64,000 bases of DNA. Origin: Candidatus Acidiferrales bacterium. GTDB taxonomy: Bacteria; Acidobacteriota; Terriglobia; Acidiferrales; UBA7541. The stretch is from positions 6,559 through 70,558 of the forward strand of contig CAWGXB010000043.1 of the NCBI GenBank assembly GCA_963826335.1, given 5' to 3'. The notes under the pieces were generated by a model. It had not been told where the DNA came from, ran no database searches, and saw only the letters and a program-made list of their open reading frames with translations. Positions 1-64,000 of this stretch are shown one piece after another. The translations under genes were made by a program, and so were the position numbers. How positions within the stretch are numbered: the first letter of the stretch is position 1; every line of letters starts with the position of its first letter.

Positions 1-2
1 TC

Positions 3-911
3 GACGCGGAATTTCAAGTGAAAGGCGCGGAAGCAGACTACGCCAACCTGAAAGTGCAAGTTGACAGCGATTTGATGAACCAAAAGGCCATCGAAGCCGG
101 CGTGCGCAGCGATTACGAACAAGCCAAAATCCAGCACGAAGTGGACGCGAAACTGGTGGCGGAAGGTCTTGCGGCGGATGTTACGGAGCGTTTGTCTCGC
201 GTTAAGGAACAGCAGCTTGCGATTCGTGTGCAGCTCGAGGGCGAGCGCACCAAAGTTGCGGCGGATTCCGCGAAGGCACGGTTGGCTGCGCAGCAAGCAA
301 AGATCGACGAACAGAAAGCCCTGTACCAACTGAAAAAGAGCCAGGTAGATGCCTTGCACGTTCGCGCGGGCATCGATGGTGTGTTGCAGTTGGTGCCAGT
401 GGAAGTAGGCCAGCACGTGACCCCGGGCACAAACTTGGCGCGTGTGGCTGATCCCAAGGTGTTGAAGGCAGAAATCAAGATTGCAGAGACGCAAGCCAAA
501 GACGTGCTGCCGCTCCAAAAAGCGACCATCGACACGCGCAACGGAATCGTGAACGGGCACGTGGCGCGCGTCGACCCGTCCGTAATCAACGGCACGGTGA
601 CGGTGGATGTGACCATTGATGATCCTCTTCCGCCGGGCGCAAGAGCGGACTTGAGCGTGGATGGGACCGTAGAGCTGGAGAATTTGAAGAACGTGATGTA
701 TGTGGGGAGGCCGGTTCACGGCGCTTCGCAAAGTACCATCAGCTTGTTCAAACTGACGCCCGACGGTTCGGAGGCGGTTCGCACCAACGTAAAGCTGGGC
801 CGCAGTTCAGTGAATACCGTGGAAATTCTGGACGGATTGCAGGTGGGAGACCGCGTAATTCTGTCGGACATGTCGCAGTGGGATAACTACGATCGGATCC
901 GCCTGAAGTAA
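3..911 (+). CDS. MacA/HlyD-family periplasmic adaptor (membrane fusion protein), 5' end outside window
   Basis: The frame is open from nt 3 to TAA 909-911. A long Ala/Gln/Lys-rich coiled-coil hairpin is followed by a beta-barrel-like part (GIDGVLQLVPVEVGQHVTPGTNLARVADP). It lies directly upstream of MacB-type permease genes. Confidence 0.8.
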   Translation, partial: DAEFQVKGAEADYANLKVQVDSDLMNQKAIEAGVRSDYEQAKIQHEVDAKLVAEGLAADVTERLSRVKEQQLAIRVQLEGERTKVAADSAKARLAAQQAKIDEQKALYQLKKSQVDALHVRAGIDGVLQLVPVEVGQHVTPGTNLARVADPKVLKAEIKIAETQAKDVLPLQKATIDTRNGIVNGHVARVDPSVINGTVTVDVTIDDPLPPGARADLSVDGTVELENLKNVMYVGRPVHGASQSTISLFKLTPDGSEAVRTNVKLGRSSVNTVEILDGLQVGDRVILSDMSQWDNYDRIRLK

Positions 912-976
912 GCCTGTTGACGGGTGTGTAGCGCAGTTTGAAGCACAGAGTCGGAACTGGAGAGTTGGGGGAGCGA

Positions 977-3490
977 ATGCACGCGTTCTGGCAAGACGTA
1001 CGCTACGGTTTGCGGATGCTGGCCAAGAATCCTGGCTTCACAGTCGTTACCGTCCTGACGCTGGCGCTTGGCGTCGGCGCGACCACCGCGATCTTCAGCG
1101 TGATTTACGGCGTGCTGCTGCGGCCGCTTCCTTATAGCCATCCCGAGCAAATCGTTCATCTGTGGGAAATGAGCGACGAAGGCCACCGCATGAATTTCGC
1201 GGACCCGAATTTCGCTGACATGCACTCCCAGAATCACTCGCTGCAGGGAATCGCGGAGTACAACAACAGTTTGGAATCGGTTTCCGGAGGCAAGGAGCCG
1301 AGCCGCACGATGGTCGCCCACGTGTCGCACGATTTTTTCTCGGTGATGGGAGTGAATCCGGCGATTGGGCGCGGCTTCGCCCCCGAAGAGCAGCGCAACA
1401 ATGCGCCAGCGACCGCGCTAGTCAGCTACGCCTACTGGAAGCAGTCTCTCGGTGGCAATCAAGACTTCTCTTCGGTTCATTTGAAGCTTGAGGGGCAGGC
1501 CGCTTCGGTTATTGGGGTGTTGCCCGCCGGATTCCGCTTCCCTGATAACACCGACATCTGGATTGCTCGCGAAATCATGCCCACCCTTCCCAGCCGTTCG
1601 GCGCACAACTGGAACGTGATTGCCAGGCTGCGGGAGGGCACATCCGTCAGCGCCTCGCGCGCCGAACTTACCGGCATTGCCCAACGCCTGAAGCAACAAT
1701 TCGGCAACGATACAGCCATGGTCGGCGTGGCAATGGAACCGCTTCGCGAGGCGATGACCAGCAATGTTCGCCCGGCACTGATCATTCTGTTTGGCGCGTC
1801 TGGTTTTCTTCTGCTGATCGCGTGCGCCAACGTGGTGAATCTGATGCTGGCCCAGGCGGCGGCGCGCGAAAGGGAACTATCCATTCGAGCGGCGCTGGGC
1901 GCTAGGCGTAGCAGGCTGATTCGCCAGTTCCTGACAGAAGCATTTTTGCTTTCCACAATCGGAGGCGCGCTTGGCGTGCTTGCGGCGGTGTGGGGATTAA
2001 ACGGATTGCTGGCTATCGCGCCAGGAAATCTGCCGCGAGTAGAAGAAGTAGGCGTGAATGTGCCGGTACTGCTGTTTTCCCTGGCCGTCGTGTTTCTGGT
2101 GGCGATTGGATTGGGAATTTTCAGTGCTGTGCGCGCCACGGCCGGGGATCCTCGCGCAGCATTGAACGAAGGCAATCAGCGGCAATCAGGGTCGCTAGGA
2201 AAACAGAGGCTGGGTCGCCTGATCATCGCCGGTCAGCTGGCCACCACTCTCGTGCTGCTTGTTGGCGCAGGGCTTCTGGGTCGGAGCCTGTTGCGCGTGC
2301 TGTCGGTTGATCCGGGCTTTCGCACCGAAGGAGTGCTGACGATGGAGTTGGCGCTCCCCGACGATCCTACGAAGGCTCAACGAGTCCAGTTCCTGAATGA
2401 AGTGATCGCGCGGCTGCGCAATATACCTGGCGTACAGGAAGTCGGCGGCACCAATGTATTGCCGCTCACCGAGGGAGGCCGAGCTGACGGCGCCTACGTG
2501 GTCATGAACCCGGCGCAGATTTCACCGCGCACGCAGGAGCTGATCCGGCGCGTTGTGAATGGGAATCTGGATAAAGACCCTGCCTTGCTTGCCGAGTTCT
2601 CAAAATTCTTCGACGAAATCTTCAAAGATCAAGCCCACTTGGGCGAAGCCGACTACTGCGTCGCTTCGCAAGGCTTTTTCAGTACCCTGGGGATTCCGCT
2701 GCTGAGTGGCAGATTGTTCGACGCGCGCGACACGAAAGATTCGCAGCATGTCGCGGTTGTCAGCAAATCGCTGGCGGACGAGAAATGGCCGAATCAGAAT
2801 CCGATTGGCCAAACCGTGGAATTCGGAAATATGGATGGCGATCCGCGGCTGTTGACCATCGTCGGAGTCGTCGGTGACATGCGCGACCGCAGTCTGGAAT
2901 CCGCGCCGCGTCCCACCATCTACGTCGACTACCGCCAGCGGCCAACCGCGGCTCAGCGCTTCACGATTGTCATGCTCGCTCCCGGCAAGCCTGACGCCGT
3001 CTTTTCTTCCGCGCGTGAAATCGTTCGCAGCCTGGATCCCGACGTGCCGCCCCGCTTCAGCACCTTTTCAAATACCTTTGCCGCATCTCTGGGAGCGCGG
3101 CGCTTCAGCCTGCTGCTGGTGGGCATTTTTTCCGCCACGGCTCTGTTGCTGGCAATGGCGGGAATTTACGGCCTGACGGCCTACACCGTTGCGCAGCGCA
3201 CTCGCGAAATTGGCGTGCGCATGGCACTGGGCGCTTCTCGAGGAACGGTTTTGGGGATGGTTCTGAAACAAGGCGTGATCACTGGTGTTCTCGGCGTCGG
3301 CGCCGGAATTCTGGGCTCGCTGGTCTTAACTCGCTGGTTGCAATCCCAACTTTTTGGGGTGAGCGCGACAGATCCGGCAACGTTCGCGGGCGTCGCTCTC
3401 ATCCTGATTCTGGTGTCTCTGGCGGCTTGTTGGATTCCAGGACGCCGGGCGGCGCGTGTCGATCCGATGGTGGCGTTGAGGTACGAATGA
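977..3490 (+). CDS. ADOP-family duplicated MacB/FtsX-type ABC permease, copy 1
   Basis: ATG 977 follows GGGGGAG; the track start TTG 938 is an upstream extension. The N-terminus reads MHAFWQDVRYGLRMLAKNPGFT plus TM1. There are two large periplasmic domains, each followed by an FtsX-like TM bundle. The C-terminus is RRAARVDPMVALRYE. Confidence 0.9.
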   Translation: MHAFWQDVRYGLRMLAKNPGFTVVTVLTLALGVGATTAIFSVIYGVLLRPLPYSHPEQIVHLWEMSDEGHRMNFADPNFADMHSQNHSLQGIAEYNNSLESVSGGKEPSRTMVAHVSHDFFSVMGVNPAIGRGFAPEEQRNNAPATALVSYAYWKQSLGGNQDFSSVHLKLEGQAASVIGVLPAGFRFPDNTDIWIAREIMPTLPSRSAHNWNVIARLREGTSVSASRAELTGIAQRLKQQFGNDTAMVGVAMEPLREAMTSNVRPALIILFGASGFLLLIACANVVNLMLAQAAARERELSIRAALGARRSRLIRQFLTEAFLLSTIGGALGVLAAVWGLNGLLAIAPGNLPRVEEVGVNVPVLLFSLAVVFLVAIGLGIFSAVRATAGDPRAALNEGNQRQSGSLGKQRLGRLIIAGQLATTLVLLVGAGLLGRSLLRVLSVDPGFRTEGVLTMELALPDDPTKAQRVQFLNEVIARLRNIPGVQEVGGTNVLPLTEGGRADGAYVVMNPAQISPRTQELIRRVVNGNLDKDPALLAEFSKFFDEIFKDQAHLGEADYCVASQGFFSTLGIPLLSGRLFDARDTKDSQHVAVVSKSLADEKWPNQNPIGQTVEFGNMDGDPRLLTIVGVVGDMRDRSLESAPRPTIYVDYRQRPTAAQRFTIVMLAPGKPDAVFSSAREIVRSLDPDVPPRFSTFSNTFAASLGARRFSLLLVGIFSATALLLAMAGIYGLTAYTVAQRTREIGVRMALGASRGTVLGMVLKQGVITGVLGVGAGILGSLVLTRWLQSQLFGVSATDPATFAGVALILILVSLAACWIPGRRAARVDPMVALRYE

Positions 3491-4182
3491 TGAAGCAAAC
3501 GATTTGGCAAGACCTACGCTTCGGACTGAGTAGTATGGCGAAAAATCCCGGGCTCGCAGCCTTGGCGATTCTCCTGACCATTGCGCTTGGCCTCGGCACC
3601 GGCCTGGCGGTCTCTCTGCTCAACAGATCCGCGCACCGGCGCAATATGCAGGTGCGTGATGCGGGACAGTTGATGGTGATTGCCACGCGCGACTCCGACT
3701 CGCCAGCCAGCCTTTCCTTTTCGTATCCGATGAATCTGAACGTGGCGGAAAAGGAAGTTGTGCTGACCGACATGGACGACGAGTGCAAGGATGAAATCGA
3801 ACTGACGTATGGAGAGGGCGGCGAACACGTTCACGGAGAGCTTGTTTCCGGAAACTATTTTGAGGTGCTCGGCGTGCAACCTCTGCTTGGCCGCTTGATC
3901 GGCGAAGCGGACGACCACGAATCCATCACCTCGCCCGTTGCGGTGATCAGCCACGAGTTCTGGAAGCGCCGCTTCGGGATGGACCCTTCAATCATCAACC
4001 GCACTCTGATGTTGAACGGCCATCGCTTTACGGTGATTGGCGTTACTCCGCCGGGCTTTGTCGGCACGAATGGCTCGAAGAAAGCTGACATTCAAGTACC
4101 ACTATCGATCATGAAAGTATTCAGTTCGCCGGTCCTGCACGCCACCCGCATCGACCCGATGGTTGCACTGAGTTACGAATAG
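3487..4182 (+). pseudogene. Internally deleted ADOP permease remnant (231 codons, reading frame intact)
   Basis: ATG 3487 overlaps the upstream TGA (3488-3490). It keeps the ADOP N-terminus (MMKQTIWQDLRFGL..NPG, TM1) and the first part of the periplasmic domain (SFSYPM, ELVSGNYFEVLGV, HEFWKRRFG). This is joined directly to the family tail ATRIDPMVALSYE, so TM2-TM8 are absent. Confidence 0.6.
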
Positions 4183-4191
4183 GAGAACTTG

Positions 4192-6651
4192 ATGCAGACG
4201 CTTTGGCAGGACATTCGCTACGGGCTTCGCATGTTGGGAAAAAATCCCGGATTCACGGCGGTGGTCGTACTGACGCTGGCGCTGGGCATTGGCGCGAACA
4301 CCGCGCTGTTTTCGATCGTCAACGGAGTATTACTGAATCCGCTGCCGTTTGCAGAGCCCGACCGGTTGGTGTCGATGTATACGCGGACTCCGGAGTTCAC
4401 GCGCGCTTCCGTTTCCTATCTGAATTTTTTGGACTGGCGCCGCGACAATCATTCCTTCTCCGCTATAGCAGCGTTCCGCGGAGAGAATTATAACCTTTCG
4501 GGCATCGGCGACGCGCAACGGCTCAGTGCGAACATGGTTTCGGCCGAGTTTTTTCCGATCCTTGGAGTGAAGCCCAGCGTTGGCCGCTTTTTCACCGAAC
4601 AGGAAGACCAGGTGGGCGCCGCGCCGGTAGCGGTCATCAGCGACGGTTTGTGGAAGCGCAAGTTCGCATCCTCTCCGGACGCGGTCGGCAAGTCGCTCAA
4701 CTTGAACGGAACGCTGTACACACTTGTCGGTGTCCTTCCCGCGCACTTTCAGTTCATCAGCGGTAATGGCAATTTCCATGATGACGCCGAAGTGTTTACG
4801 CCGATTGGCCAGTGGAACGACCCTTTGTTCCGCGATCGGCACACCGGCATGGGAATGGATGTAGTAGGCAGGTTGAAGCCAGGAGTTACGTTGCAGCAGG
4901 CGACTCTGGACATGCAGGCGGTTGCGGCTCATCTGGCCGAAGCCTACCCGGACATTGACAAGAACTCAGGTATCAATGTTTTAGCCCTTAAAGAGGATGT
5001 GGTTGGAGATATTCGGCCGTTTCTGTTGGTGCTGCTGGCTGCGGTCGGCTTCGTACTGCTAATCGCCTGCGCCAATGTCGCGAATCTACTTCTGGCGCGC
5101 TCGACGGGCAGAACCAGGGAATTCGCTATTCGGACGGCGATGGGTGCAAGCCCGGGTCGCGTGGTTCGCCAACTTTTGACCGAAAGCATCCTGTTGGCGC
5201 TGGCTGGCGGCGGGTTGGGAGTGCTGATCGCGGCGTGGGGCACGCGGGCGGCAATCAAAGTGCTGCCCGAGGCGCTGCCGCGCGCCGAGGACGTTCATAT
5301 TGATGGACGCGTGCTGCTTTTCGCCATGGCGGTTTCTCTGTTGGCAGGAATTTTGTTTGGGTTAGTGCCCGCTCTCAGGGCTTACCGAACCGACATTCAC
5401 GAAACACTTAAAGAAGGCGGGCGCGGAGGAAGCGGCACTCGGCACCGCACGCAAAGTATTTTCGTTGCAGTGGAAATGGCCATGGCGCTGGTGCTGCTGG
5501 TTGGCGCCGGCTTGATGATTCGCAGTTTGGGAAAACTCTGGAATACCGATCCGGGATTTGACCCGAACAATGTCGTGCGGGTCAGTTTTGCGTCCTCCAA
5601 ACCATTGGGCGCTACGCCTGCGGCCACCCGTGCTGCATTTCGGCAAATTCACGATGCCCTGGCGGCAATTCCGGGCGTGCAATCCGTTTCGCTGTCCGTC
5701 GGGTCGACCCCCATGCAAGGTGATTCGGACCTTCCTTTGTGGTTGGAAGGAGAGCCCAAGCCTGCTTCGCAGAGCGAGATGAAAGCCTCGCTCTTCTATT
5801 TCACGCAACCGGATTATCTAAAGGTCATGAAGACTCCGCTGAAGCGCGGGCGGTTTCTGACCGAATCAGACGGCGAGGGTTCGCCCGCAGTCATGGTGAT
5901 CGACGACCAGTTTGCCAAGTTGTACTTCGCCGGCCAGGATCCCATCGGTAAGCACGTGAATCTGGGAATTCTGAACATGACCGCCGAAGTCGTCGGAGTT
6001 GTTGGCCACGTCAAGCAGTGGGGATTGGACAATGACCCTCCAGGTGCAATCCAGGCGCAATCTTATTCCCCGATCTCACAACTCCCCGACGGCATTTTTT
6101 CGCTTCTTGAGCACGGCACTGCCGCCGTCATTCGGACCGAGGGTTCGCCGCTTGCTCTAATTGGTTCGATTACCAACGCGGTGCAAGGCGTGAATAGCGA
6201 CATCGTCGTTTATGGCCCAGAAACTATGAGCTCCATAATTTCGGAATCGCTCTCGGCGAAGCGTTTCGTCATGGTGCTGCTTGGCGTGTTTGCGGCGCTC
6301 GCAGTAATACTCTCCGCCGTCGGGATTTACGGCGTGATTTCCTACATCGCCGCGCAACGCACCCAGGAGATCGGAATTCGCATGGCTTTGGGCGCAGGAA
6401 GAGGCAACGTGCTGATCATGGTGCTGCGCGAGGCGGGCACGATGGCACTGCTTGGCGTGGGCATCGGTCTGGTGGCGGCATTTGCGCTGACGCGGTTGAT
6501 GGCCAGCATTCTTTTCGGGGTCAGCACGCACGATCCGCTAACCTATCTCGGGGTTGCAGCGTTATTGATGTTAGTCGCGCTGGTGGCATGCTACATCCCG
6601 GCGCGGCGAGCAACCCGCGTCGATCCCATGGTGGCATTGCGCTATGAGTAG
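4192..6651 (+). CDS. ADOP-family duplicated MacB/FtsX-type ABC permease, copy 2
   Basis: AGGAGA at 4181-4186 precedes ATG 4192 (track start TTG 4189). N-terminus MQTLWQDIRYGLRMLGKNPGFTAV and C-terminus RRATRVDPMVALRYE. About 819 aa with duplicated periplasmic-domain/FtsX architecture. Confidence 0.9.
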   Translation: MQTLWQDIRYGLRMLGKNPGFTAVVVLTLALGIGANTALFSIVNGVLLNPLPFAEPDRLVSMYTRTPEFTRASVSYLNFLDWRRDNHSFSAIAAFRGENYNLSGIGDAQRLSANMVSAEFFPILGVKPSVGRFFTEQEDQVGAAPVAVISDGLWKRKFASSPDAVGKSLNLNGTLYTLVGVLPAHFQFISGNGNFHDDAEVFTPIGQWNDPLFRDRHTGMGMDVVGRLKPGVTLQQATLDMQAVAAHLAEAYPDIDKNSGINVLALKEDVVGDIRPFLLVLLAAVGFVLLIACANVANLLLARSTGRTREFAIRTAMGASPGRVVRQLLTESILLALAGGGLGVLIAAWGTRAAIKVLPEALPRAEDVHIDGRVLLFAMAVSLLAGILFGLVPALRAYRTDIHETLKEGGRGGSGTRHRTQSIFVAVEMAMALVLLVGAGLMIRSLGKLWNTDPGFDPNNVVRVSFASSKPLGATPAATRAAFRQIHDALAAIPGVQSVSLSVGSTPMQGDSDLPLWLEGEPKPASQSEMKASLFYFTQPDYLKVMKTPLKRGRFLTESDGEGSPAVMVIDDQFAKLYFAGQDPIGKHVNLGILNMTAEVVGVVGHVKQWGLDNDPPGAIQAQSYSPISQLPDGIFSLLEHGTAAVIRTEGSPLALIGSITNAVQGVNSDIVVYGPETMSSIISESLSAKRFVMVLLGVFAALAVILSAVGIYGVISYIAAQRTQEIGIRMALGAGRGNVLIMVLREAGTMALLGVGIGLVAAFALTRLMASILFGVSTHDPLTYLGVAALLMLVALVACYIPARRATRVDPMVALRYE

Positions 6652-6660
6652 GAGACCTTG

Positions 6661-9168
6661 ATGCAGACGCTTTGGCAGGACATCCGCTACGGGCTGCGAA
6701 TGCTGGGGAAGAATCCCGGCTTCACTGCCGTGGCTGTGCTTACGCTGGCGCTCGGTATCGGCGCGAACACTGGAATTTTTTCCGTTCTCCGCCAGGTATT
6801 GCTGCAGCGACTGCCCGTGCCTCACCCGGAGGAATTGGTGCTGCTGTATGCCCCAGGGGTACGAAGTGGGCATATCGAGTCCGATGAAGTGGACGGGTCG
6901 GAGTCGTTCTCCTATCCGATGTATGTCGACCTGCGCGATCAGAACAAAGTGTTCGCGGGAGTTGCAGCCAAAGCTGATTTTCCGGTCAGCGTGGCCTTGC
7001 GCGGGCAAACCGAACGTGCCAACGCGGAACTCGTTTCTGGGAATTACTTCGACACGCTTGGCGTTCATGCCGTTATCGGCCGTTTACTCTCGCCGTCCGA
7101 CACGGTCGCACCCGGCGGCAATCCCGTGGTGGTGCTCGGAAATGGCTATTGGCAGAAGCATTTTGGCGGCGATCCCGGCGTTCTCAACCAGAGTGTGATG
7201 GTGAATAACCGCTTGATGACCGTCGTTGGGGTAGTGCAGCCCGGCTTCGATGGCGTCCAGCTCGGCCTGGTTCCCGATGTTTACGTGCCAATTACCATGA
7301 AGCCGGTAATTACTCCCAATTGGGACGGGCTGAACGACCATAAGGACTATTGGGTAAAAGTGTTGGCCCGCCTGAAGCCTGGAATTTCCGCAACGCAGGC
7401 TACGGCGGCGCTGGCACCAACGTATCACGCGTTGCTGGAGAACGAACTGCCGCTGAACACGGGATTGAACGCGCAAGAGAAGAAGGAATTCGAAGCGAAA
7501 CAACTCGTGCTACGGGATGGCGCTCGCGGCCGGCCGATTCTTGAGAACGATACTCGGCCGCAACTCCTAACGCTGATGGGCATGGTCGGCCTGGTGCTAT
7601 TTATCACCTGCGCCAACGTTGCGGGGCTGTTGACGGCGCGCGGCGTTTCGCGGCAGAAAGAGATTAGCCTGCGAATTTCTCTGGGCGCCAGCCGTGGCAG
7701 GCTGATCCGCCAACTGCTGGTTGAATCTTGCCTGCTTTCGTTTGGCGGCGCGGCGCTTGGGCTTCTTATCGCGCAATGGATGAGCAGCACCCTGGTGCAT
7801 TTTGCGTCGACCGATCAAATGATCGATGGCCTCACGAGTTCCCTGAATATTCCGGTGTTGCTGTTCACTGTGGGCCTGGCGCTGCTTTGCGGTATCTTGT
7901 TTGGCGTGGCGCCGGCGTTGAGCGCAACGCGAGTACAACTGGCGTCCACGCTGAAGGAACAAGGCGGAGCTCTTTCTTCCAGCCTGAAACACACACGCTT
8001 GCGCAAGATACTGGTGATTTCTCAAGTGGCGTTGACTCTACTGATGGTTACCGGCGCGTGGGGATTTGTACGCAGCCTCTACAATCTGCAGCATGTGGAT
8101 TTAGGATTGCGCCAAGCTCATGTGCTGCAGTTTTCCGTCGCGCCAAGTTTCAACGGCTACGATCAGGTGCGCAGCTTCGGGTTCTTTCATCAGCTGGAAG
8201 ATAAGATTGCGGCGCTGCCGGGCGTTTTGTCCCTTAGCGCAACGGAAGAGCCGCTGATTGCCGATAGCGACCGAGGTTCCAACGTCACCGTTGAAGGTGA
8301 GCCAGCCGACCTGGCCGGCACCCGCCACGTTAACTGGAACGCGGTTAGCCCCGGACACTTTTCGAATATGGGCATACCGCTGTTGGCAGGCCGTGAATTC
8401 GGGCGCCAGGATTCCCACGAAGGTGCGAAAGTAGTCATCGTCAATGAATCCATGGCCAAACAATTCTTCCCCAAAGCCGATGTACTGGGAAAGCACATGA
8501 AAATTGGCGGTGGAAAGGATCCGCTGGATATGGAAATCGTCGGAATCGTCAAAGACAGCCACCATTCCGGCGTAAAAGAGCAGCTCAAACCGTTTTTCTA
8601 TATCCCTTACACACAGGGAAAGGCAGTCACTTCGCTCACCTATTATGTGCGGACCTCAGGCGATCCGGTGGCTCTCGCCAGTTCGGTTCGCAGCGTCGTC
8701 GCCGAACTGGATTCCAGTTTGCCGATTTTTGGCGCGAAATCGTTTGAAGAACAGATCGATCAGCAGCTTTCATCGAGCAAGCTGGTCGCATTTCTGGCGC
8801 TGACCTTCGGAAGCCTGGCTGCTTTGCTTGCCGCCATGGGAATTTACGCGCTGTTAGCCTTCAGCGTCACGCAGCGTACCCGGGAAATTGGCGTGCGCAT
8901 GGCGCTCGGCGCGGAACCCAAGCGCGTTGGCTGGATGGTTCTGAAGGACGTTGCGCAGCTCACCGGCATCGGGATTCTCATCGGTATTCCGTTGGCCTAC
9001 GCACTGGGCAAACTGATCGATTCATTGTTGTTTGGCGTGCAAGCCTTCGGAATCGCCAGTGTCGGGATCGCGCTTCTGTCGCTGACGGCGGTTGCGGCTT
9101 TCGCGGCGTACGCTCCCACGCGACGCGCCACGCGCATCGACCCCATGGTCGCGTTGAGGTACGAATGA
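6661..9168 (+). CDS. ADOP-family duplicated MacB/FtsX-type ABC permease, copy 3
   Basis: AGGAGA at 6650-6655 precedes ATG 6661. The first 25 aa are identical to copy 2. C-terminus RRATRIDPMVALRYE. Confidence 0.9.
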   Translation: MQTLWQDIRYGLRMLGKNPGFTAVAVLTLALGIGANTGIFSVLRQVLLQRLPVPHPEELVLLYAPGVRSGHIESDEVDGSESFSYPMYVDLRDQNKVFAGVAAKADFPVSVALRGQTERANAELVSGNYFDTLGVHAVIGRLLSPSDTVAPGGNPVVVLGNGYWQKHFGGDPGVLNQSVMVNNRLMTVVGVVQPGFDGVQLGLVPDVYVPITMKPVITPNWDGLNDHKDYWVKVLARLKPGISATQATAALAPTYHALLENELPLNTGLNAQEKKEFEAKQLVLRDGARGRPILENDTRPQLLTLMGMVGLVLFITCANVAGLLTARGVSRQKEISLRISLGASRGRLIRQLLVESCLLSFGGAALGLLIAQWMSSTLVHFASTDQMIDGLTSSLNIPVLLFTVGLALLCGILFGVAPALSATRVQLASTLKEQGGALSSSLKHTRLRKILVISQVALTLLMVTGAWGFVRSLYNLQHVDLGLRQAHVLQFSVAPSFNGYDQVRSFGFFHQLEDKIAALPGVLSLSATEEPLIADSDRGSNVTVEGEPADLAGTRHVNWNAVSPGHFSNMGIPLLAGREFGRQDSHEGAKVVIVNESMAKQFFPKADVLGKHMKIGGGKDPLDMEIVGIVKDSHHSGVKEQLKPFFYIPYTQGKAVTSLTYYVRTSGDPVALASSVRSVVAELDSSLPIFGAKSFEEQIDQQLSSSKLVAFLALTFGSLAALLAAMGIYALLAFSVTQRTREIGVRMALGAEPKRVGWMVLKDVAQLTGIGILIGIPLAYALGKLIDSLLFGVQAFGIASVGIALLSLTAVAAFAAYAPTRRATRIDPMVALRYE

Positions 9169-11624
9169 TGCTGAAGACCATCTGGCGAGACCTGCGCTAT
9201 GGCGTGAGAATCCTGGGTAAGAATCCCGGATTCACCGTGCTGGCTATCGCCATTCTGGCCCTGGGGATTGGTGCGAACACGGCGATTTTCAGCGTTGTGA
9301 ACAGCGTGCTGCTGAAGCCGCTCGCCTATCGTCAGCCGCAACAACTGTATCTGCTGCGGGAAATCGTTCCACAGATGGCCAAGTTCTATCCCACACTGGC
9401 TGCGAATATTCCGGATTTTCGAATTTGGCAGAAGGAATGCCGTTCGTTTGAGAGCATCGCGATAGCCGAGTCGTCGAGCGTTGTTCTCTCTGGCATGGGC
9501 GACGCCCAGCAGCTTCATGGCGTCCGAGCTTCCGCAAACCTCTTCGACGTTCTGGGCGTGCAGCCGGAGTTGGGGCGCGGGTTCGTGATCGACGAAGATG
9601 AGCCGGGTCGCGGCCAGGTGATTGTCCTGACCGCCGGGTTTTGGCGCAGCCACTTCCAGGCTGACAAATCACTGCTCGGCAAAACCATCAAGCTGGATGG
9701 GGCTCCGTTCCACGTGGTCGGCATCCTGCCGGATTCCTTTCACTTTCCGAAACAGGTTGGCGAGCTGGTTGGTTTCCCGGAACACCCTGATTTCTTCCAG
9801 CCTCTGAATGGAGAGCTGCCGTACGAGCAAGATCTGATTGGTGAATTTGATTTCGCGGCAATCGCGCGGCTCAAGCCTGGTGTCGATCCAGGTGCGGCGC
9901 TGGCAGAATTGAACGTTGTGCAGGCGCAAATCGCCAAACAGGCGAATGAAGGCGTCGGCCTGGCGGCGACGATGGCTCCGTTGGAATCCGAAGTGGTGGG
10001 TCCGGCGCGGCGCGGATTGTTCCTTTTGCTTTTTGCGGTGGGCGCAGTGCTCCTGATCGTGTGCGCGAATCTGGCAAATTTGCTTTTGGCACGGGTTCCC
10101 GGACGCATGCGCGAAGCGGCAATCCGCATCAGTTTGGGAGCAAGCCCAATCCAACTGTTGCGCCAACTTCTAATCGAGAGCTTGCTTCTGGGCGTGGTGG
10201 GCGGCGCGCTGGGTATCTGGCTTGCCAGCCTGGGCGTTCCTTGGTTGTTGCACGCGGCTCCCGCGGACTTGCCGCGGCTTGACGAAGTCCACTTGGATGG
10301 GCGCGTGCTTCTGTTTGGCTTGATCCTCTCGCTGGCCACGGCGGTACTCTTTGGAGTGCTGCCTGCCTGGCGGATCGCCTACGCAAATGCACAGGAGACT
10401 TTGAAGGCCGGGAGCACGTCGACGACGGAGAGCCATGGCACACGCCGTTTGCGCCAGGCGCTGATTGGCTTGGAAGTGGGCCTATGCGCCGTGCTGCTGA
10501 TCGTCGCGGGCTTGCTGGCATCGAGTCTTCGGCAAGTTCTAAACGTGAACGCCGGATTCACGGCCGAGCGCGTTCTGGCTGCCGATGTAAACTTGCCGCC
10601 GCTGAGCTACGACAAGCCCGCTGCGCGACTGCATTTCTACGACCAGTCTGTGGCCGGCGTTCGCGCGCTTCCTGGAGTCGTCGCGGCGTCGTGGGTCAGT
10701 ATTCTTCCTCTTCAGGGCCAAGGTTCCGTGACAGGGGTGAGCCTGCCCGGCGCGGAAGAAACCGGCCAGAAATCGCCGATCGCGAATTACCGTGTTGTTG
10801 GTCCCGACTATTTCGAAACGATGGGCATTCCTCTGAGCGCCGGTCGAGAGTTTACCGAGAGCGATCGAACTCGGCACGTGGTCATCGTCTCGCAAGGCCT
10901 TGCCGACCGCTTCTGGCCGAATCAGAATCCCATCGGCAAGATCTGTGTTACCGCTTGGGGTCCGCCGCAAAACAGCGAAGTGATCGGGGTGGCCGGCGAT
11001 ATTCGCACCGTCAGCCTCGACGAGTCGCCGCTTTTGATGGTATACACGCCCGGCAGATTCGCCGGTGCTACGCCGGACGGACCGCAGTCGGCGTCGATTG
11101 TTGTGCGCACCGCCACGGATCCTTCGAGCGTGGCTGCCGCGATGCGTTCCGTGATTCGGAAGGTCGACCCGGAGGTGCCCATTGTGGCGCTGCGGCCGAT
11201 GAGTCAGCTGGTGGCGAAGTCCGTCAGCGCGCGGCGATTCCAGATGTCCCTGGCGCTGATTTTCGCGTTATCGGCGCTCCTTTTGGCGTCTCTGGGAATA
11301 TTCGGAGTGGTGGCGTACTCGGTCGAGCAGCGGCGTCACGAACTGGGAATTCGCAAAGCGCTGGGCGCGCCGGATGACCGGCTGCGCAATATGGTGATGC
11401 GTCAGGGAATGATGCCGGTATTTCTGGGCTTGGCTGGCGGAATCGTTGCCGCTTTTTTCCTGGGGCGGTTGATTGGCTCGTTGCTGTTCGGTGTCAATCC
11501 TTTCGATGTGCCGATCACGATGCTCGTGGCGCTGGTAATTATTGCTGTTGCGCTGGTTGGTTGCTGGATACCTGCGCGGCGGGCGACTCGGATCGATCCG
11601 ATGGTGGCGCTAAGGTATGAATAA
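9165..11624 (+). CDS. ADOP-family duplicated MacB/FtsX-type ABC permease, copy 4
   Basis: ATG 9165 overlaps the upstream TGA (ATGA). N-terminus MMLKTIWRDLRYGVRILGKNPGFT and C-terminus RRATRIDPMVALRYE. Confidence 0.9.
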   Translation: MMLKTIWRDLRYGVRILGKNPGFTVLAIAILALGIGANTAIFSVVNSVLLKPLAYRQPQQLYLLREIVPQMAKFYPTLAANIPDFRIWQKECRSFESIAIAESSSVVLSGMGDAQQLHGVRASANLFDVLGVQPELGRGFVIDEDEPGRGQVIVLTAGFWRSHFQADKSLLGKTIKLDGAPFHVVGILPDSFHFPKQVGELVGFPEHPDFFQPLNGELPYEQDLIGEFDFAAIARLKPGVDPGAALAELNVVQAQIAKQANEGVGLAATMAPLESEVVGPARRGLFLLLFAVGAVLLIVCANLANLLLARVPGRMREAAIRISLGASPIQLLRQLLIESLLLGVVGGALGIWLASLGVPWLLHAAPADLPRLDEVHLDGRVLLFGLILSLATAVLFGVLPAWRIAYANAQETLKAGSTSTTESHGTRRLRQALIGLEVGLCAVLLIVAGLLASSLRQVLNVNAGFTAERVLAADVNLPPLSYDKPAARLHFYDQSVAGVRALPGVVAASWVSILPLQGQGSVTGVSLPGAEETGQKSPIANYRVVGPDYFETMGIPLSAGREFTESDRTRHVVIVSQGLADRFWPNQNPIGKICVTAWGPPQNSEVIGVAGDIRTVSLDESPLLMVYTPGRFAGATPDGPQSASIVVRTATDPSSVAAAMRSVIRKVDPEVPIVALRPMSQLVAKSVSARRFQMSLALIFALSALLLASLGIFGVVAYSVEQRRHELGIRKALGAPDDRLRNMVMRQGMMPVFLGLAGGIVAAFFLGRLIGSLLFGVNPFDVPITMLVALVIIAVALVGCWIPARRATRIDPMVALRYE

Positions 11625-11800
11625 TGTTGCGCTCAATAGCGGGGAACTTTTGCGGTGGTCTGTGTCGTATATCAGGGTACAGAGGTGTGGCTGTCGGGCC
11701 CATTCGTTGGATTGGATGCAAATGTTGCAACGGCGAGGTGCGTTTCTGGTTGGCTTTGAACGATCTCATGAATCCCGAACTTAGGAGAACAAATGACTGA
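11624..11800 (+). CDS. Hypothetical Cys/Gly-rich small ORF (58 codons) filling the permease-ATPase gap
   Basis: Translated by hand as MLRSIAGNFCGGLCRISGYRGVAVGPIRWIGCKCCNGEVRFWLALNDLMNPELRRTND. Its ATG overlaps the copy-4 TAA (TAATG) and its TGA overlaps the start of the ATPase gene (ATGACTGA). AAGG lies 7 nt upstream. It is below the 60-aa track cutoff, its third-position GC is only about half, and I recognise no homolog. Confidence 0.2.
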   Translation: MLRSIAGNFCGGLCRISGYRGVAVGPIRWIGCKCCNGEVRFWLALNDLMNPELRRTND

Positions 11801-12503
11801 CACAAATAATGTGCTGATCAAGATGGAAGGCGTCAAGAAGGTGTTCCTGACGGACGAGGTGGAAACTCACGCGCTGGAAGAGATTCACCTGGAGATTCAT
11901 CGAGGGCAGTACGTCTCGATCTCCGGGCCATCCGGCTGCGGCAAGTCCACTCTATTGTCGATTCTGGGCTTGCTGGACTCGCCCACGGAAGGGAAGTACC
12001 TGCTGAACGGGCAGCCAGTGGCGAATCTCACCGCCAGCGAACGCACCCGCATCCGTAATCGCGAGATTGGCTTCATTTTCCAGGCGTTCAACCTGATTGG
12101 CGACCTCACGGTTTACGAGAACGTTGAGTTGCCACTCACCTATCGCGGCACCAGTTCGGCGGAGCGCAAGCAGAAGGTGGAGCATGCCCTCGAACGCGTC
12201 GGCATGGCTCACCGCATGCGCCACTACCCCTCGCAACTTTCCGGCGGTCAGCAACAGCGCGTGGCCGTGGCCAGAGCATTGGTTGGCGATCCACTGATCC
12301 TGATGGCCGATGAGCCCACCGGAAACCTGGACTCGCGCAATGGCGAGGCGGTCATGGAATTGCTCCGCGACCTGCACCGCAATGGCGCCACCATTTGCAT
12401 GGTGACGCACGACGAGCGCTACGCTCACTTCGCCGAACGCACCATCCGCTTGTTTGACGGACGCGTGGTGGAAGAAACCCAGGAAGCTCACGCCGCGGTG
12501 TAA
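11793..12503 (+). CDS. MacB/LolD-type ABC transporter ATP-binding protein 1
   Basis: Walker A GPSGCGKST, Q-loop IGFIFQ, signature LSGGQQQRVAVARAL, Walker [14 protein letters not shown] and H-switch VTHD. AGGAGA lies upstream of the ATG. Confidence 0.92.
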   Translation: MTDTNNVLIKMEGVKKVFLTDEVETHALEEIHLEIHRGQYVSISGPSGCGKSTLLSILGLLDSPTEGKYLLNGQPVANLTASERTRIRNREIGFIFQAFNLIGDLTVYENVELPLTYRGTSSAERKQKVEHALERVGMAHRMRHYPSQLSGGQQQRVAVARALVGDPLILMADEPTGNLDSRNGEAVMELLRDLHRNGATICMVTHDERYAHFAERTIRLFDGRVVEETQEAHAAV

Positions 12504-14981
12504 TTGAGAACTGAGGGGCCGCAATTGCACAGCTTTCTGCAAGACATCCGCTATGGCCTCAGGATGCTGAGGAAAAATCCTGGTTTCACGGCAATTGCGG
12601 TGCTGACGCTGGCTCTGGGCATCGGTGCGAACACCGCGCTGTTTTCCGTGATTAACGGAGTGTTGCTGAATCCTCTGCCTTTCTCGCAGGCCGACCAGTT
12701 AGTCACGCTCAGCGAGAGCAAGCCAAATTTTGAGTACGGCTCCATCTCGTATCCCAATTTTCGTGACTGGCAAAAAGAAAATCGCACGCTCTCTTCTGTT
12801 GCCGCCTTTCGCAGCTATGCCTTCAGTTTGACCGGTGCCGGCGAAGCTCAACAAGTGAAAGGAGAATTCGTCTCCTCAGATACTTTCCCGATGCTGGGCG
12901 TAAAGCCTCTCGTCGGGCGCACCTTCGTTTCCGGTGAAGACGAGATCGGAGCGGCGCCCATCGCTATGCTTGCGGAAGGCTTGTGGCGTCGCAAGTTCGG
13001 TGCGAGGGAGGATATTCTCGGGAAAGCCATCAACCTCGACGGAAAGAGCTACGTCGTTGTGGGTGTTATTCCGGCCAGTTTTCACATTGCGGTTCCCTCG
13101 TTTTCCGACAATCGGGAAGTGTTCGTGCCGCTCGGGCAGTGGAGCAATCCTCTGCTGAATCATCGGGAAGCTGGCTTGGGAATTCATGGCATGGGCCGTC
13201 TGAAACCGGGCGTCACGATTCAGCAAGCGCAAGCGGATATGGACGGCGTTACAAGTAGCCTGGCGGCGGCTTATCCTGATGCCGACAAGGGAATCAGCGC
13301 CAAACTTGTACCCATTCGCCGGTCAATGCTCGGCGGAATCCAACCAACACTGCTGATGCTGTTCGCCGCGGTTGGATTTGTGCTTTTGATCGCGTGCGTC
13401 AACGTGGCCAATCTGCTGCTGGCGCGCTCGACCGGCAGAGCCCGCGAATTTGCCGTGCGCACCGCGCTGGGCGCTCCGCGGAGCCGCGTGATTCGCCAGT
13501 TGCTCACCGAGTGCATTTTGATTTCGATGATTGGCGGAGCGCTGGGCTTGCTTCTGGCAGTTTGGGGCACGCGTTCCGCTCTGGGAGTGTTGCCGCAGGC
13601 TTTGCCGCGTACGGAGCAAGTCGGGCTCGATGCGCGCGTTTTGCTCTTCACCTTCGGAATTTCGTTACTCGCCGGAATACTGTTTGGGCTCGCACCGGCG
13701 TTCAAAACGTCACGCACCAACCTGACCGAAACCTTAAAGCAGGGCGGGCGTGGCACAACCGCTTCCCGTCATGGCGCGCAAGCCGTATTCGTCGTTGCCG
13801 AAGTGGCGCTGGCGCTGGTGTTGCTCATCGGCGCAGGGCTGATGGTGCGGAGCTTGTCGCGCTTGTGGAGAACCGATCCCGGTTTTGATGCACACAACGC
13901 CATGACGTTTGGACTCTCGCTGCCTCCCTCCCTGATGAACGCCAAACCCGACGCAGTTCGCGCTTCCTTTCGCGAATTTGACCGCAGGATGGCAGCACTT
14001 CCCGGCGTAGCGGGCATATCGCAAACCTGGGGCGCAGTGCCGTTGGTCGACGATGATGAGCAACTGTTTTGGCTGGAGGGCCAGCCAAAACCCACCAGCC
14101 AAAACGACATGAACTGGGCGCTCAACTACATCGTCGAGCCGGATTATCTCCGCGTGATGGGCATCCCGTTGCGACAGGGAAGATTCTTCACACCGCAGGA
14201 TAACGAGCACTCGCCGCTGGTGATTGCCGTCGACGACGTTTTCGCGCAAAAATATTTTCCAAACGAAAATCCCGTCGGCAAGCGCATCCATATCGACCGC
14301 TTCGATCAGCCTGCTGAAATCGTAGGGTTGGTGGGCCACGTGAAGCAGTGGGGACTGGACTCGGACGACACCGAATCGCTGCGCGCACAACTCTACATTC
14401 CATGCATGCAGATGCCCGACGCATTCATCGGCCTGGTTCCTTCGGGAGGCCAGGCGGTGGTGCGTTCCACGGGCGCGGTACCCGATCTCTACGCTTCGAT
14501 ACGACGCGCCAATGCGGAAATGAGCGGCGAACAGGTACTCTTTGGCGCGCAAACGATGGAGCAGGTCATTTCCGATTCGCTGGCGCCGCGTCGATTCTCG
14601 ATGATCCTGCTGGGAACGTTTGCCGGCCTGGCGCTGCTGCTCGCCAGCATCGGAATTTACGGCGTGATTTCCTACGTTGTTGGCCAACGTGCGAATGAAA
14701 TTGGCGTTCGCATGGCGTTGGGCGCGAAATCGCACGATATTCTGCGTCTTGTCCTGGAAGATGGCGGGAAATTGGTGTTGATAGGAATCGCGATCGGACT
14801 GGTTGCCGCGTTTGGGCTGACGCGATTGATCAAAAGCTTTTTGTACGGCGTCGATGCCGCTGATCCACTTACGTTCGCGGCCGTCGCCGTCTTGTTATCG
14901 CTTGTGGCGCTGGCGGCCTGTTATGTGCCGGCGCGCCGCGCCGCCCGCGTCGACCCGGTGATCGCCCTTCGTTATGAATAA
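12504..14981 (+). CDS. ADOP-family duplicated MacB/FtsX-type ABC permease, copy 5
   Basis: TTG 12504 abuts the ATPase TAA; an alternative TTG at 12525 follows GAGGGG. N-terminus LHSFLQDIRYGLRMLRKNPGFTAI and C-terminus RRAARVDPVIALRYE. Confidence 0.88.
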   Translation: MRTEGPQLHSFLQDIRYGLRMLRKNPGFTAIAVLTLALGIGANTALFSVINGVLLNPLPFSQADQLVTLSESKPNFEYGSISYPNFRDWQKENRTLSSVAAFRSYAFSLTGAGEAQQVKGEFVSSDTFPMLGVKPLVGRTFVSGEDEIGAAPIAMLAEGLWRRKFGAREDILGKAINLDGKSYVVVGVIPASFHIAVPSFSDNREVFVPLGQWSNPLLNHREAGLGIHGMGRLKPGVTIQQAQADMDGVTSSLAAAYPDADKGISAKLVPIRRSMLGGIQPTLLMLFAAVGFVLLIACVNVANLLLARSTGRAREFAVRTALGAPRSRVIRQLLTECILISMIGGALGLLLAVWGTRSALGVLPQALPRTEQVGLDARVLLFTFGISLLAGILFGLAPAFKTSRTNLTETLKQGGRGTTASRHGAQAVFVVAEVALALVLLIGAGLMVRSLSRLWRTDPGFDAHNAMTFGLSLPPSLMNAKPDAVRASFREFDRRMAALPGVAGISQTWGAVPLVDDDEQLFWLEGQPKPTSQNDMNWALNYIVEPDYLRVMGIPLRQGRFFTPQDNEHSPLVIAVDDVFAQKYFPNENPVGKRIHIDRFDQPAEIVGLVGHVKQWGLDSDDTESLRAQLYIPCMQMPDAFIGLVPSGGQAVVRSTGAVPDLYASIRRANAEMSGEQVLFGAQTMEQVISDSLAPRRFSMILLGTFAGLALLLASIGIYGVISYVVGQRANEIGVRMALGAKSHDILRLVLEDGGKLVLIGIAIGLVAAFGLTRLIKSFLYGVDAADPLTFAAVAVLLSLVALAACYVPARRAARVDPVIALRYE

Positions 14982-14993
14982 AAAGGAGCAAAC

Positions 14994-15698
14994 GTGCAGC
15001 CTCTGATTCAGTTGAAAAATCTGGAGAAAGCCTTCGAAGCTGGGGGGCAGAAATTCTTCGTCTTGCGGCGCATCAACCTGGACATCCAACCCGGGGAATT
15101 CGTCACCATCATGGGACCGTCCGGGGCAGGGAAGTCCACTTTGCTCAGCATTATCGGAATGCTCGATGGCGCTTGGACGGGCGAGTACTTCTTCGGCGAG
15201 CAACCGGTTCACAAACTCAGCGTGAAGCAGCGCAACGAGCTGCACAAATACAACATCGGTTTCGTGTTTCAGAGCTACCATCTCATCGACACGCTTACCG
15301 TGTACGAAAATCTTGAAGTGCCTCTCTCTTACAAAAATATTCCCCACAAAGAACGCTCCAGCCTGGTTTGCGACGCGCTCGACCGTTTCAACATTGTGGG
15401 CAAGAAAGATCTGTTCCCTAATCAGCTCTCTGGCGGACAGCAACAACTGGTCGGCGTGGCGCGCGCCGTAATCCAGAATCCCAAACTGATTCTTGCTGAC
15501 GAGCCAACCGGCAATCTTCACTCTGCCCAGGGTGAAGAAATCATGGAGTTGTTCAAGCGGCTCAACGATGCGGGCACCACTATCATTCAGGTGACGCACT
15601 CGGAGAAAAACGCTTCGTACGGCAATCGCATCATCAACCTGCGCGATGGTTGGGTGGTTACTGAAACGCCCACCACGGTTGCGGGCTCGGCCCAGTAA
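14994..15698 (+). CDS. MacB/LolD-type ABC transporter ATP-binding protein 2 (divergent signature/D-loop)
   Basis: GTG 14994 follows AAGGAG. Walker [10 protein letters not shown], signature [15 protein letters not shown], Walker [13 protein letters not shown] and H-switch VTHS. Confidence 0.9.
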
Positions 15699-15754
15699 CG
15701 TTCCTTTGGTTCGGCCACGACCTAAAGCTCAATCTTCGCCAAGGAGACTTCACC

Positions 15755-18226
15755 ATGGGAATTGTTCAGGATTTGCGCTACGCGCTTCGCATGCTGGCAA
15801 AATCTCCCGGCTTCACCGCGGTTGCTGTACTTACGCTGGCGCTCGGCATTGGCGTGAACACCACCGTGTTCAGCGTGATTAACGGCCTGCTTCTTCGTCC
15901 GATGCCCGTGCCGCAGCCGGAGCAGATTACGGTGTTGGGCGCGCAGCAGGAAGGCAGTCTGGATTATCAGCCGTTCTCGTATCCAGATTACCTGGATATT
16001 CGAAGCCAGGCCTCTGACGTCTTCAGCGACGTCCTGGCATACCGCGTTTCGTTGGTCGGACTCACCGTGGACGGCAAGGGCGACCACTGCGTCATCAGTC
16101 GCGTAACCGGGAATTATTTTACGGTTGCGGGAATTCAGCCTTTTCTGGGGCGCTTGATTCTTCCTTCGGAAGGACAAACGCCCGGCGCAGATCCGGTTGT
16201 TGTGCTCGGATATGCCTACTGGCAAAAGCGTTTTGGCGGCGACAAAAGCATCATCGGCAAGCAAGTGCAGATGGACGGACACCCGGTAACGATTATCGGG
16301 GTTACTCCAAAAGGTTTTCCGGGCATGTATTCGTTCCTGAATATGGACGCTTACATTCCCCTGAGCGCTGACGCAGGTCTGGGCGGAAATACATCCGCGG
16401 CGGAGACGTGGACGCACCGCGAAGAGCGCTCGCTGGAGTTGAAAGGGCGGTTGAAGCCTGGCGTGGACATCAAGCAAGCCACCGCCGCGCTGCAACTGGT
16501 GGCGCACCGCCTGGCCGAGCAACATCCAGAGACCGACAAGGGAATTAAGTTCAGCGTGTTCCCGGAGCGGCTCGCTCGCCCGGAACCTGATCCGGATGGC
16601 ACGGTTCCGAAAGTTTCTCTGGCCTTTACCGCGCTTGCGGTCATGGTGCTGTTGGTCGCGTGCTTCAACATTGCCAACATTTTATTGGTGCGCGCCACCA
16701 CGAGGCAGCGCGAAATGGCGATTCGAACCGCGGTTGGCGCAGGATTGGGACGGCTGGTGCGGCAAAGCATGACGGAGAGTTTGTTGCTCGCTATTCTTGG
16801 AGGTGGCGGCGGACTGCTGCTCGGATGGTGGGCGTCGGGATTCCTCAGTTCGTTGCCCTTAGGCACGGATTTGCCGGTCGAATTCAATTTTCAGCCGGAC
16901 GCGCGCGTTTTCTTTTTGACGGCGGTGGTGGTCCTGCTGGCTGCGGTGGTCGTCGGCGTGGTGCCGGCGCTGCCTTTGACGAAGACAGACGTGAACAGCG
17001 TGTTGCGCGAAGGCGGCCGCGGCGCTTCCGAAGGGCGCAAGCGGAATTTCATGCGCAGTACGCTGGTGGTGGCGCAACTGGCGGGTTCATTGCTGCTTCT
17101 TGTGGTGGCGGGATTGTTTGTGCGTAGCCTTGGCAAGGCGGAGAAACTCTATCTGGGTTTTGATCCCGACCACATCATTAACGTCTCCATGGACATTCAC
17201 GAAATTGGCTACCAGGACCCTCAAGGTAAGGAATTTTATCGCAGCGCGGAAGAGCGTATTCGCGCGCTGCCCGGCGTTGTGTCGGTCACGCAGGCGTTTT
17301 CCATTCCCATGGGACTGATCAGCGCCTCAGACCAGGTGATTCCCGTGGACCATCCGCTCGAGCCCGGGCAGGTGCCACCCAACGTTTTCGACAACATGGT
17401 GACTCCCAGCTATTTCGAAACGATGCGGATTCCTTTGAAGCGTGGACGGCTATTCACCGACGCCGACAATGAAAATGCTCCGCATGTGGCGGTGATTAAC
17501 GAGACCATGGCGAAGAAGTTCTGGCCCAACGAAGACGCGCTCGGCCGGAGATTCAAGAGTAAAGATAGGGAGCACAAGTTTACAGATGTCGAAGTCATCG
17601 GGATCGTACAAGATGGCAAGTACAAGGGAATCGTCGAAGATGCCATGCCTTTCTTTTACGTGCCTCTCAGCCAGGAGTACATTTCTCTGCGCAACATCCA
17701 GGTGCGCACTTCCGTGCCGCCGGAAAACCTGGAACTGCAGATCGCTAATACGATTCGCGAACTTGCGCCGGGCCTTCCTGTCACCGTGAAAACCATGAAT
17801 CAGGACCTGCAGGGACTTAACGGATATATGTTCTTCCGATTGGGCGCGCAATTAAGCGGCACCATGGGCTTGCTGGGATTGGTGCTGGCGGTGGTGGGCG
17901 TGTACAGCGTGGTGTCTTACGCCGCCGCACAGCGTACTCATGAGATCGGCATTCGCATGGCGTTAGGCGCCGAGCGCAGGGACGTTTTGAAAATGGTATT
18001 GTCCCGCAGCCTGGTGATGATTGCTGTTGGCGTTGCCGTCGGATTGCTGATCTCGTTCGCTGGCGCGCGCGCAATTGCCAGCCTGCTGGTGGGAGTCAGC
18101 CCAAGCGATCCCGTCACTTTTGGCGCGGTGCTGTTGCTACTGCTCGGTGTTGCGCTACTGGCGTGTTTGATTCCCGCGTATCGCGCCACGCGAGTCGATC
18201 CTCTTGTCGCGCTGCGCTACGAATAG
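15755..18226 (+). CDS. ADOP-family duplicated MacB/FtsX-type ABC permease, copy 6
   Basis: ATG 15755 follows AAGGAG. N-terminus MGIVQDLRYALRMLAKSPGFTAV and C-terminus YRATRVDPLVALRYE. Confidence 0.9.
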   Translation: MGIVQDLRYALRMLAKSPGFTAVAVLTLALGIGVNTTVFSVINGLLLRPMPVPQPEQITVLGAQQEGSLDYQPFSYPDYLDIRSQASDVFSDVLAYRVSLVGLTVDGKGDHCVISRVTGNYFTVAGIQPFLGRLILPSEGQTPGADPVVVLGYAYWQKRFGGDKSIIGKQVQMDGHPVTIIGVTPKGFPGMYSFLNMDAYIPLSADAGLGGNTSAAETWTHREERSLELKGRLKPGVDIKQATAALQLVAHRLAEQHPETDKGIKFSVFPERLARPEPDPDGTVPKVSLAFTALAVMVLLVACFNIANILLVRATTRQREMAIRTAVGAGLGRLVRQSMTESLLLAILGGGGGLLLGWWASGFLSSLPLGTDLPVEFNFQPDARVFFLTAVVVLLAAVVVGVVPALPLTKTDVNSVLREGGRGASEGRKRNFMRSTLVVAQLAGSLLLLVVAGLFVRSLGKAEKLYLGFDPDHIINVSMDIHEIGYQDPQGKEFYRSAEERIRALPGVVSVTQAFSIPMGLISASDQVIPVDHPLEPGQVPPNVFDNMVTPSYFETMRIPLKRGRLFTDADNENAPHVAVINETMAKKFWPNEDALGRRFKSKDREHKFTDVEVIGIVQDGKYKGIVEDAMPFFYVPLSQEYISLRNIQVRTSVPPENLELQIANTIRELAPGLPVTVKTMNQDLQGLNGYMFFRLGAQLSGTMGLLGLVLAVVGVYSVVSYAAAQRTHEIGIRMALGAERRDVLKMVLSRSLVMIAVGVAVGLLISFAGARAIASLLVGVSPSDPVTFGAVLLLLLGVALLACLIPAYRATRVDPLVALRYE

Positions 18227-18235
18227 GAAGGGGCC

Positions 18236-20677
18236 ATGGCGACCGTATTGCGAGACTTGCGATCCGCGGTTCGTTTCCTGCGCCAGAGCCCGGCCTTCAC
18301 GTTCGTCGCCGTGCTGACGCTGGCGCTGGGGATCGGCGCAAGCACCGCAACCTTCAGCGTAATCTACGGCGTTTTAATCCGCCCGCTGGCCGTTCCTGAA
18401 GCTCACCAAGTGGTTGAGGTGGTTCGGAAATATCAAGGCGAACTGAGCGGCGATTCGTTCACCTATCCGCAATTCCGTTACGTGCAAGAGCACAGCGAAT
18501 GGCCCGCTGCTATCGCGGCCTTCACGCACGTTGGCCTGAATCTTTCCTCCGATAGCGGAACGCAACGCGTCAGCGCGCTTCACGTTTCGTCGGACTATTT
18601 TTCGGCGCTGGGTGTCCATCCGTTGTTGGGGCGCGATTTCAGCGCGGAAGAGGATCGCGACCCGTCCGCCCGCGTAGTTATACTCAGCCACACGCTATGG
18701 GCGCAGCAGTTCGGCAGCGACCCCTCGGTATTGGGCAAGACCATTCATCTTAACGACGGCGCTTACCGGGTGATCGGCGTTATGCCACCGCCAGCGGCCG
18801 ACGTGCAGTTAGACCTGGTTCCTCCGGCTTTCGGTGATTTGCAGCGGATCGATCTGTGGGCCACGCTCGCCCCGGTGGCCGATTCTGTTGGCTCTGGCGA
18901 GAATCTGGAGGTCGTTGCGCGGGTGAAGCCGGGCTTTACGATGCAACAAGTGGCGGCGCAGCTTGATGCGCTTACCCCTTCGTTTCAAACGGACCGGTTC
19001 GACGGCGAAGGTCGCAAGCAGGTCCTCGGGCTCAGCTCGATACAAAATGTGCTCGCTGCGGATGTCAGCACTTATTTGTGGATTTTGTTGGGCGCTGTAT
19101 CCTTCGTTCTTCTCATCGCCTGCGCCAATATTTCCAATCTATTGCTTGCGCGAGCCTCCGGCCGCACCAAAGAGGTGGCTTTGCGTTCCGCGCTCGGGGC
19201 CGACCGCGGTACTCTCGTCCGCCAATTCCTGTCCGAAAGTTTGCTGCTCGCGGCTGTTGGAGGTGTCGCGGGACTGTTCGTCGCACAAATTGTCGCGGCG
19301 GGTTTGGTGCGGTTCGCTCCCCTTCAATTGCCACGCGCCACGGAGATTCGCGTCGATGGATGGGCGTTTCTGTTCGCGCTGGGCATCACCATCATTTCAG
19401 GGGCGCTGGCCGGCATAGTTCCCGCATTGCAAGCGTCAAAAACCGACGTCAGCACCATGCTGAAGGAAAACGCCGCGCAAAGTTCGGGGAGCCGTCGTGG
19501 CGGGCGATTCCGCGCAGCGCTGGTCATTTCGGAATTCGCTCTTTCGCTTATGTTGCTGATCGGAGCGGCTCTGCTTGGTCAATCGTTTCTGAATCTTCTG
19601 CAGGTGAATCCAGGGTTCCAGACGAACCACTTGCTGTCGGCGGAAATCTGGCTAACGGGAACGCGGATTCATTCCACCGCTGAGCTCACCTCCTACTACA
19701 ACGAACTGACATCACGCCTGAAACAGCTGCCTGGTGTGCAAGACGCGGCAATGGTCTCCTCCGGCCAGCCTTTGGAACGGGGTGGAAATGCCAGCGCGTC
19801 CGTGAATGGCGCGTCGGAATCGACAGATTTTCGCGTGGTCACGCCGGAATACTTTCGAACCCTGGGCGTGGCGGTGCGGGATGGGCGCGACTTTGCGGCT
19901 TTCGACGGCGAAAGCTCGGAGCCCGTTGCGATTGTGAACGAAGCCTTCGTGCGGAAGCTGCTTAAGGGTAGAGATCCCTTCACCTCGACCGTAAGGTTGG
20001 AGGGTGGCGATGCGGCACGCCGCGTGGTGGGCGTTGTTGCCAACGTTAAACCGTTTGTCGGCGACTCCGTGCCGCCGACGATCTTCCTGCCCAGTGCACA
20101 GACGAAGTTCAGTCTGATCCTTGGCTACGACGTGTGGTTTGCAACGCATGTTCTGGTGCGCACGACCGGGGACCCGCTTGCTCTGGCCGCGACCGTCGAC
20201 AGAACGATTCGCGCAACCGATTCCAGTGTTCCCGTGGGGCATCTGCTTTCCATGGAGCAAATCCTTTCGCGTTCGCTGGCGACGCAGCGCTTCATGATGA
20301 CGGTTGTAGGAGTTTTTGCCGTGCTCGCGTTGGCGCTTGCTTCCGTCGGCATTTATGGCCTGATTGCGTTTTCCGTTTCGCAACGGACGCACGAGATGGG
20401 AATCCGCATGGCTCTGGGCGCGAATGCCACCTCTGTGTTCGGCATGGTTCTGCGCGAAGGAACGCGTCTGGCCGCTGTGGGCACGGCGATCGGGATCGTG
20501 GGGGCCTTCGTCCTTGGCCGAGCCATCGCTGGGGCGCTGTTTGGCGTGCAACCTGGCGATTGGCGGGTCATGGCGGTCGCGTCGATTTTTCTGCTGGTTG
20601 TCGCGTTTCTGGCTTGTTACTTTCCGGCGCGGCGCGCGACGAAGGTTGATCCGATGGTCGCGCTGAGGTACGAATAG
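18236..20677 (+). CDS. ADOP-family duplicated MacB/FtsX-type ABC permease, copy 7
   Basis: ATG 18236 follows GGAAGGGG. N-terminus MATVLRDLRSAVRFLRQSPAFTFV and C-terminus RRATKVDPMVALRYE. Confidence 0.9.
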   Translation: MATVLRDLRSAVRFLRQSPAFTFVAVLTLALGIGASTATFSVIYGVLIRPLAVPEAHQVVEVVRKYQGELSGDSFTYPQFRYVQEHSEWPAAIAAFTHVGLNLSSDSGTQRVSALHVSSDYFSALGVHPLLGRDFSAEEDRDPSARVVILSHTLWAQQFGSDPSVLGKTIHLNDGAYRVIGVMPPPAADVQLDLVPPAFGDLQRIDLWATLAPVADSVGSGENLEVVARVKPGFTMQQVAAQLDALTPSFQTDRFDGEGRKQVLGLSSIQNVLAADVSTYLWILLGAVSFVLLIACANISNLLLARASGRTKEVALRSALGADRGTLVRQFLSESLLLAAVGGVAGLFVAQIVAAGLVRFAPLQLPRATEIRVDGWAFLFALGITIISGALAGIVPALQASKTDVSTMLKENAAQSSGSRRGGRFRAALVISEFALSLMLLIGAALLGQSFLNLLQVNPGFQTNHLLSAEIWLTGTRIHSTAELTSYYNELTSRLKQLPGVQDAAMVSSGQPLERGGNASASVNGASESTDFRVVTPEYFRTLGVAVRDGRDFAAFDGESSEPVAIVNEAFVRKLLKGRDPFTSTVRLEGGDAARRVVGVVANVKPFVGDSVPPTIFLPSAQTKFSLILGYDVWFATHVLVRTTGDPLALAATVDRTIRATDSSVPVGHLLSMEQILSRSLATQRFMMTVVGVFAVLALALASVGIYGLIAFSVSQRTHEMGIRMALGANATSVFGMVLREGTRLAAVGTAIGIVGAFVLGRAIAGALFGVQPGDWRVMAVASIFLLVVAFLACYFPARRATKVDPMVALRYE

Positions 20678-20794
20678 GTTTGGTATCCCAGCGCGCATTC
20701 CGTCGACGGCACATTGGTCAAGCGGCGAAGCTCACTGCAAACCTGGCCTGCTCCCGTGGAAAGCACGGTAAACTGTCCACCACATCCGATCTCT

Positions 20795-22171
20795 ATGAAA
20801 ATTGACACCGCACATCGCCATCGCATTCTTTTAGCCGACGACCAACAAGACATTCGCGAGTCCTTGCGTTTGCTGTTGAAGAACGAAGGATACGAAACCT
20901 ACGCCGCCTCGTCTCCCGCGGAAGCGCTGGTAGCCATCGAAGCCCGCGAATTCGATGCCGTCTTGATGGACCTGAACTACACGCGCGACACCACTTCGGG
21001 CAGGGAAGGGTTGGATCTGCTCACCGCCATTCAGAAGGTGGACAGCACGCTACCGGTAATTGTGATGACTGCGTGGAGCAGCCTGGAACTGGCCGTAGAA
21101 GCCATGCGTCTGGGCGCTCGAGATTTTCTGCAGAAGCCCTGGGAAAACGCGCGCCTGCTGAGCATTTTGCGGACGCAGATCGATCTGCGGCAGGCTTTGC
21201 GGCGCGCTACGCGCCTGGAGGCGGAGAATCGCCTGCTGAGCGTGGAATCTCGCCCCACGCTGATCGCGGAATCGGAATCCATGCAGCCGGTTCTGAATCT
21301 GATTGCGCGTATCGGGCCGTCTGATGCCAACGTTCTGATCACCGGAGAGCACGGCACGGGTAAAGAAGTTGTTGCGCGGACACTGCACGCATTGTCGGAA
21401 CGCGCCAGCCGTCCTATGGTCACCGTGAATGCTGGTGGTTTGTCGGAAGGCGTGTTTGAAAGCGAGCTGTTCGGCCACATGAAAGGCGCGTTCACGGATG
21501 CGCGCACGGATCGTATTGGGCGTTTCGAATTCGCCGACGGCGGCACGCTATTTCTGGATGAAATCGCAAACGTGCCTCTGAATCTTCAGTCCAAGTTGCT
21601 GCGCGTGCTGGAAACGGGTGAATTCGAGCGTGTAGGTTCGTCGCACACGCGCCGCGTCAACGTCCGCGTGCTTGCCGCCACCAATGTGGATGTGGGAGCA
21701 GAGGTTGCCGCCGGCCGATTTCGCGAAGATTTGCTGTTTCGGCTGAACACCATCGAGATCCGTCTGCCGAACTTGCGCGACCGCCAGCGCGATATCGAGT
21801 TGCTGGCTCATCACTTCTTGCGCGTGTATACCGAACGCTACCGAAAGAAGATCTCCGGCTTCGATCCCGCCGCGATGCAGTCCCTCCGCGAACACCCCTG
21901 GCCGGGAAACGTGCGCGAGCTGGATCACGCCATCGAACGCGCCGTGCTGCTTTCGGCCGGCCCGCTGATTCGCAGCATCGATCTGGGTTTGCGTGCCACG
22001 CATCCCAGCGGCACCCCTCGGCTGGAGGAGATGAACCTCGAAGAAGTTGAAAAACATCTGATCCAGCGTATGCTGGCCAGGCACGGCGGGAACGTCAGCC
22101 AGGCTGCCAACGCGCTAGGCCTCAGCAGGAGTGCGCTCTACCGCCGACTCGAAAAATTCGGTTTGGAATGA
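20795..22171 (+). CDS. Sigma-54-dependent response regulator (NtrC family: receiver + AAA+ + Fis-type HTH)
   Basis: Receiver domain (ILLADDQQDIRE ... VLMDLNY). AAA+ Walker A GEHGTGKE, ESELFGH, and a GAFTGA-type loop KGAFTDA. C-terminal HTH NVSQAANALGLSRSALYRRLEKFGL. ATG 20795 is preferred over the track's upstream TTG. Confidence 0.9.
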   Translation: MKIDTAHRHRILLADDQQDIRESLRLLLKNEGYETYAASSPAEALVAIEAREFDAVLMDLNYTRDTTSGREGLDLLTAIQKVDSTLPVIVMTAWSSLELAVEAMRLGARDFLQKPWENARLLSILRTQIDLRQALRRATRLEAENRLLSVESRPTLIAESESMQPVLNLIARIGPSDANVLITGEHGTGKEVVARTLHALSERASRPMVTVNAGGLSEGVFESELFGHMKGAFTDARTDRIGRFEFADGGTLFLDEIANVPLNLQSKLLRVLETGEFERVGSSHTRRVNVRVLAATNVDVGAEVAAGRFREDLLFRLNTIEIRLPNLRDRQRDIELLAHHFLRVYTERYRKKISGFDPAAMQSLREHPWPGNVRELDHAIERAVLLSAGPLIRSIDLGLRATHPSGTPRLEEMNLEEVEKHLIQRMLARHGGNVSQAANALGLSRSALYRRLEKFGLE

Positions 22172-23508
22172 AACCGCTTACATACGAACGGCGAATTCAG
22201 CTTCTAGCAATCGCAACCGGACTTCCAGGCACATTGGTAGCCTTGGGCCTGCTGTGGTTCGGTCCGTACAGCTCGCAAACCGCGTGGACAGTGACCCTCT
22301 TGCTCTTCGGATTGTGGCTGGGCTTTGCCATTTCCCTGCAGCACCGCGTCATCTTCTCCCTACAAACGCTGGCCAATTTGCTTGCCGCTATGCGCGAAGA
22401 AGATTTCTCGTTGCGCGGGCGCGGCGCGCGCATGGACGATGCCATGGGCGAAGTGATGATCGAAGTCAACACCCTGAGCGAGACGTTGCGCGAGCAGCGG
22501 CTTGGCGCCCTGGAAGCCACCGCTCTGCTGCGAACCGCGATGGAAGAAATCGATGTAGCGGTGTTCACGTTCAACAACCAGAACGAATTGAAACTCGTCA
22601 ACCGCGCCGGCGAACGCCTGCTGTCGCGTCCCGCGGAGCGCACCCTTGGCCTTTCTGCTTCCGACCTGGGCCTGGCCGTATGCCTGGAAGGCGAGCCGGC
22701 GCGAACCATGGAATTGAGCTTCCCCGGTGGCGCAGGACGATGGGGTATGCGCCGCGGATCATTCCACCAAGGTGGCTCGCCTCACCACCTGGTTGTTTTG
22801 ACGGACCTGAGCCGCGCTCTTCGCGAAGAGGAGCGCCAGGCCTGGCAGCGTCTGATTCGCGTGCTCGGCCACGAACTGAACAACTCCTTGGCTCCGATCC
22901 AGTCCGTTGCGCAGAGCCTGGAAACTGGTCTGCAACGCGCCGAGAGTGCGCGCGACCAGAGCACGGAACAGGACGGCTCGATATTCGATGATCTGCGCCA
23001 GGGGCTGGCCATCATCCGCTCGCGCACCGAGGCCCTCGGACGATTCATGTCGGCATATACGCAGCTGGCCCGCTTGCCGCAGCCGTCGCTGGCCTCCGTT
23101 GAGTTCGGCGAGTTGGTGCGTCGCGTGGCTGCGTTGGAACGCCGAGTTGCTTTGGAACTTGGCGGCGGACCCGCTGCGACCATTCAGGCCGACCGCGATC
23201 AGCTGGAACAGCTGCTGATCAACTTGATCCGCAACGCGGCGGATGCTGCTTCAGAAACCAAAGGCAGAGTGCGCATTGAGTGGTATCGCACCACTTCGAA
23301 TCTGGAACTGCAAATCCTCGATGAGGGTCCCGGACTTTCGAACACTACCAACCTTTTCGTTCCGTTTTTTACCACCAAGCCCGGTGGCTCGGGAATCGGC
23401 CTCGTCCTCAGCAGGCAGATTGCCGAGGCGCATGGCGGTTCCTTGACGCTGGAAAACAGAACGGACCGCCGGGGTTGCAAGGCTCGACTTCTTCTTCCCA
23501 TCCCGTGA
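22168..23508 (+). CDS. Sensor histidine kinase (two N-terminal TM helices, HisKA + HATPase_c)
   Basis: ATGA overlap with the regulator stop. H-box LGHELNNSLAPI, N-box LINLIRNAADA, and G-boxes DEGPG and GGSGIGL. Confidence 0.88.
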   Translation: MKPLTYERRIQLLAIATGLPGTLVALGLLWFGPYSSQTAWTVTLLLFGLWLGFAISLQHRVIFSLQTLANLLAAMREEDFSLRGRGARMDDAMGEVMIEVNTLSETLREQRLGALEATALLRTAMEEIDVAVFTFNNQNELKLVNRAGERLLSRPAERTLGLSASDLGLAVCLEGEPARTMELSFPGGAGRWGMRRGSFHQGGSPHHLVVLTDLSRALREEERQAWQRLIRVLGHELNNSLAPIQSVAQSLETGLQRAESARDQSTEQDGSIFDDLRQGLAIIRSRTEALGRFMSAYTQLARLPQPSLASVEFGELVRRVAALERRVALELGGGPAATIQADRDQLEQLLINLIRNAADAASETKGRVRIEWYRTTSNLELQILDEGPGLSNTTNLFVPFFTTKPGGSGIGLVLSRQIAEAHGGSLTLENRTDRRGCKARLLLPIP

Positions 23509-23548
23509 GCGCATATGCCTGCTCGCCGAAAGCAGGATGAATTATCCG

Positions 23549-23563
23549 TGGAACACCTGCTGC
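23549..23563 (+). promoter_or_regulatory. Candidate sigma-54 (-24/-12) promoter TGGAAC-N5-CTGC
   Basis: GG at 23550-23551 and GC at 23562-23563 have the canonical spacing, with a T before each. The site is intergenic, about 75 nt upstream of the GH39 ATG and immediately downstream of the sigma-54 activator/kinase pair. Confidence 0.3.
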
Positions 23564-23636
23564 CTCTGCTAGACTGGCTGGCGTAGTGACAATAGAACAA
23601 AAAATCAATCGTTCGTTTCCAGCGGAGAGCCGCACC

Positions 23637-25163
23637 ATGTCTCGTTCTCGTTCAATGGTTTTCTTTGTAATTGTTGTTTCTTTATTCGCGTTTGGAATGC
23701 TCAGCACTGCTGTAAGGGCGCAGGCGCCTCGTTCCCCTGACACAATCGAAATCGATGCTGGCGCTCCTGCTCATCCGTTTCCGCATTTCTGGGAACAAAT
23801 GTTCGGTTCCGGCCGAGCAATCTTGAGTCTGCGGGAAAGTTATCGCACCGATCTGCGCGAAACGAAACGCATCACGGATTTCCAGTATGTGCGCTTCCAC
23901 GCCATCTTCCATGATGAAGTGGGTGTTTACGATGAGGACGCTAACGGTCATGCCATCTACAATTTTTCGTATGTCGACCAGATTTACGATGGACTGCTTG
24001 CGAATGGCGTGAAGCCGTTCGTCGAGTTGAGTTTCATGCCCAAGAAACTCACCTCGGATCCCAACGCGCTTCACGCCTTCTGGTACAAACAGAACGTGGC
24101 GCCGCCGAAGGATTACGCCAAATGGGATGCGCTGATCGAGCAATTTGCGCGGCATCTGGTGGACCGATACGGCGAAGACGAGGTTGCCAAATGGTATTTC
24201 GAAGTGTGGAACGAACCCAACATCGACTTCTGGGCAGGAGATCCCAAGGAAGCCGCCTACTTTCAGTTGTATGACCACACCGTGCGCGCGTTGAAAGAAG
24301 TAAGCGCCAAGTTGCGCGTTGGTGGGCCGTCCACTGCGCAAGCGGCTTGGGTGGATCGCATGATCGCTCACGCTGCAACGGAAAACGTTCCGCTCGATTT
24401 CGTTTCCACGCACGTTTACGGCAACGATTCTTCCAAAGATGTATTCGGCACCAACGAAAGTATTCCCCGCGAGCGCATGGTTTGTCGCGCAGTGAAGAAA
24501 GTCCACGACCAGATCCAATCCTCCGCCAAGCCCGGGATTCCGCTGATCTGGAGCGAATTCAACGCCAGCTATGCCAACGAGCCTGCCGTGACGGACACCG
24601 CCTACATGGGGCCGTGGATGGCGGACACGATTCGCCAGTGCGACGGCCTGGTGAACATCATGAGCTACTGGACATTTTCTGATGTGTTCGAGGAGCAGGG
24701 CGTGGCGAAACAGCCCTTTTACGGCGGATTCGGACTTTTTGCGGCCGGTAACATCCCGAAGCCTGCGTTCAACGCTTTCGCGCTACTCCACCGTTTGGGC
24801 GATGCGCGGCTGGAAGCTAAGGATGATTCCGTGCTGGTGACGCGCAAGGCGAACGGTTCATTGATCGTGGCGCTCTGGAATATTTTCCCTCCGGACGAGA
24901 GTGGGTCGGCGAAGAATTTCGTGCTGCATTTCAGCAACTTAAAAGGAAAACACGTCGCAACCATCACGGTTATCGACCGCGACCACGGGTCGCCGTTGCC
25001 CGCCTATGAAAAGATGGGCCGGCCGCAATCCCCCACACGGGCGCAGCGGCAGGAGCTTCGCCAAGCCGCCGCGCTTCCAGGCTCTTCGAGCCGCGCAATC
25101 AAAGACGGCGCCTTGTCCCTAACGCTGCAACCACAAGGCCTGGCACTCATCGAGCTGCAATAA
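23637..25163 (+). CDS. Secreted glycoside hydrolase family 39 (beta-xylosidase/alpha-L-iduronidase-like)
   Basis: Signal peptide MSRSRSMVFFVIVVSLFAFGMLSTAVRAQA. Acid/base motif WYFEVWNEPN and nucleophile region IPLIWSEFN. Confidence 0.8.
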   Translation: MSRSRSMVFFVIVVSLFAFGMLSTAVRAQAPRSPDTIEIDAGAPAHPFPHFWEQMFGSGRAILSLRESYRTDLRETKRITDFQYVRFHAIFHDEVGVYDEDANGHAIYNFSYVDQIYDGLLANGVKPFVELSFMPKKLTSDPNALHAFWYKQNVAPPKDYAKWDALIEQFARHLVDRYGEDEVAKWYFEVWNEPNIDFWAGDPKEAAYFQLYDHTVRALKEVSAKLRVGGPSTAQAAWVDRMIAHAATENVPLDFVSTHVYGNDSSKDVFGTNESIPRERMVCRAVKKVHDQIQSSAKPGIPLIWSEFNASYANEPAVTDTAYMGPWMADTIRQCDGLVNIMSYWTFSDVFEEQGVAKQPFYGGFGLFAAGNIPKPAFNAFALLHRLGDARLEAKDDSVLVTRKANGSLIVALWNIFPPDESGSAKNFVLHFSNLKGKHVATITVIDRDHGSPLPAYEKMGRPQSPTRAQRQELRQAAALPGSSSRAIKDGALSLTLQPQGLALIELQ

Positions 25164-25299
25164 TGAAGTAACTACCGTAGTTGCCGGCTTGGGTCGCCGG
25201 GATAGAATAATACCGGCCACAGACTGCCTGACCCTGAGTCCGCGCTATCTTGGTCACTGTGTGGTACAGCAGCTTTATAGATAAACGAGGGTAAGCGCT

Positions 25300-26331
25300 A
25301 TGCATCGCAACACGTCGGATTTGATCACAGTGACAGGAGCGGGTGGATTCATTGGCGGGGCGATGGTATCGCATCTTCGCCGAGCGGGTCACAAGCGCAT
25401 TCGCGCGATCGACATCAAACCACTGGACGACTGGTACCAGCGGTTTGACGACGTCGAGAACCACTCCCTCGATCTGAACCTTCTACACAACTGTGAACTA
25501 GCCACCGATGGAGCTGCAGCCATCTACAATTTCGCGGCGAACATGGGTGGCATGGGCTTCATCGAGCACAACAAGGCCCTGTGTATGCTTTCCGTCCTGA
25601 TCAATACGCACATGCTGCAGGCCGCACAGAAATTCGGCGTGCAGCGATATTTTTATTCTTCTTCCGCGTGCGTCTACAATGCCGATAAACAGAAAACGTT
25701 TGAAGCCCCCTCGTTGAAAGAGGAAGATGCCTATCCCGCACTGGCCGAAGACGGTTATGGCTGGGAAAAACTTTTTTCCGAGCGCATGTGCCGCCATTTC
25801 CGCCAAGATTATGGGCTAACCACACGGGTGGCGCGGTTCCACAATGTTTATGGCCCCTGGGGCACCTGGTACGGCGGCCGCGAGAAAGCCCCCGCGGCGA
25901 TCTGCCGAAAAGTGATTGAAGCTAAACTGTCCGGTAAGCACGATATCGAGATCTGGGGAAGCGGCACGCAGACCCGCAGCTTCATGTACATCGACGATTG
26001 CATCAAGGGCGTAAACCTAATCATGGACTCGGAAATTGTGGAACCCATCAATCTGGGCTCAAGCGAAGCCGTGACCATCAATCAATTGGTGGACATGGCG
26101 GAGGAGATTGCTGGAATCAAGCTAAAGCGGACCTACGACCTCAGCGCGCCGAAGGGCGTGAATGGCCGTAACAGCGATAACACTTTGATCCAGAAATACC
26201 TGCATTGGGAGCCAAGCACGCCGCTACGCGTGGGGCTGGAGCAGACCTACAAGTGGATTTACGACCAGTATTTGGCACGCGAACGCGGAGATGCGGGAGT
26301 GGTTCGCGAATCCGCGGCCTCTTCCGGATAG
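25300..26331 (+). CDS. gme: GDP-mannose 3,5-epimerase (extended SDR)
   Basis: GAGGFIGG Rossmann motif. The sequence is near-collinear with the plant GME sequence as I remember it: AANMGGMGFI, FYSSSACVY, GWEKL, RFHNVYGPWGTWYGGREKAPAAICRK, TRSF.YIDDC, GVNGRNSDN. Confidence 0.8.
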   Translation: MHRNTSDLITVTGAGGFIGGAMVSHLRRAGHKRIRAIDIKPLDDWYQRFDDVENHSLDLNLLHNCELATDGAAAIYNFAANMGGMGFIEHNKALCMLSVLINTHMLQAAQKFGVQRYFYSSSACVYNADKQKTFEAPSLKEEDAYPALAEDGYGWEKLFSERMCRHFRQDYGLTTRVARFHNVYGPWGTWYGGREKAPAAICRKVIEAKLSGKHDIEIWGSGTQTRSFMYIDDCIKGVNLIMDSEIVEPINLGSSEAVTINQLVDMAEEIAGIKLKRTYDLSAPKGVNGRNSDNTLIQKYLHWEPSTPLRVGLEQTYKWIYDQYLARERGDAGVVRESAASSG

Positions 26332-26336
26332 TTTGA

Positions 26337-27758
26337 TCAGTCGGTGTGCAGTTCGTCTAGCAGCTTGCCTTCACAATCAATCAGGCGGATGTTCATGGCT
26401 AGCAAGCCGTTGGCGTGCGTCGAGCAGCTCAAGCACGGATCGTAAGCCCGCACCACCGCCGATACACGGTTAATCATCCCTTCACTGAGCTTGTTCCCGT
26501 CGATGAAATGCTCGCTGACTTGCTGCACGCTTTTGCCAATCGCTAGATTGTTGTGACCCGTGGCCACAATCAGGTTGGCCCAGGTGATGGCGCCATTTTC
26601 ATCCACTTTGTAGTGATGAATCAGCGTGCCTCGCGGCGCTTCGATGATTCCCACGCCTTCGTTCACGTTTACGCCCGCAACCGCGCGCACATGTGTCTCG
26701 AGAATCCGCGGGTCGTCCAGCAGCGCTTCCATACGTTCCAGCGCGTAAATCACTTCAATCAGCCGCGCGTAATGATACAGGAACGCGCTGTGTGCCACGG
26801 TTCCGAACCGTTGGCGAAATTCCTTTAGCTCCTGATCCGCCTTGGGCGTCCCACAGCTATCGGCAGTGTTCAAGCGTCCCAGCGGGCCTACGCGGTAGAC
26901 ACCAGCAGGGAATCCCTGCGGCTTAAAATAGGGGGCTTTCAGATACGAGTCGCGCAGGCTGGCCTCGCCAATCCATTCGCGGTAGGCGTCGGGCTCAATC
27001 TGGTCCTCAGCAATTTCGCCACTTGCCTTGCGGAAGCGCAGATTGCCGTCGTACAGTTGCAGCCTGCCTTTCGCGTCCACCAGGCCTTCATACATGCTGG
27101 GGAAGGAGCCAAAGAACTCGATCTCTTCCTTGTGATTGTCCAACGCACCCTTGAAGAACTGAATGGTGTGCTCGGCGATCGCTTTGGCCTTGGGAAGCTC
27201 AGCAAGAATATGTTCTCGCGTGTGTGCCGCCAACGGTGTGGCCACGCCTCCGGGCACGATCCATGCCGGATGCACTCGTTCTTGCGCCAAGCCTTCCACC
27301 ACTTGCAGTCCGAATTTACGCAGGTCGATTCCGTCGCGCGCCAATTCCGGATGGCTTGCAATTACGCCAAGAACGTTTCGGGCGGCAGGGTCGGAATCCA
27401 TGCCAAGAAGGAAATCCGGGGCTGACAGGTAGAAGAAACTCAGGGCATGCGATTGCACGATCTGCGCAAAATGCACCAATTCCCGAAGCTTCTTGGCGGC
27501 CGGCGGCACGCGCACGGCCATGATGGCGTCGCAGGCCTTCGATGATGCCAGCAAGTGGCTGATTGGGCAGATTCCGCAGATGCGCGCCGTAATCCCGGGC
27601 ATCTCGTAGAACGGGCGGCCTTCGGTGAACTTCTCGAATCCGCGCACCTGGGTGACATGAAATTCCGTACCCGCCACGTGTCCCTGGTCGTCCAGTTGAA
27701 TGGTGATCTTCGCGTGGCCTTCGATGCGTGTCACGGGCTCGATTGTGATGCGCTTCAT
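26337..27758 (-). CDS. hoxH: Bidirectional [NiFe] hydrogenase large subunit HoxH
   Basis: N-terminal RIEGH and RICGICPISH; C-terminal DPCLSCSTH followed by a 25-aa extension. AAGGAG lies upstream of the ATG. Confidence 0.93.
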   Translation of the reverse strand: MKRITIEPVTRIEGHAKITIQLDDQGHVAGTEFHVTQVRGFEKFTEGRPFYEMPGITARICGICPISHLLASSKACDAIMAVRVPPAAKKLRELVHFAQIVQSHALSFFYLSAPDFLLGMDSDPAARNVLGVIASHPELARDGIDLRKFGLQVVEGLAQERVHPAWIVPGGVATPLAAHTREHILAELPKAKAIAEHTIQFFKGALDNHKEEIEFFGSFPSMYEGLVDAKGRLQLYDGNLRFRKASGEIAEDQIEPDAYREWIGEASLRDSYLKAPYFKPQGFPAGVYRVGPLGRLNTADSCGTPKADQELKEFRQRFGTVAHSAFLYHYARLIEVIYALERMEALLDDPRILETHVRAVAGVNVNEGVGIIEAPRGTLIHHYKVDENGAITWANLIVATGHNNLAIGKSVQQVSEHFIDGNKLSEGMINRVSAVVRAYDPCLSCSTHANGLLAMNIRLIDCEGKLLDELHTD

Positions 27759-27768
27759 TGCAAGCTCC

Positions 27769-28299
27769 TTATCCGAATTTCACGTTCGGATTTGCCGCTG
27801 GCTTTCGTCCTTCTAACAGATCGTTGATGGCGTTCAGAATGGCCTTCGAGGGCGGCGGGCAGCCGGGAAGGAAATAATCCACTTTGACGTATTCGCGTAA
27901 CGGGCGAGCGTGCTTCAGCAGTGTGGGAACTCCGTCCTTGGGGATTACCTTGTTTTCGTCCGACCCTTCCACGTACACCTGCTGCAGCAGCTTGTTGGTG
28001 GGCAGAAAGTTCCTCATTGCCGGAACGTTTCCTGTGACCGCGCAATCTCCCAGCGAAATCAGCACCTGGGTACGCTGCCGAATCTTCTGCAGCTTGTCCA
28101 GGTCGTCCTGTGAACTGACCGCGCCCTCCACCAGCGTAACGTCCACTCCTTCGGGGAATTCCTGCGCGTCCACCAAGGGTCCATAGACCAGATCGATTTT
28201 TCGCCCCAGGGGAATGACGGCCGCATCCATATCCAGCAGCGACATGTGGCAGCCCGAACATCCATCGAGCCATACGGTTGCCACTTTCACTTTTTTCAT
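27769..28299 (-). CDS. hoxY: Bidirectional [NiFe] hydrogenase small subunit HoxY
   Basis: MKKVKVATVWLDGCSGCHMSLLD, 176 aa. ATG 28299 overlaps the hoxU TGA (ATGA). The track ORF extends upstream spuriously. Confidence 0.9.
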   Translation of the reverse strand: MKKVKVATVWLDGCSGCHMSLLDMDAAVIPLGRKIDLVYGPLVDAQEFPEGVDVTLVEGAVSSQDDLDKLQKIRQRTQVLISLGDCAVTGNVPAMRNFLPTNKLLQQVYVEGSDENKVIPKDGVPTLLKHARPLREYVKVDYFLPGCPPPSKAILNAINDLLEGRKPAANPNVKFG

Positions 28300-29009
28300 A
28301 CCGTCACCCCTCTCTTTTCCACCAGAGAAGTAACCACGCCGGGATTCTTCACCATTTGCTCCACCGCCCAGCCCTTTTCCGCCAAAGCTCCGGTCGGGCA
28401 GACCTGCACGCACTTGCCGCAATTGGTGCAGTTCGTTGACTTGCCCCACGGCTCATTCATGTCGCTGACGATGTGAGCGTGAATTCCGCGCGAGACCAGT
28501 TCCCACACATGCGCGCCTTCCAACTCCGCGCAGACACGGACGCAGCGGGTACAGAGAATGCATCGGTTGTGGTCCAGCACGTACCGGGGGTGCGATTGAT
28601 CCACGCGCAAGTGCGGATAGTTGTAGGCGAAACCGACGGTGTCGATGCCCATCGCCGTGGCCATGGATTGCAGTTCGCAATGCCCGTTCGAGACGCACAC
28701 CGCGCAGACGTGATTGCGTTCGATCAGCAGCAGTTCCACGGACATACGCCGGTACCGCGTCAGCTTCGGCGAATTGGTTGTAACCGACATGCCGTCCTGG
28801 ATCGGCGTGGTGCAGGCGGGGAACAAGCGGTCGCTGCCTGAAACTTCTACCAGGCAGATCCGGCAAGCCCCCACCGGGCTGAGCCCGGCAAACGCGCACA
28901 GAGTCGGTATGGATTTGCCGTTGGCGATGGCCGCGTCCAGAATGGTCTGGCCTTCCAGAGCGCTGATCAATTGCCCGTCAATCCGTATAGATAACTTTTT
29001 CGCTGTCAA
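28296..29009 (-). CDS. hoxU: Hydrogenase diaphorase subunit HoxU (NuoG N-terminal-like, 2Fe-2S + 4Fe-4S)
   Basis: IRIDGQ..GQTILDAA..GKSIPTLC...CRICLVEV, plus multiple CxxCxxC ferredoxin motifs. Confidence 0.9.
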   Translation of the reverse strand: MTAKKLSIRIDGQLISALEGQTILDAAIANGKSIPTLCAFAGLSPVGACRICLVEVSGSDRLFPACTTPIQDGMSVTTNSPKLTRYRRMSVELLLIERNHVCAVCVSNGHCELQSMATAMGIDTVGFAYNYPHLRVDQSHPRYVLDHNRCILCTRCVRVCAELEGAHVWELVSRGIHAHIVSDMNEPWGKSTNCTNCGKCVQVCPTGALAEKGWAVEQMVKNPGVVTSLVEKRGVTV

Positions 29010-29022
29010 GGCTCGCTCCTTC

Positions 29023-32000
29023 TCAGCTCACGTTCACTGTCTTGACGTCGCATCGCAAGCAGCGGCACGCTTCGTCATGCGCATCGTCCTGGGTCAATCC
29101 GGTCACGACCTCTTCGTAGGAGTGCGCGCGCGGGCCGGCGGCAATCACCAGTCCGGTGTGGCGGCGGTGAGGGCTCGGTTCCGACGGTGGTTGGTTACTG
29201 TAGGTAACTTCCGGAAACAAACTGCTCCAGCGGTCCGTCTCCATGAGTTGCCGGTCGATGCTACGGGCCGCCTGCTTACCGGAAGCCATCGCGTTGGACA
29301 CATTTGACGCCCCGGTCACCAGGTCTCCGCCGGCATAGAAACGCGCGCGGCTGGTTTCCAGCGAGTAGCGGTTCACGTCGATCGTGCCGCTCTCTTTCAT
29401 GGTCAGCCCCGACGCGCGCACGAAATCCATGTCGACGCCTTCGCCGATCGCGAAGACTACTGAGGTACACTCGATCCGCTGGATCTCATCGGTCAGCACC
29501 GGTTTTCTGCGGCCTGATGTGTCGTACTCGCCCAGCCGCGTCTTCACAATTTCAATGCCTTTGACGTGGCCCTTGTTGTCGCCAATCACACGATGCGGAG
29601 CGGCCAGGAACACAAACTTCGCCCCTTCCTCCCGCGCCGCTTCGGTTTCTTCTTCAATCGCCGGCATATCCTTGCGCTCGCGCCGGTAATACACGGTTAC
29701 TTCCGATCCTTTGCGAAGCGCGGTGCGTGCGGAGTCGATGGCTGCGTTGCCGCCGCCGATGATCACCACTTTCCGGCCGATGGGTACGTCTTCGCCGCTA
29801 GCCACGGCTTCCAGGAAGTTCAACGCGGGATATACGCCTGCCAACTCCGTTCCGGGTTGGTAGACCCACGATTCCTTCCAGGTTCCGATGGCCAGGAAGA
29901 TCATGTCGAAACGGTCGTCCAACTCGTTCAATGGAAGGTCGAAGCCCACGCGCGTATTCAGGACGAATTTCACGCCCAGACGTTCAATCAGCTCAATCTC
30001 GCGCCGCAAACTGCCCTTTGGTAGCCGGTATTCTGGAAGCGCAAATCGCAGCATGCCTCCCGCTTCTGATTTGCCGTCGTAGACGGTGACGTCGTGGCCC
30101 AGCATGGCCAGGTAAAACGCCGCCGTGAGTCCGGCAGGTCCAGCGCCGACAATTGCCACTTTTCTGCCGGTTGGCTCGAGCTTTCGCGCCAGGATTGTCT
30201 GCACCATCTCTTCGTAATTCTCGGATTCAAAAATGGTATCGGCAATGTAGCGGTGTACTTCGCGCATGTTCACGGCCTGGTCAAGCGCCTGGCGGCGGCA
30301 ACGGCTGTCGCACGGGTGCTGGCACACGCGTCCGGTGGAAGAGGGCAGGGGATTGTCCATAATTACAGACAGGAACGCCTCCTGCAGCCGACCTTCTTTG
30401 TAAAGCTGCAGGTATCGCGGAATGTTCATGTGCAGCGGACAACTGTTTTCGCAAGGAGACAGCGCCAATTCCTCGCACACTCCTGCCGGGCAGCGGTGCG
30501 CAAGGATATGGTCCTCAAATTCATTCCGGAAATGCCGTAACGTGGTCAGCACAGGGTTCGGAGCGGTCTGCCCCAGTCCGCACAACGAGCACTCGCGGAT
30601 ATAACGGCCCAATTCGTCCAGCAATTCCAGGTGTTGCGTGCGGCCGGCTCCTTCGGTCACGCGGTTCAGGATTCGCAGGCACTTGTTCAGTCCCACGCGG
30701 CACGGAATGCACTTGCCGCACGATTCGGAATGAGTGAATTCGATGAAGTACCTGGCAACATCCACCATGCAGTTGTCTTCATCCATCACCACCATGCCGC
30801 CCGAACCCATGATGGAGCCAAGCTGCGCCAAGTTTTCATAGTCTACGGGCGTGTCGAACATCTCGTGCGGGATGCATCCTCCCGAAGGACCGCCGGTTTG
30901 CACTGCTTTCACGGTGCGCCCGCCTGCCGCGCCTTCGCCGATGTCGTATACAAACGTCTTCAAGGATGTGCCGAGCGGCATTTCCACCAAGCCGGTGCTC
31001 TTCACTTTTCCCACCAGCGAAAATACCTTGGTGCCGGCGCTCTTCGGGCTACCCGTTTCCGTGAACCAGGCAGGACCGCGCATCACGATGGGCGCGATGT
31101 TGTACCAGGTCTCCACGTTGTTGATGTTCGTCGGTTTGCCCCACAGACCCTTTTGCGCGGGGAACGGAGGCCTCGGCCGCGGTCGTCCCGCTTCGCCTTC
31201 CAGAGAGGCAATCAGCGCCGTCTCTTCCCCGCAGACAAACGCGCCCGCGCCTTCCACCAACGCGATGTCGAACTTGAAACCGCGCCCCAGGATGTTTTCG
31301 CCCAGCATGCCGTATTCTCTGGCTTGTTCGATGGCGCGATTCAGCCGGTGGACCGCCAAGGGGTACTCCGCGCGCACGTAAATGATTCCCTCCGTCGCGC
31401 CCATCACGTAGCCGCCGATAATCATTCCTTCCAAAAGCGAGTGCGGATCGCTCTCGATTTCGTTGCGATTCATGTACGCGCCGGGATCACCTTCGTCGGC
31501 GTTGCAGATGATGTACTTTGGTTCTGTTTTGGCCTTGGCCAGAAATTCCCACTTGTTGCCGGTAAGATAGCCGGCGCCGCCGCGTCCGCGCAGCTTCGAC
31601 GCTTTGATTTGCTCGATTACGTTTTCCGGACGCCCATCGATCAGCACCTTGTAGAGTGCCTGGTATCCGCCCACGGCGATGTATTCTTCAATGTCGTCGG
31701 GATTGATGATCCCGCAATTCCGCAGCACGATCTTCTTCTGCCCTTTGAAAAAGGGTTTGTCGTCCCACATAGGGACTTGCGGATAGCCCTGCCCGTATTT
31801 CAGCCGGCCGGTGATGTGGTCCCACTCTTCGATCTTGCAGAAAATCAATTCCGGATTGATTCTGCCGCTGTGCATGTCGTGAAGAATGCGGCTCGCGTCG
31901 TTCGCTTGCACTCGCTTCAGCATCAGTAGCGGACTTCCCGGCACCCGAACGTTCACCAACGGTTCCTGGTAGCACGCTCCAAAGCAACCCACTTGCGCCA

Positions 32001-32181
32001 GCACCACGTTCATGCCACTGCGTTCCACCGCTTCGGCAAAGGCCTGGTACAGTCCTTCGGCGCCGTTGCCCCGCCCGCACGTCCCCATGCCAATCGCCAC
32101 GCGCGGGACGGAAGGCGTTAGCTTAGCCAGCCCCGCCTCGCGCACTGCATTGAACGCCCCTATATCTAGGATTCGAGGCAT
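29023..32181 (-). CDS. hoxF: HoxF (NuoF-like FMN/NADH module) fused to a GltD/NfnB-like FAD/NAD(P)H oxidoreductase module, 1052 aa
   Basis: aa 1-~565 carry a thioredoxin-like 2Fe-2S domain (GMGTCGRGNGA..VGCFGACYQEP), GRGGAGYLTGNKW, CNADEGDPGAYMNR and ESCGKCIPCRVG. aa ~566-985 carry GltD-type Cys clusters (C..C...CENSCP; GRVCQHPCDSRC), an FAD motif KVAIVGAGPAGLTAA and an NAD(P)H motif KVVIIGGGNAAIDSA. The C-terminal tail has CRCLRC. It is one uninterrupted frame. ATG 32181 lies 2 nt after the hoxE stop. Confidence 0.88.
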   Translation of the reverse strand: MPRILDIGAFNAVREAGLAKLTPSVPRVAIGMGTCGRGNGAEGLYQAFAEAVERSGMNVVLAQVGCFGACYQEPLVNVRVPGSPLLMLKRVQANDASRILHDMHSGRINPELIFCKIEEWDHITGRLKYGQGYPQVPMWDDKPFFKGQKKIVLRNCGIINPDDIEEYIAVGGYQALYKVLIDGRPENVIEQIKASKLRGRGGAGYLTGNKWEFLAKAKTEPKYIICNADEGDPGAYMNRNEIESDPHSLLEGMIIGGYVMGATEGIIYVRAEYPLAVHRLNRAIEQAREYGMLGENILGRGFKFDIALVEGAGAFVCGEETALIASLEGEAGRPRPRPPFPAQKGLWGKPTNINNVETWYNIAPIVMRGPAWFTETGSPKSAGTKVFSLVGKVKSTGLVEMPLGTSLKTFVYDIGEGAAGGRTVKAVQTGGPSGGCIPHEMFDTPVDYENLAQLGSIMGSGGMVVMDEDNCMVDVARYFIEFTHSESCGKCIPCRVGLNKCLRILNRVTEGAGRTQHLELLDELGRYIRECSLCGLGQTAPNPVLTTLRHFRNEFEDHILAHRCPAGVCEELALSPCENSCPLHMNIPRYLQLYKEGRLQEAFLSVIMDNPLPSSTGRVCQHPCDSRCRRQALDQAVNMREVHRYIADTIFESENYEEMVQTILARKLEPTGRKVAIVGAGPAGLTAAFYLAMLGHDVTVYDGKSEAGGMLRFALPEYRLPKGSLRREIELIERLGVKFVLNTRVGFDLPLNELDDRFDMIFLAIGTWKESWVYQPGTELAGVYPALNFLEAVASGEDVPIGRKVVIIGGGNAAIDSARTALRKGSEVTVYYRRERKDMPAIEEETEAAREEGAKFVFLAAPHRVIGDNKGHVKGIEIVKTRLGEYDTSGRRKPVLTDEIQRIECTSVVFAIGEGVDMDFVRASGLTMKESGTIDVNRYSLETSRARFYAGGDLVTGASNVSNAMASGKQAARSIDRQLMETDRWSSLFPEVTYSNQPPSEPSPHRRHTGLVIAAGPRAHSYEEVVTGLTQDDAHDEACRCLRCDVKTVNVS

Positions 32182-32183
32182 AG

Positions 32184-32729
32184 TTATTCTCCCGACCGAA
32201 TTGTCTGGATTTCGCGTTGCAGAGTGCGTTCCGAAACGTGCCCGCAGATGCGATGGTTCACTTCCACAACCGGGGCCAGCGCGCATTGCCCGAAACAAGC
32301 CACCGTGCGCACCGTAAACTTGTTGTCGGCGGTGGTCAGCACCATCTTGTCGGCGGTGTTGCCATCATTGGCCCCGCTATCCTCATCCATCGACAGTCCC
32401 AGGTCCAATTGGACACTCTGCAGCAGGCCCCGCGATCCACGCGTGTGGCAGGCCGTCCCTCGGCAAATGCAAATCGTGTTTTCGCCCTGCGGCTGCAGAT
32501 TGAACAGCGCATAAAACGTCACAACACCGTAGATACGCGAGGGATTCGTCGCCGTTTTGGTGGCAATGTAGCGCAGCGTTTCCATCGGCAGATAATTCTG
32601 CGGATGGCGCTGCTGGACGGCTTCCAGCACGCTCAGCAGGGCGCCGGGCCTGCCGCGGTGGCTGTTAACTTCCTTGTCAATGAAAACGCGTTCTTCGGAT
32701 GCGAGTGTGCCTGCCGGGAGAGTGTCCAT
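32184..32729 (-). CDS. hoxE: Hydrogenase diaphorase subunit HoxE (NuoE-like 2Fe-2S)
   Basis: ATG 32729 follows AGGAG. Sequence: PGALLSVLEAVQ...YGVVTFYALF...ICICRGTACH...CFGQCALAP. Confidence 0.88.
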   Translation of the reverse strand: MDTLPAGTLASEERVFIDKEVNSHRGRPGALLSVLEAVQQRHPQNYLPMETLRYIATKTATNPSRIYGVVTFYALFNLQPQGENTICICRGTACHTRGSRGLLQSVQLDLGLSMDEDSGANDGNTADKMVLTTADNKFTVRTVACFGQCALAPVVEVNHRICGHVSERTLQREIQTIRSGE

Positions 32730-32816
32730 GGGAACTCCTAGTTGGAGAACGCACAACTCCAGATACAAGGTAGACGACCGGAGGTGAAAGACACCACCAC
32801 TCGAGACACAGAGAGC

Positions 32817-32832
32817 TGTGACGCAAATCACA
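32817..32832. promoter_or_regulatory. Perfect CRP/FNR-family palindrome TGTGA-CGCAAA-TCACA
   Basis: Read directly: TGTGA 32817-32821 and TCACA 32828-32832. The centre is about 95 nt upstream of the hoxE ATG, in the hoxE / 33120(+) divergent region. Confidence 0.55.
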
Positions 32833-32904
32833 AGATGTTAACAATTAGAGAAAAAGGATTTGCGAGGGAAGGAAGGGAAAACCGTGCGCTGCGTCACATA
32901 CCCG

Positions 32905-32920
32905 CGTGACGTGCATCACT
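32905..32920. promoter_or_regulatory. Second CRP-like half-conserved site cGTGA-CGTGCA-TCACt
   Basis: GTGA 32906-32909 and TCAC 32916-32919, 88 bp centre-to-centre from the perfect site. It overlaps the inverted repeat CGTCAC(32892-32897)/GTGACG(32906-32911). Confidence 0.35.
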
Positions 32921-33119
32921 ACACTGCTACGTAATTGATTTGCACTATTGTTCCACCCTGTCTTTTGGGTTTTATTGGTTGTAACAAGCGAGAAGTTACA
33001 GAAAACACGCCACACCATTTGGGGTGAACACCAAAAGTCGAGGGTGGCGTCTTTGTGCTCTTTCCAGCAGACGCTGCAAAGAAGATCGGCCAACTTCAGG
33101 CCGAACCGGGTCGACAACT

Positions 33120-34607
33120 GTGCAAGCGGGCCAACAAAATGTCCTTGTTCACGTTCGAGTTACCGCGGCAATTCTCCTGACCATCTGCGCGGTTGCGTTT
33201 GCTTCCGACACCAAGCCATCTTCCACCGCCGGGTCGAGTGTCGCGAAAGCCGCGCGGCCGGACATTGTCTTTGTGCAGGCTGCTGCCTACTCTGACCGCG
33301 GCGGCGCGCAAAGGTTCCCCGAGGGCAGTCGTATCGTCCGTCTGCACTCGCAGACGAATCACGCCGTTCCCGTGGATCTCACGCCGGAGTTTTTCGCGGC
33401 GGCCGACCCGCAAGTAGACTTCAACGCCGCCAGGATCCTTTTTTCCGGACAAAAGGCGCGCGGGGACAAATGGCAAGTTTGGGAGATGGACGCTGACGGG
33501 TCGCACCAGCGACAGGTGACTCGGTGCGCCGAAGATTGCCTGCGCCCGGGGTATTTGCCTGGCGACGAACTTGTGTTCACCGTGCTTGAAGAAAAGGACG
33601 GCAGCCTGGCATCCCACCTGGCTGTAGCGAATAGTGAAGGATCCAACGTCCACCCGATTACGTTCTCGCCGGGAGACTGGTGGTTCGAAACAGTGCTTCG
33701 CGACGGACGGGTTCTCGCGTCCGCTTCGTGGCCTCTGTCTTCTTCCAACCCGCAGGGTTCAGCGCCGCGTTTGTTCTATACCCTGCGGCCTGACGGCGCG
33801 GCGATGGATGCCTTCCGCTGCGAGCACCAACCATCGATCGTACGCGAAGATGCGCAAGAATTAGAGGATGGCTCCATCATCTATATCAGCACGGCGGTTC
33901 ATCCTTCGGAGACCGGCGGGGAACTGACCGAAATTCAACGCGGCGCGCTTGCGGAGAACGAGATCGAGTCCTCGGGAGCCGGCTATCTTTCGCCGCGACC
34001 CTACTTCCAGAACCAACTGATCGTTTCTCGCCAGCAAAGCCAAAGTTCCGGCGCACCCCAGAAATTCGCGTTGTATTCCTTCGATTTGCAGAAGCAGGTG
34101 CTTGGCCCGGTCATATATAGCGATGCGCATCTCTCCAGCATTCAGGCTGTCGCGCTTGCGGCGCATGCTGTGCCCAAGAAGTTCTGGAGCACGCTGAATC
34201 CCGATTCGAAGTTCGGCTACTTCATTTCGTTGGACAGCTATTCTTCGGCCGATGCGCCGAATGGCCGCGTCGCGTCTGCAATTGCCCAGGTTCGTGTGGT
34301 CACGCGCCGCTCTGGAGAGAATCAGGATTTTATTTTGGGTCAGGCCCCGGTCGAAAAAGATGGTTCCTTCTACGTGGAAGTGCCCGCGAACCAGCCGGTT
34401 CGGTTTGAGCTTCTCGACGCCGATGGCAAGTTGATTATCGCCGAAAAAAGCTGGATTTGGGCCCGTCCCGGCGAACAGCGAGGCTGCGCCGGTTGTCACG
34501 GCGATAAAGCGTTGGCCCCGGAAAATCGTTGGCCCATGACGCTGAAGAGATTCGATACACCAACGCATCTGGATAAAACTGAAAATGCTTCCGCAAAAAC
34601 AAACTAA
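33120..34607 (+). CDS. Secreted TolB/PD40-like beta-propeller protein with C-terminal CXXCH motif (HzsA-middle-domain-like)
   Basis: GTG 33120 gives a signal-like N-terminus (..VTAAILLTICAVAFA); the track start at 33024 is also possible. The C-terminus has SWIWARPGEQRGCAGCHGDK (CAGCH = nt 34485-34499). The family assignment is from memory of this conserved C-terminal motif. Confidence 0.6.
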   Translation: MQAGQQNVLVHVRVTAAILLTICAVAFASDTKPSSTAGSSVAKAARPDIVFVQAAAYSDRGGAQRFPEGSRIVRLHSQTNHAVPVDLTPEFFAAADPQVDFNAARILFSGQKARGDKWQVWEMDADGSHQRQVTRCAEDCLRPGYLPGDELVFTVLEEKDGSLASHLAVANSEGSNVHPITFSPGDWWFETVLRDGRVLASASWPLSSSNPQGSAPRLFYTLRPDGAAMDAFRCEHQPSIVREDAQELEDGSIIYISTAVHPSETGGELTEIQRGALAENEIESSGAGYLSPRPYFQNQLIVSRQQSQSSGAPQKFALYSFDLQKQVLGPVIYSDAHLSSIQAVALAAHAVPKKFWSTLNPDSKFGYFISLDSYSSADAPNGRVASAIAQVRVVTRRSGENQDFILGQAPVEKDGSFYVEVPANQPVRFELLDADGKLIIAEKSWIWARPGEQRGCAGCHGDKALAPENRWPMTLKRFDTPTHLDKTENASAKTN

Positions 34608-36330
34608 GGTGATCCGTCTTTCGCAGATCGTATCGAGCGCGGCTGTAATGCTCTTGCTCGCGTGGTTGGCGCCGGCTCAAGCGCAAAGGCCCGCGGATCA
34701 CGCAAGCACGGTGTCCGGCCAGGCCAGCCGCTATCCCTCCTACGAAAACGTTACCGAAAAATCCCACATTCAGTTCCAACATTCGTTTGGCGAACAGAAA
34801 CTCAGTTCTATTCTCGAAGCCACCGGCTCCGGGTGCGTGTGGTTCGACTACAACAACGACGGCTTGCTGGATCTCTACGTTCTAAGCGGAAGATACCTGG
34901 ACGGCGTGACCGATCACTCGAAAGTCGACGGCAAAGAGGCCACCAACCACCTTTATCGCAACAACGGCGATGGCACGTTCACCGATGTGACCGCACAGGC
35001 CGGCGTTCCGGGCAAAGGCTTTGCCATGGGTGTCACGGCCGGTGATTACGATAACGATGGCTACGAAGATCTGTACATCACCAACTGGGGCTCCGCGATT
35101 CTGTATCACAACAATGGCGATGGCACCTTCACCGACGTAACCGAAAAGGCCGGCGTGCAGAACAATCATTTTGGGGTTGGCGCCGCGTTCGTCGATTACG
35201 ATCGCGATGGCCGCCTGGACCTTTTTGTCGGCAACTATTTGAAGTTTGATCCGCACGCCAAGCGGCTGTACTACACCGCCGATGCCTTCGCGGGCCCGCT
35301 GGACTATGAAGGCGAGGGGAACCGCCTTTTCCACAATAACGGGGACGGAACCTTTACCGATGTGTCCGAACGCGCCGGCGTGGCGAATCCTGTCGGACGC
35401 GCCATGGGTGTGGCTATCGGCGATTTCGACAACGATGGCTGGCCCGACATTTACGTGGCGAACGACCAGATGGAGAGCTACCTGTACCATAACAACCACG
35501 ACGGAACGTTCACTAACGTCGCCTTGGAACAAAACGTGGCTTACGGCACCAACGGCGACACGCCTTCCGCCATGGGCCCGATCTTCACCGACTACGACAA
35601 TGACGGCGCGCTCGACATTTTTGTTTCCGACATGCGCTATCACCGGCTATTCCGCAATTCCGCCGCCGAGAAATTCTTCACTGACACCACCGCCGAGTCT
35701 GGCGTCGCTCACATGTCTGGTCAATACGTGGGGTGGGGCGACGCCTCGTTCGATTTTGATAACGATGGCTGGAAAGATTTGTTCGTCGTGAACGGCGGCC
35801 TGCACTGGCTTGTGCCGATGGAAGACCTGCTACTCCGCAACAATGGCAATGGCACATTTACCGATGTTTCCGAGGACGCTGGGCCGTACTTCAAAGAGAA
35901 AAAAGTTGGGCGCGGCGCGGCTTTCGCCGATTACGACAACGACGGCTGGATGGATGCCTTCATCGTTGTGCTTGGCGGAAAAGGAATTCTGCTGCACGCC
36001 AATCCGCCCGCGGCGAGCGCCCGAAATCACTGGCTAACACTCAAGCTGACCGGGACCAAAAGCAACCGTGATGGGTTTGGCGCGCGCCTCGAAGCCGTAG
36101 CGGGCGATCTGCGTCAAACGGTCGAAAATTGCCCGCAGTCTGGGTACCTCTCGCAGAACGATCCTCGCCCGCACTTTGGCCTGGGTTCGCACACTGACGT
36201 GGACGTGCTCACCATTCGTTGGCCCAGCGGCACGATGCAAACTTTGCAGCACGTGAAAGCCGATCAGATTCTGCACGTCACCGAGCCTCGCGAGGGCGAG
36301 TCAGCGGCAGGCAAAGGTGGCAAACCGTGA
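34585..36330 (+). CDS. CRTAC1/ASPIC-UnbV family FG-GAP (VCBS) repeat protein, secreted
   Basis: Signal peptide ..LLLAWLAPAQA. Seven D[YF]DNDG[WYL].D[LI][YF]V calcium-type repeats. C-terminal ASPIC/UnbV-like NHWLTLKLTGTKSNRDGFGARLE..VLTIRWPSG. It overlaps the upstream gene by 23 nt. Confidence 0.85.
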   Translation: MLPQKQTKVIRLSQIVSSAAVMLLLAWLAPAQAQRPADHASTVSGQASRYPSYENVTEKSHIQFQHSFGEQKLSSILEATGSGCVWFDYNNDGLLDLYVLSGRYLDGVTDHSKVDGKEATNHLYRNNGDGTFTDVTAQAGVPGKGFAMGVTAGDYDNDGYEDLYITNWGSAILYHNNGDGTFTDVTEKAGVQNNHFGVGAAFVDYDRDGRLDLFVGNYLKFDPHAKRLYYTADAFAGPLDYEGEGNRLFHNNGDGTFTDVSERAGVANPVGRAMGVAIGDFDNDGWPDIYVANDQMESYLYHNNHDGTFTNVALEQNVAYGTNGDTPSAMGPIFTDYDNDGALDIFVSDMRYHRLFRNSAAEKFFTDTTAESGVAHMSGQYVGWGDASFDFDNDGWKDLFVVNGGLHWLVPMEDLLLRNNGNGTFTDVSEDAGPYFKEKKVGRGAAFADYDNDGWMDAFIVVLGGKGILLHANPPAASARNHWLTLKLTGTKSNRDGFGARLEAVAGDLRQTVENCPQSGYLSQNDPRPHFGLGSHTDVDVLTIRWPSGTMQTLQHVKADQILHVTEPREGESAAGKGGKP

Positions 36331-36362
36331 GCTGCGGCCGCAGAAGACGGGCAATTTACCGG

Positions 36363-38234
36363 ATGCCCCAGCCGGTGGCCATCGTCGCCAGTCTTGTCAT
36401 AGCGTTGCTCATAAATCCTCGTGCCACTCGCGCACAGGACAAATCTTCATCGGAGCAGATGCAGGATCACTATCTAAGCCCGATCGAAGCCAAGATCTCC
36501 CCGGACGGCAGCAAGCTCTACGTGGTTTGCGAAGATGATGATTCGCTGCTCAGCGTCGATCTGCGTTCTCAGCGCGTCACCCGCAGAGCGAATGTAGGCC
36601 ACAGGCCAAAGGATGTCGCTGTCTCGCCGGATGGCCAAAAGCTGTACGTTACAAACGAATGGAGCGACACAGTCACGGAAATTGACGCTGCATCCTTCAA
36701 AGTGCTGCGCGCGCTTCCCACGGGGTGGGGGCCGATCGGTCTAACGACGGACCGCGCGGGGAAATTCTTGTACGTCGCTAATAGCATCAGCAACGACATT
36801 TCGGTCATCGAACTCCACACCGGAACCGAGCGCAAGCGCCTGGCGTCTTGGCGCTCTCCGCATCAGGTGACGCTGTCGCGCGATGGACGATTTGTCTACG
36901 TCGCCAATCTCCTCGGTCTTCTTGGGCGCCCGGATCAGTCGCCTGTCTCGGAACTCGTTGTCATCGACACACACAGCCAAAGCGTTGCCGAACGCATTGA
37001 AATTCCCGGCGTTTTGGAGCTTCGCCATATCGCGGAGTCCCCCGCCGCACAGGGCGGCTATTTGCTGGTTCCGTTCATGCGTCCGAAGAACCTGAATCCG
37101 CTCGTTCAGGTAGCCGACGGGTGGATGCTCACTCACGGGATGGCCGTGGTTCGTCCGGCAATTGCCGCCGGTTCCGCACCACACACGTCTCCCGAAACCA
37201 CGCAGGTCCTTCTCGACGATATCGATTACTACTACGCCGGCACCAACGGTGTCGCGTTCACTCCTGATGGACGCCGCGCACTGGTCACTTCTTCCGAAGC
37301 CGACGTTGTTTCCGTAATCGATACGGCAAAATTGCAGAAGCGGCTCAGCGAAGTTCCTGCAGCTCAGCTAGCCAATCGCCTCGACTCGTCCCGCGAAATC
37401 GTGCAGCGGCGGATTCCCACCGGACCGAATCCCACTGCGGTGGTGATGGCGCCAAACGGTTCATCGGCGTATGTCGTGAATCGTTTGGACGACAGCCTGA
37501 CCATCGTCGACATCCCGAACATGCGCGTTCGTGGAACGATTCGTCTCGGTGGCCCGAAAGAGTCTTCGCAGCTGCGTCGCGGCGAGAAACTGTTTCACTC
37601 CGCGCGATTCTGTTTTCAGGGACAATTTGCCTGCGTCACCTGCCATCCTGACAATCACATCGATGGCGTTGCCTGGAACTTGGAAACTCCGCAACTGGGC
37701 CGCGATCGTGTGGCCAATCGCACGCTGCGCGGCATCTCGGAGACCGCGCCTTTCAAATGGAACGGCCACAATCCAGACCTCGAAACGCAGTGCGGCCCGC
37801 GAATCGCCAAATTCCTTTTCCACTCGGAAGGATTCAACAAGGAAGAACTCGCTGACCTCGTGGCGTTCATCAAGTCCATTCCGCTGCCACCAAACCGCCA
37901 TCTGGCAGCCAATGGTGAACTATCCTCCTCCCAGGAGCGCGGCAAGGCCATCTTCTACAAGAAAAGCTGCGACACCTGCCATCCCGCCGCGACTCACTAC
38001 ACCGCCAAGTCCAGTTTTGACGTGGGCACGGCCACCAAGTACGACACATCGGGTCTTCTCGATGTTCCCCAGCTCGATCGCGTATATCAGCGGCCGCCCT
38101 ATCTGCACAGCGCAGAAGCGCTTTCGCTCGAGGAACTTTGGACCGTCTACAATCCCGCCGACAAACACGGCGTGACGTCCGACATGTCGAAAGAGGAGTT
38201 GAACGATCTGATCGAATTTCTGAAAACGCTCTAG
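36363..38234 (+). CDS. YVTN-type beta-propeller fused to di-haem cytochrome c peroxidase/MauG-like domain
   Basis: ATG 36363 gives the signal peptide MPQPVAIVASLVIALLINPRATRAQ. Repeats LYVTNEWSDTVTEID, LYVANSISNDISVIE, VYVANLL and AYVVNRLDDSLTIVD. Two CXXCH motifs: CVTCH (37632-37646) and CDTCH (37968-37982). Confidence 0.8.
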   Translation: MPQPVAIVASLVIALLINPRATRAQDKSSSEQMQDHYLSPIEAKISPDGSKLYVVCEDDDSLLSVDLRSQRVTRRANVGHRPKDVAVSPDGQKLYVTNEWSDTVTEIDAASFKVLRALPTGWGPIGLTTDRAGKFLYVANSISNDISVIELHTGTERKRLASWRSPHQVTLSRDGRFVYVANLLGLLGRPDQSPVSELVVIDTHSQSVAERIEIPGVLELRHIAESPAAQGGYLLVPFMRPKNLNPLVQVADGWMLTHGMAVVRPAIAAGSAPHTSPETTQVLLDDIDYYYAGTNGVAFTPDGRRALVTSSEADVVSVIDTAKLQKRLSEVPAAQLANRLDSSREIVQRRIPTGPNPTAVVMAPNGSSAYVVNRLDDSLTIVDIPNMRVRGTIRLGGPKESSQLRRGEKLFHSARFCFQGQFACVTCHPDNHIDGVAWNLETPQLGRDRVANRTLRGISETAPFKWNGHNPDLETQCGPRIAKFLFHSEGFNKEELADLVAFIKSIPLPPNRHLAANGELSSSQERGKAIFYKKSCDTCHPAATHYTAKSSFDVGTATKYDTSGLLDVPQLDRVYQRPPYLHSAEALSLEELWTVYNPADKHGVTSDMSKEELNDLIEFLKTL

Positions 38235-38289
38235 CGCAATTCGTATGCGGCGCCGATAGGGTAGGGAAGCGAATGAGGAAGAAGGGCAA

Positions 38290-39432
38290 ATGAACGCACT
38301 TAAAGCGAAAGGCTGGCTGGCAAGGATCGCGATGCTTTCGCTGCTGGTAATCCCGGCGCGCGCCCAGAATGCGGCGCTGTACACGCACTGGGAGAACTAC
38401 ACGACCGCCAATGGCATGCCGGATGAAAAGGTATTTCAGGTGGTTGTAGATGGCGATCGCGTGTGGGCCGGCACAGAAAACGGGCTGGTGCTGATCGAAA
38501 AGGGAAAAATCCAGAAGGTGTACAAGACGGAAGACGGCCTGGCAAACCGCGTCGTCACCGGCATCGCCGTCGACAAAAATACCGGCGATGTTTGGCTCTC
38601 TACTTTCGGCGGGCTCAGCCGCCTCTCCGGCGGTCAATTTCACAATTACACTAACCTGACCAGCGGTTTGGCCAACGACATCGTTTATGCCGTGGCCATT
38701 CAGGGTGAATTTGTTTGGGCCGCCACCACCGCGGGCATCAGCCGCCTGAATACGCAAACCGGCGAATGGTCCATCTTCAGTGAACGCACCGCGCCAATGC
38801 ATGAACCGTGGTCCTACGGCATTGCCGTCACCGAGAAGAAAGTTTTCTTCGCCGTGTGGGGTGGCGGCCTGCTGGAGTACGACATCGCGGGCGGCTACTG
38901 GAAACCCTACACCGATCCTGACGGTGAAATGGAAATCGTGCTTTTCAAGGATCAAGGCCTGATCCACGACATCGTCAGTAACGTGGCCTACAATCCCGAC
39001 ACAAAAATGGTCTGGGCCTCCACGTATTTCGGCCTCAGCGGATACGACGGCCACAAATGGCACAACTATCTCTCCACCGATAGCGGCCTGGCTTCTGATT
39101 TCATCAACGCGCCGCAATCCCGCGGCGATGATGTGTGGGCCTGCACGGATAAAGGCCTGAGCTATCTGAACTTCAAAACGAACACCTGGATCACCTATCG
39201 GCCGGCTGCCGATGGCGTGCACGGTGAAATCATGATCACTGCGCCGGACAAAAAGGTGACAAAAATTGAAACGCCCACATCCCTCGCACACAACTACATC
39301 TTGAACCTTGCATTTCAAGGCGACGACATTTGGGTGGCCACGGCCAAGGGGCTGAGCCACGGCACTCGCGATTCCAAAACTCAATCACACAAGGAAGGAA
39401 AGCTAAATGAACAGCACACCGCTAGTCGTTGA
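38290..39432 (+). CDS. Stand-alone secreted 'two-component regulator propeller' (Reg_prop) repeat protein
   Basis: Signal peptide ..LLVIPARAQ. Seven repeats of the W.(G/A/S)T..GL..(L/Y) type (VWAGTENGLVLI, VWLSTFGGLSRL, VWAATTAGISRL ...). There is no kinase or HTH domain. Confidence 0.7.
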   Translation: MNALKAKGWLARIAMLSLLVIPARAQNAALYTHWENYTTANGMPDEKVFQVVVDGDRVWAGTENGLVLIEKGKIQKVYKTEDGLANRVVTGIAVDKNTGDVWLSTFGGLSRLSGGQFHNYTNLTSGLANDIVYAVAIQGEFVWAATTAGISRLNTQTGEWSIFSERTAPMHEPWSYGIAVTEKKVFFAVWGGGLLEYDIAGGYWKPYTDPDGEMEIVLFKDQGLIHDIVSNVAYNPDTKMVWASTYFGLSGYDGHKWHNYLSTDSGLASDFINAPQSRGDDVWACTDKGLSYLNFKTNTWITYRPAADGVHGEIMITAPDKKVTKIETPTSLAHNYILNLAFQGDDIWVATAKGLSHGTRDSKTQSHKEGKLNEQHTASR

Positions 39433-39901
39433 ACCATCCAAGGAAAGAGAGGCCGGCGCGGTTCAGAAGAAGGCCATCGTGGCGCCGCGCGTTTTGAACG
39501 AGGCGTATCGCTATCCGAAGCCATCTTCGTTTTCGCGCGGACTTCGTCTGGACATCAAAGGCGTCACCATTCTGCTGATTTCCGGAACCGCCAGCATCGA
39601 CGAGAACGGGCAGACCGTTCACGAAGGTGATTTCCGCCTCCAGACCCTGCGCACCTACCGCAACATCACGGAATTGCTCGCCGTGGAAGGCGCCACTTGG
39701 AAAGACGTGGTCCGCACTACTTGCTACCTGCGCGACATCGAGCGCGATTATGCCGCGTTCAACGAAATTCGCACGCAATTCTTCAAGGAACAGGGACTCG
39801 ATCCGCTTCCGGCTTCCACCGGCATCCAGGCGATTTTGTGCCGTCCAGATTTGCTCGTCGAAATGGAAGCAATGGCAATTTTTGACGCCAGTAAGAAGTA
39901 G
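39407..39901 (+). CDS. YjgF/RidA-fold (endoribonuclease L-PSP superfamily) protein
   Basis: LLISGTASIDENGQTVHEGDFRLQTLRTYRNITELL..TCYLRDI..PASTGIQA..LVEMEAMA. It overlaps the upstream gene by 26 nt. Confidence 0.75.
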   Translation: MNSTPLVVEPSKEREAGAVQKKAIVAPRVLNEAYRYPKPSSFSRGLRLDIKGVTILLISGTASIDENGQTVHEGDFRLQTLRTYRNITELLAVEGATWKDVVRTTCYLRDIERDYAAFNEIRTQFFKEQGLDPLPASTGIQAILCRPDLLVEMEAMAIFDASKK

Positions 39902-39987
39902 GGAACTGGCTTGGGCCCGGGCGGGCGCTCTATTCCAACACAACGCCCGCCATGCAGCGGAAGTGATTCGAAAGAAGGTCGAAGAAC

Positions 39988-40887
39988 ATGAATATCGCAG
40001 GAGCTGCTGCTTCAGGTGATCTCTCGCGGATATGTCCGATCGTGAGCCGCAGCCACGAGTCTCTCGGTTACGGAACCACCGGGACACAAATTGTAAACGT
40101 CGACTCCGTCGCTATCGGCGCCGACCGGCCGGTGGTGATTGCCGGACCCTGTTCGGTTGAGAGTCATGCGCAAACGCTGGAACTCGCGCGCGCCGTAAAG
40201 GCCAGCGGCGGAGACATGCTGCGCGGCGGCGCATTCAAGCCGCGCACCTCGCCACACGATTTCCAGGGACTTGGTCTCGAAGGCCTGAGGATTCTGCAGG
40301 AGGTTGGCCGCGAAACCGGTTTGCCAGTCGTCACCGAAGTGATGGACCCCCGACTAGTCGAGCAAGTGGGTGAATACGCCGACATGCTTCAGATCGGCTC
40401 CCGCAATATGCAGAATTATCCGTTGCTGGTCGAGGTGGGCCGCTACGGCAAGCCAGTGTTGCTGAAGCGTGGCATGGCCGCCAGTCTTTGCGAGTGGCTG
40501 GGCGCGGCCGAGTACATTGCGAAGGAAGGGAATTTGCAAATCGTACTTTGCGAGCGAGGAATCAAGGCATATCCCTCCGGGGAGTACTCCCGCTTCATCC
40601 TGGATCTGAACGTGATCGCCGCAGTGAAAGCAGAGACGTTTCTGCCTGTCATTGTTGATCCCAGTCACGCCACCGGCATTGCGTCGATGGTAGAGCCTGC
40701 CAGCCGAGCCGCCATTGAATCCGGCTGCCACGGCCTGCTGATCGAAATCGCCAGCGATCGTCCGGGCGCGGCCAAGCCGAAGTGCGATGCCGCGCAAGCG
40801 ATCAGTCCCAAGATGCTGGAGCGAATCATTGGATTCGTGGGCTCGCGTCACGCCTACGCGGAAGGGAAGACCGCTTATGCGGTGTAA
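39988..40887 (+). CDS. 3-deoxy-7-phosphoheptulonate (DAHP) synthase, type I-beta (AroF/KdsA-like)
   Basis: [10 protein letters not shown]...[23 protein letters not shown]...VVTEVMD...[12 protein letters not shown]...LLKRG...DPSH. Confidence 0.88.
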
Positions 40888-42241
40888 CGGAAGACTCTGT
40901 TTATTGCCGTGCGCGCTATTGATGGCGTCCGCCGCATGGTCGCAGTCCCCTGACGCGCCAAAGACTCCTGCGGCCGAGCCTTCAGCCCAGCGTTACGCCA
41001 ATATGCCGGTGGAAGCTGTTCCGTACGGAAAATTTACCAAGCCCTACAAGGAATGGTTCCTCACCGACGACACGCTGGCCTACAACGGAGCTGCCCGCGA
41101 CCGTGTCGTCAGGGAAATCCTCCACTCCAAAACTGTGAATATCGGCTTTCTCGGGCCTATCGAGAACAATCCCGAATCCCCTTATGGCCTTGCCATGCTG
41201 CACGGCGCGCAACTGGCCATCGACGAGGCCAATGCGAAAGGCGGCTATGGCGTCAGTGGAATGTCCAGCGGCCGTCCTTACGAACTGAAGGTGCACAATG
41301 ATTCCGCTCAGTGGGGCGCGTCATCGACCGAAGCCGTAAAAATGGTATTCGACGAACACGTTGTCGCCGTGCTCGGCTCTGTCGATGCCGCCTCGACACA
41401 TATCATGTTGCGCGTGAGCCTGAAGCTTGAATTCCCAATCATGGATACAGCTACGACGGATCCCACGGTTACTGAAACTCGTATTCCCTGGCTGCTTCAC
41501 AATTTTCCCGACGATCGGCAGCAGGGCTATGCCTTGGCCGACTACATTTTCAAGCAGCAAAAGCTGAAGCGAATCGGTGTTATCCGGCTGCAGGCGCGCT
41601 ACGGGCGCATTGGCGTGTCGAAATTCTTTGACGAAGCCAAGCGCATGGGGCACGTGCCGGTGTTGGAAGTAAAATTTTTGCGGGGCGACGCGGACTTTTC
41701 CACGCAACTGCGCATGCTGCAAAACGCGCACCTTGATGGCGTGGTCATCTGGGGCGAAGCCGCCGAAGCAGGACTCATCCTGAAGCAGATGCGTTCGATG
41801 GGCATGAAGCAGCCGGTCTTTGGTTCCAGCCGCATGGATTATCCGACGCTGCTGGAAACCGCCGGGCCTGCCGCCGAGGGCCTCATCACCACTTGCGCCT
41901 TGGATCTTTCTTCCAGCGAACCCAAGTGGCTGGAATTTCAGAAGAAATACCGCGCGCAATTCAATTCCGATCCCGACGCGTACGCTGCCTACGCCTACGA
42001 CGGGATGAACATGCTGATCGCGTCCATCGAAAAGGCCGGGCTGAATCGCGGAAATATCATGGATGCATTTCGCGATTACCAGAAGACTGGCTACCAAGGC
42101 GTCGCCGGCCACGCGCAATTTGACTACACGCTGAACAACATCGCACCAATCTCCATGGTCCGCGTGCAGGGTGGCAAATTCGTTTATTGGAAGGCGCCGC
42201 GTCCAGAGCAGCTCGCCGCGAAATCCGGCGGAAGCGAGTAA
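40877..42241 (+). CDS. Type-1 periplasmic solute-binding protein (Leu/Ile/Val-binding-like), no cognate permease nearby
   Basis: ATG 40877 overlaps the DAHP synthase end by 11 nt. Signal peptide [23 protein letters not shown]. The LivK-like layout includes ANAKGG..., [12 protein letters not shown] and [12 protein letters not shown]. Confidence 0.75.
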
Positions 42242-42243
42242 CC

Positions 42244-43500
42244 ATGATTCGGTTCGCAGCCAAGTCGCGTGACTTCCTTGCGGCGACGCGCTGCGCTCTA
42301 TCTTGGCTGCTTTATGCCTTCGCGTTTCGCAGAATCCTCGCATCTCTTTTTGCTTTTGTTCTACTTGCTGCGACGGTATCTGCCCAATCGCGAAGTTCGC
42401 CGGCTCCTTATGCTTCGATGAATCGCGACGACGTGGCTTATCGCGGCCCGGATCGCGGAAGCACTAAGGATCTTCCCGGCGATGTTACGACGATTGGCGT
42501 CCTGCTACCTCTGCGTAGGGCGCGCGCCGCCCAAGGGACCGCGTTGCGGACCGCTGCGCAGATGGCGCTCGACGATGAGTTTGCTTCCGCGACGGGCACG
42601 CCCAGCCGCCGCTTGGCGCTGGCATTTCGCGATGAAAGCGAGCGTTGGGGGCAAGCCAGCAGCGAAATGGTCGACCTGATCGATCAGCAGCAAGCCATCG
42701 CGCTGATCACTCCTGCCGATGGCAACATCGCGCACCAGGCCGAACAGATCGCCAATAAGATTGCCATCCCGATCCTCACGCTTTCCAGCGACGCAACCAC
42801 AACCCGCATTAATATTCCCTGGATTTTTCGCCTCGGGCCCAGTGATGCTGATCAGGCGAAGCTCATCGCCGCAGACATCTACCAACGAAGGAATCTGCGG
42901 AAGGTTCTCTTGATCGCCGAGGACGACCACGATGGCCGTGTTGGTAGCGAAGAGTTCATGCGCGCTGTGAATTCACTTGACGCCGCTGCGCCGGAACGCA
43001 TGGGCTTCAATCCGGCAACTTCAGATTTGGCATCCCTCGCCGACACACCCAAGTCAAGGTTGCCTGACGCCATCGTTCTCTGGACTGGTCCCGAAGCCGC
43101 GACGAGGTTGCTTTCCGTTTCGCACCAGACAGCGCCATCGGCTGTCATCTATCTATGCAGTAAGGCCGCGCAGTTCTCGCCCCAATCGTCGCAACCGTGG
43201 TTCAGTGCTTCCCTCATTTCGCCGACTACGGACCGCGCTTCGGATTTTGCCGAGCGTTACCGCCAGCAGACTGGGCTTGAGCCTTCTGTGGGCGCCAAGG
43301 AAATTTACGATGCTGTGCGCCTTCTGGCCGCGGCAGTTCGCATCGCAGGACCAAATCGTGCCCGGGTGCGCGACTACCTTGCATCCGGCTTCGACTATTC
43401 TGGCGTGAGTGGCGCGTTTTCCTTCGATAAAGCGGGCAATCTTCAAGGCGAATATGTTTTGCAGCGTGCTGTCGAGCCGCCGATCCAGGCTGTCTTCTGA
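42244..43500 (+). CDS. Second type-1 periplasmic solute-binding protein (divergent)
   Basis: ATG 42244 is 2 nt after the upstream stop. A hydrophobic signal/anchor is followed by a LivK-like alpha/beta repeat pattern (IGVLLPL.., IALITPADGNIAHQAEQIANK, VLLIAEDDHDGR). Confidence 0.6.
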   Translation: MIRFAAKSRDFLAATRCALSWLLYAFAFRRILASLFAFVLLAATVSAQSRSSPAPYASMNRDDVAYRGPDRGSTKDLPGDVTTIGVLLPLRRARAAQGTALRTAAQMALDDEFASATGTPSRRLALAFRDESERWGQASSEMVDLIDQQQAIALITPADGNIAHQAEQIANKIAIPILTLSSDATTTRINIPWIFRLGPSDADQAKLIAADIYQRRNLRKVLLIAEDDHDGRVGSEEFMRAVNSLDAAAPERMGFNPATSDLASLADTPKSRLPDAIVLWTGPEAATRLLSVSHQTAPSAVIYLCSKAAQFSPQSSQPWFSASLISPTTDRASDFAERYRQQTGLEPSVGAKEIYDAVRLLAAAVRIAGPNRARVRDYLASGFDYSGVSGAFSFDKAGNLQGEYVLQRAVEPPIQAVF

Positions 43501-43534
43501 TCGGCAGCGTCCCAGTCGCGCATTATTTGTGAAC

Positions 43535-44983
43535 TCACCATGAAGCTGTCGTGATCGATCGCGCGGCTAATGTCAGTTGCAGCGTTTTCCCTGCAGACAC
43601 CAGGTTCACCTTTGCGTCCCGCGCATCGCTGTTCAACAGTTCCGCCACGTGTCCCTTCTCCGGCGTTCGAAACACCATCACTCTCACTCCCGCGGACTTT
43701 CCCGAAGTTTGCACACGCACCGCGCCGGGCCGCACAAATTTACTGAAGTGCGCCAGATAGTAGTACGTGCCGGTGTATGTAATTTCATGCGTCGTCTTGT
43801 TGATGATCACCACGGGATGTTGCACGTTGGGATCGGGATTCCCGTGAATTGGCGAGACCGCCCAAGGTCCTCCCGTCTCGTCCAGAATCGCATTCCAGTA
43901 CAGCCAGGCAGACGTTCCCGCTTCCAGATCGCTGAAGATGATGTTTCCCCACACGTCTCCATCGTCGAAATCATAGATCGGCAATTTCTTGTCCTTGGGA
44001 TATCCGGCTTCATACGCGTAGCACAACTCATCCATCCATAGTGGCAGCTGTGGATAAGCGGCCTTTAGTTTTGCGATTTCCTCGTAATGCTTGAAGTCGT
44101 AACCGTGATACGCAAGAACGGCGACGTATTTTCTCGCTTCGGGATCCTTCAAAACCTCCGGATAGCGCTGGTACGCCTCAAGCCGCTCCGGCGCCTCACT
44201 CAGCATGATTTTGGTCGTCAATCCGGACTGCTGCAGCGCAGGCCCGACATAGTCGCGCAAGAGCACGCGAATTTCCGGATACTTGATCTTCGTGTAGACG
44301 CTTTCCGGTTCATTGAACAAGCTCAAATAATCAATTACGATCCCGCGCTTTTTGTATTCCTGCAGGTAGCGGACGTAGTACTTCGCCAGCACTGGATAAT
44401 ATTTCGGCTGAATGTCTTGATTCTTCTTTACATCAAACAGCATCCAGTCCGGCGGATAGTCCATGGGCGACTGCAGAGCGAATTGCCCGTACTTGCGCGC
44501 TCTCAGTATGAACGTGCCGACACCATTCGGCCCGAAGTCACGGTCGACGGAAAAATGTTTCAGCCCCACATCATCCGGGGTGTCGTCATACGTGAACCAC
44601 GGTCCCGCCGACTGGAAATCGGTTCCGGCGATGGGCGTCTTCATGGCCGTATAGCCCGCGCCTTCTTTGACGTCGAACAATGACCGCAGCACCGCTTCTT
44701 GTTTTTCCGCTGGAAGAGTATTCAGGGTGATGAGCCCCGCTTCCATAATCGATGCGCCGAACCCGTCGATCTTCTGGTATTCCGCCGCGTCGTTGATTTC
44801 AAACGTGTTGCCTGCTGACGCTTTTGTTTCGCTGAATTGCAGGTCCGGCTTTGCGCTCAGGCGATCTCCAGCCTTCGAGGACACATAGATCTTTACCGTT
44901 TGCGCTGTTGTGGTGGCACATGAAATACACAAAGTTGCGGCGAGCAGCGCAGGGCGCCGCCAACTCCGTTTGCGAATTGTCAT
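43535..44983 (-). CDS. Secreted glycoside hydrolase family 30 (glucosylceramidase/beta-1,6-glucanase/xylanase-like)
   Basis: Signal peptide. IDGFGASIMEAG, acid/base region LSLFNEPE and nucleophile region LWMDELC. Confidence 0.78.
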   Translation of the reverse strand: MTIRKRSWRRPALLAATLCISCATTTAQTVKIYVSSKAGDRLSAKPDLQFSETKASAGNTFEINDAAEYQKIDGFGASIMEAGLITLNTLPAEKQEAVLRSLFDVKEGAGYTAMKTPIAGTDFQSAGPWFTYDDTPDDVGLKHFSVDRDFGPNGVGTFILRARKYGQFALQSPMDYPPDWMLFDVKKNQDIQPKYYPVLAKYYVRYLQEYKKRGIVIDYLSLFNEPESVYTKIKYPEIRVLLRDYVGPALQQSGLTTKIMLSEAPERLEAYQRYPEVLKDPEARKYVAVLAYHGYDFKHYEEIAKLKAAYPQLPLWMDELCYAYEAGYPKDKKLPIYDFDDGDVWGNIIFSDLEAGTSAWLYWNAILDETGGPWAVSPIHGNPDPNVQHPVVIINKTTHEITYTGTYYYLAHFSKFVRPGAVRVQTSGKSAGVRVMVFRTPEKGHVAELLNSDARDAKVNLVSAGKTLQLTLAARSITTASW

Positions 44984-45012
44984 GAAATCTCCGTAAATCC
45001 AAAAACTCTCTA

Positions 45013-45038
45013 TTGAATCGAATCAATATTGCATGCAA
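45013..45038. promoter_or_regulatory. Adjacent palindromes TTGA-ATCGAA-TCAA and TTGCATGCAA in the GH30/DegT divergent region
   Basis: Read directly: TTGA 45013-45016 and TCAA 45023-45026, then the perfect 10-bp palindrome at 45029-45038. They lie 30-55 nt upstream of the GH30 ATG (44983, minus strand). Confidence 0.3.
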
Positions 45039-45139
45039 ACTCGGATGTCAAGCAAGTTCCTCGGAGATTTTCATTTTTCATCCGGTGGCGAACCGCGTTT
45101 GGTTGCAGAGGTTGTTGATTCCTGCAGGGGAGAATCGGC

Positions 45140-46366
45140 ATGGCGGAATTGGCGTTGATGGGTGGCAAGAAGGCCAAACACAAGGCGTTTCCGGTCTGGC
45201 CTCAGTTTGACGATCGAGAACGCAACGCGCTCCAGGAAGTACTGGAGAGCCGCGTCTGGTGGAGGACTCCCGGAACGAAAACGCTGCAGTTCGAAGAGGA
45301 GTTCGCGCGTTTTCACGGCGCCACGCACGGAATTGCCGTCACTAACGGAACCGCCGCCCTCGAGGTGACCATGGCGGCCCTGGGCGTTGGCTCGGGCGAC
45401 GAGGTCATCGTTCCTGATTTCACGTTTGTCGCCACGGCTAGCGCGGTCTTGTATGCCGGTGCTCTGCCTGTTTTCGTCGACGTCTCTCCTGAAACGTACT
45501 GTCTGGATCCGCAACTTGCGGAAGCCGCCATCACTCCACGAACAAAAGCCATCATCGCGGTACATATGGGCGGCAATCCTGCGGACCTTGATGCGCTTGG
45601 CGCGCTCGCAAAGCGAAAGGGAATCACCCTAGTCGAAGATAGTGCCCATGCTCATGGGACGGAGTGGAATGGCCGGCGCATCGGTGCGTTTGGCACCGCC
45701 GGTACCTTCAGCTTCCAAGCGAGCAAGCTGATGACCGCGGGGGAAGGCGGTATCATCATCACCAATGATGACGCCTTCGAGCGACTGGCGCGCAGCGTTC
45801 ACGATTGCGGCCGCATGCCCGGCGAGTGGTTCTACAGCCACTACATCAATGGCTCGAATTATCGCCTCAGCGAATGGCACGGGGCAATCCTCAGCGCACA
45901 GTTGACGCGCCTTGATGCGCAAACTCGTCGCCGTCATCAGAACTCCCGCTTGCTCGACGATTTACTTGGCAAAATCCCCGGCATCACTCCACAGAAGCTT
46001 AGTGCGCCTTGCACCCGCAATGGGCAATATGCGTACATCTTTCACGCCGATTCGAAGCAGTTCGCGGGCGTTTCCGTTGAGCGCCTGATCGAAGCGATGA
46101 TCGCCGAAGGCATTCCTAACCAGGCCAGCTACCCGCCAGTCCACCTGCTTGATGTTTTTAAGAATGGCGAATATCGCAAGCGTCTTTGCGGTTCCCAAGC
46201 GACGGAGCGCCATGCATTTCTGGAGGCCAACTACCCGGCTACGCACCGCGGAGCATGGGAAACCATCTGGATCCCGCAACCAGCTTTGCTGGGCGATGAG
46301 GAAGACATGCACGAAATTGCAGCCGGACTCGGCAAGATCCAGAAATTTGCGAAAGAACTACTGTGA
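45140..46366 (+). CDS. DegT/DnrJ/EryC1/StrS-family PLP-dependent aminotransferase
   Basis: NGTAALEV, VIVPDFTFVATA, DSAHAHG and FSFQASKLMTAGEGG (PLP lysine). Confidence 0.85.
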   Translation: MAELALMGGKKAKHKAFPVWPQFDDRERNALQEVLESRVWWRTPGTKTLQFEEEFARFHGATHGIAVTNGTAALEVTMAALGVGSGDEVIVPDFTFVATASAVLYAGALPVFVDVSPETYCLDPQLAEAAITPRTKAIIAVHMGGNPADLDALGALAKRKGITLVEDSAHAHGTEWNGRRIGAFGTAGTFSFQASKLMTAGEGGIIITNDDAFERLARSVHDCGRMPGEWFYSHYINGSNYRLSEWHGAILSAQLTRLDAQTRRRHQNSRLLDDLLGKIPGITPQKLSAPCTRNGQYAYIFHADSKQFAGVSVERLIEAMIAEGIPNQASYPPVHLLDVFKNGEYRKRLCGSQATERHAFLEANYPATHRGAWETIWIPQPALLGDEEDMHEIAAGLGKIQKFAKELL

Positions 46367-46385
46367 CGCGAATTGGTGTTGTTGG

Positions 46386-46446
46386 GTCTCTTTTGACGCT
46401 TCTTTCGATTATCTTCTTTTTGTTTCTTTTTATTTCTCTTATAATT
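46386..46446. repeat. Pyrimidine-rich (CT) intergenic element, copy A
   Basis: TCTCTTTTGACGCTTCTTTCGATTATCTTCTTTTTGTTTCTTTTTATTTCTCTTATAAT. It aligns with copy B at 62601-62660, sharing CTTCTTTCG and TTTCTTTTT blocks. It stands out in an otherwise GC-rich window. Confidence 0.5.
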
Positions 46447-46524
46447 CAAGCGGCTAAGCGTTAACCGCGGCCGTCTTTGCGCCGTCGCTTTGCCAGGGAT
46501 CCCTCCGGGAGGAGCCGCCTGCTT

Positions 46525-47763
46525 ATGTTTCCCAATCGAATTGTGAAATGTACCAATATTCTTCGTATTCTGCTGTGTGCCGCCGTGCTCGTTGGCTTGG
46601 CCGCGTGCAAGCCAGCCACTAACGAGCAAGCTTCAAAGGAGCAGGCCTCTAAGGTCGAAGCGCCTAAAGATCAAGCCATCACCTATACCGCTGACCCGAA
46701 CGCGAGCAAGCGCATGACATTGCTCCTGAAGGATTTCGCTCCCAAGCCCATGCTCCACGTCGCTGTCCACGAAGTTCCTCGCGCCAAATTCCCGGTTATC
46801 GATGTCCATAATCACGTGAACGACGCTGTCGGCATCAACGGCGAAGAAATCCCGCCCGCCGAAGTGATTCGCCGCATGGACGCGGCCAACGTGCAGAAAA
46901 TCGTGATTCTCACCGGCTTGTGGGGAGATAAGTTGCAAGCGGTAATCGACAAAATGGTGAAGCCGTATCCCGACCGATTCATGGTGTTCACGCAGATCGA
47001 CTACAGCAAGATCGATGACCCGAACTTCGCCGCGGAATCCGTCGCGCAGCTCGACGACGCTGTTCGCCGCGGCGCGCGTGGCGTCAAAGTGCTGAAGGAT
47101 CTCGGCCTGGGCGCCAAGGATAAATCCGGGAAGTTCATTCCCGTCGATGATCCGCGGCTCGATCCCATCTGGGAAGAATGCGGCAAGCTGGGAATTCCTG
47201 TGGCCATCCATACGACGGACCCGGAGGCTTTCTTCACTCCCATCGACAATCACAACGAGCGCTACGAAGAACTGAATTCCAATCCGACCTGGAGCTTCTA
47301 CGGTCCGCAGTTTCCCAGTAAAGAAACGTTGCTCGCACAGCGCAATCACGTGTTTGAAAAACACCCGCACACCAAGTTTATTGCCCTGCATGTTGCCAAC
47401 TGGCCGGAGAATCTGGACGCGGTTTCCTCGTGGCTCGACAAATACCCGAATATGCTTGTCGAATTTGGCGCTCGCGAGGCTGAACTGGGCCGCCAGCCCC
47501 GCCGCGCTCAGAAATTCTTCCACGACTATCAGGACCGCATCCTCTTTGGTACCGATAGCGAACCCGAAAATAGTATGTACGCGAACTATTTCCGCTGGCT
47601 CGAAACGCCCGACGAGTATTTCCCTTACTGGGGTTACCCCGGTCAGGGTCGTTGGGAAATCTATGGACTAGCGTTGCCGGACAGTATTCTGCAAAAGGTC
47701 TACAACAAAAACGCGACCAAATTGTTTGCCCAATTCAAGGGAGTGCCCGGAAATGCGAAGTGA
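46525..47763 (+). CDS. Amidohydrolase-superfamily metal-dependent hydrolase, lipoprotein
   Basis: GGGAGGAG RBS precedes ATG 46525. Lipobox VGLAAC and HxH motif VIDVHNHV. The TIM-barrel hydrolase pattern includes later His/Asp residues. Confidence 0.65.
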   Translation: MFPNRIVKCTNILRILLCAAVLVGLAACKPATNEQASKEQASKVEAPKDQAITYTADPNASKRMTLLLKDFAPKPMLHVAVHEVPRAKFPVIDVHNHVNDAVGINGEEIPPAEVIRRMDAANVQKIVILTGLWGDKLQAVIDKMVKPYPDRFMVFTQIDYSKIDDPNFAAESVAQLDDAVRRGARGVKVLKDLGLGAKDKSGKFIPVDDPRLDPIWEECGKLGIPVAIHTTDPEAFFTPIDNHNERYEELNSNPTWSFYGPQFPSKETLLAQRNHVFEKHPHTKFIALHVANWPENLDAVSSWLDKYPNMLVEFGAREAELGRQPRRAQKFFHDYQDRILFGTDSEPENSMYANYFRWLETPDEYFPYWGYPGQGRWEIYGLALPDSILQKVYNKNATKLFAQFKGVPGNAK

Positions 47764-50068
47764 CCGCAGGTTCTCAACTCGCTCTCGTCGCGTGATCCGC
47801 TTAATCCCGTCGGCAGTTGTCGCTGCACTCGTGTCGTTCACCGGGCTGTTTCTGCTGAATGTCGTGGGTTGCCAGAAAAGTGCGCCATCTAAGTCGGCTC
47901 AGACTCCGACGGCAAAATCTGCCGTTGCTGTACAAAGCTCAGCTGCTGCCATTGCCATTCACACGCCTGCGGCCGACTTTCAGTTGCTGCCAAACGGGGC
48001 GTTGACTGCGTCGCTGCGTCAGAGCCAATCCAAGCTTTCTCTCGATTCCGATTCGCCGGATGCTGCGCAATCCATTTCCGTCTCTGGAAAAGAAATTCCC
48101 GGCCTGACACTGGATTTGGCAAACGCCGAAGTGAAGGACGCCACCGGCAAACTCGGAAATCTGGGCAAGCAGATCAATGTTTCCGGCAAGATTCCCGGGA
48201 CCGATCTGGAAGAAACAGCCACCATCGAGGTTTATGATTCTTTCCCCAACCTGGCGCTGCTTTCCGTCCGCCTCCGCAACGGTGGCAAGTCAGATGTCGC
48301 ACTGGATTCCGTGACGCTGCAACGCCACAGCTTCGCCGCTCCGGCAAACTCTTCCTCGCCGTCGGCTCCCCTGTGGACGTTTCAAGGCTCCAGCCTGAAA
48401 TGGGGCAAAGACGAAATTTTCGTGGTTCCCGCGAAATTCTCCCAGGAAAATCCTTTCGGCGCTCCCGTAGCGACGAAAGACGATCTGGGCAGCGCTGGCG
48501 GAGGCGTTCCGGTTGTGGCTTTCTGGAGCAAAAATGTAGGCGAAGCGATTGGCCACATCGAAACTCTGCCTCTCGTACTGTCGCTCCCGGTCCAGACTAC
48601 TGTCAATGGCCGGGTTCAAGCCAGCGTTCGAGTCCCCGCAAATACCACGCTGAAGCCCGGTGAAGTTTTCTCCACGCCACGCACGTTTATTACCGTATAT
48701 TCCGGCGACTACTACGAACCTCTTAGCTTGTGGTCCAGCGTCATCGATAAGGAAGGCTTGCCGAAGCCGGCCAACAACGACGAAAACTACGCGGTCAGCT
48801 GGTGCGGCTGGGGCTACGAGTTCGGCGTAACCGCAAAACAAATGCTCGACACCATTCCCAAGCTGAAGGAGTTGGGAATTCACTGGGCTACGCTGGATGA
48901 CGGCTGGTTTAACAATTATGGAGACTGGAAACCGCGCGAGCCCGTTTTCGCCGGCGACGCAATCCCAGAGATGGTGCGCAAGTTCCACGAACAGGGAATT
49001 AAGGTGCAGTTGTGGTGGCTGCCGCTGGCGGTCGAAGATGGCCACTTTGCTTATGGCGGCCGCAACTATGTCGTCTCTGATGTCGTGAAGCAGCATCCTG
49101 ACTGGCTGATTCTCGATCAGCATGGCAAGCCTGCGCGCATGGCTCGCAATCTGGCCACGCTTTGTCCCGCTCTTCCTGAAGTGCAGGCGTACTACAAGCA
49201 GGTGACCGAGCGTTTCATTCGCGATTGGGGTTTCGACGGCCACAAGCTCGACAATATTTACGCCACGCCGCTCTGTTACAACCCCAAGCACCACCACAAG
49301 TCGCCCACCGATTCCGTTTACGCCATGGGCGACGTTTACCGCACGATTTTCGAAACCACTCGCGCGCTCAAGCCGGACAGCGTTACGCAGAGTTGTCCTT
49401 GCGGCACGCCGCCGAGCCTCGCCTGGCTGCGCTTCATGGATCAAGCCGTCACCGCGGATCCTGTCGGCTCCATCCAGGTTCGTCGTCGCGTCAAGATGTA
49501 CAAAGCGCTGCTCGGGCCTCACGCGGCGGTCTATGGCGATCACGTCGAACTGACGCGCGTCAGCAATACCTTCACGGATAACGAACTGGACGAGGGCGAG
49601 GATTTTGCTTCCACACTCGGTACCGGCGGTGTGCTGGGAACAAAATTCACATGGCCCGACTACGGCCCGAAATTCAAAACGGTTTATCTGAATCCGGAGA
49701 AGGAAGCCCACTGGAAGAAGTGGATTTCTTTGTATAACGAGAAAATGCTGTCCAAGGGCGCGTTCAAGAATTTGTACGTTTACGGCTTCGATTCACCGGA
49801 GGCCTACGCGATCGAAAAGGACGGTCACCTCTACTACGCCTTTTACGCGCCCGCTGCTGCGGCCACGGCAAAGAACCAGCAGCCGGCGCCGCAACCGTGG
49901 AGCGGCGAAATCGAACTCCGCGGTCTCGACGCAAAGTCCTATCACGTCGTCAATTATGAAGATCAGAAAGACTTCGGAACCGTAGCTGGACCCACGGCAA
50001 AATTGCAGGTGGACTTCGCGGATCACTTGCTCTTGGAAGCGACGCCGGTGCAGCCGCCGAAACCGTAA
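47753..50068 (+). CDS. GH36/GH27-clan alpha-galactosidase-like (or alpha-N-acetylgalactosaminidase-like) lipoprotein
   Basis: ATG 47753 overlaps the upstream gene by 11 nt. Lipobox NVVGC. HWATLDDGWF and FDGHKLDNIY (K-x-D nucleophile region). Confidence 0.65.
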   Translation: MRSDRRFSTRSRRVIRLIPSAVVAALVSFTGLFLLNVVGCQKSAPSKSAQTPTAKSAVAVQSSAAAIAIHTPAADFQLLPNGALTASLRQSQSKLSLDSDSPDAAQSISVSGKEIPGLTLDLANAEVKDATGKLGNLGKQINVSGKIPGTDLEETATIEVYDSFPNLALLSVRLRNGGKSDVALDSVTLQRHSFAAPANSSSPSAPLWTFQGSSLKWGKDEIFVVPAKFSQENPFGAPVATKDDLGSAGGGVPVVAFWSKNVGEAIGHIETLPLVLSLPVQTTVNGRVQASVRVPANTTLKPGEVFSTPRTFITVYSGDYYEPLSLWSSVIDKEGLPKPANNDENYAVSWCGWGYEFGVTAKQMLDTIPKLKELGIHWATLDDGWFNNYGDWKPREPVFAGDAIPEMVRKFHEQGIKVQLWWLPLAVEDGHFAYGGRNYVVSDVVKQHPDWLILDQHGKPARMARNLATLCPALPEVQAYYKQVTERFIRDWGFDGHKLDNIYATPLCYNPKHHHKSPTDSVYAMGDVYRTIFETTRALKPDSVTQSCPCGTPPSLAWLRFMDQAVTADPVGSIQVRRRVKMYKALLGPHAAVYGDHVELTRVSNTFTDNELDEGEDFASTLGTGGVLGTKFTWPDYGPKFKTVYLNPEKEAHWKKWISLYNEKMLSKGAFKNLYVYGFDSPEAYAIEKDGHLYYAFYAPAAAATAKNQQPAPQPWSGEIELRGLDAKSYHVVNYEDQKDFGTVAGPTAKLQVDFADHLLLEATPVQPPKP

Positions 50069-50074
50069 GCCCGT

Positions 50075-51049
50075 CTATCGAAGGCCGCTTGGCACAGTTC
50101 TTGGCGAAGACCCAAGTGACGGCGCATTCTTGCGTATAAACTCTTCCCGGTGCTTCGCATCGCGAAACGCTTCCGTGCCCCCCGCGCGTGTGACAGAAAG
50201 CGCCCCGGCGACATTGCCAAATTTCAGGCAGTCCTCCACCTTCGCCTTGCGGATGAATTGGTGGATGAACCCCGCGTCGAAACTGTCTCCCGCTCCGACA
50301 GAGTCAACCGGGTCGACCACTGGCGGAAATCCATGGTACTTTTGTTTTCCTTCGCGCACCATGGCGCCTTGTGATCCACGTTTCACCACAACCACCGGCA
50401 CCTTTTGCGCCAGAATCTCCGCGGCTCGTTCCAGGTCTTCCACTTGCGCCAGTTTGCAAACCTCTCTTTCATTCGGCAACAAAATGTCCACATACTTGAA
50501 CAATAGTTGAATATCTCCGGACCACCGGTCATCGGGATCGTCGTTGGTATCCAGCGAAGTAGTGAGTCCCGATTCCTTGGCTTTGCGAAAAATGTCGATC
50601 ATCTGCGCGCGTAGGCCTTTGTGCAGAAAATAAGAGGACACGTGCAGGTGCTTCGCGTCGAACACATATGCGAGATCCAATTCGCGCATGCTCATGTCGT
50701 ACATCGTGCCGGGGTACGTCAGGATGTATCGCTGCTTGCGCTGCGGCAAAATCACCGTCAAGCCGGTCGTCTTTCCCTTTAATCGCCGAACGCGCGACAA
50801 ATCGACAGCGCCGTCGCCGAGCCGTTGCAGGCAGATTTCGCCAAATGGATCGCTGCCGATGCAAGAGCTGAAACTCACCTTGTTCCCCAGCGACGCCAGA
50901 TTGTGCGCGAAAATCGCTGACGAGCTGCCCAGCGTAATGCTCAAGTCCTTGGCAAGGTGCTCGTGTTCCAGGATGAGCTCCGGTGGCAAGCCGTAAAGGA
51001 TCAGGTCCAGGTTCAATTCACCAATTACACTGACGTCAAACGTAGGCAC
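50075..51049 (-). CDS. PfkB-family sugar(-phosphate) kinase, likely tagatose-6-phosphate kinase
   Basis: Ribokinase-like fold, C-terminal VDSVGAGDSFDAGFI motif. The assignment rests on its context with the AgaS and aldolase genes. Confidence 0.75.
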   Translation of the reverse strand: MPTFDVSVIGELNLDLILYGLPPELILEHEHLAKDLSITLGSSSAIFAHNLASLGNKVSFSSCIGSDPFGEICLQRLGDGAVDLSRVRRLKGKTTGLTVILPQRKQRYILTYPGTMYDMSMRELDLAYVFDAKHLHVSSYFLHKGLRAQMIDIFRKAKESGLTTSLDTNDDPDDRWSGDIQLLFKYVDILLPNEREVCKLAQVEDLERAAEILAQKVPVVVVKRGSQGAMVREGKQKYHGFPPVVDPVDSVGAGDSFDAGFIHQFIRKAKVEDCLKFGNVAGALSVTRAGGTEAFRDAKHREEFIRKNAPSLGSSPRTVPSGLR

Positions 51050-51062
51050 TTGATTTCCTCTC

Positions 51063-52139
51063 TTAGTCCAGCATCACAACGCGCGTCAGGTTCTTCGGGC
51101 TGTCGGGATTCAATCCCTTCTGTATTCCAGTGAAAAATCCGAACAGTTGGCAGGGAACCACAAACGCCGCCAGAAGCGCCAATTCATTTCCCGCGAAGTT
51201 GTATTCCACGAGCAAGTCGCTCGCCCACCGCAATTTGTCCGTCGCGCGATTGCAAATAGCGATCGTCACGCCGCCCATCTCTTTCATTTCGCCCAACACT
51301 TCCGCCTCGGTTTCCTGGTTCGCATCGTCCAGGAGAAATGTCAGGCAAGTTTCCGGACTCACGATTGCTTTCGGGCCGTGGCGAAACTCCAGTGTGTGAA
51401 AGAATTGGCTGTACGAACAGGACATCTCCATTACTTTCAGCGCTGCCTCGCGCGCCAGCCCATGGCATGCGCCCTGCCCGAGGAAAACATAGTCCGCGAA
51501 ACTGTGGGTCCTGACGAATTCCTGCATCTGGTCGCCGATAGCGGCGATTCGCGGCGCAAATTCCTCTGCCATCTTCCACAGATCGGCGATAAATTCCGCG
51601 TTCTTCATTTGCCGGGCCGCCAGGTACTGCAGGGCGATCAGCATGCTGGTGAACGAGCGAGTCATGACCATGCTCTGTTCGTCCGCGGCCGCCAGCACAA
51701 TCGTAATGTCGCACTCTTTTGCCAGCTCGCTGTTTTCCGCGCAGGTGATGCCAATCGTCGGCACTTTCAAGTCCTTGCTCAACGCGGCCGCCGCGCGCAC
51801 TGCCTCCGACGTTTTTCCTGAACGCGAAATCACGACCGCCTGGATTTCCTCTCCCTCCGCCTGAACGATTTTTGGAAACAGCAGCACCTCGGATCCCGGT
51901 AGCGCGCGTGCCGGCTGCCCGGTAAGCAGTGTCCACGAGTAAGCCGCCGATTCCGCCAGGTAGTAGCTTGTGCCGCAGCCCACGAAGATCCATTCGCGGC
52001 GCTTGTGTCCGTGTGCCAGGATAGAATCGATCACCGCGCTGCCGCTCAATTCCTCGAGCACTTGTTGCCACACCGTGCCTTCGGAGAGGATTTCTTTCCA
52101 GGTATGAGATTGCGTGTAGGAGCTGGAGTTATTTGTCAT
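51063..52139 (-). CDS. agaS: SIS-domain sugar-phosphate isomerase/deaminase (AgaS-like, GlmS isomerase-domain family)
   Basis: Two SIS repeats, FVGCGTSYYLAESAAY and VISRSGKTSE, about 358 aa with no glutaminase domain. Confidence 0.75.
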   Translation of the reverse strand: MTNNSSSYTQSHTWKEILSEGTVWQQVLEELSGSAVIDSILAHGHKRREWIFVGCGTSYYLAESAAYSWTLLTGQPARALPGSEVLLFPKIVQAEGEEIQAVVISRSGKTSEAVRAAAALSKDLKVPTIGITCAENSELAKECDITIVLAAADEQSMVMTRSFTSMLIALQYLAARQMKNAEFIADLWKMAEEFAPRIAAIGDQMQEFVRTHSFADYVFLGQGACHGLAREAALKVMEMSCSYSQFFHTLEFRHGPKAIVSPETCLTFLLDDANQETEAEVLGEMKEMGGVTIAICNRATDKLRWASDLLVEYNFAGNELALLAAFVVPCQLFGFFTGIQKGLNPDSPKNLTRVVMLD

Positions 52140-52178
52140 GATCTTCTTTCTTGAACAATGTGCTGCCTTGTCGCTGCC

Positions 52179-52952
52179 CTAAACCAGTCGAACTTCGACA
52201 TCGGCATCTTTGAGCGCCTTCCAATCGTTCCTGGGGATATTTTTGTCGGTAATGGTTTCATGCACGGCGGACGTGGGCATGATCAGCGAGAGACTGCGTT
52301 GGCCAAATTTGCTTGAATCGCAAACCACCACCGTCCGTCGCGCCGATTCCGCCATTGCTCGATTCACTCGCGCCTCCAGCAAATTCGGCGTCGTCAGGCC
52401 GTAGCGCACATCGAATCCATCCACGGCCAGAAACAATAAATCGGCATTCACTTTTCGTAAAGTCTCTTCCGCAAGCGGGCCGACCAGCGAAAAAGAATTT
52501 TTGCGGAGCACGCCACCGGTCAGAATCACTTCCACCGGGGTATCCGCCAGTTCCGCGGCAATATTCGTTGCGTTGGTGATAATCGTCAAGCTTTTGAACG
52601 CGCGGCACGCTTTGGCAATGGCGGTTGTTGTCGTACCGGAATCCAGGATGATTACCTGCCCTTGCCGGATCATCTGCGCCGCGGCCGCCGCTATGCGAAT
52701 TTTGTCCTGCCGGTGTAACCGCTCCTTCTCGCCTAGCGTGCGGTCTTTCAACGCCCCGATCTTCAGTGGCAGCGCGCCGCCGTGGGTCCGTTCCAGTTGG
52801 CCGTCGTGGTGCAGCGACTCCAGATCCTTTCGAATTGTGATCAGCGAAGTTCGAAACCGCTTTGCCAGGTCCTTCACCAACACTCGCCCGTCAGAGTGCA
52901 GCAGTTCCAATATTTCCCGCCGTCGTTCTTCGCTCAGCATCGAAATGTTCAT
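52179..52952 (-). CDS. DeoR/GlpR(AgaR)-family transcriptional repressor
   Basis: N-terminal HTH (RRREILELL...VKDLAKRFRTSLITIRKDL) and a C-terminal DeoR sugar-phosphate sensor domain. The start is ATG 52952 or 52940. Confidence 0.85.
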   Translation of the reverse strand: MNISMLSEERRREILELLHSDGRVLVKDLAKRFRTSLITIRKDLESLHHDGQLERTHGGALPLKIGALKDRTLGEKERLHRQDKIRIAAAAAQMIRQGQVIILDSGTTTTAIAKACRAFKSLTIITNATNIAAELADTPVEVILTGGVLRKNSFSLVGPLAEETLRKVNADLLFLAVDGFDVRYGLTTPNLLEARVNRAMAESARRTVVVCDSSKFGQRSLSLIMPTSAVHETITDKNIPRNDWKALKDADVEVRLV

Positions 52953-52992
52953 CTCCCGCAACTTTGCACACGCAAATACCCCGAGCACCTTA

Positions 52993-54357
52993 TCATGGAC
53001 GCGCCGCTTTCATTCCACACGCGTATGCGTAGTTGTCAATGACTTCCAGTATCCGGCTGTGTATCAGCTTTGCCGGATCATTCGACAATTTGCCGGATCG
53101 AATCTCTTCCCACTGTTTCGGCAAATACTGGCTCAACAACGAAAGCGGCACGGGATACTTTGTCAGATTATCGGAAAGTCTCTGGAGTGCCTGCTGAACG
53201 GCGGGTTGCGGCCAATAATACCTCGAGCGGTCGCTATAGCTATATTTCCTGGCAAATTGCAGCGCCGCCTCATCTCCGTGGTAGTAACTTTTCCAGTGAG
53301 TGGGATCCGCTACCATCGCGTGGTCAAGAGCCTCGCGCACGGCTGATCGCGTGACCCCTTTCCGCCAGCCGAGCCATTCCTCTTCGACCATGGCTAAAGC
53401 GAACACGGCCTCGCGAAACGCAAATGTAAACCAAGGCCCCACCTTCAGGATCGCGAAATGGTCCTTGACCATTTCGCGCAGCGCTTCCGCCGTTTGATAG
53501 TCGGTCGAGTGCGCTTCGAAAACGCCCTGCCAGTGTTTTTCGCCGAATTCCGCCAGCCCCGCTGCTTTCTCGTGATCGTAGGCAAAAACGCTACTGTCGC
53601 CAAACTCCACGCCCGGCTGCACAACCACGGCGACAACTCGCTCCCATGCTTCTTCCAGGTGCATGGATTGAAACGCATCACGCGCGGTCTGCAGCGTTCG
53701 CGCCAGGTCCTGTGGGCGCGTTGTCTCCGGCGCGGCCGTGTCCAATTGCTCGCCACCGGGAATGGGGACCTCCGTTCCGATCACATACAAGGGCGCGGGT
53801 GATTTGCTCTGCATTTCACGGTGCGCTTCTTCGGCCACCGCGCACAATTCCGCGGCACGCTCGCTGACGATTTCATCCGCCAGCGATTTGTTCTTTTCCA
53901 CGGGATCGCCGGCCAGGTGCATGCTGGCGTCCAGGTGAATCTTCGAGTAACCTGCCCGCACGCAATCGCGAACCAGTTCGCGCGCCTTCGCCATCGCCTT
54001 ATCCGGGGATTCAGCTCGCCACACATGCGGGCCAAGATGGTCGCCGCCCAGCACCACTCGCTCCCTTGGGAAATTCATCTTGCTTGCCACTTCACGCACA
54101 AACGCGGCAAAGCTCGCCGGATTCTGGCCGGTGTACCCGCCGAACTGATTCACCTGGTTCGAGCTGGACTCGATCAGCAGCGGCGCATCGTCCCGCACCG
54201 CCTGCAATATCGCCGCTTCCAGCACGTAGCGATTTGCCGAACAAACGGAGTACACACCAACTGTGTGGCCGCGGCGGTTCTCTTGCAGCGTCTGGAAGAT
54301 TCGCTGTGTCGTGTTGGCCTGATTCGTTCGATTGTTAGCCTGCATCGCGTCGTCCAC
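52993..54357 (-). CDS. GatZ/KbaZ-family protein (class II tagatose-bisphosphate aldolase accessory subunit / tagatose-6-P 4-epimerase family)
   Basis: GVYSVCSANRYVLEAA...LLIESSSNQVNQFGGYTG..., about 454 aa. No GatY/KbaY catalytic partner gene is present in the window. Confidence 0.75.
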   Translation of the reverse strand: MDDAMQANNRTNQANTTQRIFQTLQENRRGHTVGVYSVCSANRYVLEAAILQAVRDDAPLLIESSSNQVNQFGGYTGQNPASFAAFVREVASKMNFPRERVVLGGDHLGPHVWRAESPDKAMAKARELVRDCVRAGYSKIHLDASMHLAGDPVEKNKSLADEIVSERAAELCAVAEEAHREMQSKSPAPLYVIGTEVPIPGGEQLDTAAPETTRPQDLARTLQTARDAFQSMHLEEAWERVVAVVVQPGVEFGDSSVFAYDHEKAAGLAEFGEKHWQGVFEAHSTDYQTAEALREMVKDHFAILKVGPWFTFAFREAVFALAMVEEEWLGWRKGVTRSAVREALDHAMVADPTHWKSYYHGDEAALQFARKYSYSDRSRYYWPQPAVQQALQRLSDNLTKYPVPLSLLSQYLPKQWEEIRSGKLSNDPAKLIHSRILEVIDNYAYACGMKAARP

Positions 54358-54361
54358 GGTG

Positions 54362-55381
54362 TCAGCGTTTCTCCAAATGCGGTTCTTCGGTCATCGCGAA
54401 CCACGGTTGTGCCGCTCGCAGATGTTTGTTTACGTTTTCTATATTCTGCGCGCCTTCACGGTGCAGCCAGTCTTCCAGAGCCGTCAGACCGCGGTCCACA
54501 AAAACCGCAACGCCGTCTTTCCATGTGGCGCGCCCGCAAAGCACTCCGGAAAAGTCGACCTCAGCTTCCTCGGCCAGTTCCAGGGCATACTGAAATGTCT
54601 CGTTGCTCACTCCCTGCGACAAGTAAATAAACGGCACCCGCGCTCGTTCCGCCGCCCGCCGATAGTAATCCACTGCCTCTTCTCTACTGTAGAGAATTTC
54701 ATTGCCGGCCGAGGGGGAACCTTCCACGAAACTCATGTTTACCGGAACTCCCACGTTCAAGACGTCCACGCGATATTCCGGCTTGGAAAACTCCTCCATG
54801 CTTCGTGCAACGACTTCCGGCTTCACTGCGGCAAACTCAGCGCTGCCGTCCTCGCGACCCTCTCCGTAGCTGACCAGCTCCAGAAAGAAAGGCACGTCGG
54901 CGGCCGCACATTCCGCTCCAACCCGTCTCACAAATTCGTGTTTTGCGAAGTTGATCTCGGCATAGCTCAACGTCGAGTAATACAGCAGCAGTTTCACGCT
55001 GTCCGCGCCCACCTCAACTAGCCGTCTTACCGTCCAGCCCTCCAACAACCGCGGCACTCGTCCCCACACCTGCTTGTCGTAGCCGGTTTGCTCGTAGGCC
55101 AGCAGCAGGCCCGCGGATTTTGCTCGCAGCTCCGCGGCTGGGAGGCCGTATTCCGGATCCAGCAGGATTGCGCTCGCGTGCGGCGTCAGGATGCGGCTCA
55201 CCGCCTCCTTAAATGTCACCAGCATTTGAGCTGGCACGCTGGCAGGATCCTCGCCCATTGCTTTGGCGAACAAGCTGCGCATCGCGCCGCGTTGGTCAAT
55301 TGCCAGCGCCGCGATCACGCCACGCGAGTTGGCGACAGCTTCGAGCCCTTTCCTTTTTCCAGCGGTGATGGCTGTTGTCAT
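54362..55381 (-). CDS. lacD: Class I tagatose-1,6-bisphosphate aldolase (LacD-like)
   Basis: GVIAALAIDQRGAM.., 339 aa, a TIM-barrel aldolase pattern resembling LacD. Confidence 0.7.
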   Translation of the reverse strand: MTTAITAGKRKGLEAVANSRGVIAALAIDQRGAMRSLFAKAMGEDPASVPAQMLVTFKEAVSRILTPHASAILLDPEYGLPAAELRAKSAGLLLAYEQTGYDKQVWGRVPRLLEGWTVRRLVEVGADSVKLLLYYSTLSYAEINFAKHEFVRRVGAECAAADVPFFLELVSYGEGREDGSAEFAAVKPEVVARSMEEFSKPEYRVDVLNVGVPVNMSFVEGSPSAGNEILYSREEAVDYYRRAAERARVPFIYLSQGVSNETFQYALELAEEAEVDFSGVLCGRATWKDGVAVFVDRGLTALEDWLHREGAQNIENVNKHLRAAQPWFAMTEEPHLEKR

Positions 55382-55388
55382 TCTTTCC

Positions 55389-57332
55389 TTAATTCGTTTT
55401 CACAATCCAGATCGCGGCGCCCCGCTCCATCGTTGGCAACGTGAATTCCACGTGGTCGCCCTGTTTCGTTCCATGCAATATTTGCTGCTCACCCAAGAAC
55501 GGAAGATATGCCAGCGATTCTCCCATCCCTGCGGGAATCTTCACGCGGATGCCGGTCACAGGGGAGGGAACTGCCACTTTGCTGGGAACCAGCCCGCCAA
55601 AATTCGCCAAGTAAGCGTGAGGCGTGCCATCGACGCGCGCCATGTTTGCCGCCACCGTCCCAGGCGCTTCGATCTCAATTTCGTTCTTGAGCATCATCGC
55701 GTTCAGCATTTCGCCAGGAGCCGCTTTAGCGGCGTCCGCAATATTGTTCTGCGCTACCGCGTAGTAAGCCTTCGCCGGGTCCGCCACATAGTGCACTATC
55801 TTTGCCGACGTGCTAAGTCCCGTCGCATTTCGCCCCAGGATCAGCAAACGCCCGCCGTTTTCGCTGTACTGTCGCAACTCGTTTTTTTCCACTTCGCTTA
55901 GCACGCTCACATCGGGAAGAACCAGCGCCTGCCCGTGAAATTGTCCTAGAGTTCGCGGCGTGACCACCTGCAACTCCCGATGCGCCTGAATTAACATCAG
56001 GACGGTCCCTCGGTAGGACGGCAGATATTCCTTCACATCGTAATCCCGGCTCTTCGGCGAAAAATACACGCCCACAGGATTCATCGCTATATGCGGGTCG
56101 TAAAAGGTCTTCTCATTCTTGGCGATCCAGTCAAAAATCTGCGCGCGTGTCGCCGGATCATTCGATCCCGCCATGGAGTGCCCGGGGGCATCCCAGAAGT
56201 TGGCCCCGGCAATTACCTCAGACATCGCCAGATTCTTCATCGGCTCGCGCGGGCCCACTCCCTTGTCTCCGTCCCAGGAGTAGTTCAATATCCACGTCGC
56301 TTTGCCTTGCGCGAAGCCGCGGAACGTCAGCATTCCCACCTGGTACATGAACCAATCAAACTGCGTCCGTGACGACGCCATATGTTCGCCATTGCCGAAC
56401 TCGTACTCGTGTGCCACCGCATCCACCACGTCGTACATTTCGTAGACGTCGGCGCCCACCCGTGTCGCTTCTTCTTCGATCCCGGGATAAATCTCTGGAA
56501 TCACCATAATGTTGGCGTTCACACTGCGGGCATTCGTACGGATATCCCGCATGAATTCCGTCAACGTTGCGATCCGGAAATCGATCCACTTCCGAAAATT
56601 CGCATCCTGAAAATCGCCAAGCTTCAAATCCTTTTTTGCATTTAGGCCGGTTTGTGCTTTAAACGCCGCTACCGTCGCATCATCGAAACTCGCCCAGGTA
56701 TCTTCCCAGCCGTCAAAGTGCGTCATCCAATACGGAATATCCACATAGATTCCGTCGATGCCGGTGCCTGCGACCTGTCGCACACGCTCCATGTATTTCT
56801 TCCGCCAGTCCGCCGCGTAGGGACTGATCCAGACGTCTTCGTCCCCGGGCCTGATCCAGAAGGCCGCGCCGCCGGTAAACACCGCCGGTTCGCCGGTAAT
56901 CTTTCGCTGCACCCAGTCCGGGTGATCCTTCATCACCGTATGCGCAGACTTGTCTCCGTGCGCCGTGATGCATTCGGTTCCCGCGATATAGACAAAGGCT
57001 TTGTTTCCGGCCGCGTGCGCCGCTGCCGCCACGTCGTGAATCGCCTTCAGCTTTTCCGTGGGGTCCAGGAAACTTTCGTATCGGCCGGGAATGTCATTGT
57101 CCACTTCGATGCCGAATACATGGCCTTTTTGCGCATCACGAACGATCGACTCGGCGTTGTTGGATTTCAAGCCATACGCGCCAATGCGCACGTAGTGCGT
57201 CCAGTTTCCACTGGCTTGGTTCTCTGCCACTTGGCCGGGCAACGATGCTGCAATAAGCAGCAGCCCGCCCACGGCTCCGGCAAGGCTGATCATTCCAAGT
57301 CTCATGCGCGCATTTTTGGCTGAGGCACTCAC
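55389..57332 (-). CDS. Secreted uncharacterised protein, probable TIM-barrel glycoside-hydrolase-like enzyme
   Basis: Signal peptide (start GTG 57332 or ATG 57305). The motif GTGIDGIYVDIPYW and alternating beta/alpha pattern resemble GH114-type/GHL families as I remember them. I cannot confirm any family assignment. Confidence 0.4.
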   Translation of the reverse strand: MSASAKNARMRLGMISLAGAVGGLLLIAASLPGQVAENQASGNWTHYVRIGAYGLKSNNAESIVRDAQKGHVFGIEVDNDIPGRYESFLDPTEKLKAIHDVAAAAHAAGNKAFVYIAGTECITAHGDKSAHTVMKDHPDWVQRKITGEPAVFTGGAAFWIRPGDEDVWISPYAADWRKKYMERVRQVAGTGIDGIYVDIPYWMTHFDGWEDTWASFDDATVAAFKAQTGLNAKKDLKLGDFQDANFRKWIDFRIATLTEFMRDIRTNARSVNANIMVIPEIYPGIEEEATRVGADVYEMYDVVDAVAHEYEFGNGEHMASSRTQFDWFMYQVGMLTFRGFAQGKATWILNYSWDGDKGVGPREPMKNLAMSEVIAGANFWDAPGHSMAGSNDPATRAQIFDWIAKNEKTFYDPHIAMNPVGVYFSPKSRDYDVKEYLPSYRGTVLMLIQAHRELQVVTPRTLGQFHGQALVLPDVSVLSEVEKNELRQYSENGGRLLILGRNATGLSTSAKIVHYVADPAKAYYAVAQNNIADAAKAAPGEMLNAMMLKNEIEIEAPGTVAANMARVDGTPHAYLANFGGLVPSKVAVPSPVTGIRVKIPAGMGESLAYLPFLGEQQILHGTKQGDHVEFTLPTMERGAAIWIVKTN

Positions 57333-58852
57333 TATTCCAGCCCTCCCGTTTCATCCGAAACATTCAAACCATTGGTTGGGCGCAACGTCAGGCTGCCGTC
57401 GGCATTCAATTTTTGTTGGCACGCCCAGCGAACCGGATAGCGCTGTCCTTTTACTTCCAATTCCGCTTTCAGCCGCAGTCCTTTCCAAACCGTTCCTTTT
57501 GGCAAAGGAAATTGCGCCTGCCGCACACGACCCGGCAACGGATATCCCGCATCGAGCGAGCCCGTGCAAAGCGCCTGACCCGATTCCGAAGCGATCGTCA
57601 CCCGCAAAACTCCGGGCACGCCCGCAATGCCATCGTTCACGAATCCGATGATCAGCCCAGGTTCGCCGCGTTCCTCATAGGTCCAAATCCACGATGGCCG
57701 CACTCGGTAGCCCATCGACTTCGCCAGACTGTCCAGCGCCGTCGGATGAGCCGCATAATATGCTTCCAGTCCCGCGGCGGAAATCCGGTGCCAATTCCAC
57801 AGTGAAAAATAATTGGCGCCGACATCGTGCGCGTGCCACACCACATTGTCCGAATACGTGACGCCTTCATCTACGCGCAGGCTCTTCGCCGAATTATCCG
57901 ATATCCCCACTTCAACGCATGCGGCTGTCCAAGCGGGCCGGTTGCTCAGTTCCTCGATTTGCTCGTTTTCAATGAAGATTGTGTCGGTCCTCAGCCAGTT
58001 GCCACTACGAACCGTACGGTCCACCAACTCCGAATTTCCCACCTTGCTGAAATCCGGCTGTGTGTTCGTCAACAGCGGCGTCTTCTTCCATTGGGCGTTT
58101 TGCCAGTCATACATTTTCACGAACGTGTTTTCCGCTGTCGTGTAATCCGGATACGGATTCTTCTCCAGTGGCCAGGTGTGCCCCTCGCCCCAAAATCCGT
58201 ACATGCAAGTGTCCACATACTCGACGTCGGCGTTTCCGTCGTATTCCGCGGCAAGCAGCCCCACCAGCTCCTGAAACGCCGACTGGAAATAGGGATGGTC
58301 GCATCGCGGCTCTTCGCGCTCTCGTTTCTGCCACGATCCCAACTTCACCATCGGCACTTTCTCGCGCACGAATTCGGGAAGGGCATAGCCAGGGATATCC
58401 GGGTTGCTGATCATGATTCGGAAACCGATGCGCTTTTGGTACTGGCGGGCCAGGGCGAACGAGGTTTTCCAGAGTTCGCTCAGCTCCAGGCTTCCCGGCT
58501 TTTTCTGCACGTCCTTCCAATTGACGCGCACGTACAACTTGGTGCCTAGCGAGAACTTCGCCAGCGCTTCCAGTGCCGCTTCCTGGCTCTTCCCGGGTAC
58601 TTTCTGCAGCTCAACCTCGTCGCAGAGGTACGTGACCATCCCCATTCCGTAGTTCGGAACAACTTCTGTGGACGGCGTTATCGCCATGACCACATTCCAG
58701 CTCGGATACACATCCGCCGGAAATGGGCCTTGGTTCAGCCGATTCTGGACGGCGGGACCGGAGCCAAAATCGTATTTGTCGAAATTGTGCGGTGGAACGT
58801 ACGCGGCCGCAGTTCCCAGCAATCCCGCCCTCATGAAGTCGCGACGCTGCAT
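57332..58852 (-). CDS. Tat-signal uncharacterised protein, possible glycoside hydrolase-like
   Basis: Twin-arginine motif MQRRDFMRAGLLGTAAA and an internal YVDTCMYGFWGEGH motif. I cannot confirm any family assignment. Confidence 0.4.
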   Translation of the reverse strand: MQRRDFMRAGLLGTAAAYVPPHNFDKYDFGSGPAVQNRLNQGPFPADVYPSWNVVMAITPSTEVVPNYGMGMVTYLCDEVELQKVPGKSQEAALEALAKFSLGTKLYVRVNWKDVQKKPGSLELSELWKTSFALARQYQKRIGFRIMISNPDIPGYALPEFVREKVPMVKLGSWQKREREEPRCDHPYFQSAFQELVGLLAAEYDGNADVEYVDTCMYGFWGEGHTWPLEKNPYPDYTTAENTFVKMYDWQNAQWKKTPLLTNTQPDFSKVGNSELVDRTVRSGNWLRTDTIFIENEQIEELSNRPAWTAACVEVGISDNSAKSLRVDEGVTYSDNVVWHAHDVGANYFSLWNWHRISAAGLEAYYAAHPTALDSLAKSMGYRVRPSWIWTYEERGEPGLIIGFVNDGIAGVPGVLRVTIASESGQALCTGSLDAGYPLPGRVRQAQFPLPKGTVWKGLRLKAELEVKGQRYPVRWACQQKLNADGSLTLRPTNGLNVSDETGGLE

Positions 58853-58869
58853 TTTGGTTGTCCGCCTTT

Positions 58870-61800
58870 TTAGAATTGGAATCGCAAACCAAACTGCGTG
58901 TGCCGCGGAGTGCTTCCGGGCGCGGTGGAAGTGACCTCGCCAAATGTCGCGCTGCCAACTCCCAGATCCGGGAACGCAAATCGTTCTGTGTTCGTGAAGT
59001 TGAAGAACTCGCCGCGGAACTGCAGCAGCATGTTCTCGCGAATCTTGAATTCCTTCAGAAACGACAGATCCATATTGTGAATGCTGTCGCCTCGCAGAAC
59101 CGAGAAATATCGCGGCGCGTTCCCCGGAACCTGATCTCCCGGGTCAGCAAAGCACGCAGCATTGAAGATCGAAGGATTGCCAACCCCATTCAATGCGTTT
59201 GCTGCCGCCTGGTGATAACCGATTCCCGAACGCAGCACTGGGCAAACGACGTCGGGCCGTTGATTGCCATCCATCAGGCGAGGCTGCGACATCCCAATGG
59301 GCAGCGGCTGGCCAGATTGATAAGTGATAATCGTCGAAAGTTGCCATCCGCCGACAATCCCGTCAAGGATGCGATTCATGTCGCTGCCGATCCAGCGGCC
59401 TCGTCCTACGGGCAATTGGAAAATTGCCGCCAGCACCAGCCGTTGCGGCGCATCATTCGCGCTGATTGCCCATTCCTTCTTCAGGCGATCGAGCTGCTGA
59501 GGATTGCCCAGGTTCAAACCGCCAACGAAGGCGTTGAACCCAACGGAAGAATCGTCGGTGGACTTGGAAAACGTGTAGTTGCCTTCCAGGCTGAAGTAGT
59601 GGCTCATGCGTTTCTCGAAACGCACCTGCAACGAGTTGTACCAGGAATCGGCGCCGAAGTTTGGCAATCCCTGGAACGTTCCGTTGAATTGCGGATAGGG
59701 CCGCAGCAAATTGATCAATGGGACAGTCGATTGGCTGTATGCCGATGCCGGCTCGTTGAACATCCCGCCCGGTTGTTGGAAAAAGGGCAGGAACGGATTC
59801 GGTACCGGGTTCGACAGGTACGTGCTCACGCAGCTGTCTGCGTCGCAATTGGGATCGAGTGCATGCTGCTGCGCGGAGATCTGCGACAGCAAGTCCGACG
59901 AAATATAGTTGCGGTTTCGTGTGCTGGAATATCCGCCCCACGGCAGATGCGTGCTGCGATTTGCCGAGTAATCCACCCCGATGGTCACCTCGCCGGGAAA
60001 TAGGTGCTGCACGCCCACGTTCCACTGATAGATATCGGCGTTGCGAGCCTCTTCGGTGCCAAGGTTGTTGCCATTGTCGTAGCCCCACATGGCTAACTTG
60101 CCATAAGCCTGCCCTTGCGGTTGCGACAACCCATTCGGAAATGGATTGGAAAGTGTGGCGTATTGCGTTTGATAGTTGTCCAAGGTAAACAGCACGGGGT
60201 CAGTCCCGCTGAACGCCGTCCCGGGATATTGATAGTTGGTTGCCGGGCTTAGACCATAGTAGATACCCGCACCGCCCCGGATTACCGTCGTGGGGGTGAG
60301 CGAAAACGCAAATCCCGCGCGCGGCGCAAAGTTGTTGCGGTCGGTGGGTACGCTTCGGCCCAGGCCGCCTTGATTCACGAATAGTGTCGTGCCCTTCAAC
60401 GCGGTGAGCGTCGGAGTCAGATTTACACCTTGCGGCAGCACCACGGAAACACCCGTGTCTCCCGTGAAATCGCTGTACTGCTGGTGATTGAAGCGCTCCG
60501 TGTATGGCGAACTCCACTCGTAGCGCAGCCCCAGGTTGATCGTCAGTCGCGAATTGACCTTCCAGTCGTCCTGCACATAAAACGCAGTCTCCATCGATTT
60601 GTCCGCCACGGTCGGCAGAATATTGATGTAGCTCGAACCTTCTGCCGCTCCATACCCCAGCAGCAGGCTCGCAAAGGAATTGCCCTGCGTCGGATCTGTT
60701 CCGCCAATTACCGATGCGGTATTCGATTCCGGAAACGAGAAATAGCCTGTCGGGTAATTGGGCTGCCAGAAATTATTGAAAAATAGTCTTTGTTCAAAGC
60801 CGAACTTGAACGTTTGGCGGCCTCTGACCAGCGAAACGGAGGACGAGTAGCTGTACAGCGTGTGCGCAAAACTCGTGTCGGTGCAGCACTGCGTGTACAT
60901 CGAGAGCCATCCGTTGGTGGAATCCAGCGCGATGGTTGGCATGCGGTCCAGTCCATTTGCGCTTTCCAGGATGGAAGGGAATCCTACGCTCCCCAGCGTC
61001 AAATCTTGTCCACTCGACGTCTTGAATGAAGTGCTTACCGGCGCCACCACGCGATCCACTGCGAAACGGTTGGTCCACAGTGTGGTTGGTGTCAACGACC
61101 AGTTGTATTCCAGACCGATATTCTTGACGTTGGTGGAAGATGTGAACCCATCATTAAAGTCCCCGCTCCCCAGCACAAATGGAACGTTATACTCCCCGTG
61201 CAATTGGCTGTAGCGCACCGCCAGCATCTGGTTTTGCGTGAAATTGTGATCGATCTTCACGTCAAACTGGTAGCCCGGCGCGTTGGTCAGCACCGACGTC
61301 CGGAAGTTGTTCAGACCATATTGATCGGCAGGCACATTCGGTTCCGGATAGAGCTTCAGCAGCGCCTGGCCGATGGGATTGATGAGCGACGGGTCGATCA
61401 CATTGTTAGCGAACTGCGCCCGCGTCTGCGTACATCCTGTGGCTGGCGGCGGGTTTGGAACGCACGACAGTTGGTAAGGGTTGTAGATCGTTTGCTGCAC
61501 GGGATCACCGGTATTGGGATCCGCCGTCATCGTATTGGTGAAGATTCCATTGCGTTCGTCATCGGTCGGCACTGTGCCATTCATGTTTACGGGGTCGTGC
61601 TGCCGCGTTAGCTCCAGATCGATAAAGAAAAATGTTTTTTGCTTCTTGATCGGGCCACCCAGCGAGAATCCGTACTGGTCGCGCACGTGGTCTGGCTTGG
61701 GGATATTTTGCGCGTTGTTGAACCAATCATTCGCGTCGAGAGCGGATCTTTGGCCGTACCACCAGCCGCTGCCGTGAAAATTGTTTGTGCCCGACTTCAG

Positions 61801-62553
61801 CACCATGTTCACCACTGTCCCGCCGTTGTTCCCATACTCCGCGGAGAAGCTGTTGTTCTCCACCTTGAATTCCTGCACGATTTCCACCGACGGCTGGTAG
61901 TACACGTTCGTCGTGCCGCCTTCACCCTGTTCCGGCGCGCTGGTCAGCGCTCCATCCAGCCGCACTTCCGCCGTCGCGTTCCTCTGGCCGTTGGAAACAA
62001 AGTTTGTTCCTGATGGATATGAATCCTGCGTGCCGGATCCGGTCGTTTCCGTCACACCACCCGCCAGGAACACCAGCCCAAACATGCTGCGGTTGATCAG
62101 CGGAATATCTTTCACATACTCGTTGGTCACGTCGGTGCCAAGCGTCGCGCTTCCCGTATCCAGCAACGGAGCCTGCTCCGTCACCGTCACAGTCTCGGCC
62201 ACTCCTCTGGGGGCGAGCGTGAAATCCAGGGTGGCTTGCTGGCTTACGGCCAGAATCACTCCTTTGCGCTCCTGCGGGTTCATGCTCGGCGCATCGACGC
62301 GAATTGTGTACGTCGATGGGCGAATCCCCGTGAACACATACGTGCCGCGCCCGTCGGTGTCATGCGTCGACGGGACATTCGTTCCCTCATCCACCAGCGT
62401 CACCTTCGCTCCCGGTATCACGCCGCCCGATGAGTCGGTCACTACACCGGTCAACTGCGCTGTATAGGTAGACTGCGCCGTCGCCGTCCGTGCCATGATC
62501 AGCATTCCAAGTAGAAGAAAAAGGGCTACCGCAAAACACTTCGCTGACTTCAT
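58870..62553 (-). CDS. TonB-dependent outer-membrane receptor with N-terminal carboxypeptidase-regulatory-like domain
   Basis: Signal peptide ..ARTATAQ. GVVTDSSGGVIPGAKVTLVDEGTN (CarboxypepD_reg-like), then a plug region and a long beta-barrel ending in ..QFGLRFQF (terminal Phe). Confidence 0.88.
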   Translation of the reverse strand: MKSAKCFAVALFLLLGMLIMARTATAQSTYTAQLTGVVTDSSGGVIPGAKVTLVDEGTNVPSTHDTDGRGTYVFTGIRPSTYTIRVDAPSMNPQERKGVILAVSQQATLDFTLAPRGVAETVTVTEQAPLLDTGSATLGTDVTNEYVKDIPLINRSMFGLVFLAGGVTETTGSGTQDSYPSGTNFVSNGQRNATAEVRLDGALTSAPEQGEGGTTNVYYQPSVEIVQEFKVENNSFSAEYGNNGGTVVNMVLKSGTNNFHGSGWWYGQRSALDANDWFNNAQNIPKPDHVRDQYGFSLGGPIKKQKTFFFIDLELTRQHDPVNMNGTVPTDDERNGIFTNTMTADPNTGDPVQQTIYNPYQLSCVPNPPPATGCTQTRAQFANNVIDPSLINPIGQALLKLYPEPNVPADQYGLNNFRTSVLTNAPGYQFDVKIDHNFTQNQMLAVRYSQLHGEYNVPFVLGSGDFNDGFTSSTNVKNIGLEYNWSLTPTTLWTNRFAVDRVVAPVSTSFKTSSGQDLTLGSVGFPSILESANGLDRMPTIALDSTNGWLSMYTQCCTDTSFAHTLYSYSSSVSLVRGRQTFKFGFEQRLFFNNFWQPNYPTGYFSFPESNTASVIGGTDPTQGNSFASLLLGYGAAEGSSYINILPTVADKSMETAFYVQDDWKVNSRLTINLGLRYEWSSPYTERFNHQQYSDFTGDTGVSVVLPQGVNLTPTLTALKGTTLFVNQGGLGRSVPTDRNNFAPRAGFAFSLTPTTVIRGGAGIYYGLSPATNYQYPGTAFSGTDPVLFTLDNYQTQYATLSNPFPNGLSQPQGQAYGKLAMWGYDNGNNLGTEEARNADIYQWNVGVQHLFPGEVTIGVDYSANRSTHLPWGGYSSTRNRNYISSDLLSQISAQQHALDPNCDADSCVSTYLSNPVPNPFLPFFQQPGGMFNEPASAYSQSTVPLINLLRPYPQFNGTFQGLPNFGADSWYNSLQVRFEKRMSHYFSLEGNYTFSKSTDDSSVGFNAFVGGLNLGNPQQLDRLKKEWAISANDAPQRLVLAAIFQLPVGRGRWIGSDMNRILDGIVGGWQLSTIITYQSGQPLPIGMSQPRLMDGNQRPDVVCPVLRSGIGYHQAAANALNGVGNPSIFNAACFADPGDQVPGNAPRYFSVLRGDSIHNMDLSFLKEFKIRENMLLQFRGEFFNFTNTERFAFPDLGVGSATFGEVTSTAPGSTPRHTQFGLRFQF

Positions 62554-62600
62554 CCCACACCCCCTTGAGGCGCTCGAGCCTGGATTCGAGCGAGAACCCC

Positions 62601-62660
62601 CGACTTTCGACTTCTTTCGCTTTCTTTCTTTTACTTTCTTTTTCTGTCGTTTGTCAAGGT
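62601..62660. repeat. Pyrimidine-rich (CT) intergenic element, copy B (GAAAG repeats on minus strand)
   Basis: CGACTTTCGACTTCTTTCGCTTTCTTTCTTTTACTTTCTTTTTCTGTCGTTTGTCAAGG. The minus strand reads CCTTGACA(-35-like, 62652-62657)...GAAAAAGAAAGTAAAAGAAAGAAAGCGAAAGAAGTCGAAAG, about 100 nt upstream of the receptor ATG. Confidence 0.5.
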
Positions 62661-62740
62661 ATCGTGCACGTCCCGGTTACTCCGCCACCTGTCAAAAGAC
62701 CGTGTTGCCCAACACCTTCCTCTCGTAGTAGTGTCCCCGC

Positions 62741-63346
62741 ATGGCCAAGAAGCCGAACGCACGCACGAAGGGAGTTCGTAAAGCCATGTCTGCCGATCCA
62801 GAGGAAAAGAACGCCGCCAATGGCGAGCTGCGCGAGGGCGCAAACGTCGACAAAATCCGGGACATCCTCTTTGGTTCCAATATGCGGGAGTATGAGAAGC
62901 GCTTCGCGCGGCTTGAGGAGCGCCTCACCAAGTCCTCCGACGCGCTTCGCGAAGATCTTAAGAAGCGTTTCGATTCTCTTGAGTCCTATGTCCGCGAAGA
63001 GATGGAATCCCTTGGCCAGCGCCTGAAAACCGAGAAATCCGAGCGCGGCGAGGCCCTGAAGGAACTTACTCGCGAATCCCGTGACAATTCCAAAGCGCTG
63101 GAAAAGAAGCTCTCGCAGCTCGAAGACCAGATCGCCAGCGTTCAGGGTGACCTGCGCTCGCGCATCCTCGAGCAGTCCAAAACTCTTGGCAATCAGATCC
63201 AGAAATCCAAGGAAGAACTGGAAGCCTCTCTGGAGAGCGAAGCCGAAACACTCCGCAACGACAAGACGGATCGCGCCATGCTCGCCGACCTCTTCAACGA
63301 ACTCGCCCTACGCCTGAAGGACGAACTGGAGTTGCCGGAAAAGTAG
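62741..63346 (+). CDS. Coiled-coil hypothetical protein
   Basis: 201 aa, highly charged Glu/Lys/Arg/Leu heptad-like sequence with no TM segment or signal peptide. Confidence 0.6.
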   Translation: MAKKPNARTKGVRKAMSADPEEKNAANGELREGANVDKIRDILFGSNMREYEKRFARLEERLTKSSDALREDLKKRFDSLESYVREEMESLGQRLKTEKSERGEALKELTRESRDNSKALEKKLSQLEDQIASVQGDLRSRILEQSKTLGNQIQKSKEELEASLESEAETLRNDKTDRAMLADLFNELALRLKDELELPEK

Positions 63347-63403
63347 GCTGCGCTTTCCCTGCGGCCTTGTCCCGGCCCATCGGAATTTTCACGCCGAATG
63401 ACG

Positions 63404-64000
63404 ATGGCTGACGCTTCCACAAAACGTGTTCCTCAGGACCAGCCCGACGACTCTTCGGCCAACGGCACGGGTTCGCTTGAGGAGCTGCGCCACCTGATCC
63501 TCGCTCCGGAACAGGAAGCCCTGGAGCGGCTGCATCATCGCGTTGTGAATCCTGAGGCGCGCACCGAGGACGTCAGTTCGGTGGTCGCCGAAGCTATCCA
63601 GTTGCGCCGCGAGCAGGGCGGCAGCGACGCACTCAGCGAAGCTCTGGCCCCTACGATCGAAACTGCGGTGCGCGAATCCGTTCGCAAGGACCCCACCACA
63701 CTGGCCGATGCTCTTTTCCCGGTGATGGGACCGGCCATTCGCCGCTCCATTCTCGAAACTCTTCGTTCCTTCCTCGATTCGTTTAACCAGATTATGGACC
63801 AGAGCCTATCCGTGCAGGGTCTCAAGTGGCGTCTGGAGGCTCTTCGCACCGGCCGCACCTTCACGGAAGTAGTTCTGCTGCACAGCCTGGTTTTCCGCGT
63901 TGAACAGGTTTTCCTCATCCACAAGAAAACCGGATTGTCCCTCGGCCACGCCGTTGCTCCGAGCGTCGCGATGCAAGATCCCAGCCTGGTTTCTGGGATG
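63404..64000 (+). CDS. Conserved hypothetical protein, 3' end outside window (N-terminal region resembling that of some OmpA-family proteins)
   Basis: Not in the ORF track because no stop lies within the window. ATG 63404 (or 63398) opens a frame that runs to nt 64000: MADASTKRVPQDQ...LEELRHLILAPEQEALERL...DALFPVMGPAIRRSI... Confidence 0.55.
   Translation, partial: MADASTKRVPQDQPDDSSANGTGSLEELRHLILAPEQEALERLHHRVVNPEARTEDVSSVVAEAIQLRREQGGSDALSEALAPTIETAVRESVRKDPTTLADALFPVMGPAIRRSILETLRSFLDSFNQIMDQSLSVQGLKWRLEALRTGRTFTEVVLLHSLVFRVEQVFLIHKKTGLSLGHAVAPSVAMQDPSLVSGM

Follow-up and report, generated by a model that had tools for sequence, protein, structure and literature searches.

Type VII ABC systems share a four-TM unit, an N-terminal amphipathic helix, and major and minor coupling helices, and the C-terminal element of MacB is the minor coupling helix, in contact with the NBD (PMC5985334). 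In YbbAP a single-chain pseudo-dimeric type VII permease is joined by a separate ATPase with 2:1 stoichiometry (PMC12646458). ADOP permeases make up one of the largest paralog families of soil Acidobacteriota. A single MAG contains 102 ADOP copies, most of them transcribed, and their role has only been guessed at (2023; PMC10564751). An ADOP cluster with ATP-binding transporter genes has been known since 2014, when genomic island 43 of Psychroflexus torquis was described as carrying about ten ADOP paralogs together with transporter genes including ATP-binding regions, in a highly expressed cluster (PMC3914696).

The locus considered here lies in a 64-kb stretch of DNA from a soil acidobacterium, referred to below as the window. 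Positions 3-20677 hold eleven genes, all on the same strand: an adaptor, seven ADOPs, an ADOP remnant and two ATPases. Open reading frames and Pfam/NCBIfam profiles bear out the gene content, order and strand given in the original prediction, and the junctions have the sizes claimed (65, -4, 9, 9, -4, 168, 0 or 21, 12, 56 and 9 nt), the two values for the A1-P5 junction arising from an ambiguous P5 start. A profile scan of the open reading frames shows the unit running on past 20677 to 23508, with a sigma-54 response regulator followed by a histidine kinase. The features are as follows.

3..911, + strand: adaptor M, MacA/HlyD-type, C-terminal 302 aa (Pfam HlyD_3, HlyD_D23; 5′ end cut by the window edge)
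977..3490, + strand: ADOP P1, 837 aa (TIGR03434 873 bits; two MacB_PCD and two FtsX)
3487..4182, + strand: truncated ADOP, 231 aa (ADOP model positions 1-201, then the conserved tail)
4192..6651, + strand: ADOP P2, 819 aa (TIGR03434 976 bits; AF2 model)
6661..9168, + strand: ADOP P3, 835 aa (TIGR03434 911 bits)
9165..11624, + strand: ADOP P4, 819 aa (TIGR03434 889 bits; strain-variable cassette)
11625..11792, + strand: intergenic gap of 168 nt before A1, between P4 and A1
11793..12503, + strand: ATPase A1, 236 aa, MacB/LolD type (PF00005)
12525..14981, + strand: ADOP P5, 818 aa (TIGR03434 970 bits; alternative TTG start at 12504)
14994..15698, + strand: ATPase A2, 234 aa, MacB/LolD type, second clade (PF00005)
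15755..18226, + strand: ADOP P6, 823 aa (TIGR03434 884 bits)
18236..20677, + strand: ADOP P7, 813 aa (TIGR03434 846 bits; two MacB_PCD and two FtsX)
20795..22171, + strand: response regulator R, NtrC-type, sigma-54-dependent (Response_reg, Sigma54_activat, HTH_8)
22168..23508, + strand: histidine kinase H (HisKA, HATPase_c; two TM helices)

A canonical sigma-54 or sigma-70 promoter, a terminator and an Rfam match were all sought in the gap at 11625..11792 and none was found; nor does the 64-kb window contain an ATPase gene besides A1 and A2. The first reading of this DNA did not pick up three features: the two-component pair with its sigma-54 regulator, the existence of two conserved ATPase clades, and the turnover, from strain to strain, of entire cassettes.

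All seven intact permeases pass the TIGR03434 cut-off (846-976 bits against 622.3), and each is internally duplicated, with two PF02687 (FtsX) stretches that each follow a PF12704 (MacB_PCD) stretch. The remnant at 3487-4182 falls under the cut-off at 169 bits; it keeps the N-terminal helix and TM1 but only part of the first periplasmic domain, from which an in-frame fusion leads to a tail ending in RIDPMVALSYE. The proposal that these permeases are ADOPs with MacB-type ATPases and an adaptor encoded in cis is upheld by the TIGR03434, PF00005 and HlyD profiles. The "orphan" of the family name, which following the TIGR03434 description we take to mean the lack of an adjacent ABC ATPase gene, does not apply here, as the block itself contains two ATPase genes. 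The AF2 model of P2 (pLDDT 79) has 8 TM helices and two beta-rich periplasmic domains, and residues 2-17 and 812-818 form its N-terminal and C-terminal helices; its best Foldseek matches are YbbP, MacB, LolC/E and BceB, and YtrF and HrtB are also matched. Type VII features are recognizable in this prediction, including a large periplasmic domain between TM1 and TM2, the N-helix, a major coupling helix between TM2 and TM3, and the C-terminal minor helix. Both ADOP halves match MacB by sequence and the ADOP tail aligns with the MacB C-terminus, in agreement with the earlier assignment of this tail as the counterpart of the minor coupling helix. As modeled, each ADOP is the whole membrane part of a transporter in one chain, two MacB-like four-helix units fused head to tail, and would therefore need two separately encoded ATPase subunits.

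The two ATPases are 46% identical and belong to two deep clades, with identities across loci of 69-95% for A1 and 64-88% for A2. The best NCBIfam matches of both are DarD, LolD and the MacB NBD, and the best PDB matches of A1 are 5XU1_A, MJ0796, the MacB NBD, LolD and YbbA. Walker A, Q-loop, signature, Walker B and H-loop motifs are kept in both clades, and the D-loop reads LH in A2 versus LD in A1. The PDB matches and the motif check identify cognate NBDs of the MacB/LolD/FtsE type with intact catalytic motifs, and both A1 and A2 are accordingly annotated, at the level of sequence, as catalytically intact. The strain-level pN/pS of A1 is 0.00, and none of the fully visible loci, at least 15 in number, lacks either ATPase.

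The start of the adaptor gene and its promoter fall outside the window; in sister contigs the adaptor opens the block and the gene upstream is on the opposite strand. A full-length ortholog of 417 aa (locus L003) scores 100.3 bits with RND_mfp against a cut-off of 94.9, and its sequence indicates an N-terminal TM helix and a long alpha-hairpin with a coiled-coil region of about 110 aa; its best PDB match, a weak one, is MacA 4DK0. The original prediction had noted that there is no outer-membrane factor gene in the window, and a TolC/OEP profile scan agrees, with no family match in any scanned open reading frame of the window or beside five related arrays. The gene for an outer-membrane factor could lie at another site in the genome, just as E. 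coli macAB relies on an unlinked tolC.

In many loci an ortholog of the regulator, with 64-81% identity, closes the ADOP array on its 3′ side. Some arrays also contain a REC-PP2C regulator. The two TM helices of the kinase are connected by a loop of 6-10 aa, a topology kept in nine orthologs, and with so short a loop the kinase has no periplasmic sensor domain. In 5 of 11 loci a GG-N8-TTGC element precedes the adaptor start by 27-48 nt, against an expected 2.6% (binomial P = 5e-6). The canonical sigma-54 element occurs in only about half of the arrays with the adaptor as first gene, and one locus (L048) has a sigma-70-like promoter in its place.

A search for ADOP arrays with embedded ATPases shows that this locus is not exceptional; the same architecture is common across Acidobacteriota. 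The comparison set comprised 160 related loci, 80 from genomes and 80 from metagenomes, the latter found with the kinase, and the recurrent order among them is M-[P]-A1-[P]-A2-[P]-R-H, with ADOP cassettes in three slots. In other genomes the proteins of the window have matches at 69-94% identity for A1, 64-85% for A2, 64-81% for R, 48-72% for H and 53-75% for M, and the best ADOP match is mostly 36-60%; A1 and A2 are far more conserved than the permeases. Orthologs of P1, P2, P3, P5 and P6 exist in other genomes, and at least 8,000 relatives of P2 are found in the protein database at E ≤ 1e-30. In a reciprocal kinase search, 32 of the 37 loci with enough upstream sequence have an ADOP or A1/A2 directly upstream of R-H. 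Among the 80 genome loci, an ATPase or adaptor is seen inside the fetched region in 14 of 39 arrays with at least three ADOPs, and none is near the 21 loci with one or two ADOPs that are visible in full on both sides. Four arrays with a visible 5′ end (L023, L028, L039, L081) are without adaptor and ATPase. Two loci (L154, L159) consist of an M-A1-A2-R-H core, and no FtsX or MacB_PCD domains were found in their flanking genes. From these sequence comparisons, the adaptor, A1, A2, regulator and kinase are identified as a conserved orthologous core across Acidobacteriota, with the permeases as fast-turning cassettes.

Cassette turnover is also seen between close strains, which differ by entire permeases. 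The P4 cassette is missing from L001-L003 and L006, two of these loci (L001 and L002) have a chimeric P3|P4 sequence as the tail of P3, and some strains (L001, L006) have frameshifted ADOP copies. Within the block, whole-protein identity among the seven paralogs is 33-54%, the closest pair being P2 and P5 (54%). Mean pairwise identity is 69% over the N-terminal 50 columns, 58-73% for the N-helix and TM1, 52% and 57% for the major coupling helices, and 77-83% for the tail. The termini had been described as near-invariant; strong conservation holds, invariance does not. The tail is present in 216 of 233 complete ADOPs of other genomes; as a family-wide ADOP signature, the conserved termini are uninformative on this particular locus. 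The periplasmic domains had been called hardly alignable, which was too strong: at 27-29% mean identity they are divergent yet still align, all of them matching MacB_PCD (E 1e-32 to 1e-43). Fourfold-site identity among paralogs is 34-46% versus 31% expected at random, and strain-level pN/pS is 0.03-0.09 for each intact paralog. Since synonymous sites are saturated and pN/pS is low, the paralogs are old and maintained, which sustains the original view of ancient divergence rather than recent amplification. Strain-level pN/pS is 0.00-0.04 at the equivalents of MacB NBD contacts and 0.07-0.09 in the periplasmic domains, and because the latter are under purifying selection there is no sign of an arms race. 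The reading frame of the truncated ADOP is intact in 6 of 6 sister contigs, and its pN/pS of 0.15 among strains shows that it is still constrained.

In sum, we favor, with a probability of roughly 60%, a model in which 3-23508 is one unit, a sigma-54-controlled modular type VII ABC machine where an adaptor and two ATPases energize interchangeable permeases. The block encodes seven permeases versus two ATPase genes and one membrane-anchored adaptor with a MacA-like hairpin. The idea that a few ATPases and one adaptor serve many permeases is strengthened by the conserved core, the permease turnover and the permease-less cores; sharing itself we infer from the stoichiometry and comparative genomics. 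A1 and A2, whether in a heterodimer or in separate homodimers, would together with the adaptor be common to all permeases of the block, and would probably also serve ADOPs from other parts of the genome. What each assembled pump handles would be determined by its divergent periplasmic domains, with substrates picked up from the periplasm or outer leaflet by MacB-style mechanotransmission and expelled via the adaptor and an unlinked TolC-like channel. The downstream regulator would drive expression from a sigma-54 promoter ahead of the adaptor gene. Since the kinase has no periplasmic sensor domain, it probably senses through the membrane or via the transporters themselves, as in Bce modules.

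A more far-reaching and tentative proposal is that A1 and A2 form an obligate heterodimeric motor on every ADOP and, with the adaptor, constitute a genome-wide engine that includes the dozens of dispersed "orphans" among its clients. The motor would engage both of the non-equivalent cytoplasmic faces of the permease, one made up of the N-helix and coupling helix 1, and the other of coupling helix 2 and the C-terminal helix. This arrangement would explain why ADOPs are orphans, why A1 and A2 strictly co-occur, why some M-A1-A2-R-H loci have no permease, and why conservation is asymmetric between the free termini and the fusion joint.

Among alternatives to the shared machine, an unlikely one is that A1 and A2 each work only with an adjacent permease, by descent from an ancestral P-A1 / P-A2 pair of ordinary transporters, with the other ADOPs using other ATPases or none. 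The minimal layout M-P-A1-P-A2-R-H is frequent (L095, L098, L103), P3-like ADOPs are the commonest neighbors upstream of A1 and P2/P5-like ADOPs tend to precede A2, and the junctions are tight (P5-A2 12 nt, A1-P5 0 or 21 nt), all as expected for such private pairs. However, in many arrays A1 comes straight after the adaptor and is followed by five to eight ADOPs, the M-A1-A2-R-H cores have no permease in cis, and the window has no other ATPase gene. Strong purifying selection on the coupling helices and C-terminal helix in all seven paralogs likewise argues against exclusive pairing. Less likely again is a sensor battery, in which the permeases mainly detect ligands and signal to the sensor-less kinase, the output being sigma-54 regulation over bulk export. 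The short kinase loop conserved in orthologs, the nearly constant linkage of kinase and regulator to ADOP or A1/A2 genes, and the REC-PP2C regulator of some arrays are consistent with it, and Bce modules offer a precedent, in that a type VII-like transporter is bound there to a kinase of the intramembrane-sensing kind (PMC10314905, PMC11009047). Sensing alone, however, leaves unexplained why the block opens with a long-hairpin adaptor typical of TolC-docking pumps. Because sensing and detoxification coexist in Bce modules, this reading overlaps with the shared machine rather than excluding it. A tandem amplification of recent date, or an array of decaying paralogs that do not divide labor among them, would suit the co-directional paralogs, the truncated copy and the frameshifted copies, but it is refuted, and very improbable, given paralogs just 33-54% identical with saturated fourfold sites, low strain pN/pS even in the truncated copy, and orthologs of five of the permeases in other genomes.

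The permeases have the domains and the N- and C-terminal signatures of the ADOP family (TIGR03434), but contrary to the family name ATPase and adaptor genes are in cis, here as in many other arrays. MacAB-TolC resembles the block in the ADOP halves (MacB), the ATPases (MacB/LolD NBDs) and the adaptor (MacA), and the amphipathic N-helix, major coupling helix and C-terminal helix have counterparts in ADOP. MacB, however, works as a homodimer, carries its NBD in the same chain and is the one permease of its operon, whereas here the halves are fused, the NBDs are separate and of two types, seven alternative permeases accompany one adaptor, and there is no TolC gene nearby. The best full-length structural match to the P2 model is E. 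coli YbbAP(-TesA) (9GE6_A, E 1e-18, TM 0.44). YbbP has 10 TM helices, two of which link the halves, whereas ADOP is a direct 8-TM fusion in the AF2 model, and YbbAP, unlike the block, has one permease, one ATPase type, a TesA partner and no adaptor. The Bce modules of Firmicutes (BceAB-BceRS) likewise set a fused type VII-like permease and separate ATPase beside a two-component system with a kinase devoid of any extracellular sensor domain. BceB, however, is a 10-TM protein whose only extracellular domain lies between TM7 and TM8, as against 8 TM helices and two periplasmic domains in ADOP; BceR is OmpR-type, whereas the regulator here is REC + Sigma54_activat + HTH_8; and Bce modules have one permease each and no adaptor, in another phylum and cell envelope type.

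The darobactin exporter DarBCD also combines a fused permease with an adaptor and an ATPase. The block was ruled out as a member because its scores are far below the equivalog cut-offs (DarD 264 and 241 bits for the ATPases against 375; DarC 55-57 bits for the adaptor against 450; DarB, 777 positions, 22-33 bits for the permeases against 700) and there are no RiPP biosynthetic genes near the block. The P. torquis cluster, compared by description, belongs to Bacteroidota, and its account describes no core, regulator or sharing model (PMC3914696). If sharing is true, the block would also extend the MacB superfamily by an 8-TM topology with directly joined halves, where the described fused forms, BceB and YbbP, have 10 TM helices (PMC5985334). 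The conserved adaptor-A1-A2-regulator-kinase core supplies candidates for the missing ATPases and regulator of the ADOP family, and the block presents them as a compact system of two ATPases, one adaptor and seven permeases. In group II ECF transporters and with multitask ATPases such as MsiK, one energizing module serves many interchangeable specificity components, some encoded elsewhere, and in the ECF module the two ATPases, EcfA and EcfA', differ from each other. These systems work as importers, their membrane fold is unrelated, and the likeness to the ADOP array is functional only; a heterodimeric A1/A2 engine would be the exporter-side counterpart of the group II ECF transporters, sigma-54-controlled and possibly with the kinase sensing via the transporters. 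Should the permeases indeed share their motor, the locus would be a clear case of combinatorial use of one ATPase/adaptor set by many type VII ABC permeases.

Family and domain matches bear out the gene identities, order and junctions put forward in the original prediction for an eleven-gene ADOP (acidobacterial duplicated orphan permease) block, with all genes in one direction on the + strand at 3-20677. The unit is longer than was then stated: genes for a sigma-54 response regulator (R) and a histidine kinase (H) lie directly 3′ of the eleven. The block reads M-[P1 rem P2 P3 P4]-A1-[P5]-A2-[P6 P7]-R-H, where M is a MacA/HlyD-type adaptor, P1-P7 are intact permeases, rem is a truncated copy, and A1 and A2 are MacB/LolD-type ATPases.

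Genes of the block
3-911, + strand: adaptor M, C-terminal 302 aa (Pfam HlyD_3, HlyD_D23)
P1-P7, + strand: seven intact permeases, 813-837 aa each (TIGR03434 "ADOP family duplicated permease", 846-976 bits; curated cut-off 622)
3487-4182, + strand: truncated ADOP derivative, 231 aa (ADOP model positions 1-201, then the conserved tail in frame)
11793-12503, + strand: ABC ATPase A1
14994-15698, + strand: ABC ATPase A2
20795-22171, + strand: response regulator R (REC-Sigma54_activat-HTH_8)
22168-23508, + strand: histidine kinase H (4-nt overlap with R)

Successive junctions along the block measure 65, -4, 9, 9, -4, 168, 0 or 21, 12, 56 and 9 nt. In sister contigs the full-length adaptor has 417 aa and is the first gene of the block, the gene 5′ of it being on the opposite strand. 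The adaptor combines an N-terminal TM helix with a long coiled-coil hairpin and passes the RND_mfp cut-off; its closest solved relative is MacA. Two MacB_PCD and two FtsX domains are found in every intact permease. The solved structures nearest A1 and A2 are Spr0694 (5XU1), MJ0796, the MacB NBD, LolD, YbbA, YtrE and BceA, and both ATPases fall below the LolD, FtsE, MacB and DarD equivalog cut-offs. Only about 8 residues separate the two TM helices of H, as in nine orthologs from other loci, so H lacks a periplasmic sensor domain. The remaining window has no further ADOP, ATPase or adaptor genes. The expectation that the window holds no outer-membrane factor gene was also upheld, as the TolC/OEP family was found neither there nor upstream of five arrays from other genomes (L007, L028, L041, L074 and L085).

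An AlphaFold2 model of P2, built from a 43-sequence alignment (mean pLDDT 79.4, pTM 0.67), predicts a first half made up of an N-terminal helix (2-17), TM1 (19-48), a periplasmic domain and TM2-4. A disordered cytoplasmic linker (407-416) would join this to a second half in which TM5, a periplasmic domain and TM6-8 precede a short C-terminal helix (812-818), giving eight predicted TM helices with none linking the halves. The top full-length Foldseek match is E. coli YbbP (9GE6_A, E 1e-18), and the separate halves match MacB, Spr0695, LolC/E, YtrF, HrtB and BceB. The NBDs of fused type VII permeases are always separately encoded (PMC5985334), and the ATPase:permease stoichiometry of YbbAP is 2:1 (PMC12646458). 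Because the modeled fold matches these fused permeases, each ADOP should need two NBD subunits.

The distribution of these genes was surveyed from both ends of the block. From the permease side, 80 loci from species-representative genomes were scanned with the window proteins, covering Terriglobia including Acidoferrales/Acidiferrales, Blastocatellia/Pyrinomonadaceae, Vicinamibacteria, Bryobacterales and one Binatus. True orphans, with one or two ADOPs and neither ATPase nor adaptor in fully visible flanks, account for 21 of the 80. Arrays of three or more ADOPs account for 39, of which 14 show an adaptor and/or ATPase, in layouts such as MAPPPPPxPAP running into PPRH on the same contig, MPPPPAApRH, MAPPPPPPPP and PPPPPPRH. 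Of the 12 arrays whose 5′ end is visible, 8 start with the adaptor, and the flanks outside the arrays hold unrelated housekeeping genes, with TolC not found there. Some arrays also contain a REC and SpoIIE/PP2C phosphatase response regulator that is not present in the window, usually beside an A2-type ATPase (L014 15275-16489, L041 20202-21491, L044 8624-9934; also L047, L067 and L071). A PadR regulator gene, a candidate neighbor 5′ of solitary ADOPs, was seen in only one of 10 crudely chosen upstream ORFs (L082).

The reciprocal test used 80 metagenome loci with kinase alignments at 57-95% identity to the window kinase. At least 2.6 kb 5′ of the regulator gene is visible in 37 of them; ADOP and/or A1/A2 genes lie directly 5′ of the regulator on the same strand in 32 of these 37, and slightly farther away in two more. 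Recurring layouts are M-P-A1-P-A2-R-H (L095, L098, L103), M-P-A1-A2-R-H (L112) and A1-P-P-P-A2-R-H (L148). Permease-less M-A1-A2-R-H cores occur at L154 (3468-9303) and L159 (5536-11305), where Pfam scans of the fetched flanking genes gave no FtsX or MacB_PCD domains; L159 has an additional A1-type ATPase just 3′ of the kinase. Loci seen in full always hold A1 and A2 together. The genes seen most often 5′ of A1 are the adaptor (11) and P3-like ADOPs (8); 5′ of A2 they are P2/P5-like ADOPs (18) and A1 (7), and 3′ of A2 it is the regulator (20). Because layouts of M, A1, A2 and R-H recur in this way, the window block is an expanded version of a common core.

The 26 array-linked ATPases form two deep clades, both retaining all catalytic motifs. 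The A1-like clade (69-95% identical to A1) takes in the ATPase directly after the adaptor wherever that layout occurs, and the A2-like clade is 65-88% identical to A2; A1 and A2 are themselves 46% identical. Twenty-seven positions fixed within each clade separate the two, including the D-loop (LD versus LH) and Q-loop-adjacent residues. Core proteins are much more conserved across genomes than the permeases, with identities to the window proteins of 69-94% for A1, 64-85% for A2, 64-81% for the regulator, 48-72% for the kinase and 53-75% for the adaptor; best ADOP matches lie mostly at 36-60%, with none above 42% for P4 or P7.

Conservation within the permeases is concentrated at their free ends. 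The seven paralogs share a mean pairwise identity of 37% overall, 69% over the first 50 N-terminal alignment columns, 77-83% in the tail, 45% in the TM bundles, and 29% and 27% in the two periplasmic domains. The originally predicted contrast between termini and periplasmic domains is thus real, although describing the former as close to invariant and the latter as hardly alignable overstated both. By comparison with these ends, the pseudo-symmetric elements at the fusion joint are far less conserved (about 35% in the TM5 region versus 73% in TM1; 37% in the post-TM4 helix versus 83% in the tail). The terminal motifs are a family-wide signature: searched with these patterns, species-representative genomes yielded at least 593 relatives, and of the 233 complete ADOP ORFs in the species-representative loci 216 carry the tail. 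The tail aligns to the MacB C-terminus, whose C-terminal element is a minor coupling helix that contacts the NBD (PMC5985334).

Identity between paralogs at fourfold sites is 34% in the tail, 46% at the N-terminus and 34-41% elsewhere, against a random expectation of 31%. Such essentially saturated synonymous sites imply that the paralogs are old and that selection on the protein has kept the termini; gene conversion as the source of the conserved termini is ruled out by the same values. Since saturation makes dN/dS between paralogs, the check originally suggested, meaningless, pN/pS between strain orthologs was used instead. Many metagenome contigs encode exactly the A1 protein, and the comparison covered six sister loci (L001-L006); L004 is the window's own strain and the others show 88-99% DNA identity. 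Values of pN/pS are 0.03-0.09 for the intact permeases, 0.07-0.09 for the periplasmic domains, where no positive selection is seen at the strain time scale, 0.02 for the N-terminus, 0.00 for the tail, 0.00 for A1 (0 nonsynonymous versus 273 synonymous differences), 0.01 for A2 and 0.15 for the truncated copy. Purifying selection maintains all copies, apparently including the remnant. Truncated derivatives retaining the N-terminal helix, TM1 and part of a periplasmic domain plus the in-frame tail were found in three independent arrays (window 3487-4182, L044 15265-15768, L007 18857-19768). The window copy has an intact ORF in six strains and a pN/pS of 0.15, so it may not be a dead remnant but a single-pass protein that still functions.

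Whole permease genes differ between the sister strains. P4 is missing from L001-L003 and L006; 3′ of A1, L001, L002 and L006 carry a different ADOP that is distant from every window paralog, and L003 has yet another in this slot. Between P6 and P7, L005 has an additional ADOP. The P3 genes of L001 and L002 have a chimeric 3′ end, which equals window P3 up to ...CGACGCGC and continues as the window P4 tail (41/41 bases), then as sequence resembling the spacer downstream of window P4 (window 9100-9170 and 11560-11660 compared with L001/L002 around 9740-9870). Because this junction falls within the conserved tail codons, those for RRATRIDPMVALRYE, the tail-coding sequence is the probable site of recombination. 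In L003 and L006 a second junction lies about 10 nt further downstream.

The adaptor start is outside the window; about 40 nt 5′ of it, sister contigs carry the sigma-54-type element AGGTACCCATCTTGCG (GG-N8-TTGC). Five of 11 loci have GG-N8-TTGC(G) 27-48 nt 5′ of the adaptor start (background 2.6% per window, binomial P = 5e-6), and two of the five, L014 and L041, are related. Variants of the element occur in L009, L054 and L085, and L048 has a sigma-70-like promoter instead. The element and the conserved sigma-54 activator encoded at the 3′ end jointly support, but do not prove, sigma-54-dependent expression of the block. The best candidate for an internal sigma-54 promoter, TGGATGCAAATGTTGCA in the 168-nt gap before A1, has GG-N11-GC, one base too long, and was rejected. 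Window-wide, sigma-54 consensus matches are at or below chance (29 versus 38.9 expected). Internal transcription units cannot be defined because sigma-70 promoters and intrinsic terminators in 1-20000 are not enriched over shuffled sequence. An Rfam scan of the entire window gave no match.

Elsewhere in the window, a cluster on the - strand (26337-32298) resembles a soluble NAD(P)-linked [NiFe] hydrogenase, with large (NiFeSe_Hases) and small (Oxidored_q6) subunits, an Fe-S protein of the Fer2_4/NADH-G type, and a 1091-aa protein in which NuoF-like (Complex1_51K, NADH_4Fe-4S) and Pyr_redox_2 domains are fused. A + strand series of predicted extracytoplasmic proteins (33024-39432) includes HZS_alpha (hydrazine synthase alpha middle), FG-GAP/UnbV_ASPIC and Reg_prop proteins and a beta-propeller fused to cytochrome c/CCP_MauG-like domains. 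A tandem pair of Peripla_BP_6 (branched-chain amino-acid-type) binding proteins (40787-43500, + strand) has no adjoining ABC importer genes among the ORFs scanned. A sugar-utilization-like region (50075-62553, - strand, plus 23586-25163, 43535-44983 and 47726-50068) encodes a PfkB kinase, a SIS protein and GatZ/KbaZ, then 647-aa and 506-aa proteins without a Pfam match, and a 1227-aa CarboxypepD_reg and OMP_b-brl_4 (TonB-dependent-like) outer-membrane protein; GH39, GH30 and melibiase-like glycosidases are nearby.

On the simplest reading, the ATPases and adaptor would form one engine shared by interchangeable permeases, whose periplasmic domains would set specificity. In the main rival reading, A1 and A2 each serve only the neighboring permease. 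Sharing is favored because two NBDs are needed per ADOP, yet two ATPase genes accompany seven ADOPs; because dispersed orphan ADOPs have no accompanying ATPase genes; because all paralogs hold the equivalents of the MacB NBD contacts under tight constraint; and because cores without permeases exist. That the array simply reflects amplification or decay is refuted by the age of the paralogs (saturated fourfold sites) and their maintenance (pN/pS). Since the adaptor carries a hairpin, the system could drive MacB-like expulsion from the periplasm via an unlinked outer-membrane channel; candidate substrates are antimicrobial peptides or toxins, lipids, and the cell's own exported products. The core is common to many genomes rather than specific to the window, and the power source of orphan permeases is now directly testable.

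Earlier work established both the ADOP family and the type VII ABC fold, and in 2014 a Psychroflexus torquis ADOP cluster that includes genes for ATP-binding transporters was depicted (PMC3914696). In the searchable literature we found no description of ADOP energization or of any ADOP-family function, nor of the adaptor-A1-A2-regulator-kinase core, the two ATPase clades, permease-less cores or tail-mediated cassette turnover. Analogy with Bce modules suggests that H may sense through the transporters. The described fused type VII permeases BceB and YbbP have two linking helices and hence 10 TM helices (PMC5985334), whereas ADOP, with eight TM helices and directly joined halves in the P2 model, is predicted to be a direct-fusion variant of the type VII fold.

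Follow-up and report, generated by a model that had tools for sequence, protein, structure and literature searches.

The locus raises the question of what a hydrogenase gains when its diaphorase subunit continues, in the same reading frame, into a second flavoprotein. In the window, the whole 64,000-nt stretch of DNA analysed, five adjacent minus-strand genes make up a hoxEFUYH operon in which hoxF is extended by a GltD-like sequence (hoxF::gltD). The predicted complex is a cytoplasmic, group-3d-like [NiFe] hydrogenase of an Acidobacteriota soil bacterium, HoxE-(HoxF::GltD)-U-Y-H, and a search of the full-text literature for a HoxF::GltD fusion found no paper describing one.

32184..32729, minus strand: hoxE, 181 aa, NuoE/HydC-like with a thioredoxin-like [2Fe-2S] domain (C1/E1 in relatives; PF01257, 5.5e-36), ATG at 32729
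29023..32181, minus strand: hoxF::gltD fusion gene, 1052 aa plus stop codon, uninterrupted frame, four Pfam domains
28296..29009, minus strand: hoxU, 237 aa, [2Fe-2S] and three [4Fe-4S] sites
27769..28299, minus strand: hoxY, [NiFe] small subunit, 176 aa (PF01058, 1.1e-27)
26337..27758, minus strand: hoxH, [NiFe] large subunit, 473 aa (PF00374)

The best NCBIfam match of the hoxE product is HoxE (NF005747), at a score below the family cut-off, and HoxU scores 346.7 bits against the HoxU equivalog NF005745 (cut-off 333), its best solved match being residues 2-213 of Acetomicrobium mobile HydA (222 bits). The start codon of hoxY and the stop codon of hoxU overlap (ATGA). HoxH carries the metal motifs RICGICPISH and DPCLSCSTH together with a C-terminal extension, and matches A. 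mobile HydL best among solved structures (519 bits), followed by HoxH of the H. thermoluteolus NAD-reducing hydrogenase (424 bits) and Mvh (385 bits). Neither gltB nor another acceptor gene is present in the operon or its flanks, and no ferredoxin gene lies within the operon.

The fusion is a conserved gene

The earlier note had proposed that HoxF continues in frame into an FAD-NAD(P)H module resembling GltD/NfnB, and the proposal is borne out: the frame is open from an ATG preceded by GGGAGA through 1052 codons with no internal stop, and the architecture is conserved across genomes. The junction placed at about nt 30486 corresponds to residue ~566, within the linker CPAGVC, where NuoF/HydB homology stops and GltD homology starts; the frame of 29023..32181 runs through this point uninterrupted. 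More than 120 database clusters are exactly 1052 aa long, with 83-100% identity; at 50% identity, roughly a dozen clusters cover both halves; and a survey of 80 genome loci yielded 67 full-length copies. An artefactual origin, in which a sequencing or assembly frameshift joined two genes or the gene is a pseudogene, could be read into a few long-read MAG loci where the gene lies in two or more pieces. None of these fragmented loci is broken at the junction, however, the independent full-length copies span several phyla with an identical junction and invariant ligands, and the architecture recurs in the cultured Paludibacter jiangxiensis, in an [FeFe] version. The 1052-aa clusters and full-length copies refute this explanation as far as sequence data can, leaving it a negligible probability. 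By these comparisons the HoxF::GltD fusion is a conserved, widespread design.

The N-terminal half is a HydB/StnB-like NuoF subunit

Conservation was assessed in a set of 68 sequences with 45-100% identity. Residues 1 to ~570 resolve into three domains and a linker, all on the minus strand.

31822..32109, minus strand: N-terminal thioredoxin-like domain (B5/F2 site), residues ~25-120, with C35, C66, C70 and C115
31093..31608, minus strand: FMN/NAD(H) site, residues 192-363 (Complex1_51K, PF01512, 1.7e-42)
30508..30762, minus strand: four-helix [4Fe-4S] domain (B1/N3/F1), residues 474-558 (NADH_4Fe-4S, PF10589, 9e-31)
30454..30510, minus strand: Zn-linker (B2 site) and junction, residues 558-576, where HydB/StnB alignments end

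The domain scan confirms a complete NuoF-like module, and the motif ESCGKCIPC quoted for it lies at residues 486-494. The N-terminal domain aligns to its counterparts in the HydB/StnB chains 9n5u_B, 7t2r_B, 9bov_B and 8oh5_B, and its four Cys are conserved, in 66-68 of 68 sequences with the exception of C115 (61 of 68). The thioredoxin-like domain of the original description is present; its assignment as a 2Fe-2S site is better given as [2Fe-2S] or Zn, both of which occur at this position in solved relatives. At the FMN/NAD(H) site GRGGAG, GAGAFVCGEETAL and GGPSG are invariant and the 'AFM' motif reads AYM, and all four ligands of cluster B1 (C488, C491, C494 and C534) are invariant. The N-terminal half scores ~600-640 bits against NfnB (9n5u_B), NiFe-HydB (7t2r_B) and StnB (8oh5_B), compared with 290-366 bits against NuoF homologues of Complex I and FDH. 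Its closest unfused relatives are HydB proteins of anaerobes (53-55% identity), closer than a 548-aa HoxF-type protein (41%). Judged from these alignments, this half is an FMN/NADH subunit of the Bfu type, including the Zn-linker.

H558, C564 and C569 of the linker are invariant, as are C436 and C471, which probably complete a B2 Zn site beside these three residues, as in the '4Cys+His' site of Bfu enzymes (PMC8880783). The GltD alignment begins at 'PCxxxCP', after the HydB alignment has stopped at the Zn-linker, and the first GltD cluster ligand, C577, lies only 7 residues past C569; the presumed location of the GltD clusters in the complex derives from this tether. The Cys cluster first described as GltD-type is in fact divided: only C577 and C581 are part of the GltD domain, and C564 and C569 are part of the NuoF/HydB Zn-linker, which is present in unfused relatives. 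Three of these relatives (P0129, P0131 and P0136) share the CPAGVC and continue into a ferredoxin domain with two [4Fe-4S] motifs (2x CxxCxxCxxxCP). On this alignment evidence, the GltD module stands where Bfu-type HydB has its ferredoxin-binding C-terminal domain.

The C-terminal half is a permuted GltD module

30223..30453, minus strand: GltD-type Fe-S domain, residues 577-653, with C577, C581, C620, C624, C628 and H643 (PF14691)
29278..30162, minus strand: FAD fold and NADP(H)-type fold, residues 674-968 (Pyr_redox_2, PF07992, 1.5e-29)
29026..29139, minus strand: C-terminal tail with a permuted 'EAxRCLxC' motif, residues 1015-1052, CRCLRC at 1039-1044

The Fe-S domain (Pfam Fer4_20 at residues 561-653, 9e-21) aligns to StnC from its residue 102, NfnA(Bfu), NfnL and NfnB. 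Its five Cys are invariant and position 643 is His in 67 of 68 sequences, where StnC has Lys170 and NfnB has Glu; by this comparison, His at the non-Cys ligand site of the FAD-proximal cluster is specific to the HoxF::GltD family. The FAD motif KVAIVGAGPAGLTAA (residues 674-688) and the NAD(P)H motif KVVIIGGGNAAIDSA (residues 804-818) are located as originally reported. Across the 68 sequences the cofactor ligands are kept, and GAGPAG (679-684), GGGNAA (809-814) and Y832-R833-R834 are invariant. GxGxxA has been proposed as a sign of NADP(H) (Kremp 2020), and on its motifs the second nucleotide site should be of the NADP(H) type.

The CRCLRC tail can be identified as the displaced N-terminal RCLxC ligand motif, aligning to the N-termini of T. 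maritima NfnB (16-44) and P. furiosus NfnL (16-48) and also to StnC 540-567. C1041 and C1044 are present in 67 of 68 sequences and are the putative ligands of the FAD-distal cluster; C1039, found in only 17 of 68, is not conserved. This half finds its best solved matches in the GltD inserts of Stn-type complexes (9bov_A, 358 bits; 8oh5_C, 316 bits). The extension therefore stands as an FAD-NAD(P)H module but not in the NfnB/GltD arrangement first assigned to it: by homology, residues ~577-1052 are a circularly permuted module of the StnC/NfnA(Bfu) type, with two [4Fe-4S] sites, FAD and an NADPH-type fold. Sequence and conservation also support a predicted second flavin and second nucleotide site for the operon, as had been claimed. 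An AlphaFold2 monomer (pTM 0.61) has pLDDT <50 at 564-583 (the junction), 622-636 and 1043-1052 (the tail), and its inter-module geometry is not usable.

Genomic distribution

The E-F::GltD-U cassette adjoins [NiFe] genes at 39 loci and [FeFe] HydA at 16, the latter including Treponema MAGs, and stands alone at 13. These three locus types suggest that the cassette is a self-contained redox module able to plug into a hydrogenase, and the lone cassettes show that its function does not require one.

Proposed function and alternatives

We consider it reasonably probable, on sequence grounds, that HoxF::GltD reacts with NAD(H) as well as NADP(H) and that the complex links these pools with H2. H2 would be split at HoxH, and electrons would travel by way of HoxY and HoxU to cluster B1 and the FMN, the predicted site of NAD+ reduction. 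A second branch would run from the FMN region through the two GltD clusters to the FAD and NADP+, probably via the HoxE [2Fe-2S] cluster by analogy with the low-potential branch in Bfu and cyanobacterial Hox enzymes, and every step would be reversible. If correct, Hox would reach the NADP(H) pool, which is closed to the cyanobacterial enzyme, and would have an intrinsic NADH:NADP+ transhydrogenase path. The roles suggested in the earlier note, a hydrogenase-transhydrogenase or bifurcation/confurcation, stay plausible, and they take more concrete shape with the GltD module standing in for the ferredoxin-binding domain and with the hydrogenase-free cassettes.

How the branches are related is less certain. 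We favour, tentatively, a coupled reaction, 2 H2 + NAD+ + NADP+ <-> NADH + NADPH + 2 H+, in which NADP(H) (~-380 mV in vivo) would stand in for the ferredoxin of the relatives. Nernst calculations with the E' values from Table 1 of PMC9304861 indicate that H2 must exceed ~7 kPa to reduce NADP+ alone, ~3 Pa to reduce NAD+ alone and ~150 Pa for the coupled reaction; coupling would therefore pay off physiologically in either direction. Against it, strict coupling may be unneeded because the in vivo potential of NADP(H) is just ~100 mV lower than that of NAD(H), a much smaller gap than for ferredoxin, and the FAD would act as a two-electron/one-electron converter, so that gating would be needed. 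Placement of the module on the ferredoxin branch is also at odds with StnABC, whose GltD module feeds a NuoG-like chain, a mid-potential entry.

The small NADPH/NADH potential gap (PMC9304861, Table 1) also suits an uncoupled diaphorase of dual specificity, in which both nucleotide sites equilibrate with one Fe-S pool and H2 exchanges with NAD(H) or NADP(H) without bifurcation. This is the simplest reading, one chain bears two complete nucleotide sites, and in the closest solved homologue the FAD does not bifurcate. However, a short circuit from NADPH to NAD+ without gating would dissipate the NADPH/NADH disequilibrium of the cell, the closest characterised relatives are all coupled enzymes, and the N-terminal half retains what characterises coupled Bfu/Hox enzymes (HoxE C1, the N-terminal site, Zn-linker, GGPSG and A(F/Y)M). 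Such a diaphorase we regard as rather unlikely, and equally so its consequence, a soluble, energy-independent transhydrogenase. Comparably unlikely in our estimate is a wiring like that of Stn, in which NADPH electrons join the mid-potential path of H2 through GltD (at B1/FMN, through or beside HoxU) and the FMN bifurcates to NAD+ and a soluble ferredoxin or flavodoxin; docking of that carrier at the [2Fe-2S] clusters of HoxE/HoxF, the arrangement in cyanobacterial Hox, is given no greater weight. The GltD inserts of StnC/NfnA(Bfu) are nearest to the C-terminal half and share the permutation, Stn FAD passes electrons through [4Fe-4S] clusters to the StnB FMN, and Synechocystis Hox uses ferredoxin via E1/F2 without a C-terminal ferredoxin domain, the ligands of both sites being kept here. 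Loci with E-F::GltD-U only occur, and Treponema primitia is without Stn or Nfn (Kremp 2020) while Treponema MAGs have the [FeFe]-linked fusion. Conversely, the module is joined to HoxF at the Zn-linker rather than within a NuoG-like subunit, the Lys170 strictly conserved in StnC is His here, the operon is without a ferredoxin gene and the monomer model offers no supporting geometry. Were this wiring correct, the complex would be a hydrogenase combined with an NfnABC-type ferredoxin-dependent transhydrogenase, and the hydrogenase-free cassette a plain Stn analogue. A module serving a partner other than NADP(H), whether the large subunit of a glutamate synthase, a SudA-like acceptor (polysulfide or sulfur) or O2, appears very improbable. 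GltD homologues fill all these roles, and HydDB has a 'glutamate synthase-linked' [FeFe] group A2 (PMC5037454), a link once speculated upon; but gltB and other acceptor genes are absent from the operon and flanks, neither the NADPH-type fold nor YRR varies, and the top matches are StnC and NfnL rather than GOGAT beta subunits.

Comparison with known systems

Synechocystis sp. PCC 6803 HoxEFUYH (group 3d) has the same five-gene set. It bifurcates and confurcates with NAD(H) and soluble ferredoxin and does not use NADPH (bioRxiv 10.64898/2026.06.25.734504). Cyanobacterial HoxF, like the core here, has an N-terminal metal domain, an FMN/NADH site and one [4Fe-4S], without a ferredoxin-like C-terminal domain; the ~480 additional residues here supply the two [4Fe-4S] sites, FAD and NADPH-type site. 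Among Bfu enzymes, A. mobile NiFe-HydABCSL (PDB 7T2R) is the best solved match of HoxH, HoxU and the HoxF N-terminal half (519, 222 and 640 bits), and the Zn/B2 linker is common to NiFe-HydABCSL, FeFe-HydABC and HoxF::GltD. The HydB C-terminal domain, whose clusters B3/B4 form the ferredoxin branch supplied by mobile C1 (PMC8880783, PMC11829005, PMC10482914) and which is the proposed ferredoxin site, is replaced here by the GltD module, and HoxU is the short 237-aa form in contrast to the 692-aa HydA.

With the NfnSL (NfnAB) large subunit, SudA and GltD the C-terminal half shares two [4Fe-4S] sites, FAD, an NADPH fold and the conserved arginine of YRL, scoring 300 bits against P. furiosus NfnL and 339 bits against TIGR01316, and HoxF::GltD scores below every curated NCBIfam cut-off for these families. 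It differs from these proteins in lacking an NfnS/PyrK-like partner, in its permuted motif order and in having His, not Glu, as the non-Cys cluster ligand. StnABC/NfnABC (PDB 8OH5, 9BOV and 9N5U), an NADH-dependent ferredoxin:NADP+ transhydrogenase in which the FAD of the StnC GltD module is a non-bifurcating NADPH port, has the NuoE-like, NuoF-like and permuted GltD blocks in common with the complex described here. StnC residues 102-567 match the C-terminal half, and RCLxC is C-terminal in both. The GltD module, however, is an insert in the NuoG-like subunit in Stn and the C-terminus of the NuoF-like subunit here, where the StnB C-terminal domain is absent and StnC Lys170 is replaced by His643, and only the present complex carries an attached [NiFe] hydrogenase.

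Results

Fusion gene and hox operon

The in-frame fusion of HoxF to a GltD-like module described in the earlier note corresponds to one uninterrupted 1052-codon frame on the - strand, with an ATG located 8 bases past GGGAGA and 3 bases past the hoxE stop codon. The proposed hoxE-F-U-Y-H operon was likewise recovered, its five genes running in one direction with short or overlapping junctions and the hoxY start overlapping the hoxU stop as ATGA.

Genes of the hox operon (window positions)
32184-32729, - strand, hoxE (PF01257)
29023-32181, - strand, fusion gene, product HoxF::GltD
28296-29009, - strand, hoxU (over the NCBIfam HoxU equivalog cut-off)
27769-28299, - strand, hoxY (PF01058)
26337-27758, - strand, hoxH (RICGICPISH and DPCLSCSTH)

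An ORF at 27755-28273 was rejected as hoxY, having no Pfam match and being just ~42% identical to relatives; the real HoxY is the overlapping frame carrying PF01058, and there is thus no frameshift in hoxY. HoxU contains Fer2_4, NADH-G_4Fe-4S_3 and Fer4 dicluster domains (Pfam). The HoxH translation has both Ni-Fe ligand motifs, N-terminal RICGICPISH and C-terminal DPCLSCSTH, and among solved chains it matches 7t2r_D and 5xf9_D best. HoxH extends beyond DPCLSCSTH, and a C-terminal extension past the metal motif is normally removed by cleavage. Neither hyp maturation genes nor a hoxW endopeptidase gene lie beside the operon (window 25300-33024), and the maturation genes must be sited elsewhere in the genome. 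No gltB, NfnS or other partner or acceptor gene was found in the operon and its flanks.

The domain scan suggested in the earlier note places four Pfam domains across both halves of the protein.

Pfam domains of the fusion protein (residues of the window copy)
192-363, Complex1_51K (FMN/NADH; PF01512)
474-558, NADH_4Fe-4S (PF10589)
561-653, Fer4_20
674-968, Pyr_redox_2

In NCBIfam, nuoF_fam covers residues 161-559 and GltD-type families (PRK12771, PRK12814, gltA, GOGAT small subunit) cover residues 533-1050, none of the latter reaching its curated cut-off. The NfnL/GltD-family cut-offs (TIGR01316, TIGR01317/8, PRK12771, PRK12814) are missed, with scores of, for example, 461.5 vs 516 and 339 vs 471.75.

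N half

Best matches place the N half with Bfu-type HydB and not with complex I- or FDH-type NuoF. It scores 640 bits against both 9n5u_B (NfnB of the Bfu-type NfnABC) and 7t2r_B (A. mobile NiFe-HydB), followed by StnB and FeFe-HydB chains, versus 290-366 bits for complex I and FDH NuoF homologues. The soluble-ligand-binding domain PF10531 is not reported at E<=0.001, the same region aligning throughout to HydB chains. The FMN site (GRGGAG, GAGAFVCGEETAL, GGPSG) is invariant, and the 'AFM' motif reads AYM. H558, C564 and C569 of the Zn-linker, together with C436 and C471, are all invariant and fit the B2 site ('4Cys+His') that A. mobile HydB has (PMC8880783) and that is nowadays taken as a Zn site.

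Fused and unfused proteins diverge past this linker. The nearest unfused relatives (database proteins P0129, P0131 and P0136, 53-55% identity) continue as '...H-x4-KKCPAGVC...' and then two CxxCxxCxxxCP motifs, the ferredoxin-like domain that holds clusters B3/B4. This motif pair is absent past the Zn-linker of the fusion protein, where alignments to HydB and StnB end at chain residues ~527-541 of 584-602, and the GltD Fe-S domain starts ('PC577-ENS-C581P') only seven residues past C569. A 548-aa HoxF-type relative (P0199, 41% identity) terminates directly past CPTGAC.

C half

The C half is, as judged from alignment, nearest to the GltD inserts of StnC-type subunits, which belong to the Bfu-type transhydrogenase StnABC/NfnABC, and its circular permutation is exactly that of StnC. 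Its best solved matches are 9bov_A (358 bits) and 8oh5_C (316 bits), over residues 102-567 in both; scores against Csac NfnA and P. furiosus NfnL are 326 and 300 bits. The permuted module begins at PCxxxCP and closes with RCLxC. Its last ~35 residues ('...EEVVTGLTQDDAHDEACRCLRCD') align with StnC 540-567 as well as with the N-termini of P. furiosus NfnL and T. maritima NfnB (16-44, '...EEALEEAQRCLQC'). The 'CRCLRC tail' of the earlier note is therefore the displaced RCLxC motif, whose C1041 and C1044 should be ligands of the FAD-distal [4Fe-4S] cluster; C1039, present in 17/68 sequences, is not conserved.

Cofactor motifs were followed in an alignment of 68 sequences, the window protein and 67 full-length copies from other genomes. 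The FAD and NAD(P)H motifs reported earlier are invariant here (G679/G681/G684 of GxGxxG; GGGNAA, 809-814), as are Y832-R833-R834 and the YRL arginine equivalent to StnC-R239. Seven Cys and one His are the predicted cluster ligands of the GltD module. Degeneracy of cofactor motifs, which would have spoken against the fusion, was not observed, every predicted ligand being invariant or almost so. At the non-Cys ligand position of the FAD-proximal cluster, residue 643, 67/68 fusion proteins have His and 1/68 has Lys, and His643 holds across all genomic contexts of the fusion. The equivalent residue is Glu in NfnB and, in StnC, K170, which is strictly conserved and functionally essential. We regard His643 as a signature of the HoxF::GltD family.

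An AlphaFold2 monomer model (36-sequence alignment) has a mean pLDDT of 73.9 and a pTM of 0.61, with pLDDT <50 at the junction (564-583), the cluster loops (622-636) and the tail (1043-1052).

Conservation and spread

Judged by its distribution among sequenced genomes, the fusion is real, old and widespread. More than 120 protein clusters (90% identity level) are exactly 1052 aa long and 83-100% identical to the window protein, the named members being Acidobacteriia/Terriglobia, and ~12 clusters at the 50% level cover both halves. A scan of one genome per species detected at least 599 relatives, of which the best 80 were examined. Almost all of these 80 are full-length, and most are from Acidobacteriota; the remaining hosts are Bacteroidota (Paludibacter), Spirochaetota (Treponema, Rectinema), Omnitrophota, Hydrogenedentota, Verrucomicrobiota, Chloroflexota/Dehalococcoidia and Proteobacteria, at 45-84% identity. 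The 1052-aa cluster set, the relatives in other phyla and ligand conservation in the 68 sequences led us to dismiss a pseudogene or artefact, and the probability that the long ORF is artefactual is negligible. The earlier note had named a break at the junction as a sign of two separate genes. Six loci (L042, L043, L053, L068, L073, L076; several from long-read MFD MAGs) do give two or more tblastn pieces; the splits lie at aa ~342, 682, 708, 825 and 836, and never at the junction. These are probably assembly frameshifts, possibly pseudogenes.

A contig labelled 'Synechococcus sp. UW140' (L052) carries a fusion 55% identical to the window protein and resembling anaerobe-type copies; it may be mis-binned. 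Another architecture, with the GltD module behind a CxxxVC linker, occurs among P0229, P0239 and P0258, all of which have Lys rather than His at the StnC-K170 position; in P0258 (654 aa) the only part of NuoF ahead of the module is the C-terminal [4Fe-4S] helix bundle. These proteins, some of which are possible gene fragments, suggest several independent NuoF-GltD joinings. Database labels of the fusion proteins are generic ('NADH-quinone oxidoreductase subunit F' or 'FAD-dependent oxidoreductase'), and no PDB chain spanning both halves was found.

Genomic contexts

The order E - F::GltD - U is kept in all 80 loci examined, the best of at least 599, while the downstream partner varies.

Contexts of the cassette in 80 loci
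39/80, hoxY-hoxH ([NiFe]) behind the cassette
16/80, 'HoxU' forms the N-terminal part of a complete [FeFe] HydA
13/80, hydrogenase absent within 3-7 kb downstream
12/80, locus too short to judge

The [FeFe]-type loci (L044-L048, L050, L051, L055, L057, L058, L060-L062, L066, L075, L076) belong to Bacteroidota, Spirochaetota, Omnitrophota and Verrucomicrobiota; cultured Paludibacter jiangxiensis also has the [FeFe] version (WP_068705997.1). In L045, residues 222-583 contain Fe_hyd_lg_C and small-subunit domains, and [FeFe] loci therefore encode HydC-HydB::GltD-HydA trimers. Loci without a hydrogenase (L008, L011, L014-L017, L023, L029, L037, L039, L053, L064, L071) are mostly from Terracidiphilus and other Acidobacteriaceae MAGs; in L015, accA and genes for a CAAX protease and a methyltransferase come after the cassette. 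In loci of this kind the cassette may act by itself as an NADH/NADPH oxidoreductase, possibly with a link to ferredoxin. Occurrence in all three contexts indicates that the cassette acts as an autonomous redox module, pluggable into either hydrogenase class.

Remainder of the window

The window has a G+C content of ~58%, best matches in Acidobacteriaceae MAGs and tandem MacB/FtsX 'ADOP' permease paralogues. Seven tandem paralogous ~820-aa permease genes occupy 938-20677, with a response regulator and a histidine kinase behind them, and a second gene group (33024-38234) is divergent from hoxE.

Other genes of the window
938-3490, 4189-6651, 6658-9168, 9165-11624, 12504-14981, 15755-18226 and 18236-20677, + strand, MacB_PCD + FtsX permeases
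3427-4182, + strand, truncated MacB_PCD ORF, inside the array
11793-12503, + strand, ABC ATPase, inside the array
20714-22171, sigma-54 response regulator, after the array
22168-23508, histidine kinase, after the response regulator
33024-34607, + strand, protein with hydrazine-synthase-alpha middle domain (PF18582)
34585-36330, + strand, FG-GAP/ASPIC repeat protein
36219-38234, + strand, beta-propeller protein with cytochrome c / di-haem peroxidase-like regions

Discussion

The fusion complex is probably a functional three-way H2/NAD(H)/NADP(H) enzyme in which the GltD module would serve as NADP(H) port. In Bfu enzymes, electrons of the third substrate pass via BfuA and B1 to the FMN, where NAD(H) reacts, and the low-potential electron is carried by the NuoE-like subunit, through its mobile [2Fe-2S] cluster C1, to B3/B4 of the C-terminal HydB domain, from where ferredoxin receives it (PMC8880783; PMC11829005; PMC10482914). 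The GltD Fe-S pair is attached by a seven-residue tether at the Zn-linker, where B3/B4 hang in HydB, and should therefore occupy the ferredoxin branch of the relatives. Electrons from H2 would travel via NiFe, HoxY, HoxU and B1 to the FMN and NAD+, and a second route would lead from the FMN region or HoxE C1 through the two [4Fe-4S] clusters to the FAD and NADP+. Hox would thereby gain both a port for NADP(H) and, inside the complex, a path between NADH and NADP+, the latter being what the hydrogenase-free cassette would use.

How tightly the two nucleotides are linked is a separate matter, and strict coupling of their reduction is possible but doubtful. We hold only tentatively, as somewhat unlikely, that E-F::GltD-U represents a ferredoxin-independent bifurcating/confurcating class with [NiFe], [FeFe] and hydrogenase-free versions, in which hard-wired NADP(H) would be the low-potential partner of the FMN (2 H2 + NAD+ + NADP+ <-> NADH + NADPH + 2 H+) and which would span abundant soil Acidobacteriota and anaerobic Bacteroidota and Spirochaetota. 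An uncoupled dual diaphorase or soluble transhydrogenase is unlikely. Wiring as in Stn, where the FAD of the StnC GltD module serves simply as a port for NADPH and does not bifurcate, would have NADPH join the mid-potential path and ferredoxin dock at E1/F2. The latter clusters, of HoxE and HoxF respectively, form the low-potential branch of Synechocystis HoxEFUYH, which is without the C-terminal domain and is reported to be bifurcating/confurcating with NAD(H) and ferredoxin, NADPH not being used (June-2026 preprint, bioRxiv 10.64898/2026.06.25.734504). The StnC type of the GltD module and the existence of hydrogenase-free loci agree with such wiring, but the attachment point differs and the Lys of StnC-K170 is changed to His, and we consider it rather unlikely. 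Delivery of electrons from the GltD module to another acceptor such as GltB is highly improbable, gltB not being found near the operon. A role of the FAD as an NfnL-type bifurcating flavin was also judged unlikely, because an NfnS-like second exit is absent and the closest homologue, StnC, is non-bifurcating.

The energetics of a three-way enzyme were estimated by our own Nernst calculation (slope ~30 mV per decade of H2 pressure) from physiological potentials of -280 mV for NAD, -380 mV for NADP and -414 mV for H2 at 1 bar (PMC9304861 Table 1). Calculated H2 requirements are > ~7 kPa for NADP+ alone, > ~3 Pa for NAD+ alone and > ~150 Pa for both reduced together; in reverse, added NADPH would let NADH re-oxidise to H2 at ~50-fold higher H2 pressure. 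This pay-off is a rationale for coupling and not evidence for it.

No description of a HoxF/HydB/NuoF-GltD fusion was found in the literature open to full-text search, and an earlier mention is possible. A survey of Hydrogenedentota says of group-3d HoxF only that it 'lacks two FeS clusters'. The Bfu survey retrieved BfuB sequences via the ferredoxin-type domain, and under the HydDB rule GltD and NuoF exclude one another (PMC5037454); both could overlook or misfile HoxF::GltD. Diaphorase modules of Hox and HydABC are central to work on bifurcation, from the Bfu family (2022-2025) to cyanobacterial Hox confurcation (2026 preprint). The fusion, abundant and uncharacterised, combines well-understood modules with plausible chemistry and bears on this active mechanistic debate, the swap of a ferredoxin-docking domain for an NADP(H) flavin module being a natural experiment on the possible connections of the 'low-potential branch'. 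Should the enzyme link H2 to both pools, it would show how NADH and NADPH are balanced against H2 in the very abundant soil Acidobacteriota and in fermenters such as Paludibacter and Treponema, could fill a gap in organisms with neither Nfn nor Stn and would offer biotechnology a ferredoxin-free H2-to-NADPH catalyst.

Compared with known systems, the complex would work like a hybrid of group-3d Hox, a Bfu core and the Stn NADPH port, and departs from each of them in one or more defining features. It shares with group 3d Hox the five-gene operon and the HoxH Ni-Fe motifs, HoxH being nearest to NAD-linked group 3 enzymes among solved structures, whereas canonical HoxF has ~530-600 aa, a single FMN and a single nucleotide site and the fusion adds FAD and NADPH-type folds in its 1052 aa. 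Like Bfu, it has the BfuB FMN domain (IPR011538) and NuoF [4Fe-4S] domain (IPR019575), seen as PF01512/PF10589, with HoxE corresponding to BfuC (NuoE-like, [2Fe-2S] C1) and the HoxU domains to BfuA ([2Fe-2S] and [4Fe-4S]); however, the Bfu definition (Schut et al. 2022) requires the BfuB C-terminal 2x[4Fe-4S] domain (IPR017896; B3/B4), which the unfused relatives have and the fusion does not. NfnSL and GltD share with it two [4Fe-4S] sites, the FAD GxGxxG and the NADPH GxGxxA with YRR, but, unlike NfnL/GltD, the fusion is permuted, is without a partner subunit (NfnS/GltB) and falls under the curated cut-offs. Stn/NfnABC has the same circularly permuted FAD/NADPH GltD module, inserted in the NuoG-like StnC and with Lys at K170, whereas in HoxF::GltD it is placed at the NuoF-like C-terminus, HoxU has no insert and the corresponding residue is His643.
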